This document shows positions 1-64,000 of a stretch of DNA of 64,000 nucleotides, one piece after another. The notes beneath the pieces were generated by a model. It saw only the letters and a program-made list of their open reading frames with translations. It searched no databases and was not told where the DNA came from. Each line of letters starts with the position of its first letter. Positions within the stretch are counted from its first letter, which is position 1. This DNA is from Laetmonice hystrix (Eukaryota), in the NCBI GenBank assembly GCA_965235115.1, contig OZ249446.1:15996001-16060000 (forward strand). The letters run 5' to 3'. The position numbers and the translations under genes are program-made.

Positions 1-218
1 CCTTAATGTTAAATTCATTTTATGTAATTATTTTACAGGAGCTCTTTTTTTATACTTGCAAAGATGCAACAACTGAGATTTGGGGGCAATATATGTTTAA
101 AAAAAATATAAAGTAAAGCACTGGAAAAACAGCTTTTGCAAAGATTCTGTATGATTAAGCAACTGATGTTCAGGTCAGTGACATTGGTGTAGTGATGTCG
201 TGTTCATGTTGGTTTCAG

Positions 219-338
219 CTGGTGATGTCCAGCATGGAGAGCAGTGATTCATTCTTTGTGCAGTGGGCAACCCGCTGCCTCCCGGAGGATAATAAGTACC
301 GGTCACTCGAGATGCATCTGCCAAAGGACCAGACAAAG
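219..338 (+). CDS. MED24: Mediator complex subunit 24, internal exon A (phase 0-0; gene continues upstream of window)
   Basis: ttttcag-type acceptor (ggtttcAG|ctg) and AAG|GTtgca donor; LVMSSMESSDSFFVQWATRCLPEDNKYRSLEMHLPKDQTK joins in frame to the next exon and the chain resembles the C-terminal half of metazoan MED24 as recalled. Confidence 0.8.
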
Positions 339-641
339 GTTGCATGCCAGTGCTTTATATTCAGGATAGAATTCCCGTTCAATAGGCCTTCAAAGTAACA
401 TCTGGCAAACTAGCGAAAATAGCAGCTTTTTGGAGATTCTAATTTTACTCCATGGTTTTTCTCTGGGAAAAAATCGGCCATATTTCAAAATCAGCTGCAA
501 GTCGGTCTGTGTATCTGGGCCTTAAACTGATTATTCAGGTCTTAGGGCCAATTTGGCAGCCACTGCCCTAAACTTGTCTGATATTTCTGGCTGTCATAAG
601 TTTTTAAAATGTAATATTTCATTTCCATGTTCGGTGCGTAG

Positions 642-791
642 GTGGACATGTTGTTACAGCAGTTCAACACAGGCTCGGAGATCAAGGCCAACCTGTCGCG
701 GTGGCATGAGGTGTGCCAAAACGTGCCCTATGCTGTACACGAGGTGCTCATAGCGTGGGAGTGTGGGGCATTGTCTGCAGAACAGGTTAAG
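642..791 (+). CDS. MED24: MED24 exon B (phase 0-0)
   Basis: gcgtAG|gtggac ... AAG|GTgagg; VDMLLQQFNTGSEIKANLSRWHEVCQNVPYAVHEVLIAWECGALSAEQVK matches the recalled MED24 WHE...EILNAWENGVL block. Confidence 0.9.
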
Positions 792-950
792 GTGAGGCTG
801 ACTGACTCACAGGGTTAGGGGAGAGGGTTTCCAGGGTAAGAGGAATACATGTTTGTGTGGCCAGGACGGAGATCTATACGAGGAATATCAGTATGGGTGT
901 TTCTGTAATTTATACGTGGATATTTTGATGTTAAGAGTATTGGTATGTGT

Positions 951-2055
951 ATTTGCTGTTGGCAGGGTAGAGATAAGAGTATATCAGTCTTTGTATTTGG
1001 ATGTTGGTAGGGTAGAGATAAGGCTAGTATCAGTCTGTGTATTTGGAATATTATTGGATGTTGGCAAGGTAGAGATATGGTCTGTGTATAATACATACAT
1101 TTGGATGTTGGCAGGGTAGAGATATGGTCTGTGTTTACATTTGGATGTTGCCAGGGTAGAGATATGGTCTGTGTATAATACATACATTTGGATGTTGGCA
1201 GGGTAGAGATATGGTCTGTGTATAATACATACATTTGGATGTTGCCAGGGTAGAGATATGGTCTGTGTATAATACATACATTTGGATGTTGGCAGGGTAG
1301 AGATATGGTCTGTGTATAATACACATACATTTGGATGTTGGCAGGGTAGAGATATGGTCTGTGTATAATACATACATTTGGATGTTGGCAGGGTAGAGTG
1401 AGATATGGTCTGTGTATAATACATACATTTGGATGTTGGCAGGGTAGAGATATGGTCTGTGTATAATACACGTACATTTGGATGTTGGCAGGGTAGAGAT
1501 ATGGTCTGTGTATAATACATACATTTGGATGTTGGCAGGGTAGAGATATGGTCTGTGTATAATACACGTACATTTGGATGTTGGCAGGGTAGAGATATGG
1601 TCTGTGTATAATACATTTGGATGTTGGCAGGGTAGAGATATGGTCTGTGTATAATACATTTGGATGTTGCCAGGGTAGAGATATGGTCTGTGTATAATAC
1701 ACGTACATTTGGATGTTGGCAGGGTAGAGATATGGTCTGTGTTTACCCGTACATTTGGATGTTGGCAGGGTAGAGATATGGTCTGTGTTTACATTTGGAT
1801 GTTGCCAGGGTAGAGATATGGTCTGTGTTTACCCGTACATTTGGATGTTGCCAGGGTAGAGATATGGTCTGTGTTTACCCGTACATTTGGATGTTGCCAG
1901 GGTAGAGATATGGTCTGTGTTTACCCGTACATTTGGATGTTGCCAGGGTAGAGATATGGTCTGTGTTTACCCGTACATTTGGATGTTGCCAGGGTAGAGA
2001 TATGGTCTGTGTTTACCCGTACATTTGGATGTTGGCAGGGTAGAGATAAGAGTAT
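951..2055. repeat. About 47-bp minisatellite (37-49 bp variants) filling a MED24 intron
   Basis: Unit TTTGGATGTTGGCAGGGTAGAGATATGGTCTGTGTATAATACATACA, roughly 21 homogeneous copies (about 1057-2047) plus decayed copies at 951-1056. Confidence 0.95.
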
Positions 2056-2073
2056 GCATTATGGTGTTGACAG

Positions 2074-2279
2074 GGTATCCTGGACACAGTGAAAGGTCGG
2101 ATGTGCTGTCTGCCGGTAGTCGTGTCCACATGGCTGTCCAGCTACATCAACACGATAGACGAGGAGAATCGTAAGAAGCCCTTGACCATGCTGCAGCAAC
2201 TCATCACGCCAATCCATCAGGAGCAGGGTTCCATGTGCTCACCCGTTCAGCTTGACCAGACCAACCATTACTCAGAGAG
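2074..2279 (+). CDS. MED24: MED24 exon C (phase 0-2)
   Basis: gacAG|ggtatc ... GAGAG|GTcaca; GILDTVKGRMCCLPVVVSTWLSSYINTIDEENRKKPLTMLQQL...HYSER matches recalled KITDNIKGKVCSLAVCAVAWL...QFYNER; phase fits the next exon (AG+A = Arg). Confidence 0.88.
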
Positions 2280-3203
2280 GTCACACAAACTTTGTACTTT
2301 TAAATCTTGCAAGCTGGTGTTCAGATGCAGAAGATTTTTCATCTGCCACTTTATTTCACATTTTGCAATCTTTAAAGTATGACAGTAAATATTGAAGTGC
2401 ACATTTTGGGCTGTACAGCATTCTGTATTGACTTAAGGTTACACACGGGTGTAGAAATGTCAAAATATGGTCAAAACATCGATTTTTTTCGAGTGACATA
2501 TTCTCATAGCCACACATGTTGTCAATCACTTCCCAAAGCCGTTTTCCTCAAAGTTGGTTTTAAAATATAGAAAAAGAGTACTTAGTAAACACAACCACCC
2601 CAGCTTTTGTTCTAAAATGAAAATTCCAACGATTTATTGCTACAAATTAGGCCTATTTGGTCAACTGCTAGACAGTACTGCACACGCCCGACCGACGTGT
2701 GTTGTATACCGTTGGAATCGGAATCTTGATGGCTTCTTTACAAGCATAACCATATATGGAATACTAGCTCCACCCACTTTCCATTCCCGCTTTTTTCTGA
2801 TGGAGTCTGATGACTGGAAATCCCGAGAACTCCCAAATAAGGGTATCACGTGACAGAACTAGGTCATGGACCTTATTTGCATAAGGATGAGCATGCGCAG
2901 TAGCGTCACAATGGGCTTCAGCCGGTGCCGAGTGGGCCCGAATGGATCACAGGCCACTCGGGTGAACTTCCGGCCTTGTTTCTGTCACCGGTCTGTTTAC
3001 GACTCCGGTTAGGTCTAAAACTTGTTCACAGGGGGAAGCAGACACCTGTATAGCTGTCAAAATGGTTGCTACCAAGCACGGGACCAAGCATGGTTTCAAA
3101 TGCTGCAGCTGCAACGGTTAGTCGAATGTACAGGGAGCTAGATCCGACCAGTCGATGGTACCATCACCATGGTAACATACGGTGGCACCTGGCACAAACG
3201 AAA

Positions 3204-3500
3204 ACAGAGGCGTTGGACCCGCCGGCGAGGGGGGGGGGCTGCCCCCCTTGTCATCCAAGCAGGGGGGGGGGGGGGCTGAAGCCCCCCTCCTCTGAAATGC
3301 ACTATGCCATGCCTGGCAGCCTATTTTGACATTGTGTGGGCCAGAGCCAAGGCGGGTAGCCTACCACAGTACCAGTAACCAGGCAGTGGTAGCCCCGGCC
3401 CCCCCCCCCCCCCTTTAGCCCTTGCCCCCGGCCAGGCTGTGGCGGATCCGGGGGGTGGGGGGTGGGGCCGTTCGGGGGTCTAAACCCCTTTTGGCAACCA
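3204..3500. mobile_element. GC-rich hAT-like MITE fragments nested inside the Kolobok element
   Basis: CAGAGGCG start near 3204 and CTGTGGCGGATCCGGGGGG at 3437 resemble the CAGKGGCGGATCC termini of the MITE at 25850-26210; poly-G/poly-C runs; no clean TSD. Confidence 0.35.
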
Positions 3501-4574
3501 ATTTCCTTTTTTCTCCATAGAATTTTCTGAACTGACGTTGTTCAACCATCCCGTAGCAAATTCTTCCCCTAAAGTTGGCTAACAACCACCCCCTACCCGC
3601 CCGGGGGAAATTTATCTTCCGACACCTATGGTAAGCCATTACTGTGTTGGCGTGATGGTTCAGCATCACACTAGACTTGTTCTAGACACTTTTTCTCTAA
3701 GTAACTCTAAGCAAATTGAACCCACCAAGACCTTACCCCTCTGTAGGCTACTATAGGTTGCCTGGTTGGATAATTTGTCTGGTGTTCATTGGTGTGAAAT
3801 CTTTTCAAAGTACAGTAATTTCTTGGGGTCATTGAGTGCAGCGTATTTAAAACTCATAAATCATACAGAGGTGACTGTTCTGAATATTATTTACATTGTT
3901 TGGTAATGTGAAATTTGCTGCAGGTCAAAAGACCCCTTTTTAACAAATCCATTTTAGCAAACCATTGGTTGACCTATTTTAAGTTGACTGTAATTAGGTC
4001 AAATTGGGGTTAGTAATTTTCCGAGGCCCCGCCCGAGAATAAGTACTATATATATATGAGTAGGAAAATAACTTACATTAATTAAATATATAGTTTTATC
4101 CATGAAATATCCAAAAAATACTATTGGATCTATTGGAAGTGGGGATATTATGTACCATACCAAAGCCCTAACCTTAAAGCTGTTTTTCTCAAAACCACTT
4201 TTCGGTGTATCTGCTCTTCTTAGTCATCCATTAATTTTTTTAATAATCATCCTAAAGACATGAAATTTGGCAGACATATAAATAAAAACCTGCTCTACAC
4301 AATAAGGGGGGTTGCTTTTTGATAAGTCCAATAATTTCAGAGGAGGAACCCATTAAAATGTGAAAAAAAATTGAAAAAACTGAAATTTGATGAAAAAGCT
4401 GTTAAAAGAATATTTTTTCTTTTAAATGTATAAATCAAAAACACCTTATTGTGTGCAGTAGACTCTTATAAACCCATGTAAAAAGAAATAACATCAAAAT
4501 TCATTATAGTTGCAAAATTAATGGATGACTAAGGAGGCCTGTCAGAATGTCCAGAAAAAAGCAAGATGGCCGCC

Positions 4575-4603
4575 GTTACCATGGCAACTGTTGCCATGGC
4601 GAA
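4575..4603. promoter_or_regulatory. Tandem RFX X-box motifs inside the Kolobok element
   Basis: GTTACCATGGCAAC (4575-4588) fits the GTNRCC-n-RGYAAC consensus exactly; GTTGCCATGGCGAA (4590-4603) is a near match; YY1-like AAGATGGCCGCC at 4563-4574. Confidence 0.45.
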
Positions 4604-4807
4604 AAATTTCACCCTTTTTTCTCGTTCCTGTTACAAGTCGATGTTTTGGACATAATATCAAAGGTCTAGCTTCATTATTAAAAAAGTCACTTTTTTCACC
4701 CATGTGTAACCTTAACAGGAGCTTTTGTGCACATGTGCACTTCCCATTACTTAATTAAAATTAAAAATAAGTATAAAAATTTTAAAAGATTTTTGATTTT
4801 TTTTCAG

Positions 4808-5042
4808 ATGTAATCTGATGGTGGTTATTCTGACCCGGATCATCCAGGAAGTGCTGCCTCCTAGCGCCATACGTCGCAATATGTCGTACATGTTACCATT
4901 GACACAGCCAGCACGTGCCATGCTCCTCGAGACATACACAGCATCATTCCAACAGTCCTCTGTCAACATCAAGGCCATCCACAAGTTTGAGCACCTGCTC
5001 AGTGTGTCTGGGCCCAAGTGGTTCTGTGACCAGCTGGTCCGG
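4808..5042 (+). CDS. MED24: MED24 exon D (phase 2-0)
   Basis: ttttttcAG|atgtaat ... CGG|GTaggt; CNLMVVILTRIIQEVLPP...FEHLLSVSGPKWFCDQLVR matches recalled FDTLLHMGGVYWFCNNLIK. Confidence 0.9.
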
Positions 5043-5364
5043 GTAGGTTTCAGTTTGGGTTCCAGTCCACTTTGGATTGGACCTTAGTATCAGTTAGAAA
5101 GAAGAAATAAAATTATCCTATGTTTGCATAGAACGATGAAGGCAAGAACATTGTTAGTAGCATTGTCCTGAAATGTTTATAAACTGATTCAGTCTACAGA
5201 TAAAAAGTACTTTACCCCTAACCCACCTATTCACCCACTTCTAGGCGTGTGACCAGGCAAGTTAATTTTCGTTATTTGTGGATAGTTGCTACTATTGTTG
5301 CTGCATTGTTTGAAGATCATATACCTCCAAGTTGTTGTTAACTTGTCCTATTGCTGCCCTCCAG

Positions 5365-5602
5365 GAGGTGTTGAGCCAGAGCCGTGTGGAGGACATCAAT
5401 AAAGGCGTGTCGTTAGTGTATGCCCTGTTTCACCTCAACCTGGAGCCGCTGACCATCTGCCTCCTCCAGCACACCATCCCAGGCCTCCTCCATGGCGGTG
5501 GCCCGGCCACCAGCCTCCTGACCGATCCACGGGGTCGTGCCCTGGCACAACTCGCCATCATGTGTCTCGTTATCACACACAGGATGAGGAATATACAGAA
5601 AG
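5365..5602 (+). CDS. MED24: MED24 exon E (phase 0-1)
   Basis: ctccAG|gag ... AAAG|GTatga; EVLSQSRVEDINKGVSLVYALFHLNLEPLTICLLQHTIPGLL...LTDPRGRALAQLAIMCL matches recalled LGHILPGLL...LMDPPGTALAKLAVWCAL. Confidence 0.92.
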
Positions 5603-5725
5603 GTATGATTTATCACATCTACTAGAAGGTAAGACGGTAATACGAGTTAAACTCTCTGCAGTCCGTGTAGAAATTTAAGGTGTCGATCGTCTTGTGTCTT
5701 ATTGCAAGTTTTATTATGATTGCAG

Positions 5726-5787
5726 AATCTCAAGTGTTCAAGAAGAGGGAGAGCAGAAAACGGGCCAGAGCAGACTTAGATCTTGAC
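5726..5787 (+). CDS. MED24: MED24 exon F (phase 1-0)
   Basis: gattgcAG|aatct ... GAC|GTaagt; (E)SQVFKKRESRKRARADLDLD, a basic NLS-like stretch equivalent to recalled RQKKRHREDIED. Confidence 0.85.
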
Positions 5788-5948
5788 GTAAGTTTTTTTC
5801 TATATTGACTCATGTCTATTATTCAGTGAGTCATCAGAAAACGTATTGAAAAAGATAGTAGTTTTCTCACATAAACTGTAACATATGGTTGGACCAAAAG
5901 TATTTTGTTCTGGCCATATGGCATACTAGCAGGAAGGATCCGTGATGC

Positions 5949-6035
5949 TTGATCGTTGTGACACATCATAAGTTGATTGTTGTGACACATTATAAGTTGA
6001 TCGTTGTGACACATTATAAGTTGATTGTTGTGACA
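5949..6035. repeat. 24-bp tandem repeat, about 3.5 copies
   Basis: TTGATYGTTGTGACACATYATAAG repeated in a MED24 intron. Confidence 0.9.
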
Positions 6036-6262
6036 GTCATCAAAATGAAAGTACTGTTGTGTCTAGTTGCTAAGATTGATCAGCATTGACTATCATAGAA
6101 AGCCATGTTCCTGCTTTACATAAAGCGTGAAAAAAACGTTTAAGTCATAGATTATAACATTTCTAAAACGTTCTTTGCTAGTTGGGTTAGTGTGAGTATA
6201 ATAGTTGCAGGAAATCACACGGTAACTCTGTGGCCAGCTATGATCTCAGGTTATGGTTTCAG

Positions 6263-6365
6263 GATTGTGAGGATGGTAGTGAGGAAAGTCAGCCCAGCAA
6301 AATACGCCGCTTGGCAGTACATGATGAAAACCTTTCTCTCCACTCTGAAGGATTTAATTTAGGAG
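6263..6365 (+). CDS. MED24: MED24 exon G (phase 0-1)
   Basis: ggtttcAG|gat ... GGAG|GTaaat; DCEDGSEESQPSKIRRLAVHDENLSLHSEGFNLG contains the QPSK motif (recalled DVQPSKLMRLL). Confidence 0.85.
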
Positions 6366-6620
6366 GTAAATATCAGTACTGTTGTTGGGTAGTATGGATT
6401 TACAAGGATAATGGTACAGATTCCATCCCCTTTTTTTCAAATGAGATATAACCAGGTTTAAGATAAATACCATCCCTCCTCAACTAGAACACCTCAGTCG
6501 AACAGCAACAGGATAATGTATTCTAGACTACTGGTACATGTCTCATTGTGGTAAGGAAAGGAGGCCGCATTAACTTTTGTGTTTTCCCTGACCAGTAAAT
6601 TTTGTGTGTTTCTGTGGCAG

Positions 6621-6695
6621 AGTTACTGGCATCGAAGGAGGAGGCGGAACCATTACCGAGCTATGACACTAAGGACCCTCTCAACAGGGCCATGA
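6621..6695 (+). CDS. MED24: MED24 exon H (phase 1-1)
   Basis: gtggcAG|agtta ... ATGA|GTgagt; (E)LLASKEEAEPLPSYDTKDPLNRAM contains the conserved DPLNR motif. Confidence 0.87.
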   Translation, partial: SYWHRRRRRNHYRAMTLRTLSTGP

Positions 6696-7035
6696 GTGAG
6701 TCATTCCTATCTAGTCACCATACATTACCGAGCCTGAGTTTGTCATTTAAAAAAGTTGTTTAATATGTTTAACTGCCAAGTTAAGTAAATGACATTCTGT
6801 AGGCCGATCAGGATGTCATAGAGAATCTTTCAGATATGATCGTAGTATGAATTCTTACCGGTAGCTCTGACGTTTGGTTTAGTGTCACCACATTGAGAGA
6901 AGATCTGCATGAGCAGGTGTTCTGTGGTTGGGTTATACAGGTACAGGGTAGAAATATATATTCTGTTTCAGTGGCTTTGGACTCTTTCTGTCCTCTGAAA
7001 TATTCCTGGTTTATCATTTTCACTTTTTCTTTCAG

Positions 7036-7181
7036 TGAATCTGTTGAGGCTGTTTGCGAGCATTGTATCTTGTTCCCAAGTTAGTCCGAAGACAAACTTT
7101 GTAATGGCTTTCATTGAGGAGACTGTCAAGTCAGGCACAGACACAGCCAAGTTCATCCTTCAGTTCATGCCCCTCACTATG
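7036..7181 (+). CDS. MED24: MED24 exon I (phase 1-0)
   Basis: ttctttcAG|tgaat ... ATG|GTaacc; (M)NLLRLFASIVSCSQVSPKTNFVMAFIEETVKSGTDTAKFILQFMPLTM matches recalled NLFLLISSIL...VLQFMPFTT. Confidence 0.92.
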
Positions 7182-7452
7182 GTAACCACATCCAGTTGGA
7201 GACATCCAGCTGGGTTTCATATACAATGCCCAGTAATTTAAGAACTTGATTCTTTTAACCGTTGAAACACTCACTTTGGTCTAGGTGTCTGTATTAGTCA
7301 CCGATAACAATCAGAGGAATTAGCAAAGATTCCTCGTCCTCTTCGCTTAAAAGAGGTAGATGATATTTTAACGAAAAGCTTTAGTTCTTCGCCGTCTGCC
7401 AGGTGGCGTCGTGACAGTAAGGGCCGTGACATTATTGTTTTTATCTCACCAG

Positions 7453-7632
7453 GTGTCGCAGCTGATGCGCTGCCTGCCGAAGGCGTTCACCACCGACCTG
7501 CTGATGAACGTCTGTGATCTCAGTCACAGCGTCGGCCGCAAGGTGGCAGCAAAGGTCGTCTGTCAGAACGCTCGCTTCAGCCGGCTTCAGAAACAAACGA
7601 GTGGAAGTCACGAGAAAGGGGCCCGAGTGTAG
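7453..7632 (+). CDS. MED24: MED24 terminal coding exon
   Basis: ctcaccAG|gtg; VSQLMRCLPKAFTTDLLMNVCDLSHSVGRKVAAKVVCQ...GARV* matches the recalled C-terminus TDLSLPLGRQVAAKAI; TAG at 7630-7632. Confidence 0.92.
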   Translation: MSQLMRCLPKAFTTDLLMNVCDLSHSVGRKVAAKVVCQNARFSRLQKQTSGSHEKGARV

Positions 7633-7961
7633 GGAGGAGGGCTACAGCTTCCATGGGTGTAATTGTAGTAAATTTATGTTAGTGAAAGAATGTAAGCAGC
7701 CTCCATAATCATTTCTATATGTATGACAATCATGCCATCAGTGTCCTCATTATTCATTGTATTGGTTGAATCATCGTTGTTAGACGTAGAATGGGCCCAA
7801 GAGGCTCAGCAGTTGATCATGTGTGTGAGTATGAGAGGGAGACCGTCTGCTTACAGATTGGTACACAGAGGTGATTGACACAGGCTTTCTGTGAGACTCA
7901 TCATGTGAATCGTTCAACATTGGCGAGAAGTCGTTCTACAGACGCCCATCGCCGGAAATGT

Positions 7962-7967
7962 AATAAA
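7962..7967 (+). terminator. Candidate MED24 polyadenylation signal AATAAA
   Basis: First AATAAA seen downstream of the stop (about 330 nt); an alternative lies at 8413-8418. Not verified by transcripts. Confidence 0.35.
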
Positions 7968-10900
7968 AGAATAATGTAAGCAGGTATTACTCGACTAGTC
8001 ATAAGTTTCTTCTTTCTTCTACCGAAACTTTGGCGGGGACGAATCGGGGATCTGTCCATCCAAGGGTCAGTCCGTCCAACGCCATCCTTAAAGCCAGGTT
8101 CCTTCCCTTCAAACCCCCAAGATTCTCCCGATAAATGCATTGTTTGCTTAATATTACACGCCCCGGCCCACATAGTTAACAACTCAAATCCATGGCAAGA
8201 CATTGACCTGTTTCTATGGAGAAGAAAATTCGTAAAATCTTACGTGTAGATAGAAAAAAATATGTGTATAAGAATATATCACTATTGCTTTTTACGAATG
8301 ACAGTTCCGCTTCCTTCCGTGTTTATTTTATTACATGTATTAGTACTAGGAGTTTCAGATATATGAAAACAACCGCAGGGGGGGGGCGCAGGAAATGATA
8401 AATTTTCGCCAGAATAAAAGTACCAATTTTTTCTCTCACATCCCAAGAAATCAAAAATATAACGCTTATTTTTTACAAAATTTTCCTGGGCAGGACCCGG
8501 TGACCAACTACTAAGGTGGGCATTCGTTGCTTTCTTTGATGTCGGGGGTGCGCCCCCTTTTATGAAACCCTGAACCGTCCTGTTTAGAAAGGTGCAGACG
8601 GACAGGTGGGTGTCGATTCATTGCCCTCGAGTTCGGGGCTCCTACAACCAGTATAACGTTCTAGGCCTAGCTGAACATTCGCACGACCCGGAGATTGGTT
8701 TTCAAGTCGGTTTGCTGAGATTGAACCCATCGCGTGTTTGTTGATTATTAACGGCAGCCCTGGAGAATTACTAATAGACTAGCGTGATTATGACCTTCGA
8801 AAGTACACACCGAATGTTACGATGACATCGAAGTAATCATCAAATCGTGACTATTGTCATTTATATTAACCCCCATAAGTGGTCTGTAACGGTTCGGTCG
8901 TATTAATTACCGCGCGACGCGTGGGGCCAGTGGCGCCCCCTACGGCCACTTTCCGAGGATCAATCTGTTACCCACAATAATCCGACGCTTTCCCACGATA
9001 CATTCAGAACGATGCACAGTGTCACGTTGTGTGTGTAAGTTGGTGGTCAGTTGGCTGCTCTCCTGGACAAGGCCTCGACTTGATGTAAATCCTGGATTTA
9101 TGTCCAGGCGATCCCGCAGCAGGGCAGCTATTTAGTGATCTTGACAAGGATTTTGATCCAGACTGGTCATTACCATCGACCTCACAGTTTCGCAGACGAT
9201 GAGGGGGTTGGGATGGCTGGTGTTACAAACTTGCGGTTTCTTTCTCTGCATTTCTATTTCTATTTCCCTGGCTACACAAATAAGGAAAGCTCGGCCAACT
9301 TACCAAGTGGATAGAGGACCCATTGGATTTGTAAACCCGTTCTTTGCAGGTTTTGGCAGCAGATTGCAGGGACATTTTCCGTTCGGCGCGTTTGCCAAGA
9401 GGAATCATCCTCACTATCATATACCACAAATGCCATACCCATGTGAGTTTTTATTATTATTATATTTTCCATCGTAGATTTTCTTGATCGAAACAGGCGT
9501 AGTTTAGGAAGTTTATAAGGTCAGTTTATAAAGGTAGATGAATAATTTATAAAGTGATGATGATCACTGGGTGATTGAGGGAGGACGGTGTGGTACATTG
9601 TCAACGACCTTTTTTATGTTGAAAGGTTACTTCGTATCTTATCTAATTTTCTTAAGATTTAAGTCTACCGAATGCACACCTTGATTGCTGGTACTGCGTC
9701 CCCACCAACACCTGACGCGATGCGAGGCCTTTTTCGTTTAGTTTAGTTCACTCGCTTATAAAAGCTTTGAGTGAATTTCAGAATCTTATGATCATTTAGG
9801 CCTAGCATTGAAAGGGGTGGTATGTGTTTGCACATGACGCAGTTTAGATATCAAGTACTTAATCCATACTTATAATAATTATTATACCCCAGGTGTACAT
9901 TTGAGAATGTTGTATCAAGTGAGAAGTCAATTTTCGTCTCCATTTTCTAGATTGCCAACGTGCCGGACAGTTATTGCCCCACCCCACCGATAGATGTCGT
10001 TATTTAGTGTGTGACTTTGGCCACAAACCTTGGAAGGACATTCGAGGAGTACAGCTGTTTTATGCTGTAGAAAGGTATGGTCCTGACGACGGCTAGAACT
10101 TTCTCTCGTCGCCTACATCACGCAAACACGTCTATATTGTTTCTGTCTGAAGATTAATTAATGATAGGTTTATCTGAAAGGTCAGACCTCCAGAACATAA
10201 CGTAGAATGGTATGTGTAGAAGGTTACAAGAGTCGTCTTGCATACTTCAAAATACCCTGAGACGTTTACTCTATGTACATCTGAAGTCATACCTTTTTCG
10301 TAATTCTCGTCCAACGCGCGTGGAAAACGTGAAGATATGAGTAATTTTCTATGAAGAATTATAGATTACGAATAGCAAATGAAACTTTCAAAGTTGAACA
10401 CGTTTCTTGCAACTTTCCTATGGAAATAGGGTCATCGTGTCCAAGAAGAAAAGTGATCTTGTAATCCCGTTTCTGTGCAGCAGAAAATAATTAACGGGCA
10501 GTCGTATATTCGGTCAGTCGTGTTTGATTCGTGTGTGACGTGCCTGTAGGTCATGCGCGCCAGGGACGGCCGTACCTCGCTCCTTTCTTGGTATCGTCGA
10601 TATATACGACAAAAAGATAGTTTCACCTGTCTGGAGAAAGGCTTTCCACGGAGACTTGATCTGCTCGGAGATAACACAGGACTGCAGCCGTAAGTCTTGG
10701 GGCTTATGATGTCCCCATTCCCAATAGGCATATACATATATTGGTAAATGTATTCTTTGACGCTGCAGCAATTTGGAAAGGACACCAAATTTACATTTTA
10801 CCCCACATGTAGGCCCCTACCAAATGGTTAGAGATTCTGAAAGATACAAATTAAGGCAATGCAATATGCCAGGATAAGGAATCGTCTCGACATGCGTCAT

Positions 10901-13900
10901 AACAAAAAAGGACGCTTTTTAAAAGTTTAGGGGCAGTTGGTTAAATTATATCTTTTTTCTCCTTTTTTTGCCTTACGCTTTGCCATCCCTGTTAGCAAAC
11001 AGGGGGGCCCCAAAAGAAGAAAAGAAAAAAGGATTTTGATTGAATCCAGACGCGTTAGCGGTCTGACATCAGACGTATATTTTAACGGACATGATTGTGC
11101 ATGTCTGCTAATTTAAGCGCGGTGTTATTGCTCTTCTTCTAGTTCACCACTCGCGAACATTTGGCCTGAAGCGATCGCAGGTGCGTGCGTGATGGCTACA
11201 GCAGGGCATCCGTGTGCCTCACCGGTCGACGTCACATGATAGCATGTAACGTGTAGCATGCAACATGTAATTCGGTACTGCTTCAGTCTGCGCAGGATGC
11301 ACCTAACGTCGCTCTATGTACGTATACGCCATGTGTATACACGGAACACAGCCTGGGTGACCGTGACCAGGTGCGGCAAGCGAGAATTATATACGAATGC
11401 GATAATAAAGTTTAATTTTGAAATAAAAGCTGGCTGAAGAGGCAGTTAGATAATTTTTCAATTTTTCATCGATGAATTTTCTCAAGGTGTCGACATAGGC
11501 GTACCTATAGGCTTAGGTGAAATGGGTAAGTATGTTGCATGATAATAAAGCTAATTCATTGTTCATTGTTTTTGTAATCTTCATTAGGCCTAATTCGTTA
11601 CCGACCGGTGTAGGCTACATGAACCGGTAGGCCTAAGTACTGATTAAAATCATTAATTTTGTGATTGTAAACGAATATAGAATTGTAGTTCCATTATATA
11701 CAGTGGAGGGATATATCCCCTTGTGAATATACATGTATTTGTCCTTGGTCTCAACATTATAACCGCTGGTCAACCCGCCTATGAGCCGACCTGTGACGTA
11801 ATGGGTAGTGAGGCGGTTGAGTTTGTCCGCGGTCACCGCTTGGGGGCGTATGTATCTGCCACGCCTCTTGCGCCACCTACCGTGAAATATTGCGCTGAAT
11901 GTATGCCTGACTGACCGGCAGTCGGTATAACTGACTTAAATTGCGACGCACATTCGTGTGTTCGTGTTACAAGCTCGGGCCTACAGTATAGGTATAATAT
12001 CTAGTTCTGTGCAGATGTGATCACACACCGAACAGGTGCCATGGCATTAAGCCTATACGGCTTAAAACAGGGATAATGAAATTAGGCTGATTGTGAATGC
12101 GGACCTACCTCCCGTGTAGCCAAGTTACATAGGCCCTCCAGGGGTATTAGATCTAAGTAGAATACATACGAATTTAAGTTTGTATATTTTGCATGGTGTA
12201 TTTAAAGACGGAGTTTGTTTGGCTTTTATATGGAATTCCGCACGCCACCTCATGATGCACCCACTCGCGTGCCTGTATAGATCTAAGCTAGGTCAAGTTA
12301 ACGGTCCCGTTCAGAAAAAAAACCCACTAGATCTCGTACATCTTGTATGTGTGTTGATGTCATAAAAAAACTCAACCTTCTGTATAGTCCTTTGCCCTAT
12401 ATTAATTATACGCATGTCTTTTTTAATTATTTTTTTATGAATGTGCAAAGACCGCACAAAACAAGGTGTGGCGACCCTATCTACTTTGTTCCTGTGGCGT
12501 TGACAGTGGCTTATTACGAGTAGGATTAATGCCATATGGTCGGGTTTTCGACGCGGTCGGAAGGCGTCTTACACACATGCTCAGCTTTCTATGTTATACG
12601 TTCAAAGGTTAATAGACGGTAATCCATTAGCTAATTGAAGGATCGCTATTTTTACGGCATCGCCATTGTTCTTACTTCCGAGAGACAACAAAAGGCGAGT
12701 GTTTTAAGGGTGCGTCTCTATATGGACGCGATGGTGAACAGTCATACCGAGACGCCATCTATAACGGCGCAAAATGACGGGGCTTTTCATGTTCCTTGTA
12801 GCCTTTGAAACGTTTTTTCCCAGAACATATTACAGTTGTCGAATAGTCACTGAATATAATATAAATAATCGCAAAGGTCATTTCAAATGTCGTATGGTGA
12901 GTATAATAAACAAGGGATAAATATTTAGTGTTGGTGATATACGTTGTATGTATTTATGCAGACTCCGTGCGCGTACGTTTGAAATCCTTGTAGATATCTA
13001 AGTCGTTAACGGGCTCTTTATAAACATGTCTTTTTTTGGTGGTTTTTGTTTTGTTTTTGCTTATTTGTGCGGAAGGGCGTTCATACAACACAGATACATA
13101 CATACATATAATTTACGCAAAGTCAGCAACCATTTTTATTGACAAAAGAGAAGCAAGTTTAAAATGTGGAGGGACAAAGATCGACACAAGGAACAGAGCT
13201 TGCGGTAACAATTAAACTACACCCCTTTTACCGGAACGTTGTTTTTTTTATCACACATTGACAAATACACATCTTCAGGCTCTCCGCATACATTATATAC
13301 ACTTACCATCTTTATGTTATGACTTTGTTGTCAATATCACTATTTTCCTCGGATGATATGCTGGTGTGGGTATCCCCCGAAGGCGGACTCCCTGCGACTT
13401 CGACAAAGTTTGTTGTTGATCAATGTACAACCCCGACGAGAGTATAAAAAGGACGAACTAAGTCTTTGCAACAAGGATACCATGTTAATAGGAAGAATGA
13501 TTCCTAGTCCCTACAACCCGCGGAGAGATGGGGTCATGTTCATGGATGGTATCTCGATCTCAAAGAGGAGCATTACCGTGGGTTTGGGTGCTCTCCCATG
13601 GATGTGTACGAATTCCCCTGCCACGGGCGAAATTCGTACAGCACTGCTCACGCGCTCCTTCACGGTTTTTACAGAAAGGATCAGAACCCATAATAGCAGA
13701 CACATCAAAGTGGTCCCCACGCTCAAAGAGAGAATGCATCTCTAAACGGGCACCCGCAATTAATTCATTGTAGGGTAGCGATATAGTATGGCCCAGTGCT
13801 TGGCGACAGGGAACACGTAGGCCTCCGGGACATGGGTCACCTCCACATGAATGAAGTGCTCCTGGAAATAGAGCAGACATCTCGTGAAGCTGGGGCAAAA

Positions 13901-14102
13901 AAAGGGTGATATTTTTTTTTATTGATGGTTCCCTTTTCGCCTCCGAGCTTAGTCATCTGCGATTGCAGTCAGAACCTTGGTTACAGAGGAATAAAAACCA
14001 TGGTACAATCCAGAAGCCAATTGATGCTGCATTATATGGCGTGCATACGTCACATGTAGGGTTGACCGCTCAGATTGAGATCAGTAACTTACGAGGACAT
14101 TG

Positions 14103-14637
14103 TTAAGCACTGAAGTGAAGGTTGTCCTTAGTGTTCCTCGTTCCCACGTCATCTTTGAAGGTTCCCAGAGTTTTCATCTCTGTGGCAAACTGGAGCTCGT
14201 TTCCATATGTTCGATCTAATGTCCTCACTACGTCGGGATCGAGTTCACAGAATGTCACGTGACTCGACCCGGGATCTCGTATATTGTCTGGTGACGTCAC
14301 GGTTGGCGGGCACTGCGAGTCCCTAATGTCGAGCTCTTGTAATTTGACGGGAACACACTTGCAGTTTAGCGGACCGTAAATGCCAGCGGAATACAATTTA
14401 TCGTATTTTAGCCTCCGTGGCTTGGAATTGGGAGAGTCCCACATGTAGGCGTAGTCACAGTTGGAGAGACTCGTCATCTCGCGAGAACACACCGTGCACG
14501 CCTGACGCGACTCGTAAATCGGTTCGCGTTGTTGCTGGTAGGTGTCGCTGCAACCTCGACCAACGATGTCCTCGGAAGCACATGTCATGCCCATCATGTT
14601 ACTTGGTTTCGAATGTCGGTGTCGCCTTTGCCCCTTT
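14103..14637 (-). CDS. Lectin-CUB-sushi receptor, terminal exon (cytoplasmic tail)
   Basis: ttcatttgtttacAG|aaagg; phase 2 matches the TM exon; KGQRRHRHSKPSNMMG...EPIYES...DYAYMWDSP...LKYDKLYSAGIYGPL...FCELDP...HFSA*, stop at 14103-14105. Confidence 0.85.
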
Positions 14638-15862
14638 CTGTAAACAAATGAAGAAACACAATGAAGTTGCTAATATCATTACGACGCATCAAAGGATAAA
14701 ATCAGCGCGGATTAATGTTTCCCCCTTTTCGATCAATTAGAAACATGATAGACCTAAGTGTGTATTACTTCGTTAAATATGCACCCATACAGTGTGGCTA
14801 TATAGTTTTTATTCTATTATTAAATAGAAAGTGGGCAACATTTTCGCAATAACTGCAGCTCGCTTGCATGTTTTGCTGTATCCCTGCCAACTGCTGTCTG
14901 TCATCATATATCCGATTTCTCCAGCCTGACGCCGATGTCTAAAAGACGCTGGCTCCTGTAGTTTTTTCTTTCCTCCAGGAGAGATCGACTTTGCTATAGA
15001 CATGCGCAAAATGCGAGCGCTTCGGCTCCCCCGCCCCTCCCTTTTCCTCATGGCCGTGTGCCACGCGGAAGGTTGGCCGGTTGAGCATTTTAAGCACATG
15101 CAAACTTGTTTTCTCTTTAAACAGCACTGCGGCCACGCAGTTCATATATTCCAAGGTGGACCCCTATGCCTCGACGTGGCAAAATAGATATGTCCAATAG
15201 ATGCCGGTGAGGTAGATCTACTTTTGATCGATTTTCACGGGAATCTTGGTTTTGGTTGTCAGGCCTTGGGTTTGTGCAGGTTCATTTGGCAAAAATATTA
15301 CCCCTACTGGGAAGTCTCCGTGCGCGGCAAATATGAACAATTTGTAACCCCCAGCGGTTTATGGAGGTATAAGTCTATATCAAGTCAACACGGCCGTCAA
15401 AGTTAACTCAATTCTTGAGATGCGTGGGATTTCCCTCGTATCTCAGTGATAATGCCAGTACGCCCCTAAATATTTGGAAGGTCATACAGGGCAGGAGATT
15501 GACTATCGGCAGTCCATCTGTTACAAAGGAAATCGTGTTGCAAATAAGGCCAAGCCTCGATGGATTTGGACGAGTGTCCGCGAAATTAAAGATATACCGG
15601 TCGTGGTCGATAGTTTTGAGCACACGTGTTGTCGACATCACCAACCATCAAAGCAGACACGAGTTGGAGTCATTTGAATTAGGTAGCAGAAAGCAGTTTG
15701 TGTTGGTGTAATATCAGCTCGCTGGGATATAGATCTTGCTAGATTCAATTCGTTGGTCGCCTTGAAGGAAATTATAAAAGCACGGCTCGCCTTGCCGCAT
15801 AGCAAGTAACAGATGCGCGTGGAAAAATCAATGTTGCCATGTTGAGTCTGTCAAGTAAAGCT

Positions 15863-16251
15863 NNNNNNNNNNNNNNNNNNNNNNNNNNNNNNNNNNNNNN
15901 NNNNNNNNNNNNNNNNNNNNNNNNNNNNNNNNNNNNNNNNNNNNNNNNNNNNNNNNNNNNNNNNNNNNNNNNNNNNNNNNNNNNNNNNNNNNNNNNNNNN
16001 NNNNNNNNNNNNNNNNNNNNNNNNNNNNNNNNNNNNNNNNNNNNNNNNNNNNNNNNNNNNNNNNNNNNNNNNNNNNNNNNNNNNNNNNNNNNNNNNNNNN
16101 NNNNNNNNNNNNNNNNNNNNNNNNNNNNNNNNNNNNNNNNNNNNNNNNNNNNNNNNNNNNNNNNNNNNNNNNNNNNNNNNNNNNNNNNNNNNNNNNNNNN
16201 NNNNNNNNNNNNNNNNNNNNNNNNNNNNNNNNNNNNNNNNNNNNNNNNNNN
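15863..16251. other. Assembly gap (389 N)
   Basis: Run of N in the last intron of the receptor gene; flanking exon phases (2 and 2) are already compatible, so no missing exon is required. Confidence 0.99.
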
Positions 16252-16849
16252 GCGCCGCATGACGTGAGTGTCCGTGGATTGCATGATAATAATACATTTC
16301 GATGGTTGAAACGTATGTCTATACTGGCTTCTGTCCAGCATCATATTATTTCAAACTCTCCAGGGTTTTAGCCTAAACCCCTGTTAGATAGAGGCTAGAT
16401 AATTAGCATAATAGCTTTCTGTCAGTGTTGAAAAACTGCGACAAAACGGAAGGCCAATCATCTTTTAGTACAAGACTGTACCTGGTTATTTTATGGCTAA
16501 TTATATATTTCTTACGTATGTGAGATAAAAAGCTGATTGTAGTTTTCTTCGTGCAACTGCGTCAGAAAAAAAACCTTAAAATGTCTCCGTGAAGCTCTTC
16601 TCTTCATTCCTTAGGGGTTATCTTCTCCCTTCTTATGTCAACATAATTCTGTCATTCGCGGGAATATTAGAAGCAAACTGTCAGCCTCTATAATTATTAC
16701 GTGTAAAAACCTTTCCTGATATAGAGAAAACAAGTCACAATGTCTTCTTCCCATACATGTTCAAAGATGTATTACATCTTTATATCTATATCATTTCTTT
16801 TAATAATCTATCGTGCCTATGTATATGGAAACAGTTGTAATGTACCCAC

Positions 16850-16931
16850 CGCCTGAAGTAATAGACGCCCATCATGAGTATGACGAAACTGATGAGGCAC
16901 GCAATGCCGGCCACAATAGCGATGAGGATTG
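16850..16931 (-). CDS. Lectin-CUB-sushi receptor, transmembrane exon (phase 1-2)
   Basis: gtattccAG|caatc ... GGCG|GTgggt; (A)ILIAIVAGIACLISFVILMMGVYYFR(R) is a roughly 23-residue hydrophobic helix followed by a basic stop-transfer RRKGQRRHR after splicing. Confidence 0.88.
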
Positions 16932-18074
16932 CTGGAATACACCATTACATGGAGGCATTATGCCTCATACTCCTTTATCTTTTCAGTTTGACCTCAGTAT
17001 ACAGTTATCCCAAAGTTGACAGTGGGTATAGGAATAGACAAGCAAAACTTACGCCGATAATGCTAATGCGTTAATAGGTGAAGCAATAGGAAAGGCTGCA
17101 GTGCGGCCCATCTGATCGAAATTAGCATTTTTAAATCTAAGAAACATAAAATGTATTAAGGACTATTCAATAGAGGTTTAAATTTAATGCTTTTAAATAT
17201 TATAATAAATTTAGAAAAGAAAGTCAAAATATTCGTTTACTATAGCCAGTAAAATCTATAACAACAGTGCTAACACATAAAGGCCGCAAAGAGACAATTA
17301 AGGTCAAACTATTAATTCTTTACATAAAGTTTTTAACTCGCGGAACTAACTTTCACTAGTGGAAAATAAATAGACAAATCCTATTACATAGATAAACGCA
17401 AACAAAGAGAATTCCTGGTGTGGCTCATGTCAAGGGTTTGACTGCACTCGATACCATAAGTCTCAAAAAGGTTATATATATGAAAAAAATGTATGGCGTT
17501 TTAAAATGCAGCGATTCTTCAGAACAAAGAAAGTATTATCAATCGACGTATCTACAAACACTGATGTTCCGGAGGATCGATTTACGCCTCTTTTAAAATC
17601 TATACAAGTAGGATGAAAAAACAAACTGGCACGCCACTGAATTCCTTCTTCCTTTTTATGGACACTACATAGTTACGTTCTTTTTGTGGCCGGAAGTTCA
17701 TTTAATTAGTTCTATCTAAAGATTGATCGCAAAGTATTTGCACTGGAACACGTGCTGTGAGTGCCATTGTAAAATTATTGACAGTGCTCATGCTATAGAA
17801 CAAAGGGCCGATACCGACGGGTAAGTAGCGTTTATTTACAAACATTGCTGAGCAAGAGGGACCTTTAACTAAAAAAAGGCCTAGAAGGGACAAACTTGAA
17901 CATAACGACATAACATGATGCAGGTCGAGCTCCTTGGAACTTATTCGGGCTCAACCCCGATGGGTGCTCTTAGGGTATACAACAGCGGGAGATATGAGAA
18001 AGGGAAGGGATAAACTGTAATATGATCGGGCATTGACGATTTCATGCACCGGTGAAATGGATAACAACACTCAC

Positions 18075-18131
18075 CTGGCGGCAGGGACATGACATCAAAG
18101 GCCAGGTGAGCCAGGTCGCCCTCTTCATCGA
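18075..18131 (-). CDS. Lectin-CUB-sushi receptor, 57-nt juxtamembrane stalk exon (phase 1-1)
   Basis: gtgctttcAG|tcgat ... CCAG|GTgagt; (V)DEEGDLAHLAFDVMSLPP; strong splice sites and phase fit both neighbours. Confidence 0.75.
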
Positions 18132-19019
18132 CTGAAAGCACAGATCAGTACCTGTCAGCAGATCTGTCTAAGTTAGCACGGCGTCAGCAGCAAGGGAACA
18201 GCATTATCGTCTACAAAGTTTTCCCCGTATTAGAGTGCAACATAGTCGATACACGCTCTTCGGAAAATGCTAATATTGGTATAGGTAGAGAATTATCTGG
18301 TACAAATCCATAATGTACCTGTGGTGAAATCTTAATGTGACAAAGGTGTGCCAGTGAAAGGAACAAAAGAACAATGGCCATATGAATGGCTAATTTTAAA
18401 ACGGAGAACTGTTGTTGACGATAGAAGGTCATGTACGCCTGTATCGTTTTTTATTACCACAAGGCGTTGTCTATACATTGGCAGAGCCACCGTCACAGCG
18501 GCTGTGGGAGAAGGGACTTCTATCCCCATCCCAGCCGTCAAGCTGCACGCATGCGCTGCTGGCGGAATACACAGGTATGTCACATACAACATGCCAAGCG
18601 GCTCAGCTGTTGTTTCTCACACCTTTAAAATTCTGTGTGATATGGAAATCAGCCAGAAGCTCTGCCTGAAGTGTATGGAATTTAGTGGGTATCGTTTGTG
18701 GATGGTTCTTAAACGCCATGCCTATCCCCGGAACGATTGAGTTGTTGATATCGGGATATCTGGCTCTTGATCACAGGGCCGCTCTCCTCACCCCTTCAAG
18801 CGGCATATTAAAAGGTTTGTCAGTGTTGGGTCTACCTGCTGCATGGGCGGATGTTTTCCCCGGTTGCTACAGTTTCTTTCGCCTGTAAAACTAACCCTTA
18901 CTATGGCTGAGGCGTAAGGTCTATCAAAATCTATTGTATATATATAGATCCGACAGTTGCCCCCCCCCCTCCGAAGTATAGGTGATTCGGATAGCCATGC
19001 CGGGTAAATGACCTTTTTA

Positions 19020-19250
19020 CCTGTGTCATCCAGTTGCGTAGAACTGGCTGGAAGTCAGGGATTGCGGTTCATTCCATGCGATAGTCCATAAATCAACCCT
19101 CATGGCCACTGAGTTGCCAAGATATGCTTGACCCCATCCGTCACCTTTTTACATAAAGGACGGTGTGGGCTATAGGGCCGCACTCCCACCCTGTGCCTCA
19201 GTGCAACTTGGAGTTAAGGTTCAATGTACAGATAGAATCTATAGATTCCT
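19020..19250 (+). mobile_element. Degenerate tRNA-headed SINE-like relic
   Basis: A-box-like CAGTTGCGTAGA (19031), anticodon-arm-like CTGGCTGGAAGTCAG and B-box-like GGTTCATTCC (19066-19075) in tRNA spacing, but no acceptor stem. The 3' boundary is a guess. Confidence 0.4.
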
Positions 19251-22200
19251 GGCCTGAGCAGATACGACTGATTGACTATAATGTGTGGACCTAGGCCTAT
19301 AAAGACCATGGTCTATTCCCTTGGGTCTCTCAGGACCTTAAAAATGTTTAGGTCGAAACTTGCGCCTAGCTGCTGTTGTAGAGTAATTGACATCATGACA
19401 TGGAAGGAAATGGGGAATAATCCTGTTAACCCCTGAAGACTTTTCAACTAATGTATAAGATAAGGTTAGAATAACCAAACTTGTCTTTACGAATTAGACA
19501 AACTCTGAAACCAACTTAATATGCTGTCTAGGGATAGGCCTGGGCTATGCAGGGCAAGACTCCTGATTGGAGCACCCACCATTGTTTATCCACGTGTTGA
19601 TTATTTTTGCCTCATTTTGCCCACCTCTTGACACCTCCCGCAGGTCTTGTCGGCCAGTCTTAACGTTGATAATGAGGCCAGTGGCCAAGCCCCTCTGAGC
19701 CTCTAGGTGGCAATCAATATGGGAAACTGATCGTGGGTGCCAAGATCCGTCTTATTTACACCATCTCTTTCTCACGTATTCCGTCGGCGTACAGGTCCAT
19801 TAAGTCGACTGTCACATTATACACGTCCCTGTGTTCGCTAAGCCCCGACCCGACCTGTTCAATACATCGGCCACACGACAAGCCCTCGGCTTGCGACCTC
19901 TAATAGAGGTCTTATTGGAGGAGGCGACGGGCGATAATTGGGGGTTATGATGCCGGTCGAAGGCGATAATTGGGATGCAGACTCCGCTGAGCAAAGTTAA
20001 TATTAGTAGAGCAACGTACGACAGGCTGGCTGTTTGCTACACAAACTGACGAAAGGTAATAGCGTGAATTATAATTATTATGTCCTTCACGGTTCTAGAA
20101 AAAAATCGCATAAGAAATATTTTGCTATGGTAAACTGTAGGCTCCTAGATCCGTAGATGCTGTGTGATTTAACAAACCTATTGTGAATCCACCCTGCTAA
20201 GGGTTAAGGAGTGTAAGCAGTAGGGTCATACGGTGATGACCAATGGTGTTAGCCGTCACTAAGTCCGACCCAGCAAACATTGTGTGCCTGCAATCCGTAA
20301 CCATATCCTTGCCGAAGGTCTACCAGCGACCTATAGGCCTATTACTATGATGTGAGAGAGAGAATGTCAAACGTATTGATTGACCCGAGGTCTGCAATGC
20401 AAGCGGTTATTTAATAGATCTCTTGAAATGGTGTTTTTTTTATGACCCGCCTATATGTCAGATCATGTGGCACACATATCCTACATTGATTGTTGCTTAC
20501 ATGACGTATGTATCCAATATATGCACGCTCAGTCAATAGGCCTATGTTTTATGCAGCTCCATTTGAAAGCCGATATTTAGCTAGGCCAATACCCAGTTTT
20601 CCGCCCTCACAGTTCGTTGAGGAGTTGGATATCTCCAGACTAACGGTGCCTGTTATATGCAGATCATAACACCCGTGTCCAATCGCTGTGACCAGATTGA
20701 GGAAGTGTCGGAAGGCCCCAATATTTGTATGCCCAAACACCCAGAGAAAACGAACACCATTGAAAAGAATGCACTCTGATAGAAAGGCTCCATTATCGGT
20801 CTGCATTTCATCAATTTCAGCCCGAATTCTGGTAGATTGTTGTGTCGATGAGAAACAGGAAAGGCGGCAATGAATGCTCGTTTCTTGGGGAGTGAAGGGG
20901 GTACCGCCGCACGTTTGGCCTTCAGGGGATTGCGACATGAACTTCCACAAGCTTTTACTCTCAACTGTCGATCGTAGAGGGATACAGGAATTTGAGGACG
21001 GCAACGCAGAGAGAGGAGACGTCGTTGGAACTTTATCTCCGTGATGCATACTGGACCCAGCTACCTTGCACACAATTAAACCGGCAACGAATCACGGACC
21101 CTACCGGCATCCTGGGTCAAGAATCTCCACGAATGAAACTAGTGAACCGAGATTCTCCCTCGCGACACTCCATGCGATAATTGGTATCATTTGTGGGCCA
21201 TGGTGTCGCGTCGAGCACGAGCGATGTCAGGAGCGAACGTGTCGCGTAGCGTTCAGTTTTCCTTTCCATGCGTCCTGGCCGAGCTGGAGCGTGTATCAAG
21301 CAGGATATTATGCATGAACGACTGCCACTAACCAGGGCAATCCGCTGCTTTTCTTATCTTGGCTTCATCTGCTGGGCTTGAGGGTGAATCAGGCATGACA
21401 CAAATAGGTTTTAACGCAAGGTTCCTAAATCATTTAAAATTCCTAAAATTTTGGAATCGGGCAATGTTTGGGTGTTGGCATTTACTACCTTAGAATTGTT
21501 CGTATATATATAAATCAAGTATATAACTTAAACCGAAAAACACCTTCCGTTTCCTGGCCTAGACACAACCACAGTCCCATAGGGGAACCGCTAAAAACCG
21601 TTATTGACCTACCCAAAAGTATAAGGATGATTCATCATGTTCACCGCTGCGGCAAACCCCTGAACAAGATAGGTCCTTGTGCATGCATGCCAAGATATAC
21701 TTAGTACGCTGCATTTCTTTACCACATCTGCGTTGAGAAATTGCTGCAAATTAGTGCTTATGGTGACGGTATTCTCCCACCGAATGTACTATGTAATCGC
21801 CAAGAAATGTGGCGTGGGCCTCTTCAGCTTTGAGCAGGGTCACGTCGGCGTTGGTCGTTTGATCAATTAAGGCACCACGAGACGTGTATTCATCGTTTCT
21901 TACTGCCGCCAATATTGCTATCAAAATGTCGTGTTCGCTTGATATCGATGCATCATCTGGCTATAAGGTTAGTATATGACCTCTTGATAAATGCTTACCT
22001 CTCACGACAAAGGGAACTCTTTCTTATATCAGGAATTCCAATGGGTGCGCCTCGCCGGAACGTCCTTGCCAATTAGAGACTCGCTCATTGTATGACTTCC
22101 TGCCCTCACAGAACATATATTTATATACTAACTACCAATTACGGGCAAGGCTTCCACTCTAGAGACACTTCCTTGGTATCTGTTTTTCATCGCCAAACGA

Positions 22201-25200
22201 GAGGAATGCGGTCTTGTGCACTCAGATGAATGAGGGCAAAATAGATTGACGATGTTTGGTCAGGGATATTCATTCACTCTTTCCCCCTCTCTCGATCTCT
22301 CATTCTCCCCCACTTACCCCACCAAGGCACGGCATCTGCCCCCCCCCCCATACACACACCCTTAAGAACTTAAAAGTGGGTTTAGATTATCTTTCTTGCA
22401 GTCTGTGCTTCACACCAGTTCATAACTATTTCATGATCGCCGTGTCTTAGTAAAAGGAAACTGTCCCCTTCCCCCAAGCACAGACACCTTGTGCTTCTCC
22501 GTCCGTCTCATGGGAACGACTGTGGCTCAGTGGTCTCAGCCTGTGGCTGTGGATCACAAGGTCTCTCACCTCCGGGTGAAACTGTTCGTCAGTTACATGC
22601 TTCAAGGTGAATGGTTTCGTCAGGGTTCTGGCGTGCTGCATCAGGAAGAAGACCACCTCGATATGGCCCTGGCTCTTGGTGACTCTCACCCCATGCCCCA
22701 TACCTACCACGCACACATCCATGGCGACACCGACGTGTGATTCTCTTCATTACGCAAAACTCACGCACATGGCGACGGCGACATCTAAATTCACAGCTAT
22801 ATCGCCTGACGGCCATGCAACCTCCCTGCAGCAGACGCAGGTCTGATGGGACCAAGACCTCCCAAATCAGAAGCTGAGCTTATCTCCGGTCTCCCCGTCT
22901 TAAAGACCAATGGCGACCTCATCCGATGACCTCTGTTGATTTATATATGGTGGAAAGTTCCGTGTACTGTACATTGATAGCCAGCCGTAGGAAATCATTA
23001 TCTATTAATAGACCCTCATCGGACCATCAACGAGCACCTTGCTTCTCTCGGCATTAAACTTCTCTAATAGATCAGGGAGAACACTAACAGCGAATGCTTG
23101 GTTGCATTAAACACAAGTTGCTAAAACCTAATGCTTGCAATCAAACGATGCGCATGACGAACAAAAGTTAGGACCACGCCCTTCCTCGTCACTGCACCAT
23201 CCACCCACGTTATGGACACAGAGGAAAGAAAGAAACCTTAAAGTAAGGATAGTAATAATCCAATCTGTCAAAACAAGATCTCTAGGGGTCTTTCCTAGGA
23301 GGGCAAGACATGGAGGAGCGGAAACCGTGCCAGTCATACGTCTAAGCCGCCGTTCTGTGTATTATGAGCCGGCAGAGATTATGTTTTTTTCTGTGTGTAT
23401 GCTATAACCACTAGGGAAGTATTATGGACTGAAACCAATGGATTATGTCTGACTAGTCATTAACATCTCTGAGTATAATTGATTTCAGTCCATAGCTGCA
23501 AGCTACTAAAGAAATACAACATGACACAAAGGGAAAAGTTCGTTGTCTTAGAGTGTGATCCTCCGACATGACAGTGCTCATTTCATTAGTCGTGGCACAC
23601 ACTATTATTGTGTACCCGCCTCGACGACAAGCCCCCAACACTAATATCTCCCAGTCCCCCCTGACAAGGAACATGTTCGTGGATGGCTCACGCGGCCCGG
23701 TATAGTTGGTGATGGAAGCGGCCCACTGGCCGGAAGTGAGTGACGCCGCAAGTACATGAGTCAGAACCTAAACATGCAGACATTTGCGTGAAATATAGCA
23801 ACTTGAGTAAAAATAGAAAAATGAAGATAGCCCCGTTCATGGGTAAAATCGTATTTATCGAAGAATTATGTTGATCACTTATATACAGCAGGCCCACTTG
23901 ATTCCTTTAGCATGAAAAACTTTTCAATTTTTCGTAAATCCACTCCAAATCCCTGCCTAAAGTGGGCATGATTGGGTTGGATGTGAGGAGAGCGCTAAGG
24001 AAATTCCAACTTTTTGTCGACAAAGCTGAAAGCTTTATAAGGTGGGCAGCCGGTGCGATGTGTGCTGGACCTGTGTACACTCCCAGTGTAGCATACCAGT
24101 AGCTCGAGGGAACGTCACGGCTGGCAGTTGTTCCATAAATATTGGATAGGCTTATGTACATGCACGACTCAGTGCTTTGCAATGACTACATAAAACGCTT
24201 CAGATAGGCCTATATAACCTCACTACAAACGGTATGGCTAGTATGTGAAATATGCCGTTCTGTTTTGTTAGATTATTCGGTACTCTTTGCCTTGAAGAGT
24301 CCGCTCAAGAAACTGATCCTCCGGGCAACATTGGCATACGTGGGTACGAGGTCAGATCCCCACCAATGTCGGAGCTCATAAGAAATTAACGCGTCGCACC
24401 GATATAATAATCATGTGCGTGTATATTTGATATAATCACATGTTTGAGAATATGATCATGTCTTTAGCTTGCAGGATATATGTATCAACCACTTGGGCCA
24501 GTAGGTTTTGTGTACCACACTTGTGAACGTTGACCAACTGCACCTTAACTGCTCCCTTTCATGACACTACACCCCCGTTATCGCTACCTGTAGAATGTCC
24601 GCCGTTTCACAAAGCTTGGTTAAATCGACTTCAGTAGACGTCGATAGGAAGAGAGGAGCAGGCTTGCTGTAGGTTGGACACCATAAACTAGGACCGTGGT
24701 CTCTCTGACGGCTCTGTCGGCGCCGAGCGAGCGACGGGTCGCTAAGTCGACAACGCCCGTCACCTTGGGTGTGTGGCGGCATTTGTCGACGTAATGCATA
24801 ACGCAATAACCCCTCGTAGACGTCAGTGCACGTTAGGCATACTATGGATCATTATGAAAAGACCACCCGCCATGGGATCACCTACATATGCATAGACAGT
24901 GCACGGAGGCATCCTATTGTGTGCTAACTCACTTACTCCGGTGTAATTAAGCCCCCGAAAAATACAACCCCATACCGAATCCCCCCTGTCCCTGCATGCG
25001 AGGGGCTTTTCTCGCCAGGACTATTGTGTAGTAGCGGGTCGGCGGAGGTAATTTTGAATGTATGAAATGAATTTTATCTGGGTCGGGCAGGCGAGGATTG
25101 AGCCGTGCACCAAAGGATCCTTTGTTTCAGTCATCGGCGCCCACCGCGGGATAGAAGCGTAACCTTCGGTGATCAGGCAAATCGAGGCGGGCTCTATTCA

Positions 25201-25548
25201 CTGAAAATCTCAACCCTTAGTCATTTGACTAACTTAGTCAATTTTCGCTAAGTTTGGGTTAGACATTTCATCAAAGACTAACCCTAGTCAGATTTGTCTA
25301 ACAACGTTAGTCAAAAAGACGAGTGTAAATCAACACATCAGACAGAGATAGTCCCAGATTACAAGCAGTGGTTTCGGAAGACTCGTCTTTAGGTTCTCTA
25401 AAATGCAAACACAGCGTGGAAATTAAAACACAGAGAGTCTAAATCTTTCTGTGTCAAGTGTAGGACTACGGGCATGTAGGTCTAGGCCTAGTTAGGCTAG
25501 TACTACGTGAAACTCTTTTCCGAAGATAAACGTTGAACCTATAGCTCC

Positions 25549-25611
25549 ATGCCTGCTCTAATGGCGGGAAGTTCAGCGCCAGGCCAAGTCAGACAGTGGA
25601 ACGATTTCAAG
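25549..25611 (+). pseudogene. CACTA-borne gene, putative first exon
   Basis: ATG CCT GCT CTA ATG GCG ... TTC AAG|GTaagt (MPALMAGSSAPGQVRQWNDFK); strong donor, but its phase 0 does not match the open frame of the next exon, so it may be 5' UTR or an intervening exon is lost. Confidence 0.35.
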
Positions 25612-25849
25612 GTAAGTTTTCCGGACACTCTCATCACCTAGCCTACACCTAATGTCTGAGTGGTCAAGAAGTCTTAGAGGGTATAGGAATTCAGTCAGTA
25701 TAAGTAATCTGTGCGCATTTAGGTCGGTTCTTCCGACAACAGAGACACTCGTGACAATATGGCCGCCTAAGCCTAACGCCAGTAACGGCTAACAACATAG
25801 GCCTACGTTACGAGCTCGGCCTAGCCTAAACCCAAAGTCTTAAGTACTG

Positions 25850-26210
25850 CAGTGTCGGATTTAGGGGGGGGGGGGCACAGGGGGCCTGGCCCCCCGAAAT
25901 TTTTCAAAAGCAGGGTTTTGCCCCCCCCCCCCCCAGGGCCGTGCCCAGGAGGGGTTTTTGGGTGTCTGTAACCCCCCTGGGCGCCAAAGATTTTTTTAAA
26001 TTGTTTTTTTAGGTCCTAAATAACGTCCGTCCGCTGTAGCACCAATAACCCCCCCCCCCCCTGCACCAATCTCTGGGCACGGCCCTGCCCCCCCCCCCCC
26101 CCCCAACTGAGTGACCCTTGCCTATGTCAGGTAGCTATGGGTCGATTCAGACACCCATACACCTGTCTCCCCCCCCCCCCCCCGAAAAAAAAATCCTGGA
26201 TCCGCCCCTG
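25850..26210. mobile_element. hAT-like MITE in first intron of the CACTA-borne gene
   Basis: Ends CAGTGTCGGATTTAGG and CCTGGATCCGCCCCTG (12/16 inverted match); GC-run-rich body; no 8-bp TSD found. Confidence 0.55.
25934..26087. mobile_element. 154-bp hAT-like MITE nested within the previous MITE
   Basis: Perfect 15-bp TIR CAGGGCCGTGCCCAG / CTGGGCACGGCCCTG, flanked on both sides by poly-C runs compatible with an 8-bp CCCCCCCC TSD. Confidence 0.8.
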
Positions 26211-26735
26211 GCCTCTACTGGCGTTACCCACAGCGCCAGTAGTTGTTGAAGACCAACCTACTTCATTGATCTCGAATTCTATGATTTGATCATATATCTA
26301 GATACGTTCTAGGGTATCCAGTCATTTAGTGAACTTGGAACGAGCCAACCCCCTGCCCGTCCCGCCTGCTACGTGATTTTGCGTGGCAGAAAAATTTACT
26401 ATAATAATATTAAGCAGGGTATTTGTACATTACTGTGGAGTTTTAATCCGGTACATGGACCTAGACTGCCGTGTTTATTTAAGAGTATTTTGACTTGACT
26501 TTTTTATTTGTGGGGGCTCAAATCGGCGAATTTAGCTTTGTGATGCCTATAGGGAACAGTGACTCTCGACTTCAAATTCTGATTATTCCATATTATAAAT
26601 ATGAGGCTCTAGACTAATGAGCTTAGCCTAATATTTGAACAAACCTGTTTTATTTTTGAACTTGCAGGCACTTTTCAGTTGATTTTTTTGTCATTGTATC
26701 ATCGTCTATTTCTTGCCATCATTGTCTTTTTTTAG

Positions 26736-26844
26736 AAGTTACTGCCTGGTGGCAGAAGCCAAAAAGAGAGTGCAGGACGTGACCTTGGTCGACACTGTCA
26801 TGGACCCCACGTTTTCTGGTCGTCGGTGGAATATATTGAAAGCG
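26736..26844 (+). pseudogene. CACTA-borne gene, exon 2
   Basis: ttttttAG|a agt ... GCG|GTgagt; SYCLVAEAKKRVQDVTLVDTVMDPTFSGRRWNILKA is open and ends phase 0, matching exon 3. Confidence 0.5.
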
Positions 26845-27145
26845 GTGAGTATTGCAAGCGTAATGTGTTAGTGTTAGTTAGTGTCCAGTGTTAGTGTTCT
26901 AGAAAGAGGTAAACCCCTGGCTGAAATCTAGATGAAATCTACATGTTTTGCTGTGAAACTTGACGGTATACATATAGCAGGTAAGTAATCTCTGGGTCTA
27001 TTGTCAGTTTTCATGCACAGTTTTAGTGTTTGAGGAAGAGGTGCACTTCAACGGAAATCTAGATTCTACATGTTTTGCTCTGAGACGTGATGGTATACAT
27101 AGCAGGGAAGTAATCTCGGGGTTTATTTTCTGTTTTCATGCACAG

Positions 27146-27308
27146 TTCCCAAAGGAATACCAGACAATAAAGCCACCCTACAAAAGTGATGTCATTCTGG
27201 AAAATACACACCAACCCTTATCGCCCTCTCTAAGTGCCAAGGAGATGTGGAACGGTGTTGTCGTCTCACTGCAGAATCAGCAGCTGACCCAGACAGAGGC
27301 CTTGCATG
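27146..27308 (+). pseudogene. CACTA-borne gene, exon 3
   Basis: ttttcatgcacAG|ttc ... CATG|GTaagt; FPKEYQTIKPPYKSDVILENTHQPLSPSLSAKEMWNGVVVSLQNQQLTQTEALH open, phase 0-1. Confidence 0.55.
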
Positions 27309-27817
27309 GTAAGTATTTATGACCGTCCTGGTTTTATACTTTACATTGAATATTGATTACTTTTTCTGAATTAGGTTAATGTTATATAACAGTATCACGC
27401 GTGTTTAACTGTAATGGCCGCCTACCACTGCTGGGGCTGGTCAAGCTTGGGTGTGAACGATAATGGTCCACCTTGAAGAGACTGAGTGTTGAATGGTATA
27501 AGCCACTGGCGGTATGACAGGGTATTTTGTAATGAATTATAGTATAGGAATGTATCAGACAATGTGTTGGCGATGGCAGATAGCTGGGGGGGGGCGGTAT
27601 AATGGGGCTAATTTATGTACTTTGAGATACAAGTGATCGGTGCTCAAGCTTTGGCAATAAGGAAGGTTGGCGATAGGCTGGGGGGAGGGGGGGGTATAAT
27701 GGGGGTTTACTGTACATAGTTGTATTGCAAACTAATGTTGATAAATATGATGTATGACAACAATTTCTTATAAATATTTGAAATAGTCTGAATATTGGTA
27801 ATTTTTTTCTTCTTCAG

Positions 27818-27963
27818 AAGAACGATTTTGCACCGTATATTCAAACAAAAAAAAACAATTGTTCAGTTCCCTGAACGAAGAGGACAGCTTCAGCATTGTG
27901 ATACAGGGCGTCAGCATGCTGCAGACGGACAACTTCTTTCAAGCCCAGGGGGCGTTGCACTGA
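27818..27963 (+). pseudogene. CACTA-borne gene, exon 4 (possibly truncated accessory-protein domain)
   Basis: tttttcttcttcAG|aa gaa; (E)ERFCTVYSNKKKQLFSSLNEEDSFSIVIQGVSMLQTDNFFQAQGALH*; phase 1 matches exon 3; TGA at 27961-27963. Confidence 0.55.
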
Positions 27964-29026
27964 CGTTAGGACTGGGCCTACGTAGGACTGAGCCAGATTT
28001 TAAATAATTTTCCAAGACGAATGGTGACGATTATAATTTTCTTTTTCTAATAGTGTCCTTTAACTAAACGAAGTAATAAAAACAGTTTTATTTAGTGACT
28101 TTAGTACAAAACGAAGCTTGTATTTAGTGCACCTAAGATGTTTGTAATTTTTCTCAGTAGTATTTACCAGTTATGCATTGTAGGTATGTACAGCTAGTGA
28201 CTGCATTGTTAACGCATTGTAGGCACAGCTAAGGACAGTAAACCTTTACTGTTGTAACTTCAAGTGTATACCCATAATGGGTACTGCATGGATACTGTAA
28301 GTTTGAATACGGTGACTTAAATACAATACAAAGTTTGTATTTTTCGTGCATCTCAGATGTTTGTTATTTTTTCAGTGGGATTTACCATTTGGGTATGGGG
28401 ACCAAAGCACATGCCGAGTGGATCGGATGTTAGACAAAAAGACTAACTATTAGTCAATCAAATTTGATTGACTAAGTTGCTAGCCATAAAGGCTATGGGG
28501 GGTCAGTCATTTTAGACACAGCCATAAAGACTAAGAGGTTAGTACTTTTTTTCTAACTTGTTAGTCAAAAAGATTTTCAGTGTAATTGTCTCGGTGGAGG
28601 GGATATTAGCGATCAGCCAAATAGTCCAGTCTGCCATCAATCTCGGGGATAATCCGCCCCCAAAGCTGGCAGAAAACGGTCCCCACGCCTCGCTCCATTG
28701 CAGGTCGAGTTATAGCAGGTCGTGACGTCTGGATGCCTGCCATGTCTGAACATTGCAGGACGGTCCGTTGGAAGCATCGCTCCTATTTTATGACTGCGTG
28801 CGATGACACTAAATCCCCCACTTTTTTGTTTTTGTATACGTATACACAATGAGGCAAAAACTGGCAGGTTCCATTTCTCCTATAGTAATACATGTATAGT
28901 ATCTATTCGCCTGCGTGCAGCTTTTTCACCAAAATATGAGACGGAATTACACATAAGAAATAGATGGGTCCTCGTAACAGGTGCATGCAGACAAACGCCA
29001 TTGCATGTAGTCGTGATATTCATACC

Positions 29027-29128
29027 CATAACCGTAAAACAAACCAGTGAACATCTACATGAAGACATAACCGTAAAACAAACCAGTGAACATCTAAATG
29101 AACTCATAACCGAAAAAAACCCAGTGAA
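29027..29128. repeat. 39-bp tandem repeat, about 2.6 copies
   Basis: CATAACCGTAAAACAAACCAGTGAACATCTAMATGAA... starts at 29027, 29066 and 29105. Confidence 0.85.
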
Positions 29129-29429
29129 TTGGGAGATGATAGGAAAAACAGCGATAACTATAATATGTATATCCCACAAATATGTCGTGTATAATCGTGA
29201 CAGCTTACTCCTTACGGAAACCATCATATATATTATATTATAACAAAAAAAATGGAGTATATCATTATGTAATGAAGTAAAGCCGCTCTGTTTTTACACT
29301 TGGTTTTTAGTTTCATGTGGAGATAGCAAAGAAGGCTACTTCTTGTAGAAGAGTCCGCACTCATGCCGTAATTTTTAGGTAGCGTTATATTTCGTGAGCC
29401 ATGAAGTGGGTCTATAAAGTGTTACGTAC

Positions 29430-29585
29430 CTCTGAGTGAACAGTTGCCCATTTGTCCAATCCACGAGTTTCCCTGACAGCGCAGCTGCCACACTTGCTGG
29501 GTGGAGTTGCAGTAGATGGTCAAGCGGTCATTGCGTCGGTCAGTCCAGGATCCCGGGGGCGTGGGAACGTCCTGGCATCCTAGCA
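29430..29585 (-). CDS. Lectin-CUB-sushi receptor, exon encoding sushi/CCP-like module (phase 1-1)
   Basis: tgtgtcttgcAG|tgcta ... AGAG|GTacgt; (V)LGCQDVPTPPGSWTDRRNDRLTIYCNSTQQVWQLRCQGNSWIGQMGNCSLR has four Cys and the C..G.W...GNC CCP-like ending. A second in-frame AG 6 nt downstream would start the exon at 29579. Confidence 0.85.
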
Positions 29586-31844
29586 CTGCAAGACACAGGT
29601 CATCAGTATCGTCAATTTCATGGGAATAATATATCTAAAAGATGGGTAGGTGGAATGATGAAATCGCGGGAAGACGTATACTATTGGGTAGGCCTAAACA
29701 CCCAGTATGATTTTATCAACTCTTTTTATAACCAGACATAAGTCTATGTTCCATGAGCATCACAACTATAGGCTTTCATACGCGTATAGTGGAGAACAAC
29801 ATAATGTTATCCTGTAGTAACTCCTAGAACACTTCCCTAAAAGAACTGTGAAGTTGCCATCCTAAGTTCTTAATGTGAACGTTCATGGCCTGCAGGCATT
29901 GACTATCTTCGTGCAGGAAACTGTCATGAAAGTCGGTCATTTCAGTACGAACTTCATAGAATACTGAGTCTATTATCATGCAGCTCTGCTCTTTTTGATG
30001 CCCTGTCCCATAATTGGTTCACTTCTTTGGCAAAACGCATGTAAGAGGGGCGTTTACTGGCGTTGTAAGAGGTTAGTGCACAAACTCGCTAATCCGAACC
30101 GATTTTTGTAGCATTTCATTATTTATAAGTCAGACATTGCCACAGAAAGTTGTTCACTTTGTCTTTGATTTGTACTTCTCGCCTTTGTTTTTCTCCTAAA
30201 GGGAGCGGATGAAAACAGACAGAGGTGTTCAAAGGGAAGCGATTCGTCGTTCTCTTCATGTATGAAATCACTGTGATAAACACATGGGCGCCTTTTCTGG
30301 ATAAGATTTAGATTACACAGACGCTTTGTGATGCAATGGAATAGTGTGAACTACGTACTCGATAATACATGCTAGACACTTTAAACTAGTCCTGTGCCCT
30401 TTCCCTTCTCTTCAAGGTGTATCAACCCATATGTTTTAACATACACGTATACCCATACAGACACCCCGGCATACATAGAGGTCTATTAGGCCTGCATGTC
30501 TACATACTGGGCCTAATATGCAATATTAGGTAGAATGTCTATCGCACCATCCCGTTAGTCTCTGTAGGCCTACTATACATAAGACCCGTACTAAGTGTTT
30601 TGCTAGGGACCGAACCAGGGCCTATATACCTGCGTTCCTCCCTGGGAGGTAAACGGGGGCTGATAAAGGATGAGACCGCCATAATGTCGCTACCGGTTGT
30701 TTTTACGCAGGAGTCAAGACATGCGATCCCAGTGCCACGATCTGCAAACAGCTCTGTTTGAATTTGAGACAGAAGCTTTTAACCGAGCCTTCCCGACCCG
30801 GGCTCGTCTCTATGTGCACATGTCGGCCACTGCTGATCAGCGTCAGATGTATTGTTCCGATTGTAAGGAGCTAGACTCCCGCCGGAAGTCCTGCTGTTTT
30901 CCTCATGAGCGTGACAAATGCGCACGCACTCTTGGCATACAGCGCCGCCTACCGGAATACGTGCTCCATCTCCGAACAACAGACAACTGAAAGAGACCGC
31001 GCGTCTCGTATAAAAGGGAAACGGCGCCAAAACGTAGAGCTTGTTGGCAACGGTGGCAAATTACATACGTGACCGCATGCCAGCATGACAACATACTGTC
31101 TGAAGCACTTTTGTGTGTATGTGTATGTGGGCATGTCTGTGAGAATGCTTGCAGAAGAAAAGTTTAAACGTGAGGCCAAAGAAAGCTGGTGAGATTCCAC
31201 GCACCCCTAAGGCGTCGTCCCCAAAGGAGCAGCTTGCTATAGTATATAGAACAGACCGCGCGTCGACAATACAACGTTTCTGTGTCTGAGGTCTTGTCGC
31301 CCAGACTCAACGTGGCGGTGACTCACGCGAGGGCCACGATAGCAAGTGATGATTATAGGTGCCTTGGGATGCTAGTCCTTTGATGTATTACTATGCCGTA
31401 AATCGGTCCGTTCACCAACGTCTTTTTTCAACACGCAGGCAAAAGGCCCATAGTCTGTCGAGGTCTGATAGCACCAACTTGTCATGGTAACGGTAATGAA
31501 CGAAAAGGTACCAGCACAAAGGCAAAAACATGGCAACCCTGACTGAATATCGCTCGGGGCCATTAACTTATGGTGCAAGAAATACATGTCCTATAACCAT
31601 GCGTGTTATACGCGGGAGTGAATGCTCTGAGGATCTATATTTTCACTCCCAGTCCTTTGTAACGTCTTACCTCCTGTGCCGACATTTTGTTCGTAATTTA
31701 CGCCCTAAGGGGACCGGTTTGTCCCATACACCACTGATATCGTGCCTCCACATTCTCAGGCGTTACAGCATGATGATAGTAGGTTCTACTTATTCAGCCA
31801 TAGAAGAACATGAATTTGAAAATAAATAAACCAAGCTGACTCAC

Positions 31845-32243
31845 CCTCGTACTTGAGGAGAAAGTACTGTTTGCTAGGAAGCGTGGTGTGTATGATGACC
31901 TCGACGATGTTCGTCCTTGACACAAACACGATGTTATGACGCTCGCGGCCACCACACACGTCAACGGCGCGTCCCGTCTTGGGTTCCTTCAACGTCGTGT
32001 AGACGTCACAACCGAGCGGCTGAATCTCCAGCCCTAGGTCCTGGCCCAGCTTCTGGTCCGGCTCAATCACATGGAAATCCAACAAAGTCAGGTTGATGGT
32101 CTGCCCAGAAGGGACCTCCAGGATGTAGGGCGTGTTTGGCAATCCGCATCCTGTCTCTTCGGTCACCAAGCTTGAAATGACAGAATCGGGCGGAGGCGAC
32201 CTGATTCGTTTAGCCGAACGACAAGACCCATTTGGCGTTATCA
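31845..32243 (-). CDS. Lectin-CUB-sushi receptor, exon encoding CUB-like domain (phase 1-1)
   Basis: tttttgcAG|tgata ... GAGG|GTgagt; SSLVTEETGCG...PYILEVPSGQTINLTLLDF...C...VCGGRERHNIVFVSRTNIVEV...FLLKYE fits the CUB fold pattern (I.V..GQ.I.L...DF; CG; S.TN...V; F...Y). Confidence 0.85.
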
Positions 32244-35200
32244 CTGCAAAAATAGTCGACAATATCAAAATTAATAGGGCAACAATAACTGTAATGGTAT
32301 CATTCCACAGACGATTGCATCATTCAGGTGTAAATACGGTTGTATGTTCCAGCGCCGGATACTTCATGATAACAAATTATGAATGCGGATAAATCAAAAT
32401 ATATCCGTTTGTAGAATTTTTATTCATGTGTTCAACGTGCCGCATGCTTCGATTAGGCATAACAAATTCATGTATGCATTTACTCTTCCCTCATTAAGAA
32501 GATGAATTCTGTTGGAATTACCCTTACTGCCATCAACTACAGTTTTATATTCATTCCAACAAGCTTCTAATCTAACATTATGTACTCGTAGACGGCGCTA
32601 AATATGGCATGTAGACCCCCCCCCCCCCCCCCCAAAAAAAAGATGCTTTTAAATTGACTTTATAAATTGTGACGACTAAAGACACATTAGGGGCTGTGTT
32701 AAGTGCGACTTTTTTTTCGTTCCCCAGGCAAATATAGCTCGATCGATATTCAGACAGGGAGAGCGGTAGGGTACACGCCTTGTGGTAAACCATTGTCATG
32801 TCTATCATGTACATGGTACTCTGATCTCGCACATATTGGCTCCATCCACGCTCTTGAATCCCCACCAACCTGCATGTGTTCAATACCTGAACATAAAGGG
32901 AACAGGCCTTTGTAGTTCCCCGAGACATGACCTGTGGTGTTAGCGCGGCACATGTGCAAGCTATAGCATAAAAGTGTCGGAGTCCACACGTGTTCGTGGG
33001 TTCAAGTTCAGTGAAAAACTTGGCGCAGTGATATACGGACAACGCGACCTTCATGTGCTATTTCTTTCTCTCGTGCAATTTCGATTCCATTTTGGAAGTT
33101 TAGTTATTAGATCTATTTGTTGATGTGCAAGTAGTTTATGACTTCCTGGCTTTGTTCTCGACACCTGTTTAAATTCCCAAGACTTGGCTATAAGACGGAA
33201 ATGGTAGGACGGAAAACACTAGTTAATTAAGAGGAACAAAGCACGTAATGACTTGGTGGAGGTGTCTTTATGAAATATTTTCGTTTGTGCCAGTCAGAGG
33301 CAAAAATGTAAAAACGAGAGCATTTCACGTAGAACGCTAGCAATTCTTGGGCTACACGTAATGGGAATATTTATTGGTATGGCTGTACTGAAGTGAATCT
33401 GAATTTATACATTTTGCGTGAAATCACCATTTGCAAAGTGGCGGGGGAAGCTTTTCCCTGTGTACCTCATAAAAAAACGGAACATCTTGATTTTCAACAG
33501 ATACAAATTCCGCCCGATGGAACCCTTAACCATATCACGCTTAACTGAAATTCAACCTTGCGATCACATTAACGTGTATGCAAATACAGCCCCTGCTTTT
33601 GTTCCATCCATTTACTAATGGCGCTGGGACACAGTTACAGGCGTTTCGGGTATGGCGTCCGCACATTTTGGAGGTAATTACATGCATACGTCATTGTAAC
33701 ACTGCTTCTGCGTTCTTTTCTATCACATATGCAGCGCCATCTGTTTTTTCTCGTTATAGAAAATATTATATGCAATATGGAAAAGCATTTTAAAAACCAG
33801 GAAAAATGATATAAGAAATGCAGTGGGTATTGATTTTAGGGCTCGCACTTGTTCGTTATGTGAATTAGGTATGGAGGGTAGCATTAAAATCTCTACCTCA
33901 AGTTTGTGGCTCGCCCTTACTTTATGGGCGACTCTTATGTTCATGTGCTTTATTATGACAGACTAATTATGAGTACATGCAAATTTCTACCATCTCTGTT
34001 GTGGTTATTTATGCAGTCAGTCGAGATGGGCATTAAAATAAGGTCGCGCCTAAGTGATTTCGGAGAGGCGTACAGTTTGAGTTTCTTGCCTTAATATGCA
34101 GAATCATTTGGAAGTTGGTAATATGGTTTGATTACCCAAATGTATGAATGATAACGAAGAGTATGATTATATTCGTTACCCCCCAGACGTGACAGAAGCA
34201 GGGGCGTCGTGAGCCCCGATACCGGCTGAGGTGGCAGAGAGGGAGCTTCATTTCACACCTCTTTCTGTTGGTGTATCACCTGTGCAATGGTAAACATAGA
34301 TATTGCGAATTCAGCAAATGATATACATATAGTCTATGTATATGCCTTGAGATCCTACATGTGGTGTCTCACAGTAGAATAGTTAAATACCAGGTCATCC
34401 ATACGTACTGATCGCAGCAAAGGGCGATTATTACATGGTATATTTAGAAGTGAGGCAATCAAAGAAAGCATGATATTTGATCGTTGTGAACGTTTTTGGA
34501 GTTTAGTGAAGTCTGAACCTTTTAATCAAGGAAACGGTCTTAAAATCTGGCATGGTTTTAAATAGCAGGATCTAAGTTAATTGTTAGAATGCAGGTGATG
34601 CACGAACAAGGACAATCATAGGTGACGAAAGTACGTTAAACGTAACTATTCGAGGTTCAAACACTAATTCATTTCGAAAAGAATTTGTCGTGGGCACGTG
34701 CATGTATCGGAAATTATCGGGTTTAAAATTATTTCTGAACGGATGCCAAGCGGACATTAGAAACCTTCAATTCCCTTTCCTTCAGTATCAATCATAACTG
34801 ACATTTCACCCCGTTTTTTCATCAAAGAATCCTCTGCTTCCAGAGCAGAAATCAGAAACTGGCTTTTACGAAGGTTCCAAATTTGTGTGTGGTTTATGCC
34901 ATCACAGGATCAAACGTGAACACTACAAGGTTGCTGATTTCTCGGCGCAATTTGTAAAAGGCTATGGTTCTGTACGAATGAAGAGGGGTGTATTAGTGAT
35001 TTGGCTGATCTCTAAAATCACCAAAGGACGTGGATGTTGAAGGGTACCATCCGCAGAGATGAGAAAAATGGGCCAAGGAGAGGCGCTTCGTGTAGCCAGA
35101 GTTTGAACACGCGGTTTCAAACGCTTGGTAAACGCGGCAGTCAACGTCAAGAACTGCAGCTTGATTGGGAAAAAGGATTTTAGCTTGGATCCCGACATGA

Positions 35201-38200
35201 GAGATTTCATTGACCTACTCTGGCAGCTATAGATCTATAAGACGGGTTAGTAAAGTGAAATGACCCCGTAGTTTTGTTATAATCACGGTTTACGAGAGGG
35301 GAGAATGGGTGTCTCCAGAGAATTCCTTGAGATAAGGTCATCCTTATGATAAAACCCCCTGCTATTGTCATACGTGATACTTGACAGAAAACGTATGGAA
35401 ACAGATGCCCGCTTAATTAATCGTTCTCATGACCAAGCTCTGCTGTCCAATACTCGCTGAGGTTTTTGTTCATAATTCTACGGGAAGGAAGTCCCAGAGG
35501 CCCTTTATCTGTGACGGTTTACTGGTGAATGGGAACACCTAACTAAGACATGGAGATTGTAGTGAAGCCGACGAGGAGTGTACGTATCGATCTGCCAGCG
35601 GTCGGATGGCAGACATTATTCTGGTACCATAGCCTCTGTCTGTGTCTACCTGATGCAATCAACCGGCCGAGCCTGACGCCCTATCCTCAATATTTGGTGC
35701 CTAGCCCGAGGCAACCTTTCTTTGTTCCGCCAACAATTCACACTTGTTGCGCACACGCGTATTTCCATCTGCTCTGGAGCTGGTGAGCCTGGAGATGAAC
35801 GTGAGAGATCAACTTCTATCGGACCAGGCACGGTCACAATGGGACCACTGATGAGTTTTCAGTTTTCAATGGCGGAGGTTAATAATTTGTCCCCGCATCA
35901 TGTAGAAAAAGGGATTTCAAGCTTAAGGCTTATGAGAATTTTCCCGGTGGTCAAAGTTTATTTGGCACGGCACGGCAGATGCTTTCAAGTGGTACATTTC
36001 TATAGAAAATAAAAGATGGAGATCTGGTCGTGCAATGCGATGTATATACTTCATTGGTGCTGCACCTTGATGCGACTCGTTGGTTTATTCGTGCTTCTCA
36101 TTTATTGCAAATCGAAATGAAGGCGTTTGGTGTTGAGGAACTTCATTGCCCCTATGGCTACAGAAGATGCCAGCAGGGACGGCGAGCAGAAATAAGTGAT
36201 AGAATCATTTTAACAATACCCTGCCGGTCATTAATCTGCAAGGATATTGTTACATGTTGTATGTGGGGTGTATTTTTGATAGTTCCTTTGTTTGCCTGGC
36301 TGTTTTATGTAGGTTTTATGCATGTACTGAAGTTGGCCGTCACAAACTCTGTCCATTGGAGTTGGAGTGATATTTTTTTACACATATCCCTTCACATCGT
36401 ACTTCTCTCAATACAATAAGTAAACGATGCCGTAACACCATGCGTTTTCACTTTCTTACACGTTTGATTACTTAATGTGTCGAATTCACATACCTTGAAG
36501 TTCGACTCCCACGACTACTCCTCAAGCGCTCTTTCAGGCCGACCTTAAAGAGTTTCAAGCTCAACTAGCCTTGCCAGTTGCAAAAGACGGAGGTGTCAAG
36601 TACATCTTAATCATGCTCGTTATTATGCACGAGTTGAACGGTGTATACCACTCTACATGGAAAGATCAATACTAATTCTTGCTGCTTCTCTGCGGCTTCT
36701 GATCACAATTATGAAGCGTGCAACTTAGAGTATAAAGACGAAAGGCAAACCGTGCCTGAAGATGCCTATAAACACAAACTTTGATCTCGACTCACGCAAT
36801 ACACCGATAAGCGTAATGACTATTCTTATTATGCTTATCTCATTTTCCATTTTATATCAAGTGTGTAATTGTTGCCCGACATGCCTTTGAAAGGAACATT
36901 ATCTGTCACTATCAGATTATTAGCGGCATTACACGGTTTCTGTCTGAACAGTGTCTTTTACCGCCTGCTCTGCGTGAAGCAAAGTTACACCTTTCACGTT
37001 TTTGTAGTAGGTTTTAGCTTCCCCATCCTCAGTGATCCTAATGACAACCGACGCCGGCTCGTATATTTTTCATGCAAGTATTAAAGCTGTGTGGTTCCTC
37101 CATCCTTAGAGTTCCTCCGACCTAATGACTATTTATTAGTCGCTTGGCTATCAAGTAAGAGACATTTTCTGTTCGTAAGGACGTTGCTTCAGATATAGCT
37201 GTGAGGGGGAATGGAGAAATGAGGTCTGAAGTCTTTATGAGAATTTGTTATCTCAGATGGTGCTCGAAAAGATCAACCAAGAAAAAATACTATACCTCGA
37301 AATACGATTTAGGATTTATCATAAATATTATCAAAATGATACACCTTCAAAAAAAGTATCGTATACGCATATACTTTCCTGATTTTTTTTTCGAGTTAGA
37401 CAAAAAGATAAATTCAATGTTTAGTGCTGCAGCAAACACCACAAAAGGGCTCTAAATTTCGAGTAACCCACACCGGCTTATTAATAAAGGTTGACATATA
37501 TCATTTTGTTGGCCTGGTTGTCAGGGTTACGGAAATGCATGATGCCAAGCTGGCCACTTATTACAAACAGCAGGGTCAAAGGTCAAAGGTCAAAGTTCAT
37601 CAATCTATTGATGCACCCCCAAAAAAGACATCTTTCACTCTGTTTCCGTAAGTATAATAGCTAGGCCTACCATCTTTTGAGACACATGATTTGGTGGTCT
37701 TATGCAGTCCCGAGGGGTGTTGTTGATAAAAGTCACATCCTACGACCCGTCATCATTCAGCGGTAGCATGAGGTTGATTCATAACGTGTATGGGATTGCT
37801 CATACGACATAAGATATATTTGGCCAATTCCTATACTTATTGGTTTTGGTCCTATCGAAGTAGCTTCACCATGGGGTGTGGTTGGTGTAAAAGTTCCATC
37901 TGTTGGCACGATCGGGTATTTGAATGTTTCAGTGACCTTCATACGATATGCTGATGCTGCATGTATGATGTACATCAAGACGCCACGGATGTTCTTCACC
38001 GTGAGAAATGGAATGTTGTCACGCGAAGTCCATTCACACCGCATATGGCTATATCTCTCCTAACATGTGATCACATAATGCGTGAGAGGCTTAACACAGA
38101 TTTTTGTGTGATTGGTGGTCAATTGGTAATATGGAATTGAACTGTATTTGAGTATCCTAAAAACTCCAGCGTGTGAGATTAGTATACCAAGTTGAAGCCA

Positions 38201-41200
38201 CATTACGAGAGAGGCCACAAAACACTCGTACAATTCAGTGGTACACACAACTGTGCCATCCGTCAACAGATGCTTCTCTTCTTTTTTTGGAGTCGATTAA
38301 TTTCTCTTGGCGATTATCGCGTAGAGGGTGGATAATCAGACGCAGCTTGAAAGCGAAAGCCTCGTAGTGTTTTTCATTATAGAAATTACAAGCGGGGTCC
38401 CTTTTCTCTATTAGCCTCCCGGAAACACTCGGAAAAAGTAAACCTGTGCGAAGAAACATCCATTGAAAAAAATAACAATTGGGACTTAATGTTTTACACA
38501 TTTTCTGACGTGTGCTTTCATTGCAGAACCTTTTCCCATCCAGCACTTTATAGAGCCTCGTCTTAACTTCCACATGCATTATGGAGGCGGGCGTGTCCCA
38601 AAGGGTATATCCCATTACTAGAAACTAAGTACGTGCTAATCGTCAGGGTAGCAACGTAGAGTCCCCATAATTACATTGTGGGCTTAACACAAGCTTGATA
38701 TGCAAAAGGCGGCCATCATTGAGTATCTCGTCAGTTAGGGCCTGGGATAATATTCAGGACTTTGGTCTCCCTGACGACGTGGAGAGTAGGGGGTGGGGGT
38801 GTTCACACCCTTGGATGAGGAACTCTGATTTTGTGAATGTAAATCAAGTAATAAACAAAGCTCTACGATAATGATTTCAACAACGTTCAAATGATAATCT
38901 TCACGGGTTATTCCCTAAGGTAAAATCCTCGGAAAATGGGGGGGGGGGGGCTAGAAATTAGGGCAAGGGCGGGGATAATGATAGAGACAAGTTTCGTATT
39001 TTCTTCGTATTTGGCGGGGTTCTGGTGGGAGTGGCGTTCTAGTGAGGGCTAGGTTTATTACTAGGAAGAATGAGAGTTTTGTACCTCTTGCTATGAGATT
39101 CTATGTTGCCACTGGGTGGGATGGGGGTGGGGTGGGGTCGGGAGGGGGGTTCTCCCTCTTGACGCCCACGGTGGGCCAGACTTGTCACGATATTGTCATC
39201 AAGTTTGTAGTGTCTGCGTCAGACAGCTCGTAAATCAAACTCACACGTTACCCACACTCAATCACCACCATGTCTCGTTCACTCTGCTACCACCTATTGC
39301 TAGCCCGATGTCTGCCTGCATACGTCCATGTTGGGAACACGTAATCACCCCCAAGGGGACCCAGGGTAGAATAGGTCCCCAGCACCCTGTTGCCGTTTGT
39401 AAGGGGCCACCAAATCGCGTAGGGAGGTCTCAGTAGCGTGCAGGCGAGGGCAGTGGAAGGCGAACTGTTTGTTAGTTCCGTCAAATCTGCCTTTTGTAAC
39501 CACGTTTTCTGATCTCGCCCAGTGCTCCATAATAGGGTTATCAAAGGCATTGTCTGGCCAGAGGGGAATACAAAGGGCCTTTAGTCATTTATCGCAAGGA
39601 GCAGAGTACGTATACCATATGGTAGGTTCTCGTCAGAGCATGTAGCCCTAGCTAACATAATTAGATCGATACCTACTTACTTATACAATCGGCCTGGTTC
39701 ATCAAAGGTCTATGCTACCTCCAATAATAAGCCGGCCTTCCCGCCCGCTATGAGTCATACTGCCACTCCATCGATATTTCCGAGTCTAATTTACACCACT
39801 ATAAGCTTGTAACATAGGGGGTTCGTTGCCGTTTCCACCCATCTCGCCGATGTCATAACTCGCCAGTCAGATCTGATGTCACAACTGTGATATTAGATAC
39901 ACTCAAGCCGGTTAGAGATCGTTAGAAAGTATCTAATACAATTTAACGATGATCACCTGCGGAGTGAAGTCAATCCAATTTACCAGTGAATGATGCAGTG
40001 AACGATCGATTTCTTGTTATTTTACCATCTCGTACAGCCGTTATCCTTTGTGAAATGTGCGCACGTTGTCTGTGAGGGAATGACTCGTCTATTTATTTAC
40101 TTCAGTAATGATCACCTGGCTTGCCATTCTAGAACGTCTTTAGAAGGAATTCCTGGCCATTCAAAGAGCGTCAAGAAGGGAAACCAGAACAATTTTCGCG
40201 GCAGGCATCGCTTTGTTCGCTGCACATTCTCTGACGATCACGCAAATTGATATCCCCATCATATCCATGATTGAAATCGACGCCACCACGTCTATTTGTC
40301 TGTATCCATTTTGAAACAACGATCAAAATATTTCCTCTTCAACATTATTTTCAGATGGTGACACAAAATGTTGTGAGTGTAATTTAAAGATAAAACTCAC
40401 ACAAACTGTAGAAACGGAAGCACATTGAGCAGCTCCCCCTACCGACGGTTAGTAAACTAGTTACTGCACTTAAGATTGGCGTTGTCGACATAATACAGTA
40501 TTTCAATAAAACTGGAAAACGGTAGGAGCGATAACTTGAAGAGCATTTAGCACTATACGATCAGCGAGGTAGGTACAGTAATAGACGGTATTTGGAAACT
40601 CTCAGGGCCTCTTGCCAAGTAGAAACATGTATTCTAGATGTTATACTTATCCCTAAAAGGTGGACTAGAAGGTACAGCCATCTAAGATATGAAAAAAGAT
40701 GGTGACAAACTTGAAACACAAGAAGCCATTTGTCATGTGCTATTGGCCTATGATCTGCTGTGTATCACCTAAATGAACAGAGGTGCGTTACACAATTTGT
40801 CGTTAGGTTGAGGTTGACGTTAAGACCAATGTATTTTTCAATGGGGATTTTAACGAACGACAGATTAACGATGATTGTGAAAAACACCCCTGATTATGTG
40901 GACGGGATGGGGAGGTGGGGGCATTACAGTGTCCTTACTGGGGGAACGCCCTCTAAATACGCTACGCCAGGGGCATATTATGGTCGATAACTTTGGGAAT
41001 AACAATGAAAACACGTAATTTTATTGCGGAGCCTTCTTTCACATTCTATGGGATGTGCAGACTAACCATTTATAATAACTTTTAAAGCTGTAATAAAGAT
41101 AAAGCTCGTCCTGACCAATTAATGTTTGGACATTTACCTAAATAGCCGCTTTCATTCATCCTAATGGATTTAATCTCAAGGTTCCCGTTACCTCAGCTAA

Positions 41201-42250
41201 TGTAGGCGCCAGAACGTATAATATGATACGGACCACTAACTATATTTCCCACAATTCTTCATAGCCGTTAAAGTTATTCATTATAATTAAAAACTGCTAA
41301 ATAAATGACTGACGTAACGGTCATTGGGCCGACAAATGATGGCTGGATAGTGAACAGCTCTCCTGAGATGATGGTCCGGATAAAGACAAGTATTTCATTA
41401 CAGAATGGCGATTAAAAATATTACAACATATTAATAGAAACTGGGAGGTTTGGTGACAGTTATTGGTGGAGTGTCCTCCTCTCGAGTCTTATTCTCTGCA
41501 TAGGGGATGAATATTCATTGGCTATTGACAGAAGAATATACTGCTGTCGATTTCAAGTAGTATTTTCAAAAGAGAGAATGCAAAACTGGCAGGCCCGAGT
41601 CATGAGAGGGCATACCGCATTTACTCAAGTTATTTTTCTGAGAAATTAAGTCCCTAATTTGAATGCTACTACATGGGCGGCGATACGCTTTGACAGGTAA
41701 TGGAGTGGTTTCTGTCCCGATGTTGTTATGAGTGTAGATGAGAGGCCATTGCCAGGTTAGATTAAGGATCCGAATTTCTGGGTGATAAACAACCGCCACA
41801 AACGACATTGGACTAATTAAGGACTGATATGCAAATGAATACGTAACATAACGCCTGGTGGCCGCATATATTATAATATACGTCTAATCATGTGTCAGGA
41901 ATTCTCAATCACATGAGGGATGTGATAATGCACAGGATGAAAGCTCCTGAATTAATACATCTGCGATAGAAAATAGAAACATATGTCGAAGCTTCCTCTG
42001 AACTACAAACTGTGGATAATGGAAAATGGACATGCAACCCACCTCTTTCAATAGTACTCATCATTGCCAGCATCCCAAGCTAAATAATCAATATGGTTAT
42101 AGTTCTGCTATCAAACGATGTACCATATACCCACAGGAATCCCCTTTAGTTCATCAGTCATCCGTAGATTTTATGTAAACATACCAATGATTTTATGTAA
42201 GGCACAGCCGAAGCCTATAGATAACGTGCCGTGATAGCGTAATAACTCAC

Positions 42251-42535
42251 CTTTAACACACTCATAGCTGGTTTCGAGGTAGTTCTTGAATTCCTGGTTA
42301 CAAGGCCGTCTGTTACCGAAGGTTGGGTCAATGACAGGCACGCTACACGTCCTACGGCCCGAGCAGTATTTGTCGAGCAGTTTGAGGACGTTGGTGTAAC
42401 AACCAAGGAAGCCAAAGTCCGTCTTCACACACCGACCAATCCTCATACGGCCGTAGCGGGCAATGTTCATCATGATCACCTCGTCCGGTCCACAGGAAGC
42501 TTCGAACGTCTCATACTGGCAGTACTCCTGCAGCT
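42251..42535 (-). CDS. Lectin-CUB-sushi receptor, exon encoding SUEL/rhamnose-binding (Gal_Lectin)-like domain (phase 1-1)
   Basis: ccatgcAG|agctg ... AAAG|GTgagt; ELQEYCQYETFEASCGPDEVIMMNIARYGRMRIGRCVKTDFGFLGCYTNVLKLLDKYCSGRRTCSVPV...PCNQEFKNYLETSYECVK shows the eight-Cys SUEL-type pattern with A-x-YGR and YL-x-x-x-Y-x-C motifs. Confidence 0.88.
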
Positions 42536-42682
42536 CTGCATGGTGGGTGAACAAAGAGAGGTTGGTCAGGTTACACTTCTCTGATATATCTATACAATTA
42601 TATCACCCGCCTGCTTTCTTATCGGCGCTGGTACCCTGAGTCAAACCTACAGAATTAAAAACATACCATATTCTCTATAATA

Positions 42683-42765
42683 CCCGTGTGGGATCTGAAC
42701 CACACCCTCACCTCATAATTATGACCCAAAGCAGTTTTTTTATCTCTCCTCAGCTGTTGGGAAAA
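42683..42765 (-). mobile_element. Degenerate tRNA-derived SINE head
   Basis: Minus strand has B-box-like GGTTCAGATCCCACACGGG preceded by a decayed A-box region; no cloverleaf. Confidence 0.3.
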
Positions 42766-44425
42766 GTCCATCCAAAGGTATTTGGAGAGAGACACTATAT
42801 GTCTTTATAGCCATACCCACTCCATCACCTTCAGTAGAAATCACGTTGATACGCCCCTATAATACACATGGAACGTGTCTTTCATCTGTATGTATACCTA
42901 CACTTTGATATGTATACGATGGGACCACACGAAACCGCAATCTTGCAGTAAAGTACACGTTATATATTAGTGGTAGATACCACTTCAGCAAGTTCAGGAG
43001 AATTATGCGGATTCAACAATATTATCACTTCCAGGCCGCCAGACAGAGAAAGCCGATCTGGTCAGATCAAGACATATTCCGACCCCCTACAGGCATGTTA
43101 ATCCTAGAGTGCTGGATGGTTTCTCCGCACTTGAACTTGCCAGTCGCACTCAACATCCTGATGGCCATTGGCGATGTTACGTTATATCTAAGATCTATGA
43201 TGTGTTATCTGTAATGATCCGATCGTTAGATATGTCCCGTATCAATGACATTAGAAATATTTTATAAACAAAGGGGCAAAATATGAGGAAAATATCTATT
43301 CAAAACACCCCATAGACAACACGCAGCGCAGTCGTTTCAAGAAAGGCCACATTGTGTATAACAACGAACCCTTTTTATCGACACGAGCGTAATCTCCACA
43401 AAGAGCGTTGCAGTATTGTCCCTGTATTGTAAAGCATAGCTTTGTTTCTTTCTTGCCAATGTTTATCTCTTTGTTCTCTCTCAGTCAGATAAACGTGTGC
43501 AGATATTTAGCTCTCCGTGATCACTTTCTTGTCACTTCTTATAATGCTAGTATAGCAAACTTCTTGAAGTCTTGTAGACACGCCTAAGTAATTCTAACCA
43601 TCTGGGGTTTTTAGATGACAACTTGTGTAATGGTAGGACCGAAGCGTTGCATGTTTTCCATGTGGATGTCTCTAACGAGAATATTTACATTTCTTGTGAT
43701 TTTGTGGGTCGGTTAGCAAATCAGAATAATTATTTCCATGCATTTTTCTATGAGAATTCAAGCCAGCGGAAGCTCATGTAACGGCCTAAATAAGAAAACC
43801 TGATGACAACCATGACCAAAAATTATTATTATTAGTTGCATGGCCGTCCCAGCAGCAAGCAGCATCCGTAACGTGTCCCCTGTCGTTACTCTGGTTACGA
43901 CACGAGACAGGTCAGGTGACCGCCGGCCAGATACGACAAGTAAATCCGTCTCTGGTCAGGTCCTCAGTCCTTCCTAATTATCGGCAAACGTCCTCTAACA
44001 GGATTGGTAAGTGGAGAATCCTATTGAAACCAGTCTGGGTGTATTCTGACTGAGATAGAGTTACACCACTATCTCATCACACTTGTCACAGTAGTTCACC
44101 TGCCATAACCAGGTATGATATTAAAAGATGAGGCCACTTGATGTCGTTGAGATCCTTGACAACTTTGACGGAACTATAATTATAACCTTGGCATGAGCTG
44201 TGCAGGGGCCTCAAGGGGATCCATGTCTAATACTTGTTGTAATGACACCAATATATATCACTGGGTCATAATTATATAAACGATTAAGTTTGTATATGAC
44301 CCAACGGGGTCCATATGTAATACGTGTTGTTAATGACACTGGGTCATATATAAACGATTCAGTCGTGTTGTGGTATAAGACAAGTAAGAAATATACCACC
44401 TAATAGAGAAATAAGCTAACACTGC

Positions 44426-44830
44426 GTGAATTGGGGGTTTTACGTCCCCATAGCATTATTTCAGCCATATTCAGAGCGATATTAAACAATGGGATTTAGT
44501 CAAGGGACCTTTTAAAAGTATCCGCAAGTCCAAGGGGAGTGATGACCAGGATGAAGTTATAAAGAAACCTGCCACTGGGAGGCAAGCCCCGACTCTTTTC
44601 AAAAAATGGCATGGTAAGTCGCACCCATACGGCTGGACATGCCAAAGCCGTTGATGACCCAGTACTGTCCGTAGTACTCTAGTCATATTCAGGGCGACAA
44701 TACCAGTACTCCGATGACGATGAAGTGAGAAATAAAGTTGTCACCGGGAGGCAATCTCCTACTCTTTAAAAAAAGGCAAGGGTTCTTTTATTTGCTCAAA
44801 CACGGGTGGACATAGTATACCAAAGCATTT
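44426..44830. mobile_element. Interspersed-repeat-like segment with an internal duplicated module
   Basis: Two diverged copies of GATGAAGT...GTCACYGGGAGGCAA.C.CC.ACTCTTT..AAAAA.GGCA.GG (about 44550-44613 and 44720-44782); 5' GGGGGTTTTACGTC...CAGCCATATT resembles SINE-like repeats of lophotrochozoans (recollection, unverified). Confidence 0.35.
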
Positions 44831-45326
44831 TATCGCCCAGTTGCGGAGCACTGGGGAAGGTCAGTGATAGGTATACTACTGAAAGAGTCCAGACCCATCT
44901 GTACATATATCCCTTGCCGAATTCCTCGCTTCTTCCGAGTAACAAGGGTCATAGGGTAAGCAAGTAATATTATGGAAGAATTGTCTTAGTTTCATCGGTT
45001 TTGCAAAGAGTGGTTTCGATAATATTCTCTACGAGAACCCACTGCCCTACCACATACATTGAGCGTGTCTCTACAGTAATTCCTTATTGTCGAGGTGCTG
45101 TTTTATAAAACACAACCTTGAAGCCAAGACCTAAATTGATGCTTGGTAATTGGAGTCTACACTTATCAAATGTGTCTGATTTTACAACAACCGATCTGCA
45201 ACAAGTATACTTGGCAGACTAAGTGCTTTGAACCCCGTACTTTCATATATCGGGTTGGGGACCTTACTGTGGTTCATCTTTGAATAATTCTAATGAATGA
45301 TTCTAATGAAGCGGAACAGATGGTTC

Positions 45327-45564
45327 CTACTGTTGCGGTACTCCATGTGTGAGCCTACATCGTATAAACGATGTATGAAGGCTGTGCCATTGTATACAGG
45401 AGGTCCTAGTTAATGGTAACTATGTCCCCACTATCTCCGATTGATCTACTGTTGCGGTACTCCATGTGTGAGCCTACATCGTATAAACGATGTATGAAGG
45501 CTGTGCCATTGTATACAGGAGGTCCTAGTTAATGGTAACTATGTCCCCATTATCTCCGATTGAT
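45327..45564. repeat. 119-bp tandem duplication (2 nearly identical copies)
   Basis: CTACTGTTGCGGTACTCC...TATCTCCGATTGAT at 45327-45445 and 45446-45564; one visible mismatch (CCCCAC vs CCCCAT). Confidence 0.92.
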
Positions 45565-48500
45565 CGAGATTTGCGTAAGGGGCTAGAAAAACTTGGACCT
45601 GAACGTGACTTGGCATGCGTGTACAGCTATCAATCTATGGTGAAGCCATCATGTGACAGATAAACACCTGAATGGTTTTAAAGGTGCACACCTTGAAGCT
45701 GTAACCAGATTATCCAAGTCGGCACCGTGTGCTGATACTAAACCCGTCTTGATCAACGGGTCACTTGATTGAGATGTCGACATCAATAAGGGTTCAATGT
45801 GCTTTCAACCAGAATCAGCCGCCGTCCCCGCTGATTACATACAGGCTACAGTTTCTGAGCTCCCAATTGTAATTTAGGCTGGCCCACATTTGGATACTCC
45901 AAGCTTAATATAACTTCACAGTAGTAAGTGAGGTTAATGAGATAGTTGGTGCCAGCTTTACAGGCAGGTTAAGTGTACGGCAGCAAGGCCAGCATACGTA
46001 TACTTGCACGTAGCCCCATCTCCCGACTATGAATCATTATTCGTATTGTCAAGAGGGCGCTGCAGTCACAGGCGGCTGGCGCGGTCAATTGGGCAGGGGA
46101 TATCTAGAGTTCCTGTTCGTCCCAACCCCACACACGGAAATAGATCGAATGAGCACCAAATACTATATTCCTCTAGTGCCTATAAGATATTTCTCATTAT
46201 GCTGGCGGTGAATTGGCTGGTCGAGTAAAGCTCCTGTGTCCACGTGAGGGTCATGGTCTAGAGGGCGGGCAAGGCATTGAGATAATCTTTCCTTTTACGT
46301 TGAACGGGAGGTACCGCCCAGGATCCCCGAGACCATCAATCGCCTGTCGTGGAACAGTCTGAGCTCTGAGCTCTCTCCTGGCAGGTCGTGTGCCACTCAT
46401 GTACTGCGCCCTGCTTTTACGATATCATCCCCGGCCATGAGAGAGATTATGTTCAATTTACACAAAACACTTGCTGCTGGTCGCTTGACATGTATTAATA
46501 CTGGCTATACTGTGTAATGGTTGCAGTGTTATCAGGCTTTGGATGAGATTGGCGTAAATTTGTATACGGATGGATTGCAGTACTTTTGGCCAATAAGACG
46601 TGATACCATTTGAATCATCAAGGGGACTGAACGTATATTATGAGTGCATACCGATAGTATAAGCGAGAACGCAGACCGGCTATACATGACCTCATATAGA
46701 AGGCCACGTTCAAGACAGAATATCGTGGACCCTTAACGGCCATAATAGACAAAGTCAAAAAGGCAGTGTGTGTCTGTGATCGGATCATAGCCCTGGCGCG
46801 AAGAACAAACTCTAAACCCTGGCACAGACACTGGCTTCAGCTGTACGCGGGACAGAGCAAGAGGTGTTAGTTACAGAACATCTTACTTTACAGTTCCGGT
46901 CAATGGGATTCCTCAGACCACCGGCTTAGAACTGCTATGATAACGTATTCACTGGCCTTCAGCTGATGGGATACAATGACTGCTTTGGAGTAAACGGTCC
47001 ATACTAAGGCGGGGGGAAGGGTCGGATATCGGTATCCAAGACACGTTGCAAATGGACAACTCTCAGTGAGGGCATTGAGAGGCGTATCTGGGCACCCGTC
47101 AGCTGTTTAGAAAAAAACGCCCCAAACCGAATAGCGATGTGGGTCAATATAGAGAAAGATAGATGGATGTCAGTTGTGGAAGTGGATTAAGTCTCCACTG
47201 GACAATCAGGGAGGTTAAAGGGTACGGCTCTATAACAAGTGCTGTTTGAGTTAGATAGGAACAGGGTCGGCATTGGTCACTAAACGGCGGCCAGCGCCTG
47301 CAGCCTGTCGGCACTGTTAGCCGGGTCATACGGGAGGCCGCGCCGTTATCACTGCCACACCTTCCAGCGACAATGATGCCGGCGTTTTATTCATCTAAGT
47401 AAAGGTCGATAAAGGAGGCGTAATCCAATATACTTATAACGCTACGCTGCCTGTTCCCCTTTTCAATTAGGGAATACCAATAACAGGTTAGCTCCCAGGG
47501 GGGCCAGGTGAACGGATCGTTGGCATTCTAGGGGTACCTATCTGTTCTATTAGTTGACTCGGTGGCTACGTTTCACGCCTATAAGAATCTGCCATGCTTC
47601 GTTGGCGAGGCTGACGTGAACGGATTATTAACCAATCTAGCGCATGAAAACCCATCGTTAAAGCCGAAATACTTGATCATCAAACCAACTACGTCTTTAA
47701 AGGGATCTCGGAAAGTCTGGAGTCCCCCGGACGGCTTGGGGAGGGAGGGGGCGTGTGACAGGAAGGTCCCCAGTGTGACCGAGCAGGAGGTGACTGGGAG
47801 GCCGCACATGAACGTCTGTGACGGGAGGCGGGGCGCCTGACTGCCGCCGACTTCTCTCGACACGAACCGCAGGCACGCCGCTCTGTCATGTTTAGAGTTC
47901 TTCTTAAAGGGACGAAGGTTTGAGGCTTTATTGACACGTATAGGCCTACTGACGCAAAGCCTGATGAATTCACCCCCAAAACTGCACCTATCGTCAATGC
48001 TTTCGTGTCTAGGCTCACGTTACTGTGCTTTCGGAGTGAAAGGACCGATCGACTATTGAGATCTTTATTCCATCACAGGCAGAAACCGCATGGGCAGGAT
48101 GAATGGATGCCATCACGCCCAGCCCGCTTTGTACGAAACTAACTTCGCGTTGTGGAGTCGGACCTGGCACATCGTAACGTAATACCTGGCAGCCATGGCC
48201 GCTGGACGGCGCCACATGTCCTCCAAACCTGGCCCCGTATTAACGAACCGCCGATTCGGATGGAGAAGACGCTATCACTAAACCCATGAAAGAGGCTCTT
48301 CGAAACGGGATCTGTGCCAGGAGAGTAGTACTGCCGGCCTAGCTGAAGACTTCCCGAGGGCTTGCAGGTAACGGGCAGGTAATGAAGCCAGATAATCAGA
48401 CTTTCTCATTGTTTGGTGGAGAACCTCCGGAACTATCCGCACCTGTTGTGTGTGTGTATAGGAAGGGAATCATCTTTACAAGTGGACCCTTTGGACGACA

Positions 48501-50403
48501 AGAATGACTGTGACATGAAACCAGCATAGATCTTTCCGGATCTCGCACGCAGAGAGACCATACCTCATCATTCTGGAGAAATAGCTGTACGTCTACACCC
48601 CCTTTCATGTGCACTTTGCTTAAATTTCAAAGAATACTTTGCATTAGGACCTTCATCGTATGTAGGCTTACATGCATATGCCTGTATTACTTTATGGGAT
48701 CTAATCTACTTTCAAAGTCCAGAGTGTTTTTGAAGTTCCACCGATATGTGGTGTACAGAATTTTGAAAAGGTTTTTTTTCCAGGAAAAGGATGGTACTTT
48801 AGCCCGGGAAGGACGGGCCGACCAAATGATCGGTTTCCAATAAGATATATGCTTTCTTTGTGATCTGATAGGAAGGGATTTGGAGTCCAAGTTTTACCCC
48901 AGAGTCAGTTACAGCTTTCTATGACTCTGCGTCTATTGCACTTCTGAAAGAAAAACATGAAGTTTGTCCATCAACCAATCAGCTACAAATAGCATTTCCT
49001 TTGTAGCCTGTTCATGAATACGTTAGCGGAATTACATTTTCTGAGAGTGGCCCCACAATTGAGAAAGATAGATACGTACACCTTTTAATTCCATACTTAT
49101 TCGAGAATATTTACAAACACAGGCAGTACAGCGCATGTTTACATTCCCAAATTTAGATGTCCCTTTTCTCAGTGCCTCTTCAGTGTTTTTAAGCGTTATG
49201 CAGACTTTGTGTGCAGGTGTTGGCCTGTTTCCTGTCTCAAACATAACGTTGCACGAGGCTTGCATGTACAAGATGAGAGGTTAGGGTGAGGCCATCATCA
49301 TTTCCATAGAAGCGCGTGAAATTAACATTATTTTGCGAGGTCCCCAAAGTCTCAAGAAATAAGCCAACTAAATTACAATGCATTAAGAAGTTCGCTATTT
49401 GCTTCAAGTATGAGCAGAGATTTCTGTACAAACGGCAAGATATCCGCCAAACGCTTTCTTTCGTACGCATAGGTTTAATTGACTAGAAGACTTCGATTCA
49501 TTCTTGGCATTGTTTTTAGCCGCGATGGCAGACACAGTCCTATCCAATGCAATCCCTAACATCCAAAACGGCGCCCTAAAATGGTAAATGGGATGTGTGC
49601 AATCTGTGACAAATCCCGAAAGGCCTGTTAAGAAAAATGGTGATTCCAATGACAAATGGCCATAATAATGTTATCATTGTGTGTCATTCCATTTAAACGA
49701 AATATCTCATCATCAAAATGGCTAAAGGAGTCAAAAATACGCGTCTTTGACAGCTTCTCTCAAAATGCCTTCATCTGGGCGTTCATCTGGGTGGTAAGAT
49801 GTGGTCACGGAGTTCTTTGAATCTACCTGCCTGCCCTAACCTTATTGTTGAATTTCAATCATACCCTCTGGCCTTCGATTAGAGAGACAGAGGGGATGGC
49901 CACGGCGGACGATTATACCCTCTTTGATAAGACGGCAAAAGATATGTCTCATCAACCTCTGCATCTTATCCTATTGTGGAACAAAAGAACTGAAATATCA
50001 TCGGTATAACAAAGACAATGGGCAGATTAAGAACCCCGCTTGGGACAGTCGATTTCTGCCGGGTTACCAAAGGGAAACATCATATTGATATCCTTTCTAT
50101 AACTCTCCACCCTCATATTTAATACCAATGGTGGCTTCCTGGTCCGCATGATCCAACGACCTACGTACATGTGGCTACCACCGCATTATGTTTTAAAGGC
50201 CAACTGCAGTAATATGGAACACATGCCGATACAACCATAGTTAAAGGAGACCATCAATTGATACAGCACAATTTCCAGCTGAGTATTGACTAACGATTGG
50301 TCAGTCCATACAATGATATCCGTACAGCCTTGCGAGCTGAATTGAAATTCGTAATGACCTGGTTTGGATTATGGCGGTATCGTGCGGATTTATGGCAAGC
50401 CGA

Positions 50404-50885
50404 CAATGTTCATGTTAAGTAAGATCTGTCGACATGTATCATTGCTCAGCCTGCAATGGTCATGTTAAGTAAGATCAGTCGACATGTATCATTGCTCAGC
50501 CTGCAATGGTCATGTTAAGTAAGATCAGTCGACATGTATCATTGCTCAGCCTGCAATGGTCATGTTAAGTAAGATCAGTCGACATGTATCATTGCTCAGC
50601 CTGCAATGGTCATGTTAAGTAAGATCTGTCGACATGTATCCTTGCTCAGCCTGCAATGGTCATGTTAAGTAAGATCTGTTGACATGTATCATTGCTCAGC
50701 CTGCAATGGTCATGTTAAGTAAGATCTGTTGACATGTATCATTGCTCAGCCTGCAATGGTCATGTTAAGTAAGATCTGTCGACATGTATCATTGCTCAGC
50801 CTGCAATGGTCATGTTAAGTAAGATCTGTTGACATGTATCATTGCTCAGCCTGCAATGGTCATGTTAAGTAAGATCAGTCGACAT
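50404..50885. repeat. 50-bp minisatellite, about 9.6 copies
   Basis: CAATGGTCATGTTAAGTAAGATCWGTYGACATGTATCATTGCTCAGCCTG with exact 50-bp period (CATGTTAAGT at 50411, 50461 ... 50861). Confidence 0.95.
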
Positions 50886-51754
50886 GGCACGACCTGCCAT
50901 GTCAGAGGTTTCCAGTAGTCGGTATATAGTTCCCCATGTTCGTGATGGCTTTTTGTGCTCTGACTTTATGTTGTACTACACTACCTAAAAATAGCCACTT
51001 TGCTACTATATGACACTGCATGTGAGGAGCTATACATGCATGTTGTAAAGTCACAGCCATTGGATTTTAAAGTGAGTCTGGAGTATGATGTACAGGTACT
51101 ATTATTGGTTAAGGCAAGGCATATATCAAGGAAACTATTATAGATAAGATAGATTTCATCCAGGGAATCGTTGATGATATCCCTGAGGCTATGGAAGTGG
51201 CTTACGGGTATGGTTGGCCGACAGCTTGAGAAGGGGCAGGTGTGGAGCGAGATTCAGACACTGAGAACAGATGGGTAGTTTACACAGTGCTTCCTAATGA
51301 CATAGACCTACCGCTCCCGGACGGCTTGGAAACCGCAGAAACGAGCGTAGAAATCGCCTGCAAACAAGTAGCCAGACCAAACCACAGGCAAGCAATCACA
51401 AGCAAATTCAGACATCGATGTTTTATTGATATAAAATAATGTAAATATCAACCGATTGAATGATATTTTGGTTCAAATCCGAATTAGTTCGATTTTTTCT
51501 TGCTCCCACGAAAATTGCTCTGGTCAATCCAGTCATGTCAGGCAAACGGATATCGAACGCCGGAGTATTGCAGATTGACCTTTGGTGACCCGGCACGCAA
51601 GGTTGTCCTCTTACCGGTGAGAGTAGCAAAAGATTCCCGATTTTATTGCAGACATAAAGTTCGGACAATGCTACAAATCCCACGCCATGAAGGTCCAACA
51701 AGACAAGTCCGTGCCAAGCAGCTCGCATACACGTGCAGTTTCCTACATGACAGC

Positions 51755-53361
51755 ACTGGTTCCAACCGACAGGAAAGGACAGGACTGGTTCCAACCTACA
51801 AGATAGGACAGAACTGGTTCCAGCCGACAGGAAGGGACAGAATTGGTTCCAATCTACAAGATAGGACAGAACTGGTTCCAACCTACAGGATGATACGACC
51901 GGACTGGTTCTAACCTACAAGATAGGACAGGACTAGTTCCAACCTACAAGATAGCACAGAACTGGTTCCAACCTAAGATCATAGGACATGACTGGTTCCA
52001 ACCTACAAGATAGGACAGGACTGGTTCCAATCTACAAGATAGGACAGAACTGGTTCCAACCGACAGGAAAGGACAGGACTGGTTCCAATCTACAGGATAG
52101 GACAGGACTGGTTCCAATCTACAAGATAGGACAGAACTGGTTCCAATCTACAAGATAGGACAGAACTGGTTCCAATCTACAAGATAGGACAGAACTGGTT
52201 CCAACCTACAAGATAGGACAGAACTGGTTCCAACCTACAAGATAGGACAGAACTGGTTCCAACCTACAAGATAGGACAGGACTGATTCCAATCTACAAGA
52301 TAGGACAGGGCTGATTCCAATCTACAAGATAGGACAGAACTGGTTCCAACCTACAGGATGATGCGACCGGACTGGTTCCAATCTACAAGATAGGACAGGA
52401 CTGCTGGTTCCAACCTACAAGATAGGACAGGACTGGTTCCAACCGACAGGAAAGGACAGGACTGGTTCCAACCGACAGGAAAGGACAGGACTGGTTCCAA
52501 CCTACAAGATAGGACAGAACTGGTTCCAACCTACAAGATAGGACAGAACTGGTTCCAACCTACAAGATAGGACAGAACTGGTTCCAATCTACAAGATAGG
52601 ACAGGACTGGTTCCAACCTACAAGATAGGACAGAACTGGTTCCAATCTACAAGATAGGACAGGACTAGTTTCAACCTACAAGATGATGCGACCGGACTGG
52701 TTCCAACCTACAAGATAGGACAGGACTGGTTCCAATCTACATGATAGGACAGGACTGATTCCAATCTACAAGATAGGACAGAACTGGTTCCAATCTACAA
52801 GATAGGACAGGACTGGTTCCAATCTACAAGATAGGACAGGACTGATTCCAATCTACAAGATAGGACAGAACTGGTTCCAACCTACAGGATGATACGACCG
52901 GACTGGTTCCAACCTACAAGATAGGACAGGACTAGTTCCAACCTACAAGATGATGCGACAGGAATGGTTCCAATCTACAAGATAGGACAGAACTGGTTCC
53001 AACCTACAGGATGATACGACCGGACTGGTTCCAACCTACAAGATAGGACAGGACTAGTTCCAACCTACAAGATAGGACAGGACTAGTTCCAACCTACAGG
53101 ATGATGCGACCGGACTGGTTCCAACCTACAAGATAGGACAGAACTTGTTCCAATCTACAAGATGATAGGACCGGACTGGTTCCAACCTACAAGATAGGAC
53201 AGAACTGGTTCCGATCTACAAGATGATAGGACCGGACTGGTTCCAATCTACAAGATAGGACAGGACTGGTTCCAATCTACAAGATAGGACCGGACTGGTT
53301 CCAATCTACAAGATAGGACAGGACTAGTTCCAACCTACAGAATAGGACCGAAATGGTTCCA
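51755..53361. repeat. 29/32-bp minisatellite, about 54 copies
   Basis: ACTGGTTCCAAYCTACAAGATAGGACAGR with interspersed 32-bp variant (...CTACAGGATGATRCGACCGG) and a CGACAGGAAAGG variant; no unique spacers. Confidence 0.95.
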
Positions 53362-56300
53362 GCAGTGCATCCATTCTATGCCGCACTGTACCTCCAGATC
53401 CCCACTACCGTTAACTGATATCAATTCAGAATTTACGGGTGCACCCAACATCCGGTGAAGGGGGTGCTTCAGAGAGGGGCCCCCAGAATGAGAGATAGTC
53501 CGTCACAAAAAGGGGAGGGGGTTACTGCATGTACCCCATGCACTCTCAGCACCCTCTGTACCCCGCCCCTCTAGATCTGTCACCGCAATTCATACACCGT
53601 TTGGACAGTGGTTGATTGATATCTCAGTCGGGAAAGCTTGGCCAGATGTAACAGGATACGGCCATTCTATCCGGGGCTGCTGTTCTTGCAGTTGATGCTG
53701 CTGTTCTTGCTGAGCACTGCTGGAGTGGCGATGCATGCTACACCGTACTGACATGCAAGTTGGTGATTATCAACATTGTCAACAAAGAGAAATGTCATTT
53801 TTTGAAATAAGATTTTAGGTTTTTGCGTCGCTACCTGTTTGAAGAAAATAACCTGTCGCTGCTCTAAAATTCTATGGGTGATTTCTTGGTACTCAATGTT
53901 TAAAAATACTAAAACCACCCATCAATTGAGATTTTGAATCACGCATGACAAGAAAGATTACTATTACTAAGACATAAAGTATATATTTGCGGCAACCCGA
54001 CCTTATAGGTAGGGCCTTTATAAAAATTCATAGCTTCTCTGCTTTATACTCCTCTCGGAAGGTTTTTTTTAAAACCTGGAGAAAATTCTTGACCATGGAG
54101 AAAGTTGTTGTCTTGATTGCTGCAAGAACAGTACACAATGCCTCGGCAAACTCGGCCTCGTGAATTGGTAAACATCTAAGGAGAACATTATGCTGGATTG
54201 ATGTGTTATTCTCAGTGTACTATACATATTAGAATCTATCAGGCGACAGCGTGTATATATATATTCTACATATTTCAGTTGACGTGCAGGGTCACATGTT
54301 AATCACACCAGTCGTTATGAGCTCTCGACCCTTCGGGTGTAGCGGGGGGCTTCTAATTTGCTCTCTGTCCATACGGCTTGGCAGCCATATTGAGAAGAAA
54401 ATCACATTTCAGGTCATATCTCAGAACTTATTCCGCCGTTTCCTTTCAAATAGACACAAATAAAGAGCAGGGCAGGGCAATGCATGGATGCGTTTATTTT
54501 TAGTTTGAACAAAATTTGACCTAATGGAGGCTACATTTATTCCGTTGACCCCCAAGCAAAGCTCAAAGATCTATATCTCAAAAGCCGTGCATGTTAGGCA
54601 TAAGGTTACTATTCAATACGACTTGCCAGTCATATGACACGTATAAAAATGGATAAAACGCAACACACGGCACGGGGTTGTAGAAGCCGTGTGTCCTGCC
54701 TCGTATGTATCGGGGACGAAGGGATCAAAATATTGAAAATATGGTTGATTAGTATTATGTTGGGGATATGACTTCTACGAAGTCTTGTTTTTAATGGTAG
54801 GCCTACTTACTGGTGGCCGGAGACACAGTCATGTGAGAAAGACATCATCAGCTCTCGCTATGTTCTTGTCACTGCTCGTCTGTCGCCTCCCTAACGGGCT
54901 TGCTGTGACCTCGGCCTAACGCTCAGATCTCTGCGATCGTACGGACCTTATCTAGCACAGACAGTTGGAGTGAAATAATACGCGGGACACGTATTCTCTG
55001 ATTAATTTGGCGAACAAATAGCGGACATATTGATGGGTAAATATGACAATTGTTATCGGCCACTGCGAGCGGCGAACAGAAAACGTACGATCAATGGTCG
55101 CGCGATCGAATGTCGTTCGCTTTAGCCTCGACAAATGAGGGACAGCGACAACGTAAAACGTGGGGAGGAAAAAGGCAGTGGGCAAGGCAGGTGGGTGGGT
55201 GGGTGGGGGGGGGGGTGGCGGCAAGACGGGTGTCTGCGGGGCCTTGGTGGAGGACAAAGTGTAACTAATCGAAACATCAGTAAGGGATGATCAATGTATG
55301 GACGGAGATAAATATAACAGATTATGAGGGCGCGTGTATCTCGGCGTGTACGGGTGGGCAGGCTCGGCGTGTGTTTCCTTATATGAGATCACAATATTAT
55401 GTGGTCATGAGTTGGTGTTTGCATGTATGCATGGATGCAATCACGCACGAGTAGCTTGCATGCCCACGGACACAAGCCCTATACAGTTTGTATATAATAT
55501 GTGCGTGTACATCCACGCATACATAATACATACAGATACATATTCAAACACAAGTCATGTACACACACAAATACCTACATATCGAGGGGAAAACAGATGC
55601 GGGGAAGGAGAACCCTAACCTTTTTTCTGGGAGAAAAATATTCGCAAAATAATTCCATCAAAGAGCATCATACCTGGCCTTTTGTTAAAGTCCCCCGCCA
55701 CCCGCCACCCTCCGCCCTCTTCCCAATGGATGGCAATGGTTGGTTCGCACCTATAGGAGTTACATGTCCGTTTCACACCTGTCTGTGATGGCTACCCAAT
55801 GCACGTCCCTCAATCTATCATCGAGGCCTACAACAATGTGGGCATTCACTGGCTACAGAAGTCGATAGACCTTGATATCCACCTGATCACGCTCCCGGGC
55901 TGCATGCAATACGCCGCGATCACTTAAACACTAACTGATACAAACAGAGACGTGCACACAACCAAACCCTCCACCCCAACCTCCCAGTCTGGATCTGCTG
56001 CCAAGCTTTAGACAAATCTATATGGTAGGTCTCGGTCAACACTACTGAGACAAGAAAATTGGACCTCTAAATTAAATGCGATATTTCAACAGGAATGTCA
56101 GTTTTTTGTCACATTTATAGTTATGCCATTGAAATCGCGGCCAATTTAAGGGATAATTGATTTGTGAAAGGAATTGGCTGTCGTGCCAGCGTACATTTGT
56201 AAGTGATTTGAATGCTGCGTGCCTAGAGTGGCCCCGGTCATATTTGAACTTCATCGAATCGATCAGAACACACGTGTCTGCGAGGTGAGATATGAATCCT

Positions 56301-56519
56301 AGCGAGCTTCTTGAATGAAAGGAAAATAATGCTTTAGATAGATCATGTCTCGATGTTTCTCTCTATAGACCCGTCTGACGCCAGCCCAACTAATGCAATC
56401 CTCGGCCATCACAACACAGCTTTAACACCCAGCATTCACAGTACACGAATTATCGCTCGGCCGCAGAGTTGTCCGAAACGAGAGTCCGACTTTCGGAATT
56501 TGAGTCGGCTCATGTTCCT

Positions 56520-56620
56520 TGACGTTAATATTACGTCATTGAGAATGGTAAGAGTACGTCACGTTGACACGTCATCCGATGACGTACTCCACGGTCTCGG
56601 GATAGGGTTTCCATGGCAGC
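56520..56620. promoter_or_regulatory. CRE-like (TGACGT/ACGTCA) cluster plus RFX X-box-like site
   Basis: TGACGT at 56520 and 56580; ACGTCA at 56533, 56556 and 56569; GTTTCCATGGCAGC at 56607-56620. Confidence 0.4.
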
Positions 56621-59600
56621 ACTGCCGGCAGGGGGTGACGTTTGCCCGGGCTAGATTGTAAATGCAGTGGATATGGGAATCAATTAGCTCCTAAATAGGA
56701 CTTGGACAAAGGGACTCCCCAGTCCAGGCGATCTACTATAGGGACGAGCGAAGGCCACATGGTCACTATCGCTCTTTATGGCAGCGACCACGCGCCAACC
56801 GCTATAGCTCAGCCGTTTGACATCCTATTCACACCACGCGCCAAGCGTGTTCGAACGCCAATATTTGATGAAGGCATTCCCCGGAAAGCCTTTAAAACTT
56901 GGGAAGAGGGGTCCCCTTTCCCTGTCCATTGAGGCATTGGCTGACTGTGTGAGGAAAAAGGCATCATTACACATCAGTATGTGGGCTTGGGTGCCGCGGG
57001 GGAGAGGATTTATCCTTGATGATAATGAGCAACGATGGCGACCACACTCAGTTCTGGTTCACTTGAGATCAACGCCCGTTCTTGGTAACCTTAGCTACAA
57101 TGCCATAGATAAAGAAAGAAAGCACCAACTGCCCTTCAATACGTGGTTCATCTAGTCCCGCTACGACACGTGCCCGATAAATATAGGAATTCTCGGTATT
57201 ACCAGCCACAGCGTCGTCCTTGGACCCAGTACATACGATTCTCCCAACCATCTCTCTATACATTAGTTATTTACATACACTCACACAGTCCTCATGGCTC
57301 TGGGGCGCAATCCAGTCGTCATAACCTTGTCTATTTAAGAGATGTTATATATGTGCGCTATAGGTCAAACGACGCATCCTCCTCTAGGCATGCGCTATAT
57401 TTGAGGGTGGACGGATATACATGTAATTATAGTCTGGTAATATACAAAGAAGCGCCAGACACATAGGCCTAGTATCTAGCATCACCATTTGGCATAATCC
57501 ATACCTATTATACATACTTTTCGCCCCAAGTATATTAATTTTTCCTTTCATTTTCTTTTCATTGATCATTTTTCCTTTTCCTTTTTATGTAGGTACGCCT
57601 GGTAATATAAGTGAATCATTAATTTTCTTACAACATTGTTCTAAGAGAGAGAGAGAGACAGCGAGCGGGTGGAATGGTAATATTAGCAATAATATATAGA
57701 CTCATTCAATTCCCAGGGACAGACTGTTACAACGGTAGAGTACAAATCATAATCACCTGAAGGCTTGGCCCCTATGGTAGCAACATAAAATCTAAATTAT
57801 CTATGGACACGGGCAATAGGAGTCCATAAAGATGTTACTAATGGCACAGGGGCATGGAATCACGCTCCGAACAACGTCCTTAATAAGACGTGAGATCCGT
57901 ATTTTTGTAAGGCGCAAATGGAGCGTTCAATGTGATAGATGCTGGGAGAAGTGACAAGGTCCGTGATGTCGGCGGCAACTCGTGGTAGATACCATCGGCC
58001 CAAGTCGCCCGAAGGCACTAACAGAGACAACCTATAGATAGGGGAGCGTTCGCTTTAATACATCCATATGGATCTCTTGGCCCATCTTTCATTTCGATCC
58101 CAAGAGGGAAATGGGGATCCATTATGCTGTTTCTTAGAAAATATGGAGATCAATTCGCCCGTATCGTTATTTGGATCGTGTCTGTAGACATTATCGGCTG
58201 CCGGTGGACGGTTGACTTGAAGTGGTGACAATATGTGGAAGACGTGAAGCTAGCTTAATTTGCATTCTAATTATCACATGAGGCCTCCTGATAACGCCCT
58301 CTCACCGGGACCCGTATGTAAAACACACACCATGTTTTGCGCCCGTTTTGACAGGTGAAGACATCCAAAGTATCATTGTACTGATATCGATGACGGATTT
58401 TCCTTTCGGCTGTTTTCAGCGGTAATGGCGTTTAAATACGGCGCAGCGCACGACGTGGTTTTTGAATGACGCAAGACGCAGTGGTCGTGTGAAGTGACAC
58501 GTCACAGCGTCCCTATTTACACGTCACGTCGATGCATCGGCTTCTCTCTCAGAGATGTCAGCCTCGCCACCCAGGCAAGGTCGCCCCCAGGACCACCAAA
58601 ACCAACACCCAGCAAGAGATGAGACGCCATGGTCTGTCGCCAGCAGGCAGTATTCTGGTCTATATACCTATACTGGTGCAAGATCTCATGGGCCAGAACC
58701 GACAATGTCTTTGAGCCATCGACCTCTGCTGGAGTCCTAGCCCTATCCCCGTATCGTTTCATAAGATTACGAAGATCAAAGCACGCATGTCTTATCCAGA
58801 CATGCTCAGGCGATTATCTCAGAGGGGAAAATAATGCAACGCTAACTAGATTAAATAAATGAGATTGGACCAAAGACTTCGTTTGAACGACGGGACAAAC
58901 ACAGGATGATACTATGTGATGACAAAGATATTAAACATCAGAGACTAACCGGTATTAAAATGGTCTCTGAGAAAAGGTTCACGGACGATGTAGTGACCTA
59001 TGAGGTCATGCATTATTAAGTGTGACCAAGATATACATGTATAAAATTAATTTATCGTTGACTGTAAGCTTATAATGATTTGTCAATTGTGTAGGCCTGC
59101 CCATTATTTTGCAGCTGTCCGCAGTTAGAATCATTACTGACATTATCACGAGATATGATAGTTATATCTGCATGATTCTGGCTTCAGACATTTTCAAGTT
59201 AAGACAGGACCATAATTGGAGAGGCGTAGCGCTATATATTTCTTATGATGTTAATATTGATATTACAGTATGAGGAAATGGTTTAGTGTTGCATGTGTTT
59301 TTTTAATTGTATATCTTTCAGTATCATAATTATCGCAGTGATTTGGCGCCGTCTTTCCTGTGGAGATACAAGAATACCCGCCCACATGTATTCATAGTTC
59401 GTTAACCTGTGATCTGATACATGTCAGGCCACATGTGCGCCATCTATCGGTGCGGAGGCGTATTGTACTCGGAACTCCCCGGTCATTTACGACTTTTCAC
59501 ATTGTCCTGTGTACACAGAATGGTGCAAGTAAATCTACGCATATATGATAATTGATGGAAATGGTCGATGAATTCCGAATGAACTGTTGTAGGTTACCTG

Positions 59601-59630
59601 CCCGCCATCTATGCGTGGAACTATGCGGCT

Positions 59631-59685
59631 GTGTGGGTGTGGGTGTGGGTGTGGGTGTGGGTGTGGGTGTGGGGAGGGGTGTGGG
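59631..59685 (+). repeat. (GGGTGT)n microsatellite
   Basis: Seven GTGTGG units followed by GGGGAGGGGTGTGGG; nine G-tracts in total. Confidence 0.9.
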
Positions 59686-61407
59686 TGCAGTGATCTCCAT
59701 CAGGCCAGGCGGCCTATACCAAACAGGATCCGTGGCAATGATTCATAATTCAACGAACAGTTCCTGGGACAGCTCCCACATCAGTCTTCGATCATTAAAT
59801 CTGATTTCCGCTGACTGGGTATTAGCGACATTTTTCTTCTGTCCCTAAATCAACGAGCAATTCGATAAGACTAACAGCATCTTGCAATTTTCAATATTTC
59901 TAGAAGGAAAACAGCACCGGAATTATATAGAGCACGTGCCTATCCTCCTCATTACTTGTGATACATTATCGATACAATATGGGCCAAGTAAAATTGTATG
60001 TTGGTTGATGTTTCACTGCGAGTTTCGAGGACCAGTAACATTGTTTAATGGTGAATAATAGGTTTCCTAATTGGAAAAGGTCCAGACTCTCCATGAACGC
60101 TAGATCACTAACAAGCACACTACTTTGAAATTTTCCTACCGCAATATGATGTATGGAAGGGAATTTTACACAACATTGGCTTCACGTACGTAAAGAGATC
60201 TATCTATGGGGGAGTGTAGCTCTTTAAACTTCCATAATAGTGTTCCAAGACCGACACACAAATCGCCATTCCCAGCCTGATGCTCCTCGCCGTCGGCCGA
60301 GGAAGTTAGTGAAGATTTGCGATGCTCTTTACTTGGAATGACACGAGCGTGTATCATTATATTTCTGGGCAAACCTAAGTGCTGGGAGAGCGTGATATCA
60401 TGCATACTAGATTGGCGGGACCGTTTTGAACCTGAAAAATCTTTCAGCCTTGATAGAAGCTTGAGCAGCGGCCTTTAATCTTCCCGCAACAAGAGTGATT
60501 TTCCCTGAGCATCTTTTCCCACTTTCACCGTTATTGGCCCATAAGAACTTGTTATGATGAATCCGTTATAATAACTAGTTGCCGAATTAAAACATGGTGG
60601 AAACTTAATTATCGGCATAAACCGCACGGGAACAGCGCCCCTAGTGGTAACACGCAGCACGATCCCACTTGGCAAAAAGAGACTTAAATGTAAATTAAAT
60701 TGACTCTAGGCGGTTCGAAGTCAGACCAGACCTGAGAAAGATGAAGTCATCATGTCCTTCTCGACACTGGCACTAGATGGAGCTTTATGTACAGTGCCCG
60801 ACTTAGTCCTATAGGAAAGCTTGTGTGCGTTCTCTAAATTAGACCAGTTACTATGCTATACCCATGGCCTGCCAAGTCGCCACACCTATACCCAATGTAG
60901 ACAATTAATTATTCCAATATCACTTGGAAGTTGTAGGATAGAATCTCATAGTTTATGTTTGGACTTTATCTGCCAGCCTTGTGGACGCCATGCATTAATG
61001 TAAGGAGACGGAAACGTTAGTCCAAAAGAAGGTGTTTTACTGTTGTAAACATACACTATAACTAATTTGTTTACACGAGTGCCAGTTACCAGATTTGTCA
61101 ATTGGACAATTCTGTAGACTTCCAGTCTAATATAATACAATGAATACTGCATGTCCATTAAATTATACGCAAGATCGATTGGTGTCACTAAAGTTTTATT
61201 TATATTTCATGAATCGGACGTCGGCACTTTAATCTGAATAATACACTTGCATCAGGACTCTTTGTCGATGCCTGTATAGGCTTAAAATCAGTTGAGAAAT
61301 GTATTGATAATTATAAATATGTAGGCAGAAATAGGCTGCAAGTGTCGGCATAATTACATAGGCATATGTATAGGAAAACCAGAAAACGCAGCTTTTGCGG
61401 ATGCATT

Positions 61408-61516
61408 CTATGGAGTATACTACACATGTATGCGCGGTGAAATACTATGGAGTATACTACACATGTATGCGCGGTGAAATACTATGGAGTATACTACACA
61501 TGTATGCGCGGTGAAA
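61408..61516. repeat. 37-bp tandem repeat, 3 copies
   Basis: CTATGGAGTATACTACACATGTATGCGCGGTGAAATA starts at 61408, 61445 and 61482. Confidence 0.92.
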
Positions 61517-63516
61517 ATACAAAGTCACACTCAGGATGTTAGGTAACGCATCAGCAATTCATGATGGAAACTTTAGTGTACTTTTCAAGTAAATGTGGAA
61601 TTTTACTTCATCCTTCCATCTGCAATACGCCCACTGTAGCATTGTGAAGAAATAGGATACAAATACACATGTACATTCAGCCCATGGCATACTAATTCAG
61701 GAGGTCTCTACTAAAGACTGCCATGAAGCGTACAAATACTGAGTTTCACTTGAAATACTAGGTATTTCATCTTCATCAACTCTTAAAAGTTTGGTCTTAG
61801 TATCTTAATCCTGGAGGTGGTTGCCGTCCGGCGGACCGCAAAGTATCCCGGATTAAACCGGAGACATGCGCTTATCTCCTTAATGTGGCGAAGGGAATGT
61901 CAATATTGATATTGACACTGCGAGGAGGTTGACAGTTGCCAAGTTAAAGTCAGCATATTAATTGTAAAGCCCCATCTTTAAGTCATCCACTCTCTGAGAA
62001 CTATTAGCCGCTTCGTGTGGTGATTGGGCGAGCTTTGATTGACATTCCACCACTAATTTTATTTAAAACTCGCACTATCTTGGGGGATGTTCGCGCAAGT
62101 CAGAAGGGACTTAATCTGATCCCAACTATGGAAAAAGGGCAACGTGGAGCAGATGACGTTTAAGCTCTTTAAGCTTCCATTTTAAGAAAGCCACCACAAC
62201 GATATCACAATTCTCACCCATTAATATGGTTTTCAGGGCGACGTCTTGGAGACCAGTGAAATGGGGCCCACCACCCACATTGGTATCGTGATCGATCCTT
62301 CTTGGTCAACAACTCACCGTGTTTACATAGCTTCAACCGACTAATTCCAATAATGGCTCTTACGTTGACACGTACCGAGCGGCAACCCTCTCAGTTCAAA
62401 GGACATTGGCATATAAAACCCTCAGCTATCTAGGATTGTTTAGGTATATTTTTTTAGCTATTACCCCCGGGAGAGTGGGATCATGAGCCCCCCCCCCCCT
62501 CCAAAAAAAGGACGTAGAATTTCTATTATGTACGATATAATGTTTACAGGTTTTAGCGTGATGCTGTGGTGAACGTTGATAGTTTAAAAACTTTTTTTTC
62601 AAATACCAATGAAATAATAATGAAAAGGACAACTCTATGTTGTGACATATGACTATATATTATGCTGACTGGACTACGTCAAGGCTAAGTCTTACAGGTG
62701 TGCGATCATCAATGCACCTTGACTTATGTCGATAACAAACAACCTACCCAAGGACAATAAGATGTTCTAGGCCGAGACCTGTACTCAGCAGAATACGTTA
62801 TAATGGCTCAGTTCTTCGCTCTCTGAACCACCCATAACCAGCTTATCTGATTAAAGCTAGGGGTTGAGATGATAGTCATTTACCCACACATAGACAGCTG
62901 GGGGTGTGGTGGGGGGTAGGGTTCTATTGTTTACCTGTAGCAATTTGCCTGTAGTAATAAAACAGGTATTTCCGTAATTTAAACACCAGCTTCTTCAGGC
63001 GCCCCTCGTCACTTGTGAGTCATTTATTACATGCAGTAATTTGTTTCGCCTCTACTACAACGCATATTATGTAATTATAAACGTGGTAACCCAAACACAA
63101 AAATGCAGGCGTGAAGACTATGTTATTGTTTGACTGCGGCCAAGCCCTTGCAGAATTCCACACGTCATAACCAAACGTAGATGCGTGATGTGCGGGGGTG
63201 GCAAGGGTAAGCATTGTTCTCGGTGACACCTACACACCTGAAGGGAGTCTCGCAAACAACAGTGTCTTTGAGGACTACCAACCATGCCGAGCCCAGATCA
63301 GCACCATGGTGCACGTACAGACAATGGATTAAAAAAAAGAAGCAACACTGAAATGCACCGGTGGCAATATTGGAGCAGGCGGTGACCGAGTATCGTAGGC
63401 ACTCTCCAAGGGCCTGCTTCGGTAGAGGGCCTCTAACACTGGATATCAAGATTTCCTTTGGTTAAAATAATGCATTTTTTACACTCCTGTTTAAAAAAAA
63501 TTCCCTTAATATAGTA

Positions 63517-63577
63517 TTTTTTCAAAGGGGGGGGGGGGGTCCGGGATACTTGGAAACCCCCCTGGATACGCCACTGC
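63517..63577 (-). mobile_element. Single end of a hAT-like MITE
   Basis: Minus strand reads CAGTGGCGTATCCAGGGGGGTTTCC..., the same terminus type as 25850/26210; partner end not found. Confidence 0.4.
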
Positions 63578-64000
63578 CCCCCTCCTCTAGGCAAATAGTG
63601 CATGCAGCAACGTAGCATTGGAAGACAATTCCACATGAAACAGGTGCAAACTGTTGATTAAAATAAAGCCCAATATATTTATAACCCCGACTGAAAAAAA
63701 TGGCAGCCTGCCCATGACGTAGAAATGGTACTTTTTTTTCTTATTACCCTTTTAGTTCTCAGTTGTCAACAAATAAATCTACCAAGTGCATTGACGTTAG
63801 TCTCGTGCTGTATGATGCCAAACACGATATCTAGATAAAACGAATTCTGGAGGAGGGGTTGCGTGGAGTTCGGGTGGTGTTCTGCTGACTCGACACGGTA
63901 TGGCAGATTCCCACTCTATATTTAGGTGGGAATTCTGTGGTACAGAATTATCTTTACTCTACAGGTATGCCAAGACGAGCGGGTGTGTATGTGTGTGCTA

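Follow-up and report, generated by a model that had tools for sequence, protein, structure and literature searches.

The locus analysed here adds a member to an annelid family that carries a name but has yet to be characterised, that of the 'Gal-binding and CUB domains containing receptor' proteins. It lies in a window of 64,000 nucleotides (the whole stretch of Laetmonice hystrix DNA that was analysed), and its sequence describes a real, apparently intact gene predicted to encode a type I single-pass membrane protein. We consider it about 80% probable that the locus is a member of this family working as proposed below, i.e., with an ectodomain that would bind a ligand and a cytoplasmic tail that would signal.

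Gene model and predicted topology

Splicing of the window sequence gave six minus-strand exons and five introns, all of them GT..AG and consistent in phase. The features are the following (in splice sites, a slash marks the exon boundary):

42535-42251, minus strand: lectin exon (SUEL/rhamnose-binding-lectin domain), 285 nt, phase 1-1, 8 Cys; acceptor ...ccatgcag/AG, donor AAG/gtgagt
32243-31845, minus strand: CUB exon, divergent, 399 nt, phase 1-1, 4 Cys (the linker Cys among them)
29585-29430, minus strand: sushi/CCP-like exon, short, 156 nt, phase 1-1, 4 Cys and the invariant Trp
18131-18075, minus strand: stalk exon, 57 nt, 19 aa, phase 1-1; sites tttcag/TC...CAG/gtgagt
16931-16850, minus strand: TM exon, 82 nt, phase 1 to 2; donor CG/gtgggt
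15863-16251, no strand: assembly gap (N run) inside intron 5, with non-coding flanks
14637-14103, minus strand: cytoplasmic tail exon, 177 aa plus stop TAA (14105-14103); phase 2 acceptor tttacag/A
13923: AATAAA poly(A) signal, downstream of the tail exon

The predicted spliced product has 503 complete residues and comprises a SUEL lectin, a CUB and a sushi module, a stalk of 19 aa, a TM segment and a tail of ~178 aa. An earlier note, made from the letters alone, had read six exons with canonical splice sites and about 503 aa at this place, and both splicing and collinearity with Capitella and Arenicola proteins bear this out. Its further claim of a type I single-pass SUEL-CUB-sushi protein with each extracellular module in its own phase 1-1 exon was likewise correct, all four extracellular exons (lectin, CUB, sushi and stalk) being phase 1-1.

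The TM segment is the most hydrophobic ORF segment in its interval (KD 3.06) and is followed by a basic stop-transfer stretch; the TM regions of the homologs P0070 and P0075 gave weak tblastn matches to this exon. The topology of the predicted protein agrees with this orientation: all four N-glycosylation sequons are in the ectodomain, and the basic cluster comes after the TM helix. The sushi and TM exons lie 11.3 kb apart, and of all phase-compatible candidates in this interval the stalk exon had the top splice score. It ends in ..SLPP, where homologs have ..SLPxx ahead of the TM helix. A sushi-to-TM splice without the stalk exon would also be in frame, yet it was set aside, as no candidate has better splice sites than the 57-nt exon and the homologs carry a stalk of ~20 aa.

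The phase of the TM donor is compatible with that of the tail acceptor (phase 2), and splicing out intron 5 keeps the reading frame. In this intron, 598 nt separate the TM donor from the assembly gap and 1225 nt separate the gap from the tail acceptor. An extra in-frame exon may be hidden inside it; in the Capitella homolog P0049, the TM exon is followed directly by the tail exon.

The lectin exon starts in phase 1, and therefore an upstream exon is required. A scan for an ATG, a hydrophobic core and a phase-1 donor, extended 10 kb past the window, yielded no convincing initiator/signal-peptide exon in 31 kb upstream, the candidates all being weak. First exons coding for a signal peptide alone are hard to locate without RNA. 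The introns are long and filled with repeats. The public sequencing runs listed are three, all of genomic DNA, and their contigs were even over the introns and exons of the gene. No Pfam families were found in the other long ORFs of the window.

Domain identity and the sugar site

In the whole protein, Pfam recognised the SUEL domain alone (PF02140, E 4.1e-11, score 43.5 bits, cut-off 31.4 bits), leaving the CUB, sushi and tail regions without a family. In a PDB sequence search, the SUEL exon matched the sea-urchin L-rhamnose-binding lectin 5h4s (E 1.9e-15) and the RBLs of latrophilins (E 1e-6 to 1e-3). The lectin domain carries the YGR motif and eight conserved Cys.

The CUB exon had no Pfam match (PF00431) on its own sequence, and the homologs P0067 and P0091 reached 18.7 and 16.2 bits, both below the cut-off of 21.4. 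A family profile of this module found cubilin (1.8e-4) and PCPE-1 (3e-4) among PDB sequences. Its AF2 model (pLDDT 86) has as best structural matches nearly exclusively CUB domains, with Z 7.3-8.7 over ~100 aligned residues. The sushi exon had neither a Pfam match (PF00084) nor significant hits in sequence searches; its pattern C..C..C..W..C is invariant in nine family members. The best 50 structural matches of the sushi AF2 model (pLDDT 85) were all CCP modules (Z 4.2-5.5), and almost all alignments covered 49-51 of 51 residues at ~2.5 A. The Z-scores are middling, with tops of 8.7 (CUB) and 5.5 (sushi). Based on these models, the middle module is a predicted CUB fold and the short one a predicted CCP fold. 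The recovery of Gal_Lectin, CUB and CCP folds, named in the earlier note as a check, thus succeeded for SUEL by Pfam and for CUB/CCP by profile, pattern and predicted folds, while Pfam itself missed the latter two.

The tail has no Pfam family, and a search of the organism's own genome matched this gene alone. Family members share two motifs in their tails, ..[HY][IM][WY][ED][ST]P and [YF]x[EV]L[DEN], both of them short and loosely aligned.

In the alignment, the residue at +1 of the first Cys of the lectin domain is Gln, at a position where sugar binding by RBLs needs Glu. In the latrophilin-1 RBL, the E42Q substitution abolished the binding of rhamnose and galactose (PMC2430599), and the RBLs of EVA-1 and latrophilins often lack the sugar-binding residues (PMC2430599). 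Glu is kept at this position in seven of 30 paralogs. In addition, the canonical DPC Asp is missing, and loop 2 has a one-residue insertion, next to which the loop-2 Lys, like the Glu a residue of the functional sugar site, is possibly kept. The lectin domain therefore probably lacks the usual sugar binding, as far as can be judged from its sequence and from a single mutational study, made on a distant homolog; another mode of sugar binding is possible. Glycan sensing, as supposed in the earlier note, becomes doubtful on these grounds. Since the lectin domain in the family is mostly without the residue needed for sugar binding, which is the new point of this analysis, both the "Gal-binding" of the GenBank name and a glycan-sensor reading may mislead, and protein ligands are worth seeking too.

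Place in the annelid family

The lectin, CUB and sushi exons were matched in collinear order by Capitella and Arenicola proteins in tblastn (E 1e-28 to 1e-4), P0075, P0049, P0061 and others giving ordered matches on the three domain exons. P0075 (Arenicola marina UCK81578.1), to which GenBank gives the name 'Gal-binding and CUB domains containing receptor 15', matched with E 1.7e-22 (lectin), 3e-16 (CUB) and 7e-6 (sushi). This protein and the Capitella teleta hypothetical proteins labelled 'SUEL-type lectin domain-containing' are like the predicted product in domain order, in length (~500 aa) and in their 16 extracellular Cys, all 16 of which are conserved. Identity is 35-49% per domain, whereas the tail is unrelated except for short shared motifs. 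The Capitella P0049 gene has in common with this one the position of the intron ahead of the TM helix; the stalk, a separate exon here, is fused to the sushi exon there, and its lectin exon is split.

The homolog search gave 715 cluster representatives at E<1e-3. Full-length relatives of ~500 aa were found on contigs of 1.9-2.5 kb, a fit which indicates spliced transcripts in other samples. In its own genome, at least 43 matches to the CUB exon and at least 59 to the lectin exon were obtained, and the gene is one of ~50 old, mutually divergent paralogs. In the domain tree, the paralogs have 1:1 partners among the proteins of other samples. The partner of the present gene is the CUB ORF P0001 of another public assembly (ENA contigs), with 90% identity. 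Two exonic variants were seen in public DNA reads, both synonymous; the adjacent intron has a variant density of ~1%. Thus, the gene looks intact and conserved.

The range seen is annelid, which does not establish the general lophotrochozoan range suggested in the earlier note. The note had also supposed an uncharacterised lineage-restricted family. Lineage restriction and the lack of a recorded function agree with our results, whereas the name in GenBank shows that the family had already been noticed. A full-text literature search on the family name, annelid lectin/CUB receptors and annelid SUEL lectins gave no paper on the family, and no recorded function was found for any member. One candidate paper, PMC13094222, was rejected, as CUB occurs there only in the DOIs of references.

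As the earlier note had expected, there is no ortholog among named human, fly and nematode genes, whose look-alikes share single domains only. The nearest ones outside the family are SEZ6, NETO2, CDCP1, Kremen, EVA1C and latrophilin. Latrophilins (ADGRL1-3, LAT-1) have an RBL fold homologous to the lectin module. Downstream of it come olfactomedin, hormone-receptor, GAIN and 7TM modules, whereas the present model has a single TM exon and lacks all of these domains, the GAIN/GPS and 7TM region included. In SEZ6, CSMD and C1r/C1s/MASP, a CCP module directly follows CUB, as in the present protein. C1s CUB2-CCP1 and the MASP CUB/CCP modules were among the best structural matches, and a SEZ6 cluster was a feature look-alike at 0.86. 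Unlike the present protein, these have no SUEL domain and possess multiple CUB/CCP repeats or else a protease domain, and the sequence similarity of CUB-plus-sushi proteins to this gene is at the level of domain superfamilies only.

Proposed function and alternatives

Based on the above results, we suggest that the ectodomain would serve as a ligand-binding head on the cell surface. Given the change of the sugar-site Glu to Gln, the SUEL module, together with CUB, would more likely act as a protein-binding or non-canonical module. The lectin domains of EVA-1 and latrophilin are likewise protein-binding or non-canonical modules. The signal may then be relayed by the short conserved linear motifs of an otherwise fast-evolving tail.

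One alternative would be a cell-adhesion or axon-guidance co-receptor like EVA-1 or neuropilin, which takes up a secreted protein cue via the lectin fold and CUB. EVA-1 (C. elegans) and EVA1C (vertebrates) are also single-pass proteins with a SUEL/RBL domain devoid of sugar-binding residues, which are often absent from latrophilin RBLs as well (PMC2430599), and a sugar-blind lectin fold would resemble both. EVA-1/EVA1C came up as a structural look-alike of one family member. The CUB domains of neuropilin, Neto and Kremen, which are protein-binding co-receptor modules, were among the best structural matches, and the old paralogs with their 1:1 partners in other samples would suit such a role. 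However, EVA-1 combines a pair of SUEL domains with a FAM176 region and is devoid of CUB and sushi modules, while a second SUEL domain and a FAM176 (PF14851) region are absent from the present model, so that orthology is lacking; ~50 paralogs with unrelated tails would also be unusual for a guidance co-receptor. We regard this role as improbable.

The protein might instead be a pattern-recognition receptor that recognises sugars of the rhamnose or galactose type on microbes or cells through its SUEL domain and triggers an immune reaction. The clear SUEL/RBL homology, with its YGR motif and eight Cys, is in line with this, as is a large clustered multigene family of the kind typical of invertebrate immune receptors, and the paralogs that retain Glu may bind sugar. 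In this gene, however, the altered Glu position, where the E42Q change abolished binding in the latrophilin-1 RBL (PMC2430599), the lost DPC Asp and the loop 2 insertion speak against sugar binding, and the 1:1 pairing of paralogs with proteins of other samples does not indicate fast turnover. This makes a glycan sensor a distinctly poor candidate. Finally, a silent or decaying copy (pseudogene) with exons merely still open, for which the missing first exon and the long, repeat-filled introns could be cited, is very unlikely in view of six open exons with canonical splice sites and every conserved Cys, a counterpart ORF that is likewise open and 90% identical in amino acids, exonic variants that are synonymous only, and the difficulty of finding signal-peptide-only first exons without RNA.

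Membership in the annelid receptor family with the proposed mode of action is therefore the reading we retain. For this locus alone the result is ordinary, namely another family member. Its phase 1-1 domain exons are a clean case of exon shuffling building a lineage-restricted receptor family and, at ~50 copies per genome with no known function, this family marks a considerable gap in the biology of the annelid cell surface. It is tempting, if rather speculative, to think of these ~50 receptors with a mostly sugar-blind lectin fold and unique tails as an undescribed annelid-specific system of protein-ligand recognition. If so, its role might lie in recognition between cells, of gametes, of self and non-self or of microbes, and the present gene would be one old, conserved specificity in it.

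Gene model and sequence intactness

The sequence around each open frame was read for splice sites, which gave a gene of six exons on the minus strand.

42535-42251, minus strand: lectin exon, 285 nt, phase 1-1
32243-31845, minus strand: CUB exon, 399 nt, phase 1-1
29585-29430, minus strand: sushi exon, 156 nt, phase 1-1
18131-18075, minus strand: stalk exon, 57 nt, phase 1-1, splice sites tttcag/TC...CAG/gtgagt
16931-16850, minus strand: transmembrane (TM) exon, 82 nt, phase 1 to 2
14637-14103, minus strand: tail exon, 535 nt, phase 2, stop codon TAA at 14105-14103

All five introns (10007, 2259, 11298, 1143 and 2212 nt) are of the GT..AG type and the phases are consistent. The predicted spliced product has 503 complete residues, in agreement with the length of about 503 aa in the earlier note. 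The note's description of the gene was right, and the signature of exon shuffling that it pointed out is real, the extracellular exons all being phase 1-1. The stalk exon had been left without a position; of all open exons in a compatible phase that lie between sushi and TM, the one listed here had the top score. No hydrophobic segment in the interval is stronger than that of the TM exon, and an AATAAA is found 180 nt downstream of the stop. N-glycosylation sequons are confined to the ectodomain, which has four; together with basic residues after the TM helix, this fits a type I orientation. Because the lectin exon begins in phase 1, the ATG and signal peptide must come from a further exon upstream of it; no convincing candidate emerged from two scans of the 31 kb upstream.

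An N run (15863-16251) falls within intron 5 and could possibly conceal an in-frame exon; the TM donor is 598 nt upstream of it and the tail acceptor 1225 nt downstream. The codon split across this intron, with two bases ending the TM exon and the third opening the tail exon, is joined in frame and yields a normal basic stop-transfer sequence. In a Capitella homolog the tail exon comes straight after the TM exon, and no block is absent at this join in the family alignment. Based on the join, the Capitella exon order and the alignment, the gap most likely changes only the intron length.

The three sequencing runs covering the locus are genomic, and their contigs pass evenly over exons and introns at 40-60x. 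Two exonic variants, a small number, were present in the public DNA runs (one sample), at 32035 and 29464; both are third-position and, as the codons were read, synonymous, and the intron beside the variant-bearing exons has about 1% variants. All six exons are open, the predicted protein keeps all conserved cysteines, and the entire CUB exon has a 90% identical counterpart in a 154-aa ORF of another public assembly (ENA contigs). Together with the synonymous variants, this gives indirect support for an intact and constrained gene.

Intron 3 also carries a high-copy repeat (27400-28584), over which coverage by the public DNA contigs rises from the 40-60x of the flanks to 400-3000x, with contig breaks exactly at 28584/28585. 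It fits the right-hand part of a transposon that the earlier note put at 25199-28582. Three long minisatellites were found, the first of which causes the strong GC skew in the first 2 kb.

1054-2048: minisatellite, 47 bp x 21.5 copies
50404-50886: minisatellite, 50 bp x 9.7 copies
51749-53361: minisatellite, 29 bp x 54.6 copies

Domain composition

The lectin exon clearly encodes a predicted SUEL/rhamnose-binding-lectin domain, as had been proposed (Pfam PF02140, E 4e-11); among solved structures the sea-urchin lectin 5h4s comes closest (E 1.9e-15), followed by latrophilin lectin domains. The CUB exon alone has no Pfam match, yet the CUB-like module is supported by the family profile and the predicted fold. 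A profile of 52 family sequences matched only CUB proteins among PDB sequences, with cubilin (1.8e-4) and PCPE-1 (3e-4) ahead of GPR126, TSG-6, enteropeptidase and Neto2. The AlphaFold model (pLDDT 86) has almost exclusively CUB domains as structural matches (Z 7.3-8.7, ~100 residues aligned), and we read the exon as a probable divergent CUB domain.

For the sushi exon there is no Pfam match and no significant support from sequence-level searches. The assignment as a CCP module comes instead from the residue pattern, with the four Cys and the Trp kept in 9/9 aligned family members, and from the predicted fold (pLDDT 85). The top 50 structural matches are all CCP modules (Z 4.2-5.5), and almost all alignments span 49-51 of the 51 residues at ~2.5 A.

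Lectin site and cytoplasmic tail

No function of the family is documented, and literature searches turned up nothing on it. In the RBL domain of mouse latrophilin-1, rhamnose is held by Glu42 (position +1 of the first Cys), Tyr63, Gly117 and Lys120, and binding is abolished by E42Q, E42D and K120R; the authors concluded that binding requires Glu at this +1 position (PMC2430599). The predicted protein has Gln at this position, is without the canonical DPC Asp and has a one-residue insertion in loop 2, and Glu is present at +1 in only 7/30 own-genome paralogs. This lectin domain and most of the family are therefore unlikely to bind sugar in the canonical way, and the glycan-sensing role suggested earlier needs correcting. 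The lectin folds of EVA-1 and latrophilin have been argued to be protein-binding modules (PMC2430599), and by analogy the fold would more probably serve as such a module here.

Two short motifs are common to the otherwise unrelated tails of the family: ..[HY][IM][WY][ED][ST]P (here YMWDSP) and [YF]x[EV]L[DEN] (here FCELD). This suggests that they may be docking sites in a disordered tail.

Family membership and age of the copies

Searched in full with HMMER, the CUB exon gave 715 cluster representatives at E<1e-3, mostly single-exon genomic fragments. Several matches are ~500-aa proteins of the same architecture, and three full-length relatives lie on 1.9-2.5 kb contigs and so come from spliced transcripts. 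Named matches include Capitella teleta hypothetical proteins and the Arenicola marina "Gal-binding and CUB domains containing receptor 15". Owing to this GenBank name, the view that the family was unrecognised has to be revised. AlphaFold DB cluster matches (E 1e-10 to 1e-4) were "SUEL-type lectin domain-containing" proteins and two DgyrCDS entries, which we take to be annelid (Capitella, Helobdella, Dimorphilus) by accession and locus-tag style. In the ESM Atlas the family cluster is in Annelida, and a rotifer cluster (0.87) is a candidate lead. The Capitella homolog P0049 (Capitella teleta KB308612.1, 6001-9177) has an intron splitting the lectin domain, stalk and sushi in one exon, and an intron of only 57 nt before the TM exon. 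This layout indicates that intron positions in the family are only partly conserved.

The species' own genome (627 Mb) matches the CUB exon at 43 places or more and the lectin exon at 59 or more, every match being a single open frame; the matches are clustered on three contigs. Identity to the nearest paralog is only ~40% for the CUB domain and 61% for the lectin domain; the own-genome search detected no paralog of the tail. A neighbouring paralog (G000:C12:16109844-16114744, same strand) lies ~50 kb past the window end, with 59% identity in the lectin exon and 37% in the CUB exon. CUB domains of 11 sampled own-genome paralogs and of database proteins were placed in a quick ML tree. Eight of these paralogs each have a database protein of their own as partner, and the gene pairs with P0001, the open counterpart from another public assembly, with support of 99, and groups with no own paralog. 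Based on these pairings, the copies are judged to be old and stably inherited, with no recent burst.

SEZ6/CSMD proteins are without the SUEL domain that the predicted protein has, so it does not belong with them. Latrophilins possess a GAIN and a 7TM region, both missing here, so the protein is not a latrophilin; nor is it EVA-1/EVA1C, from whose two SUEL domains and FAM176 it differs. By architecture and significant collinear similarity, the predicted protein is a member of the annelid family named in GenBank. The locus thus adds a new and ordinary member to a family that is named but uncharacterised.
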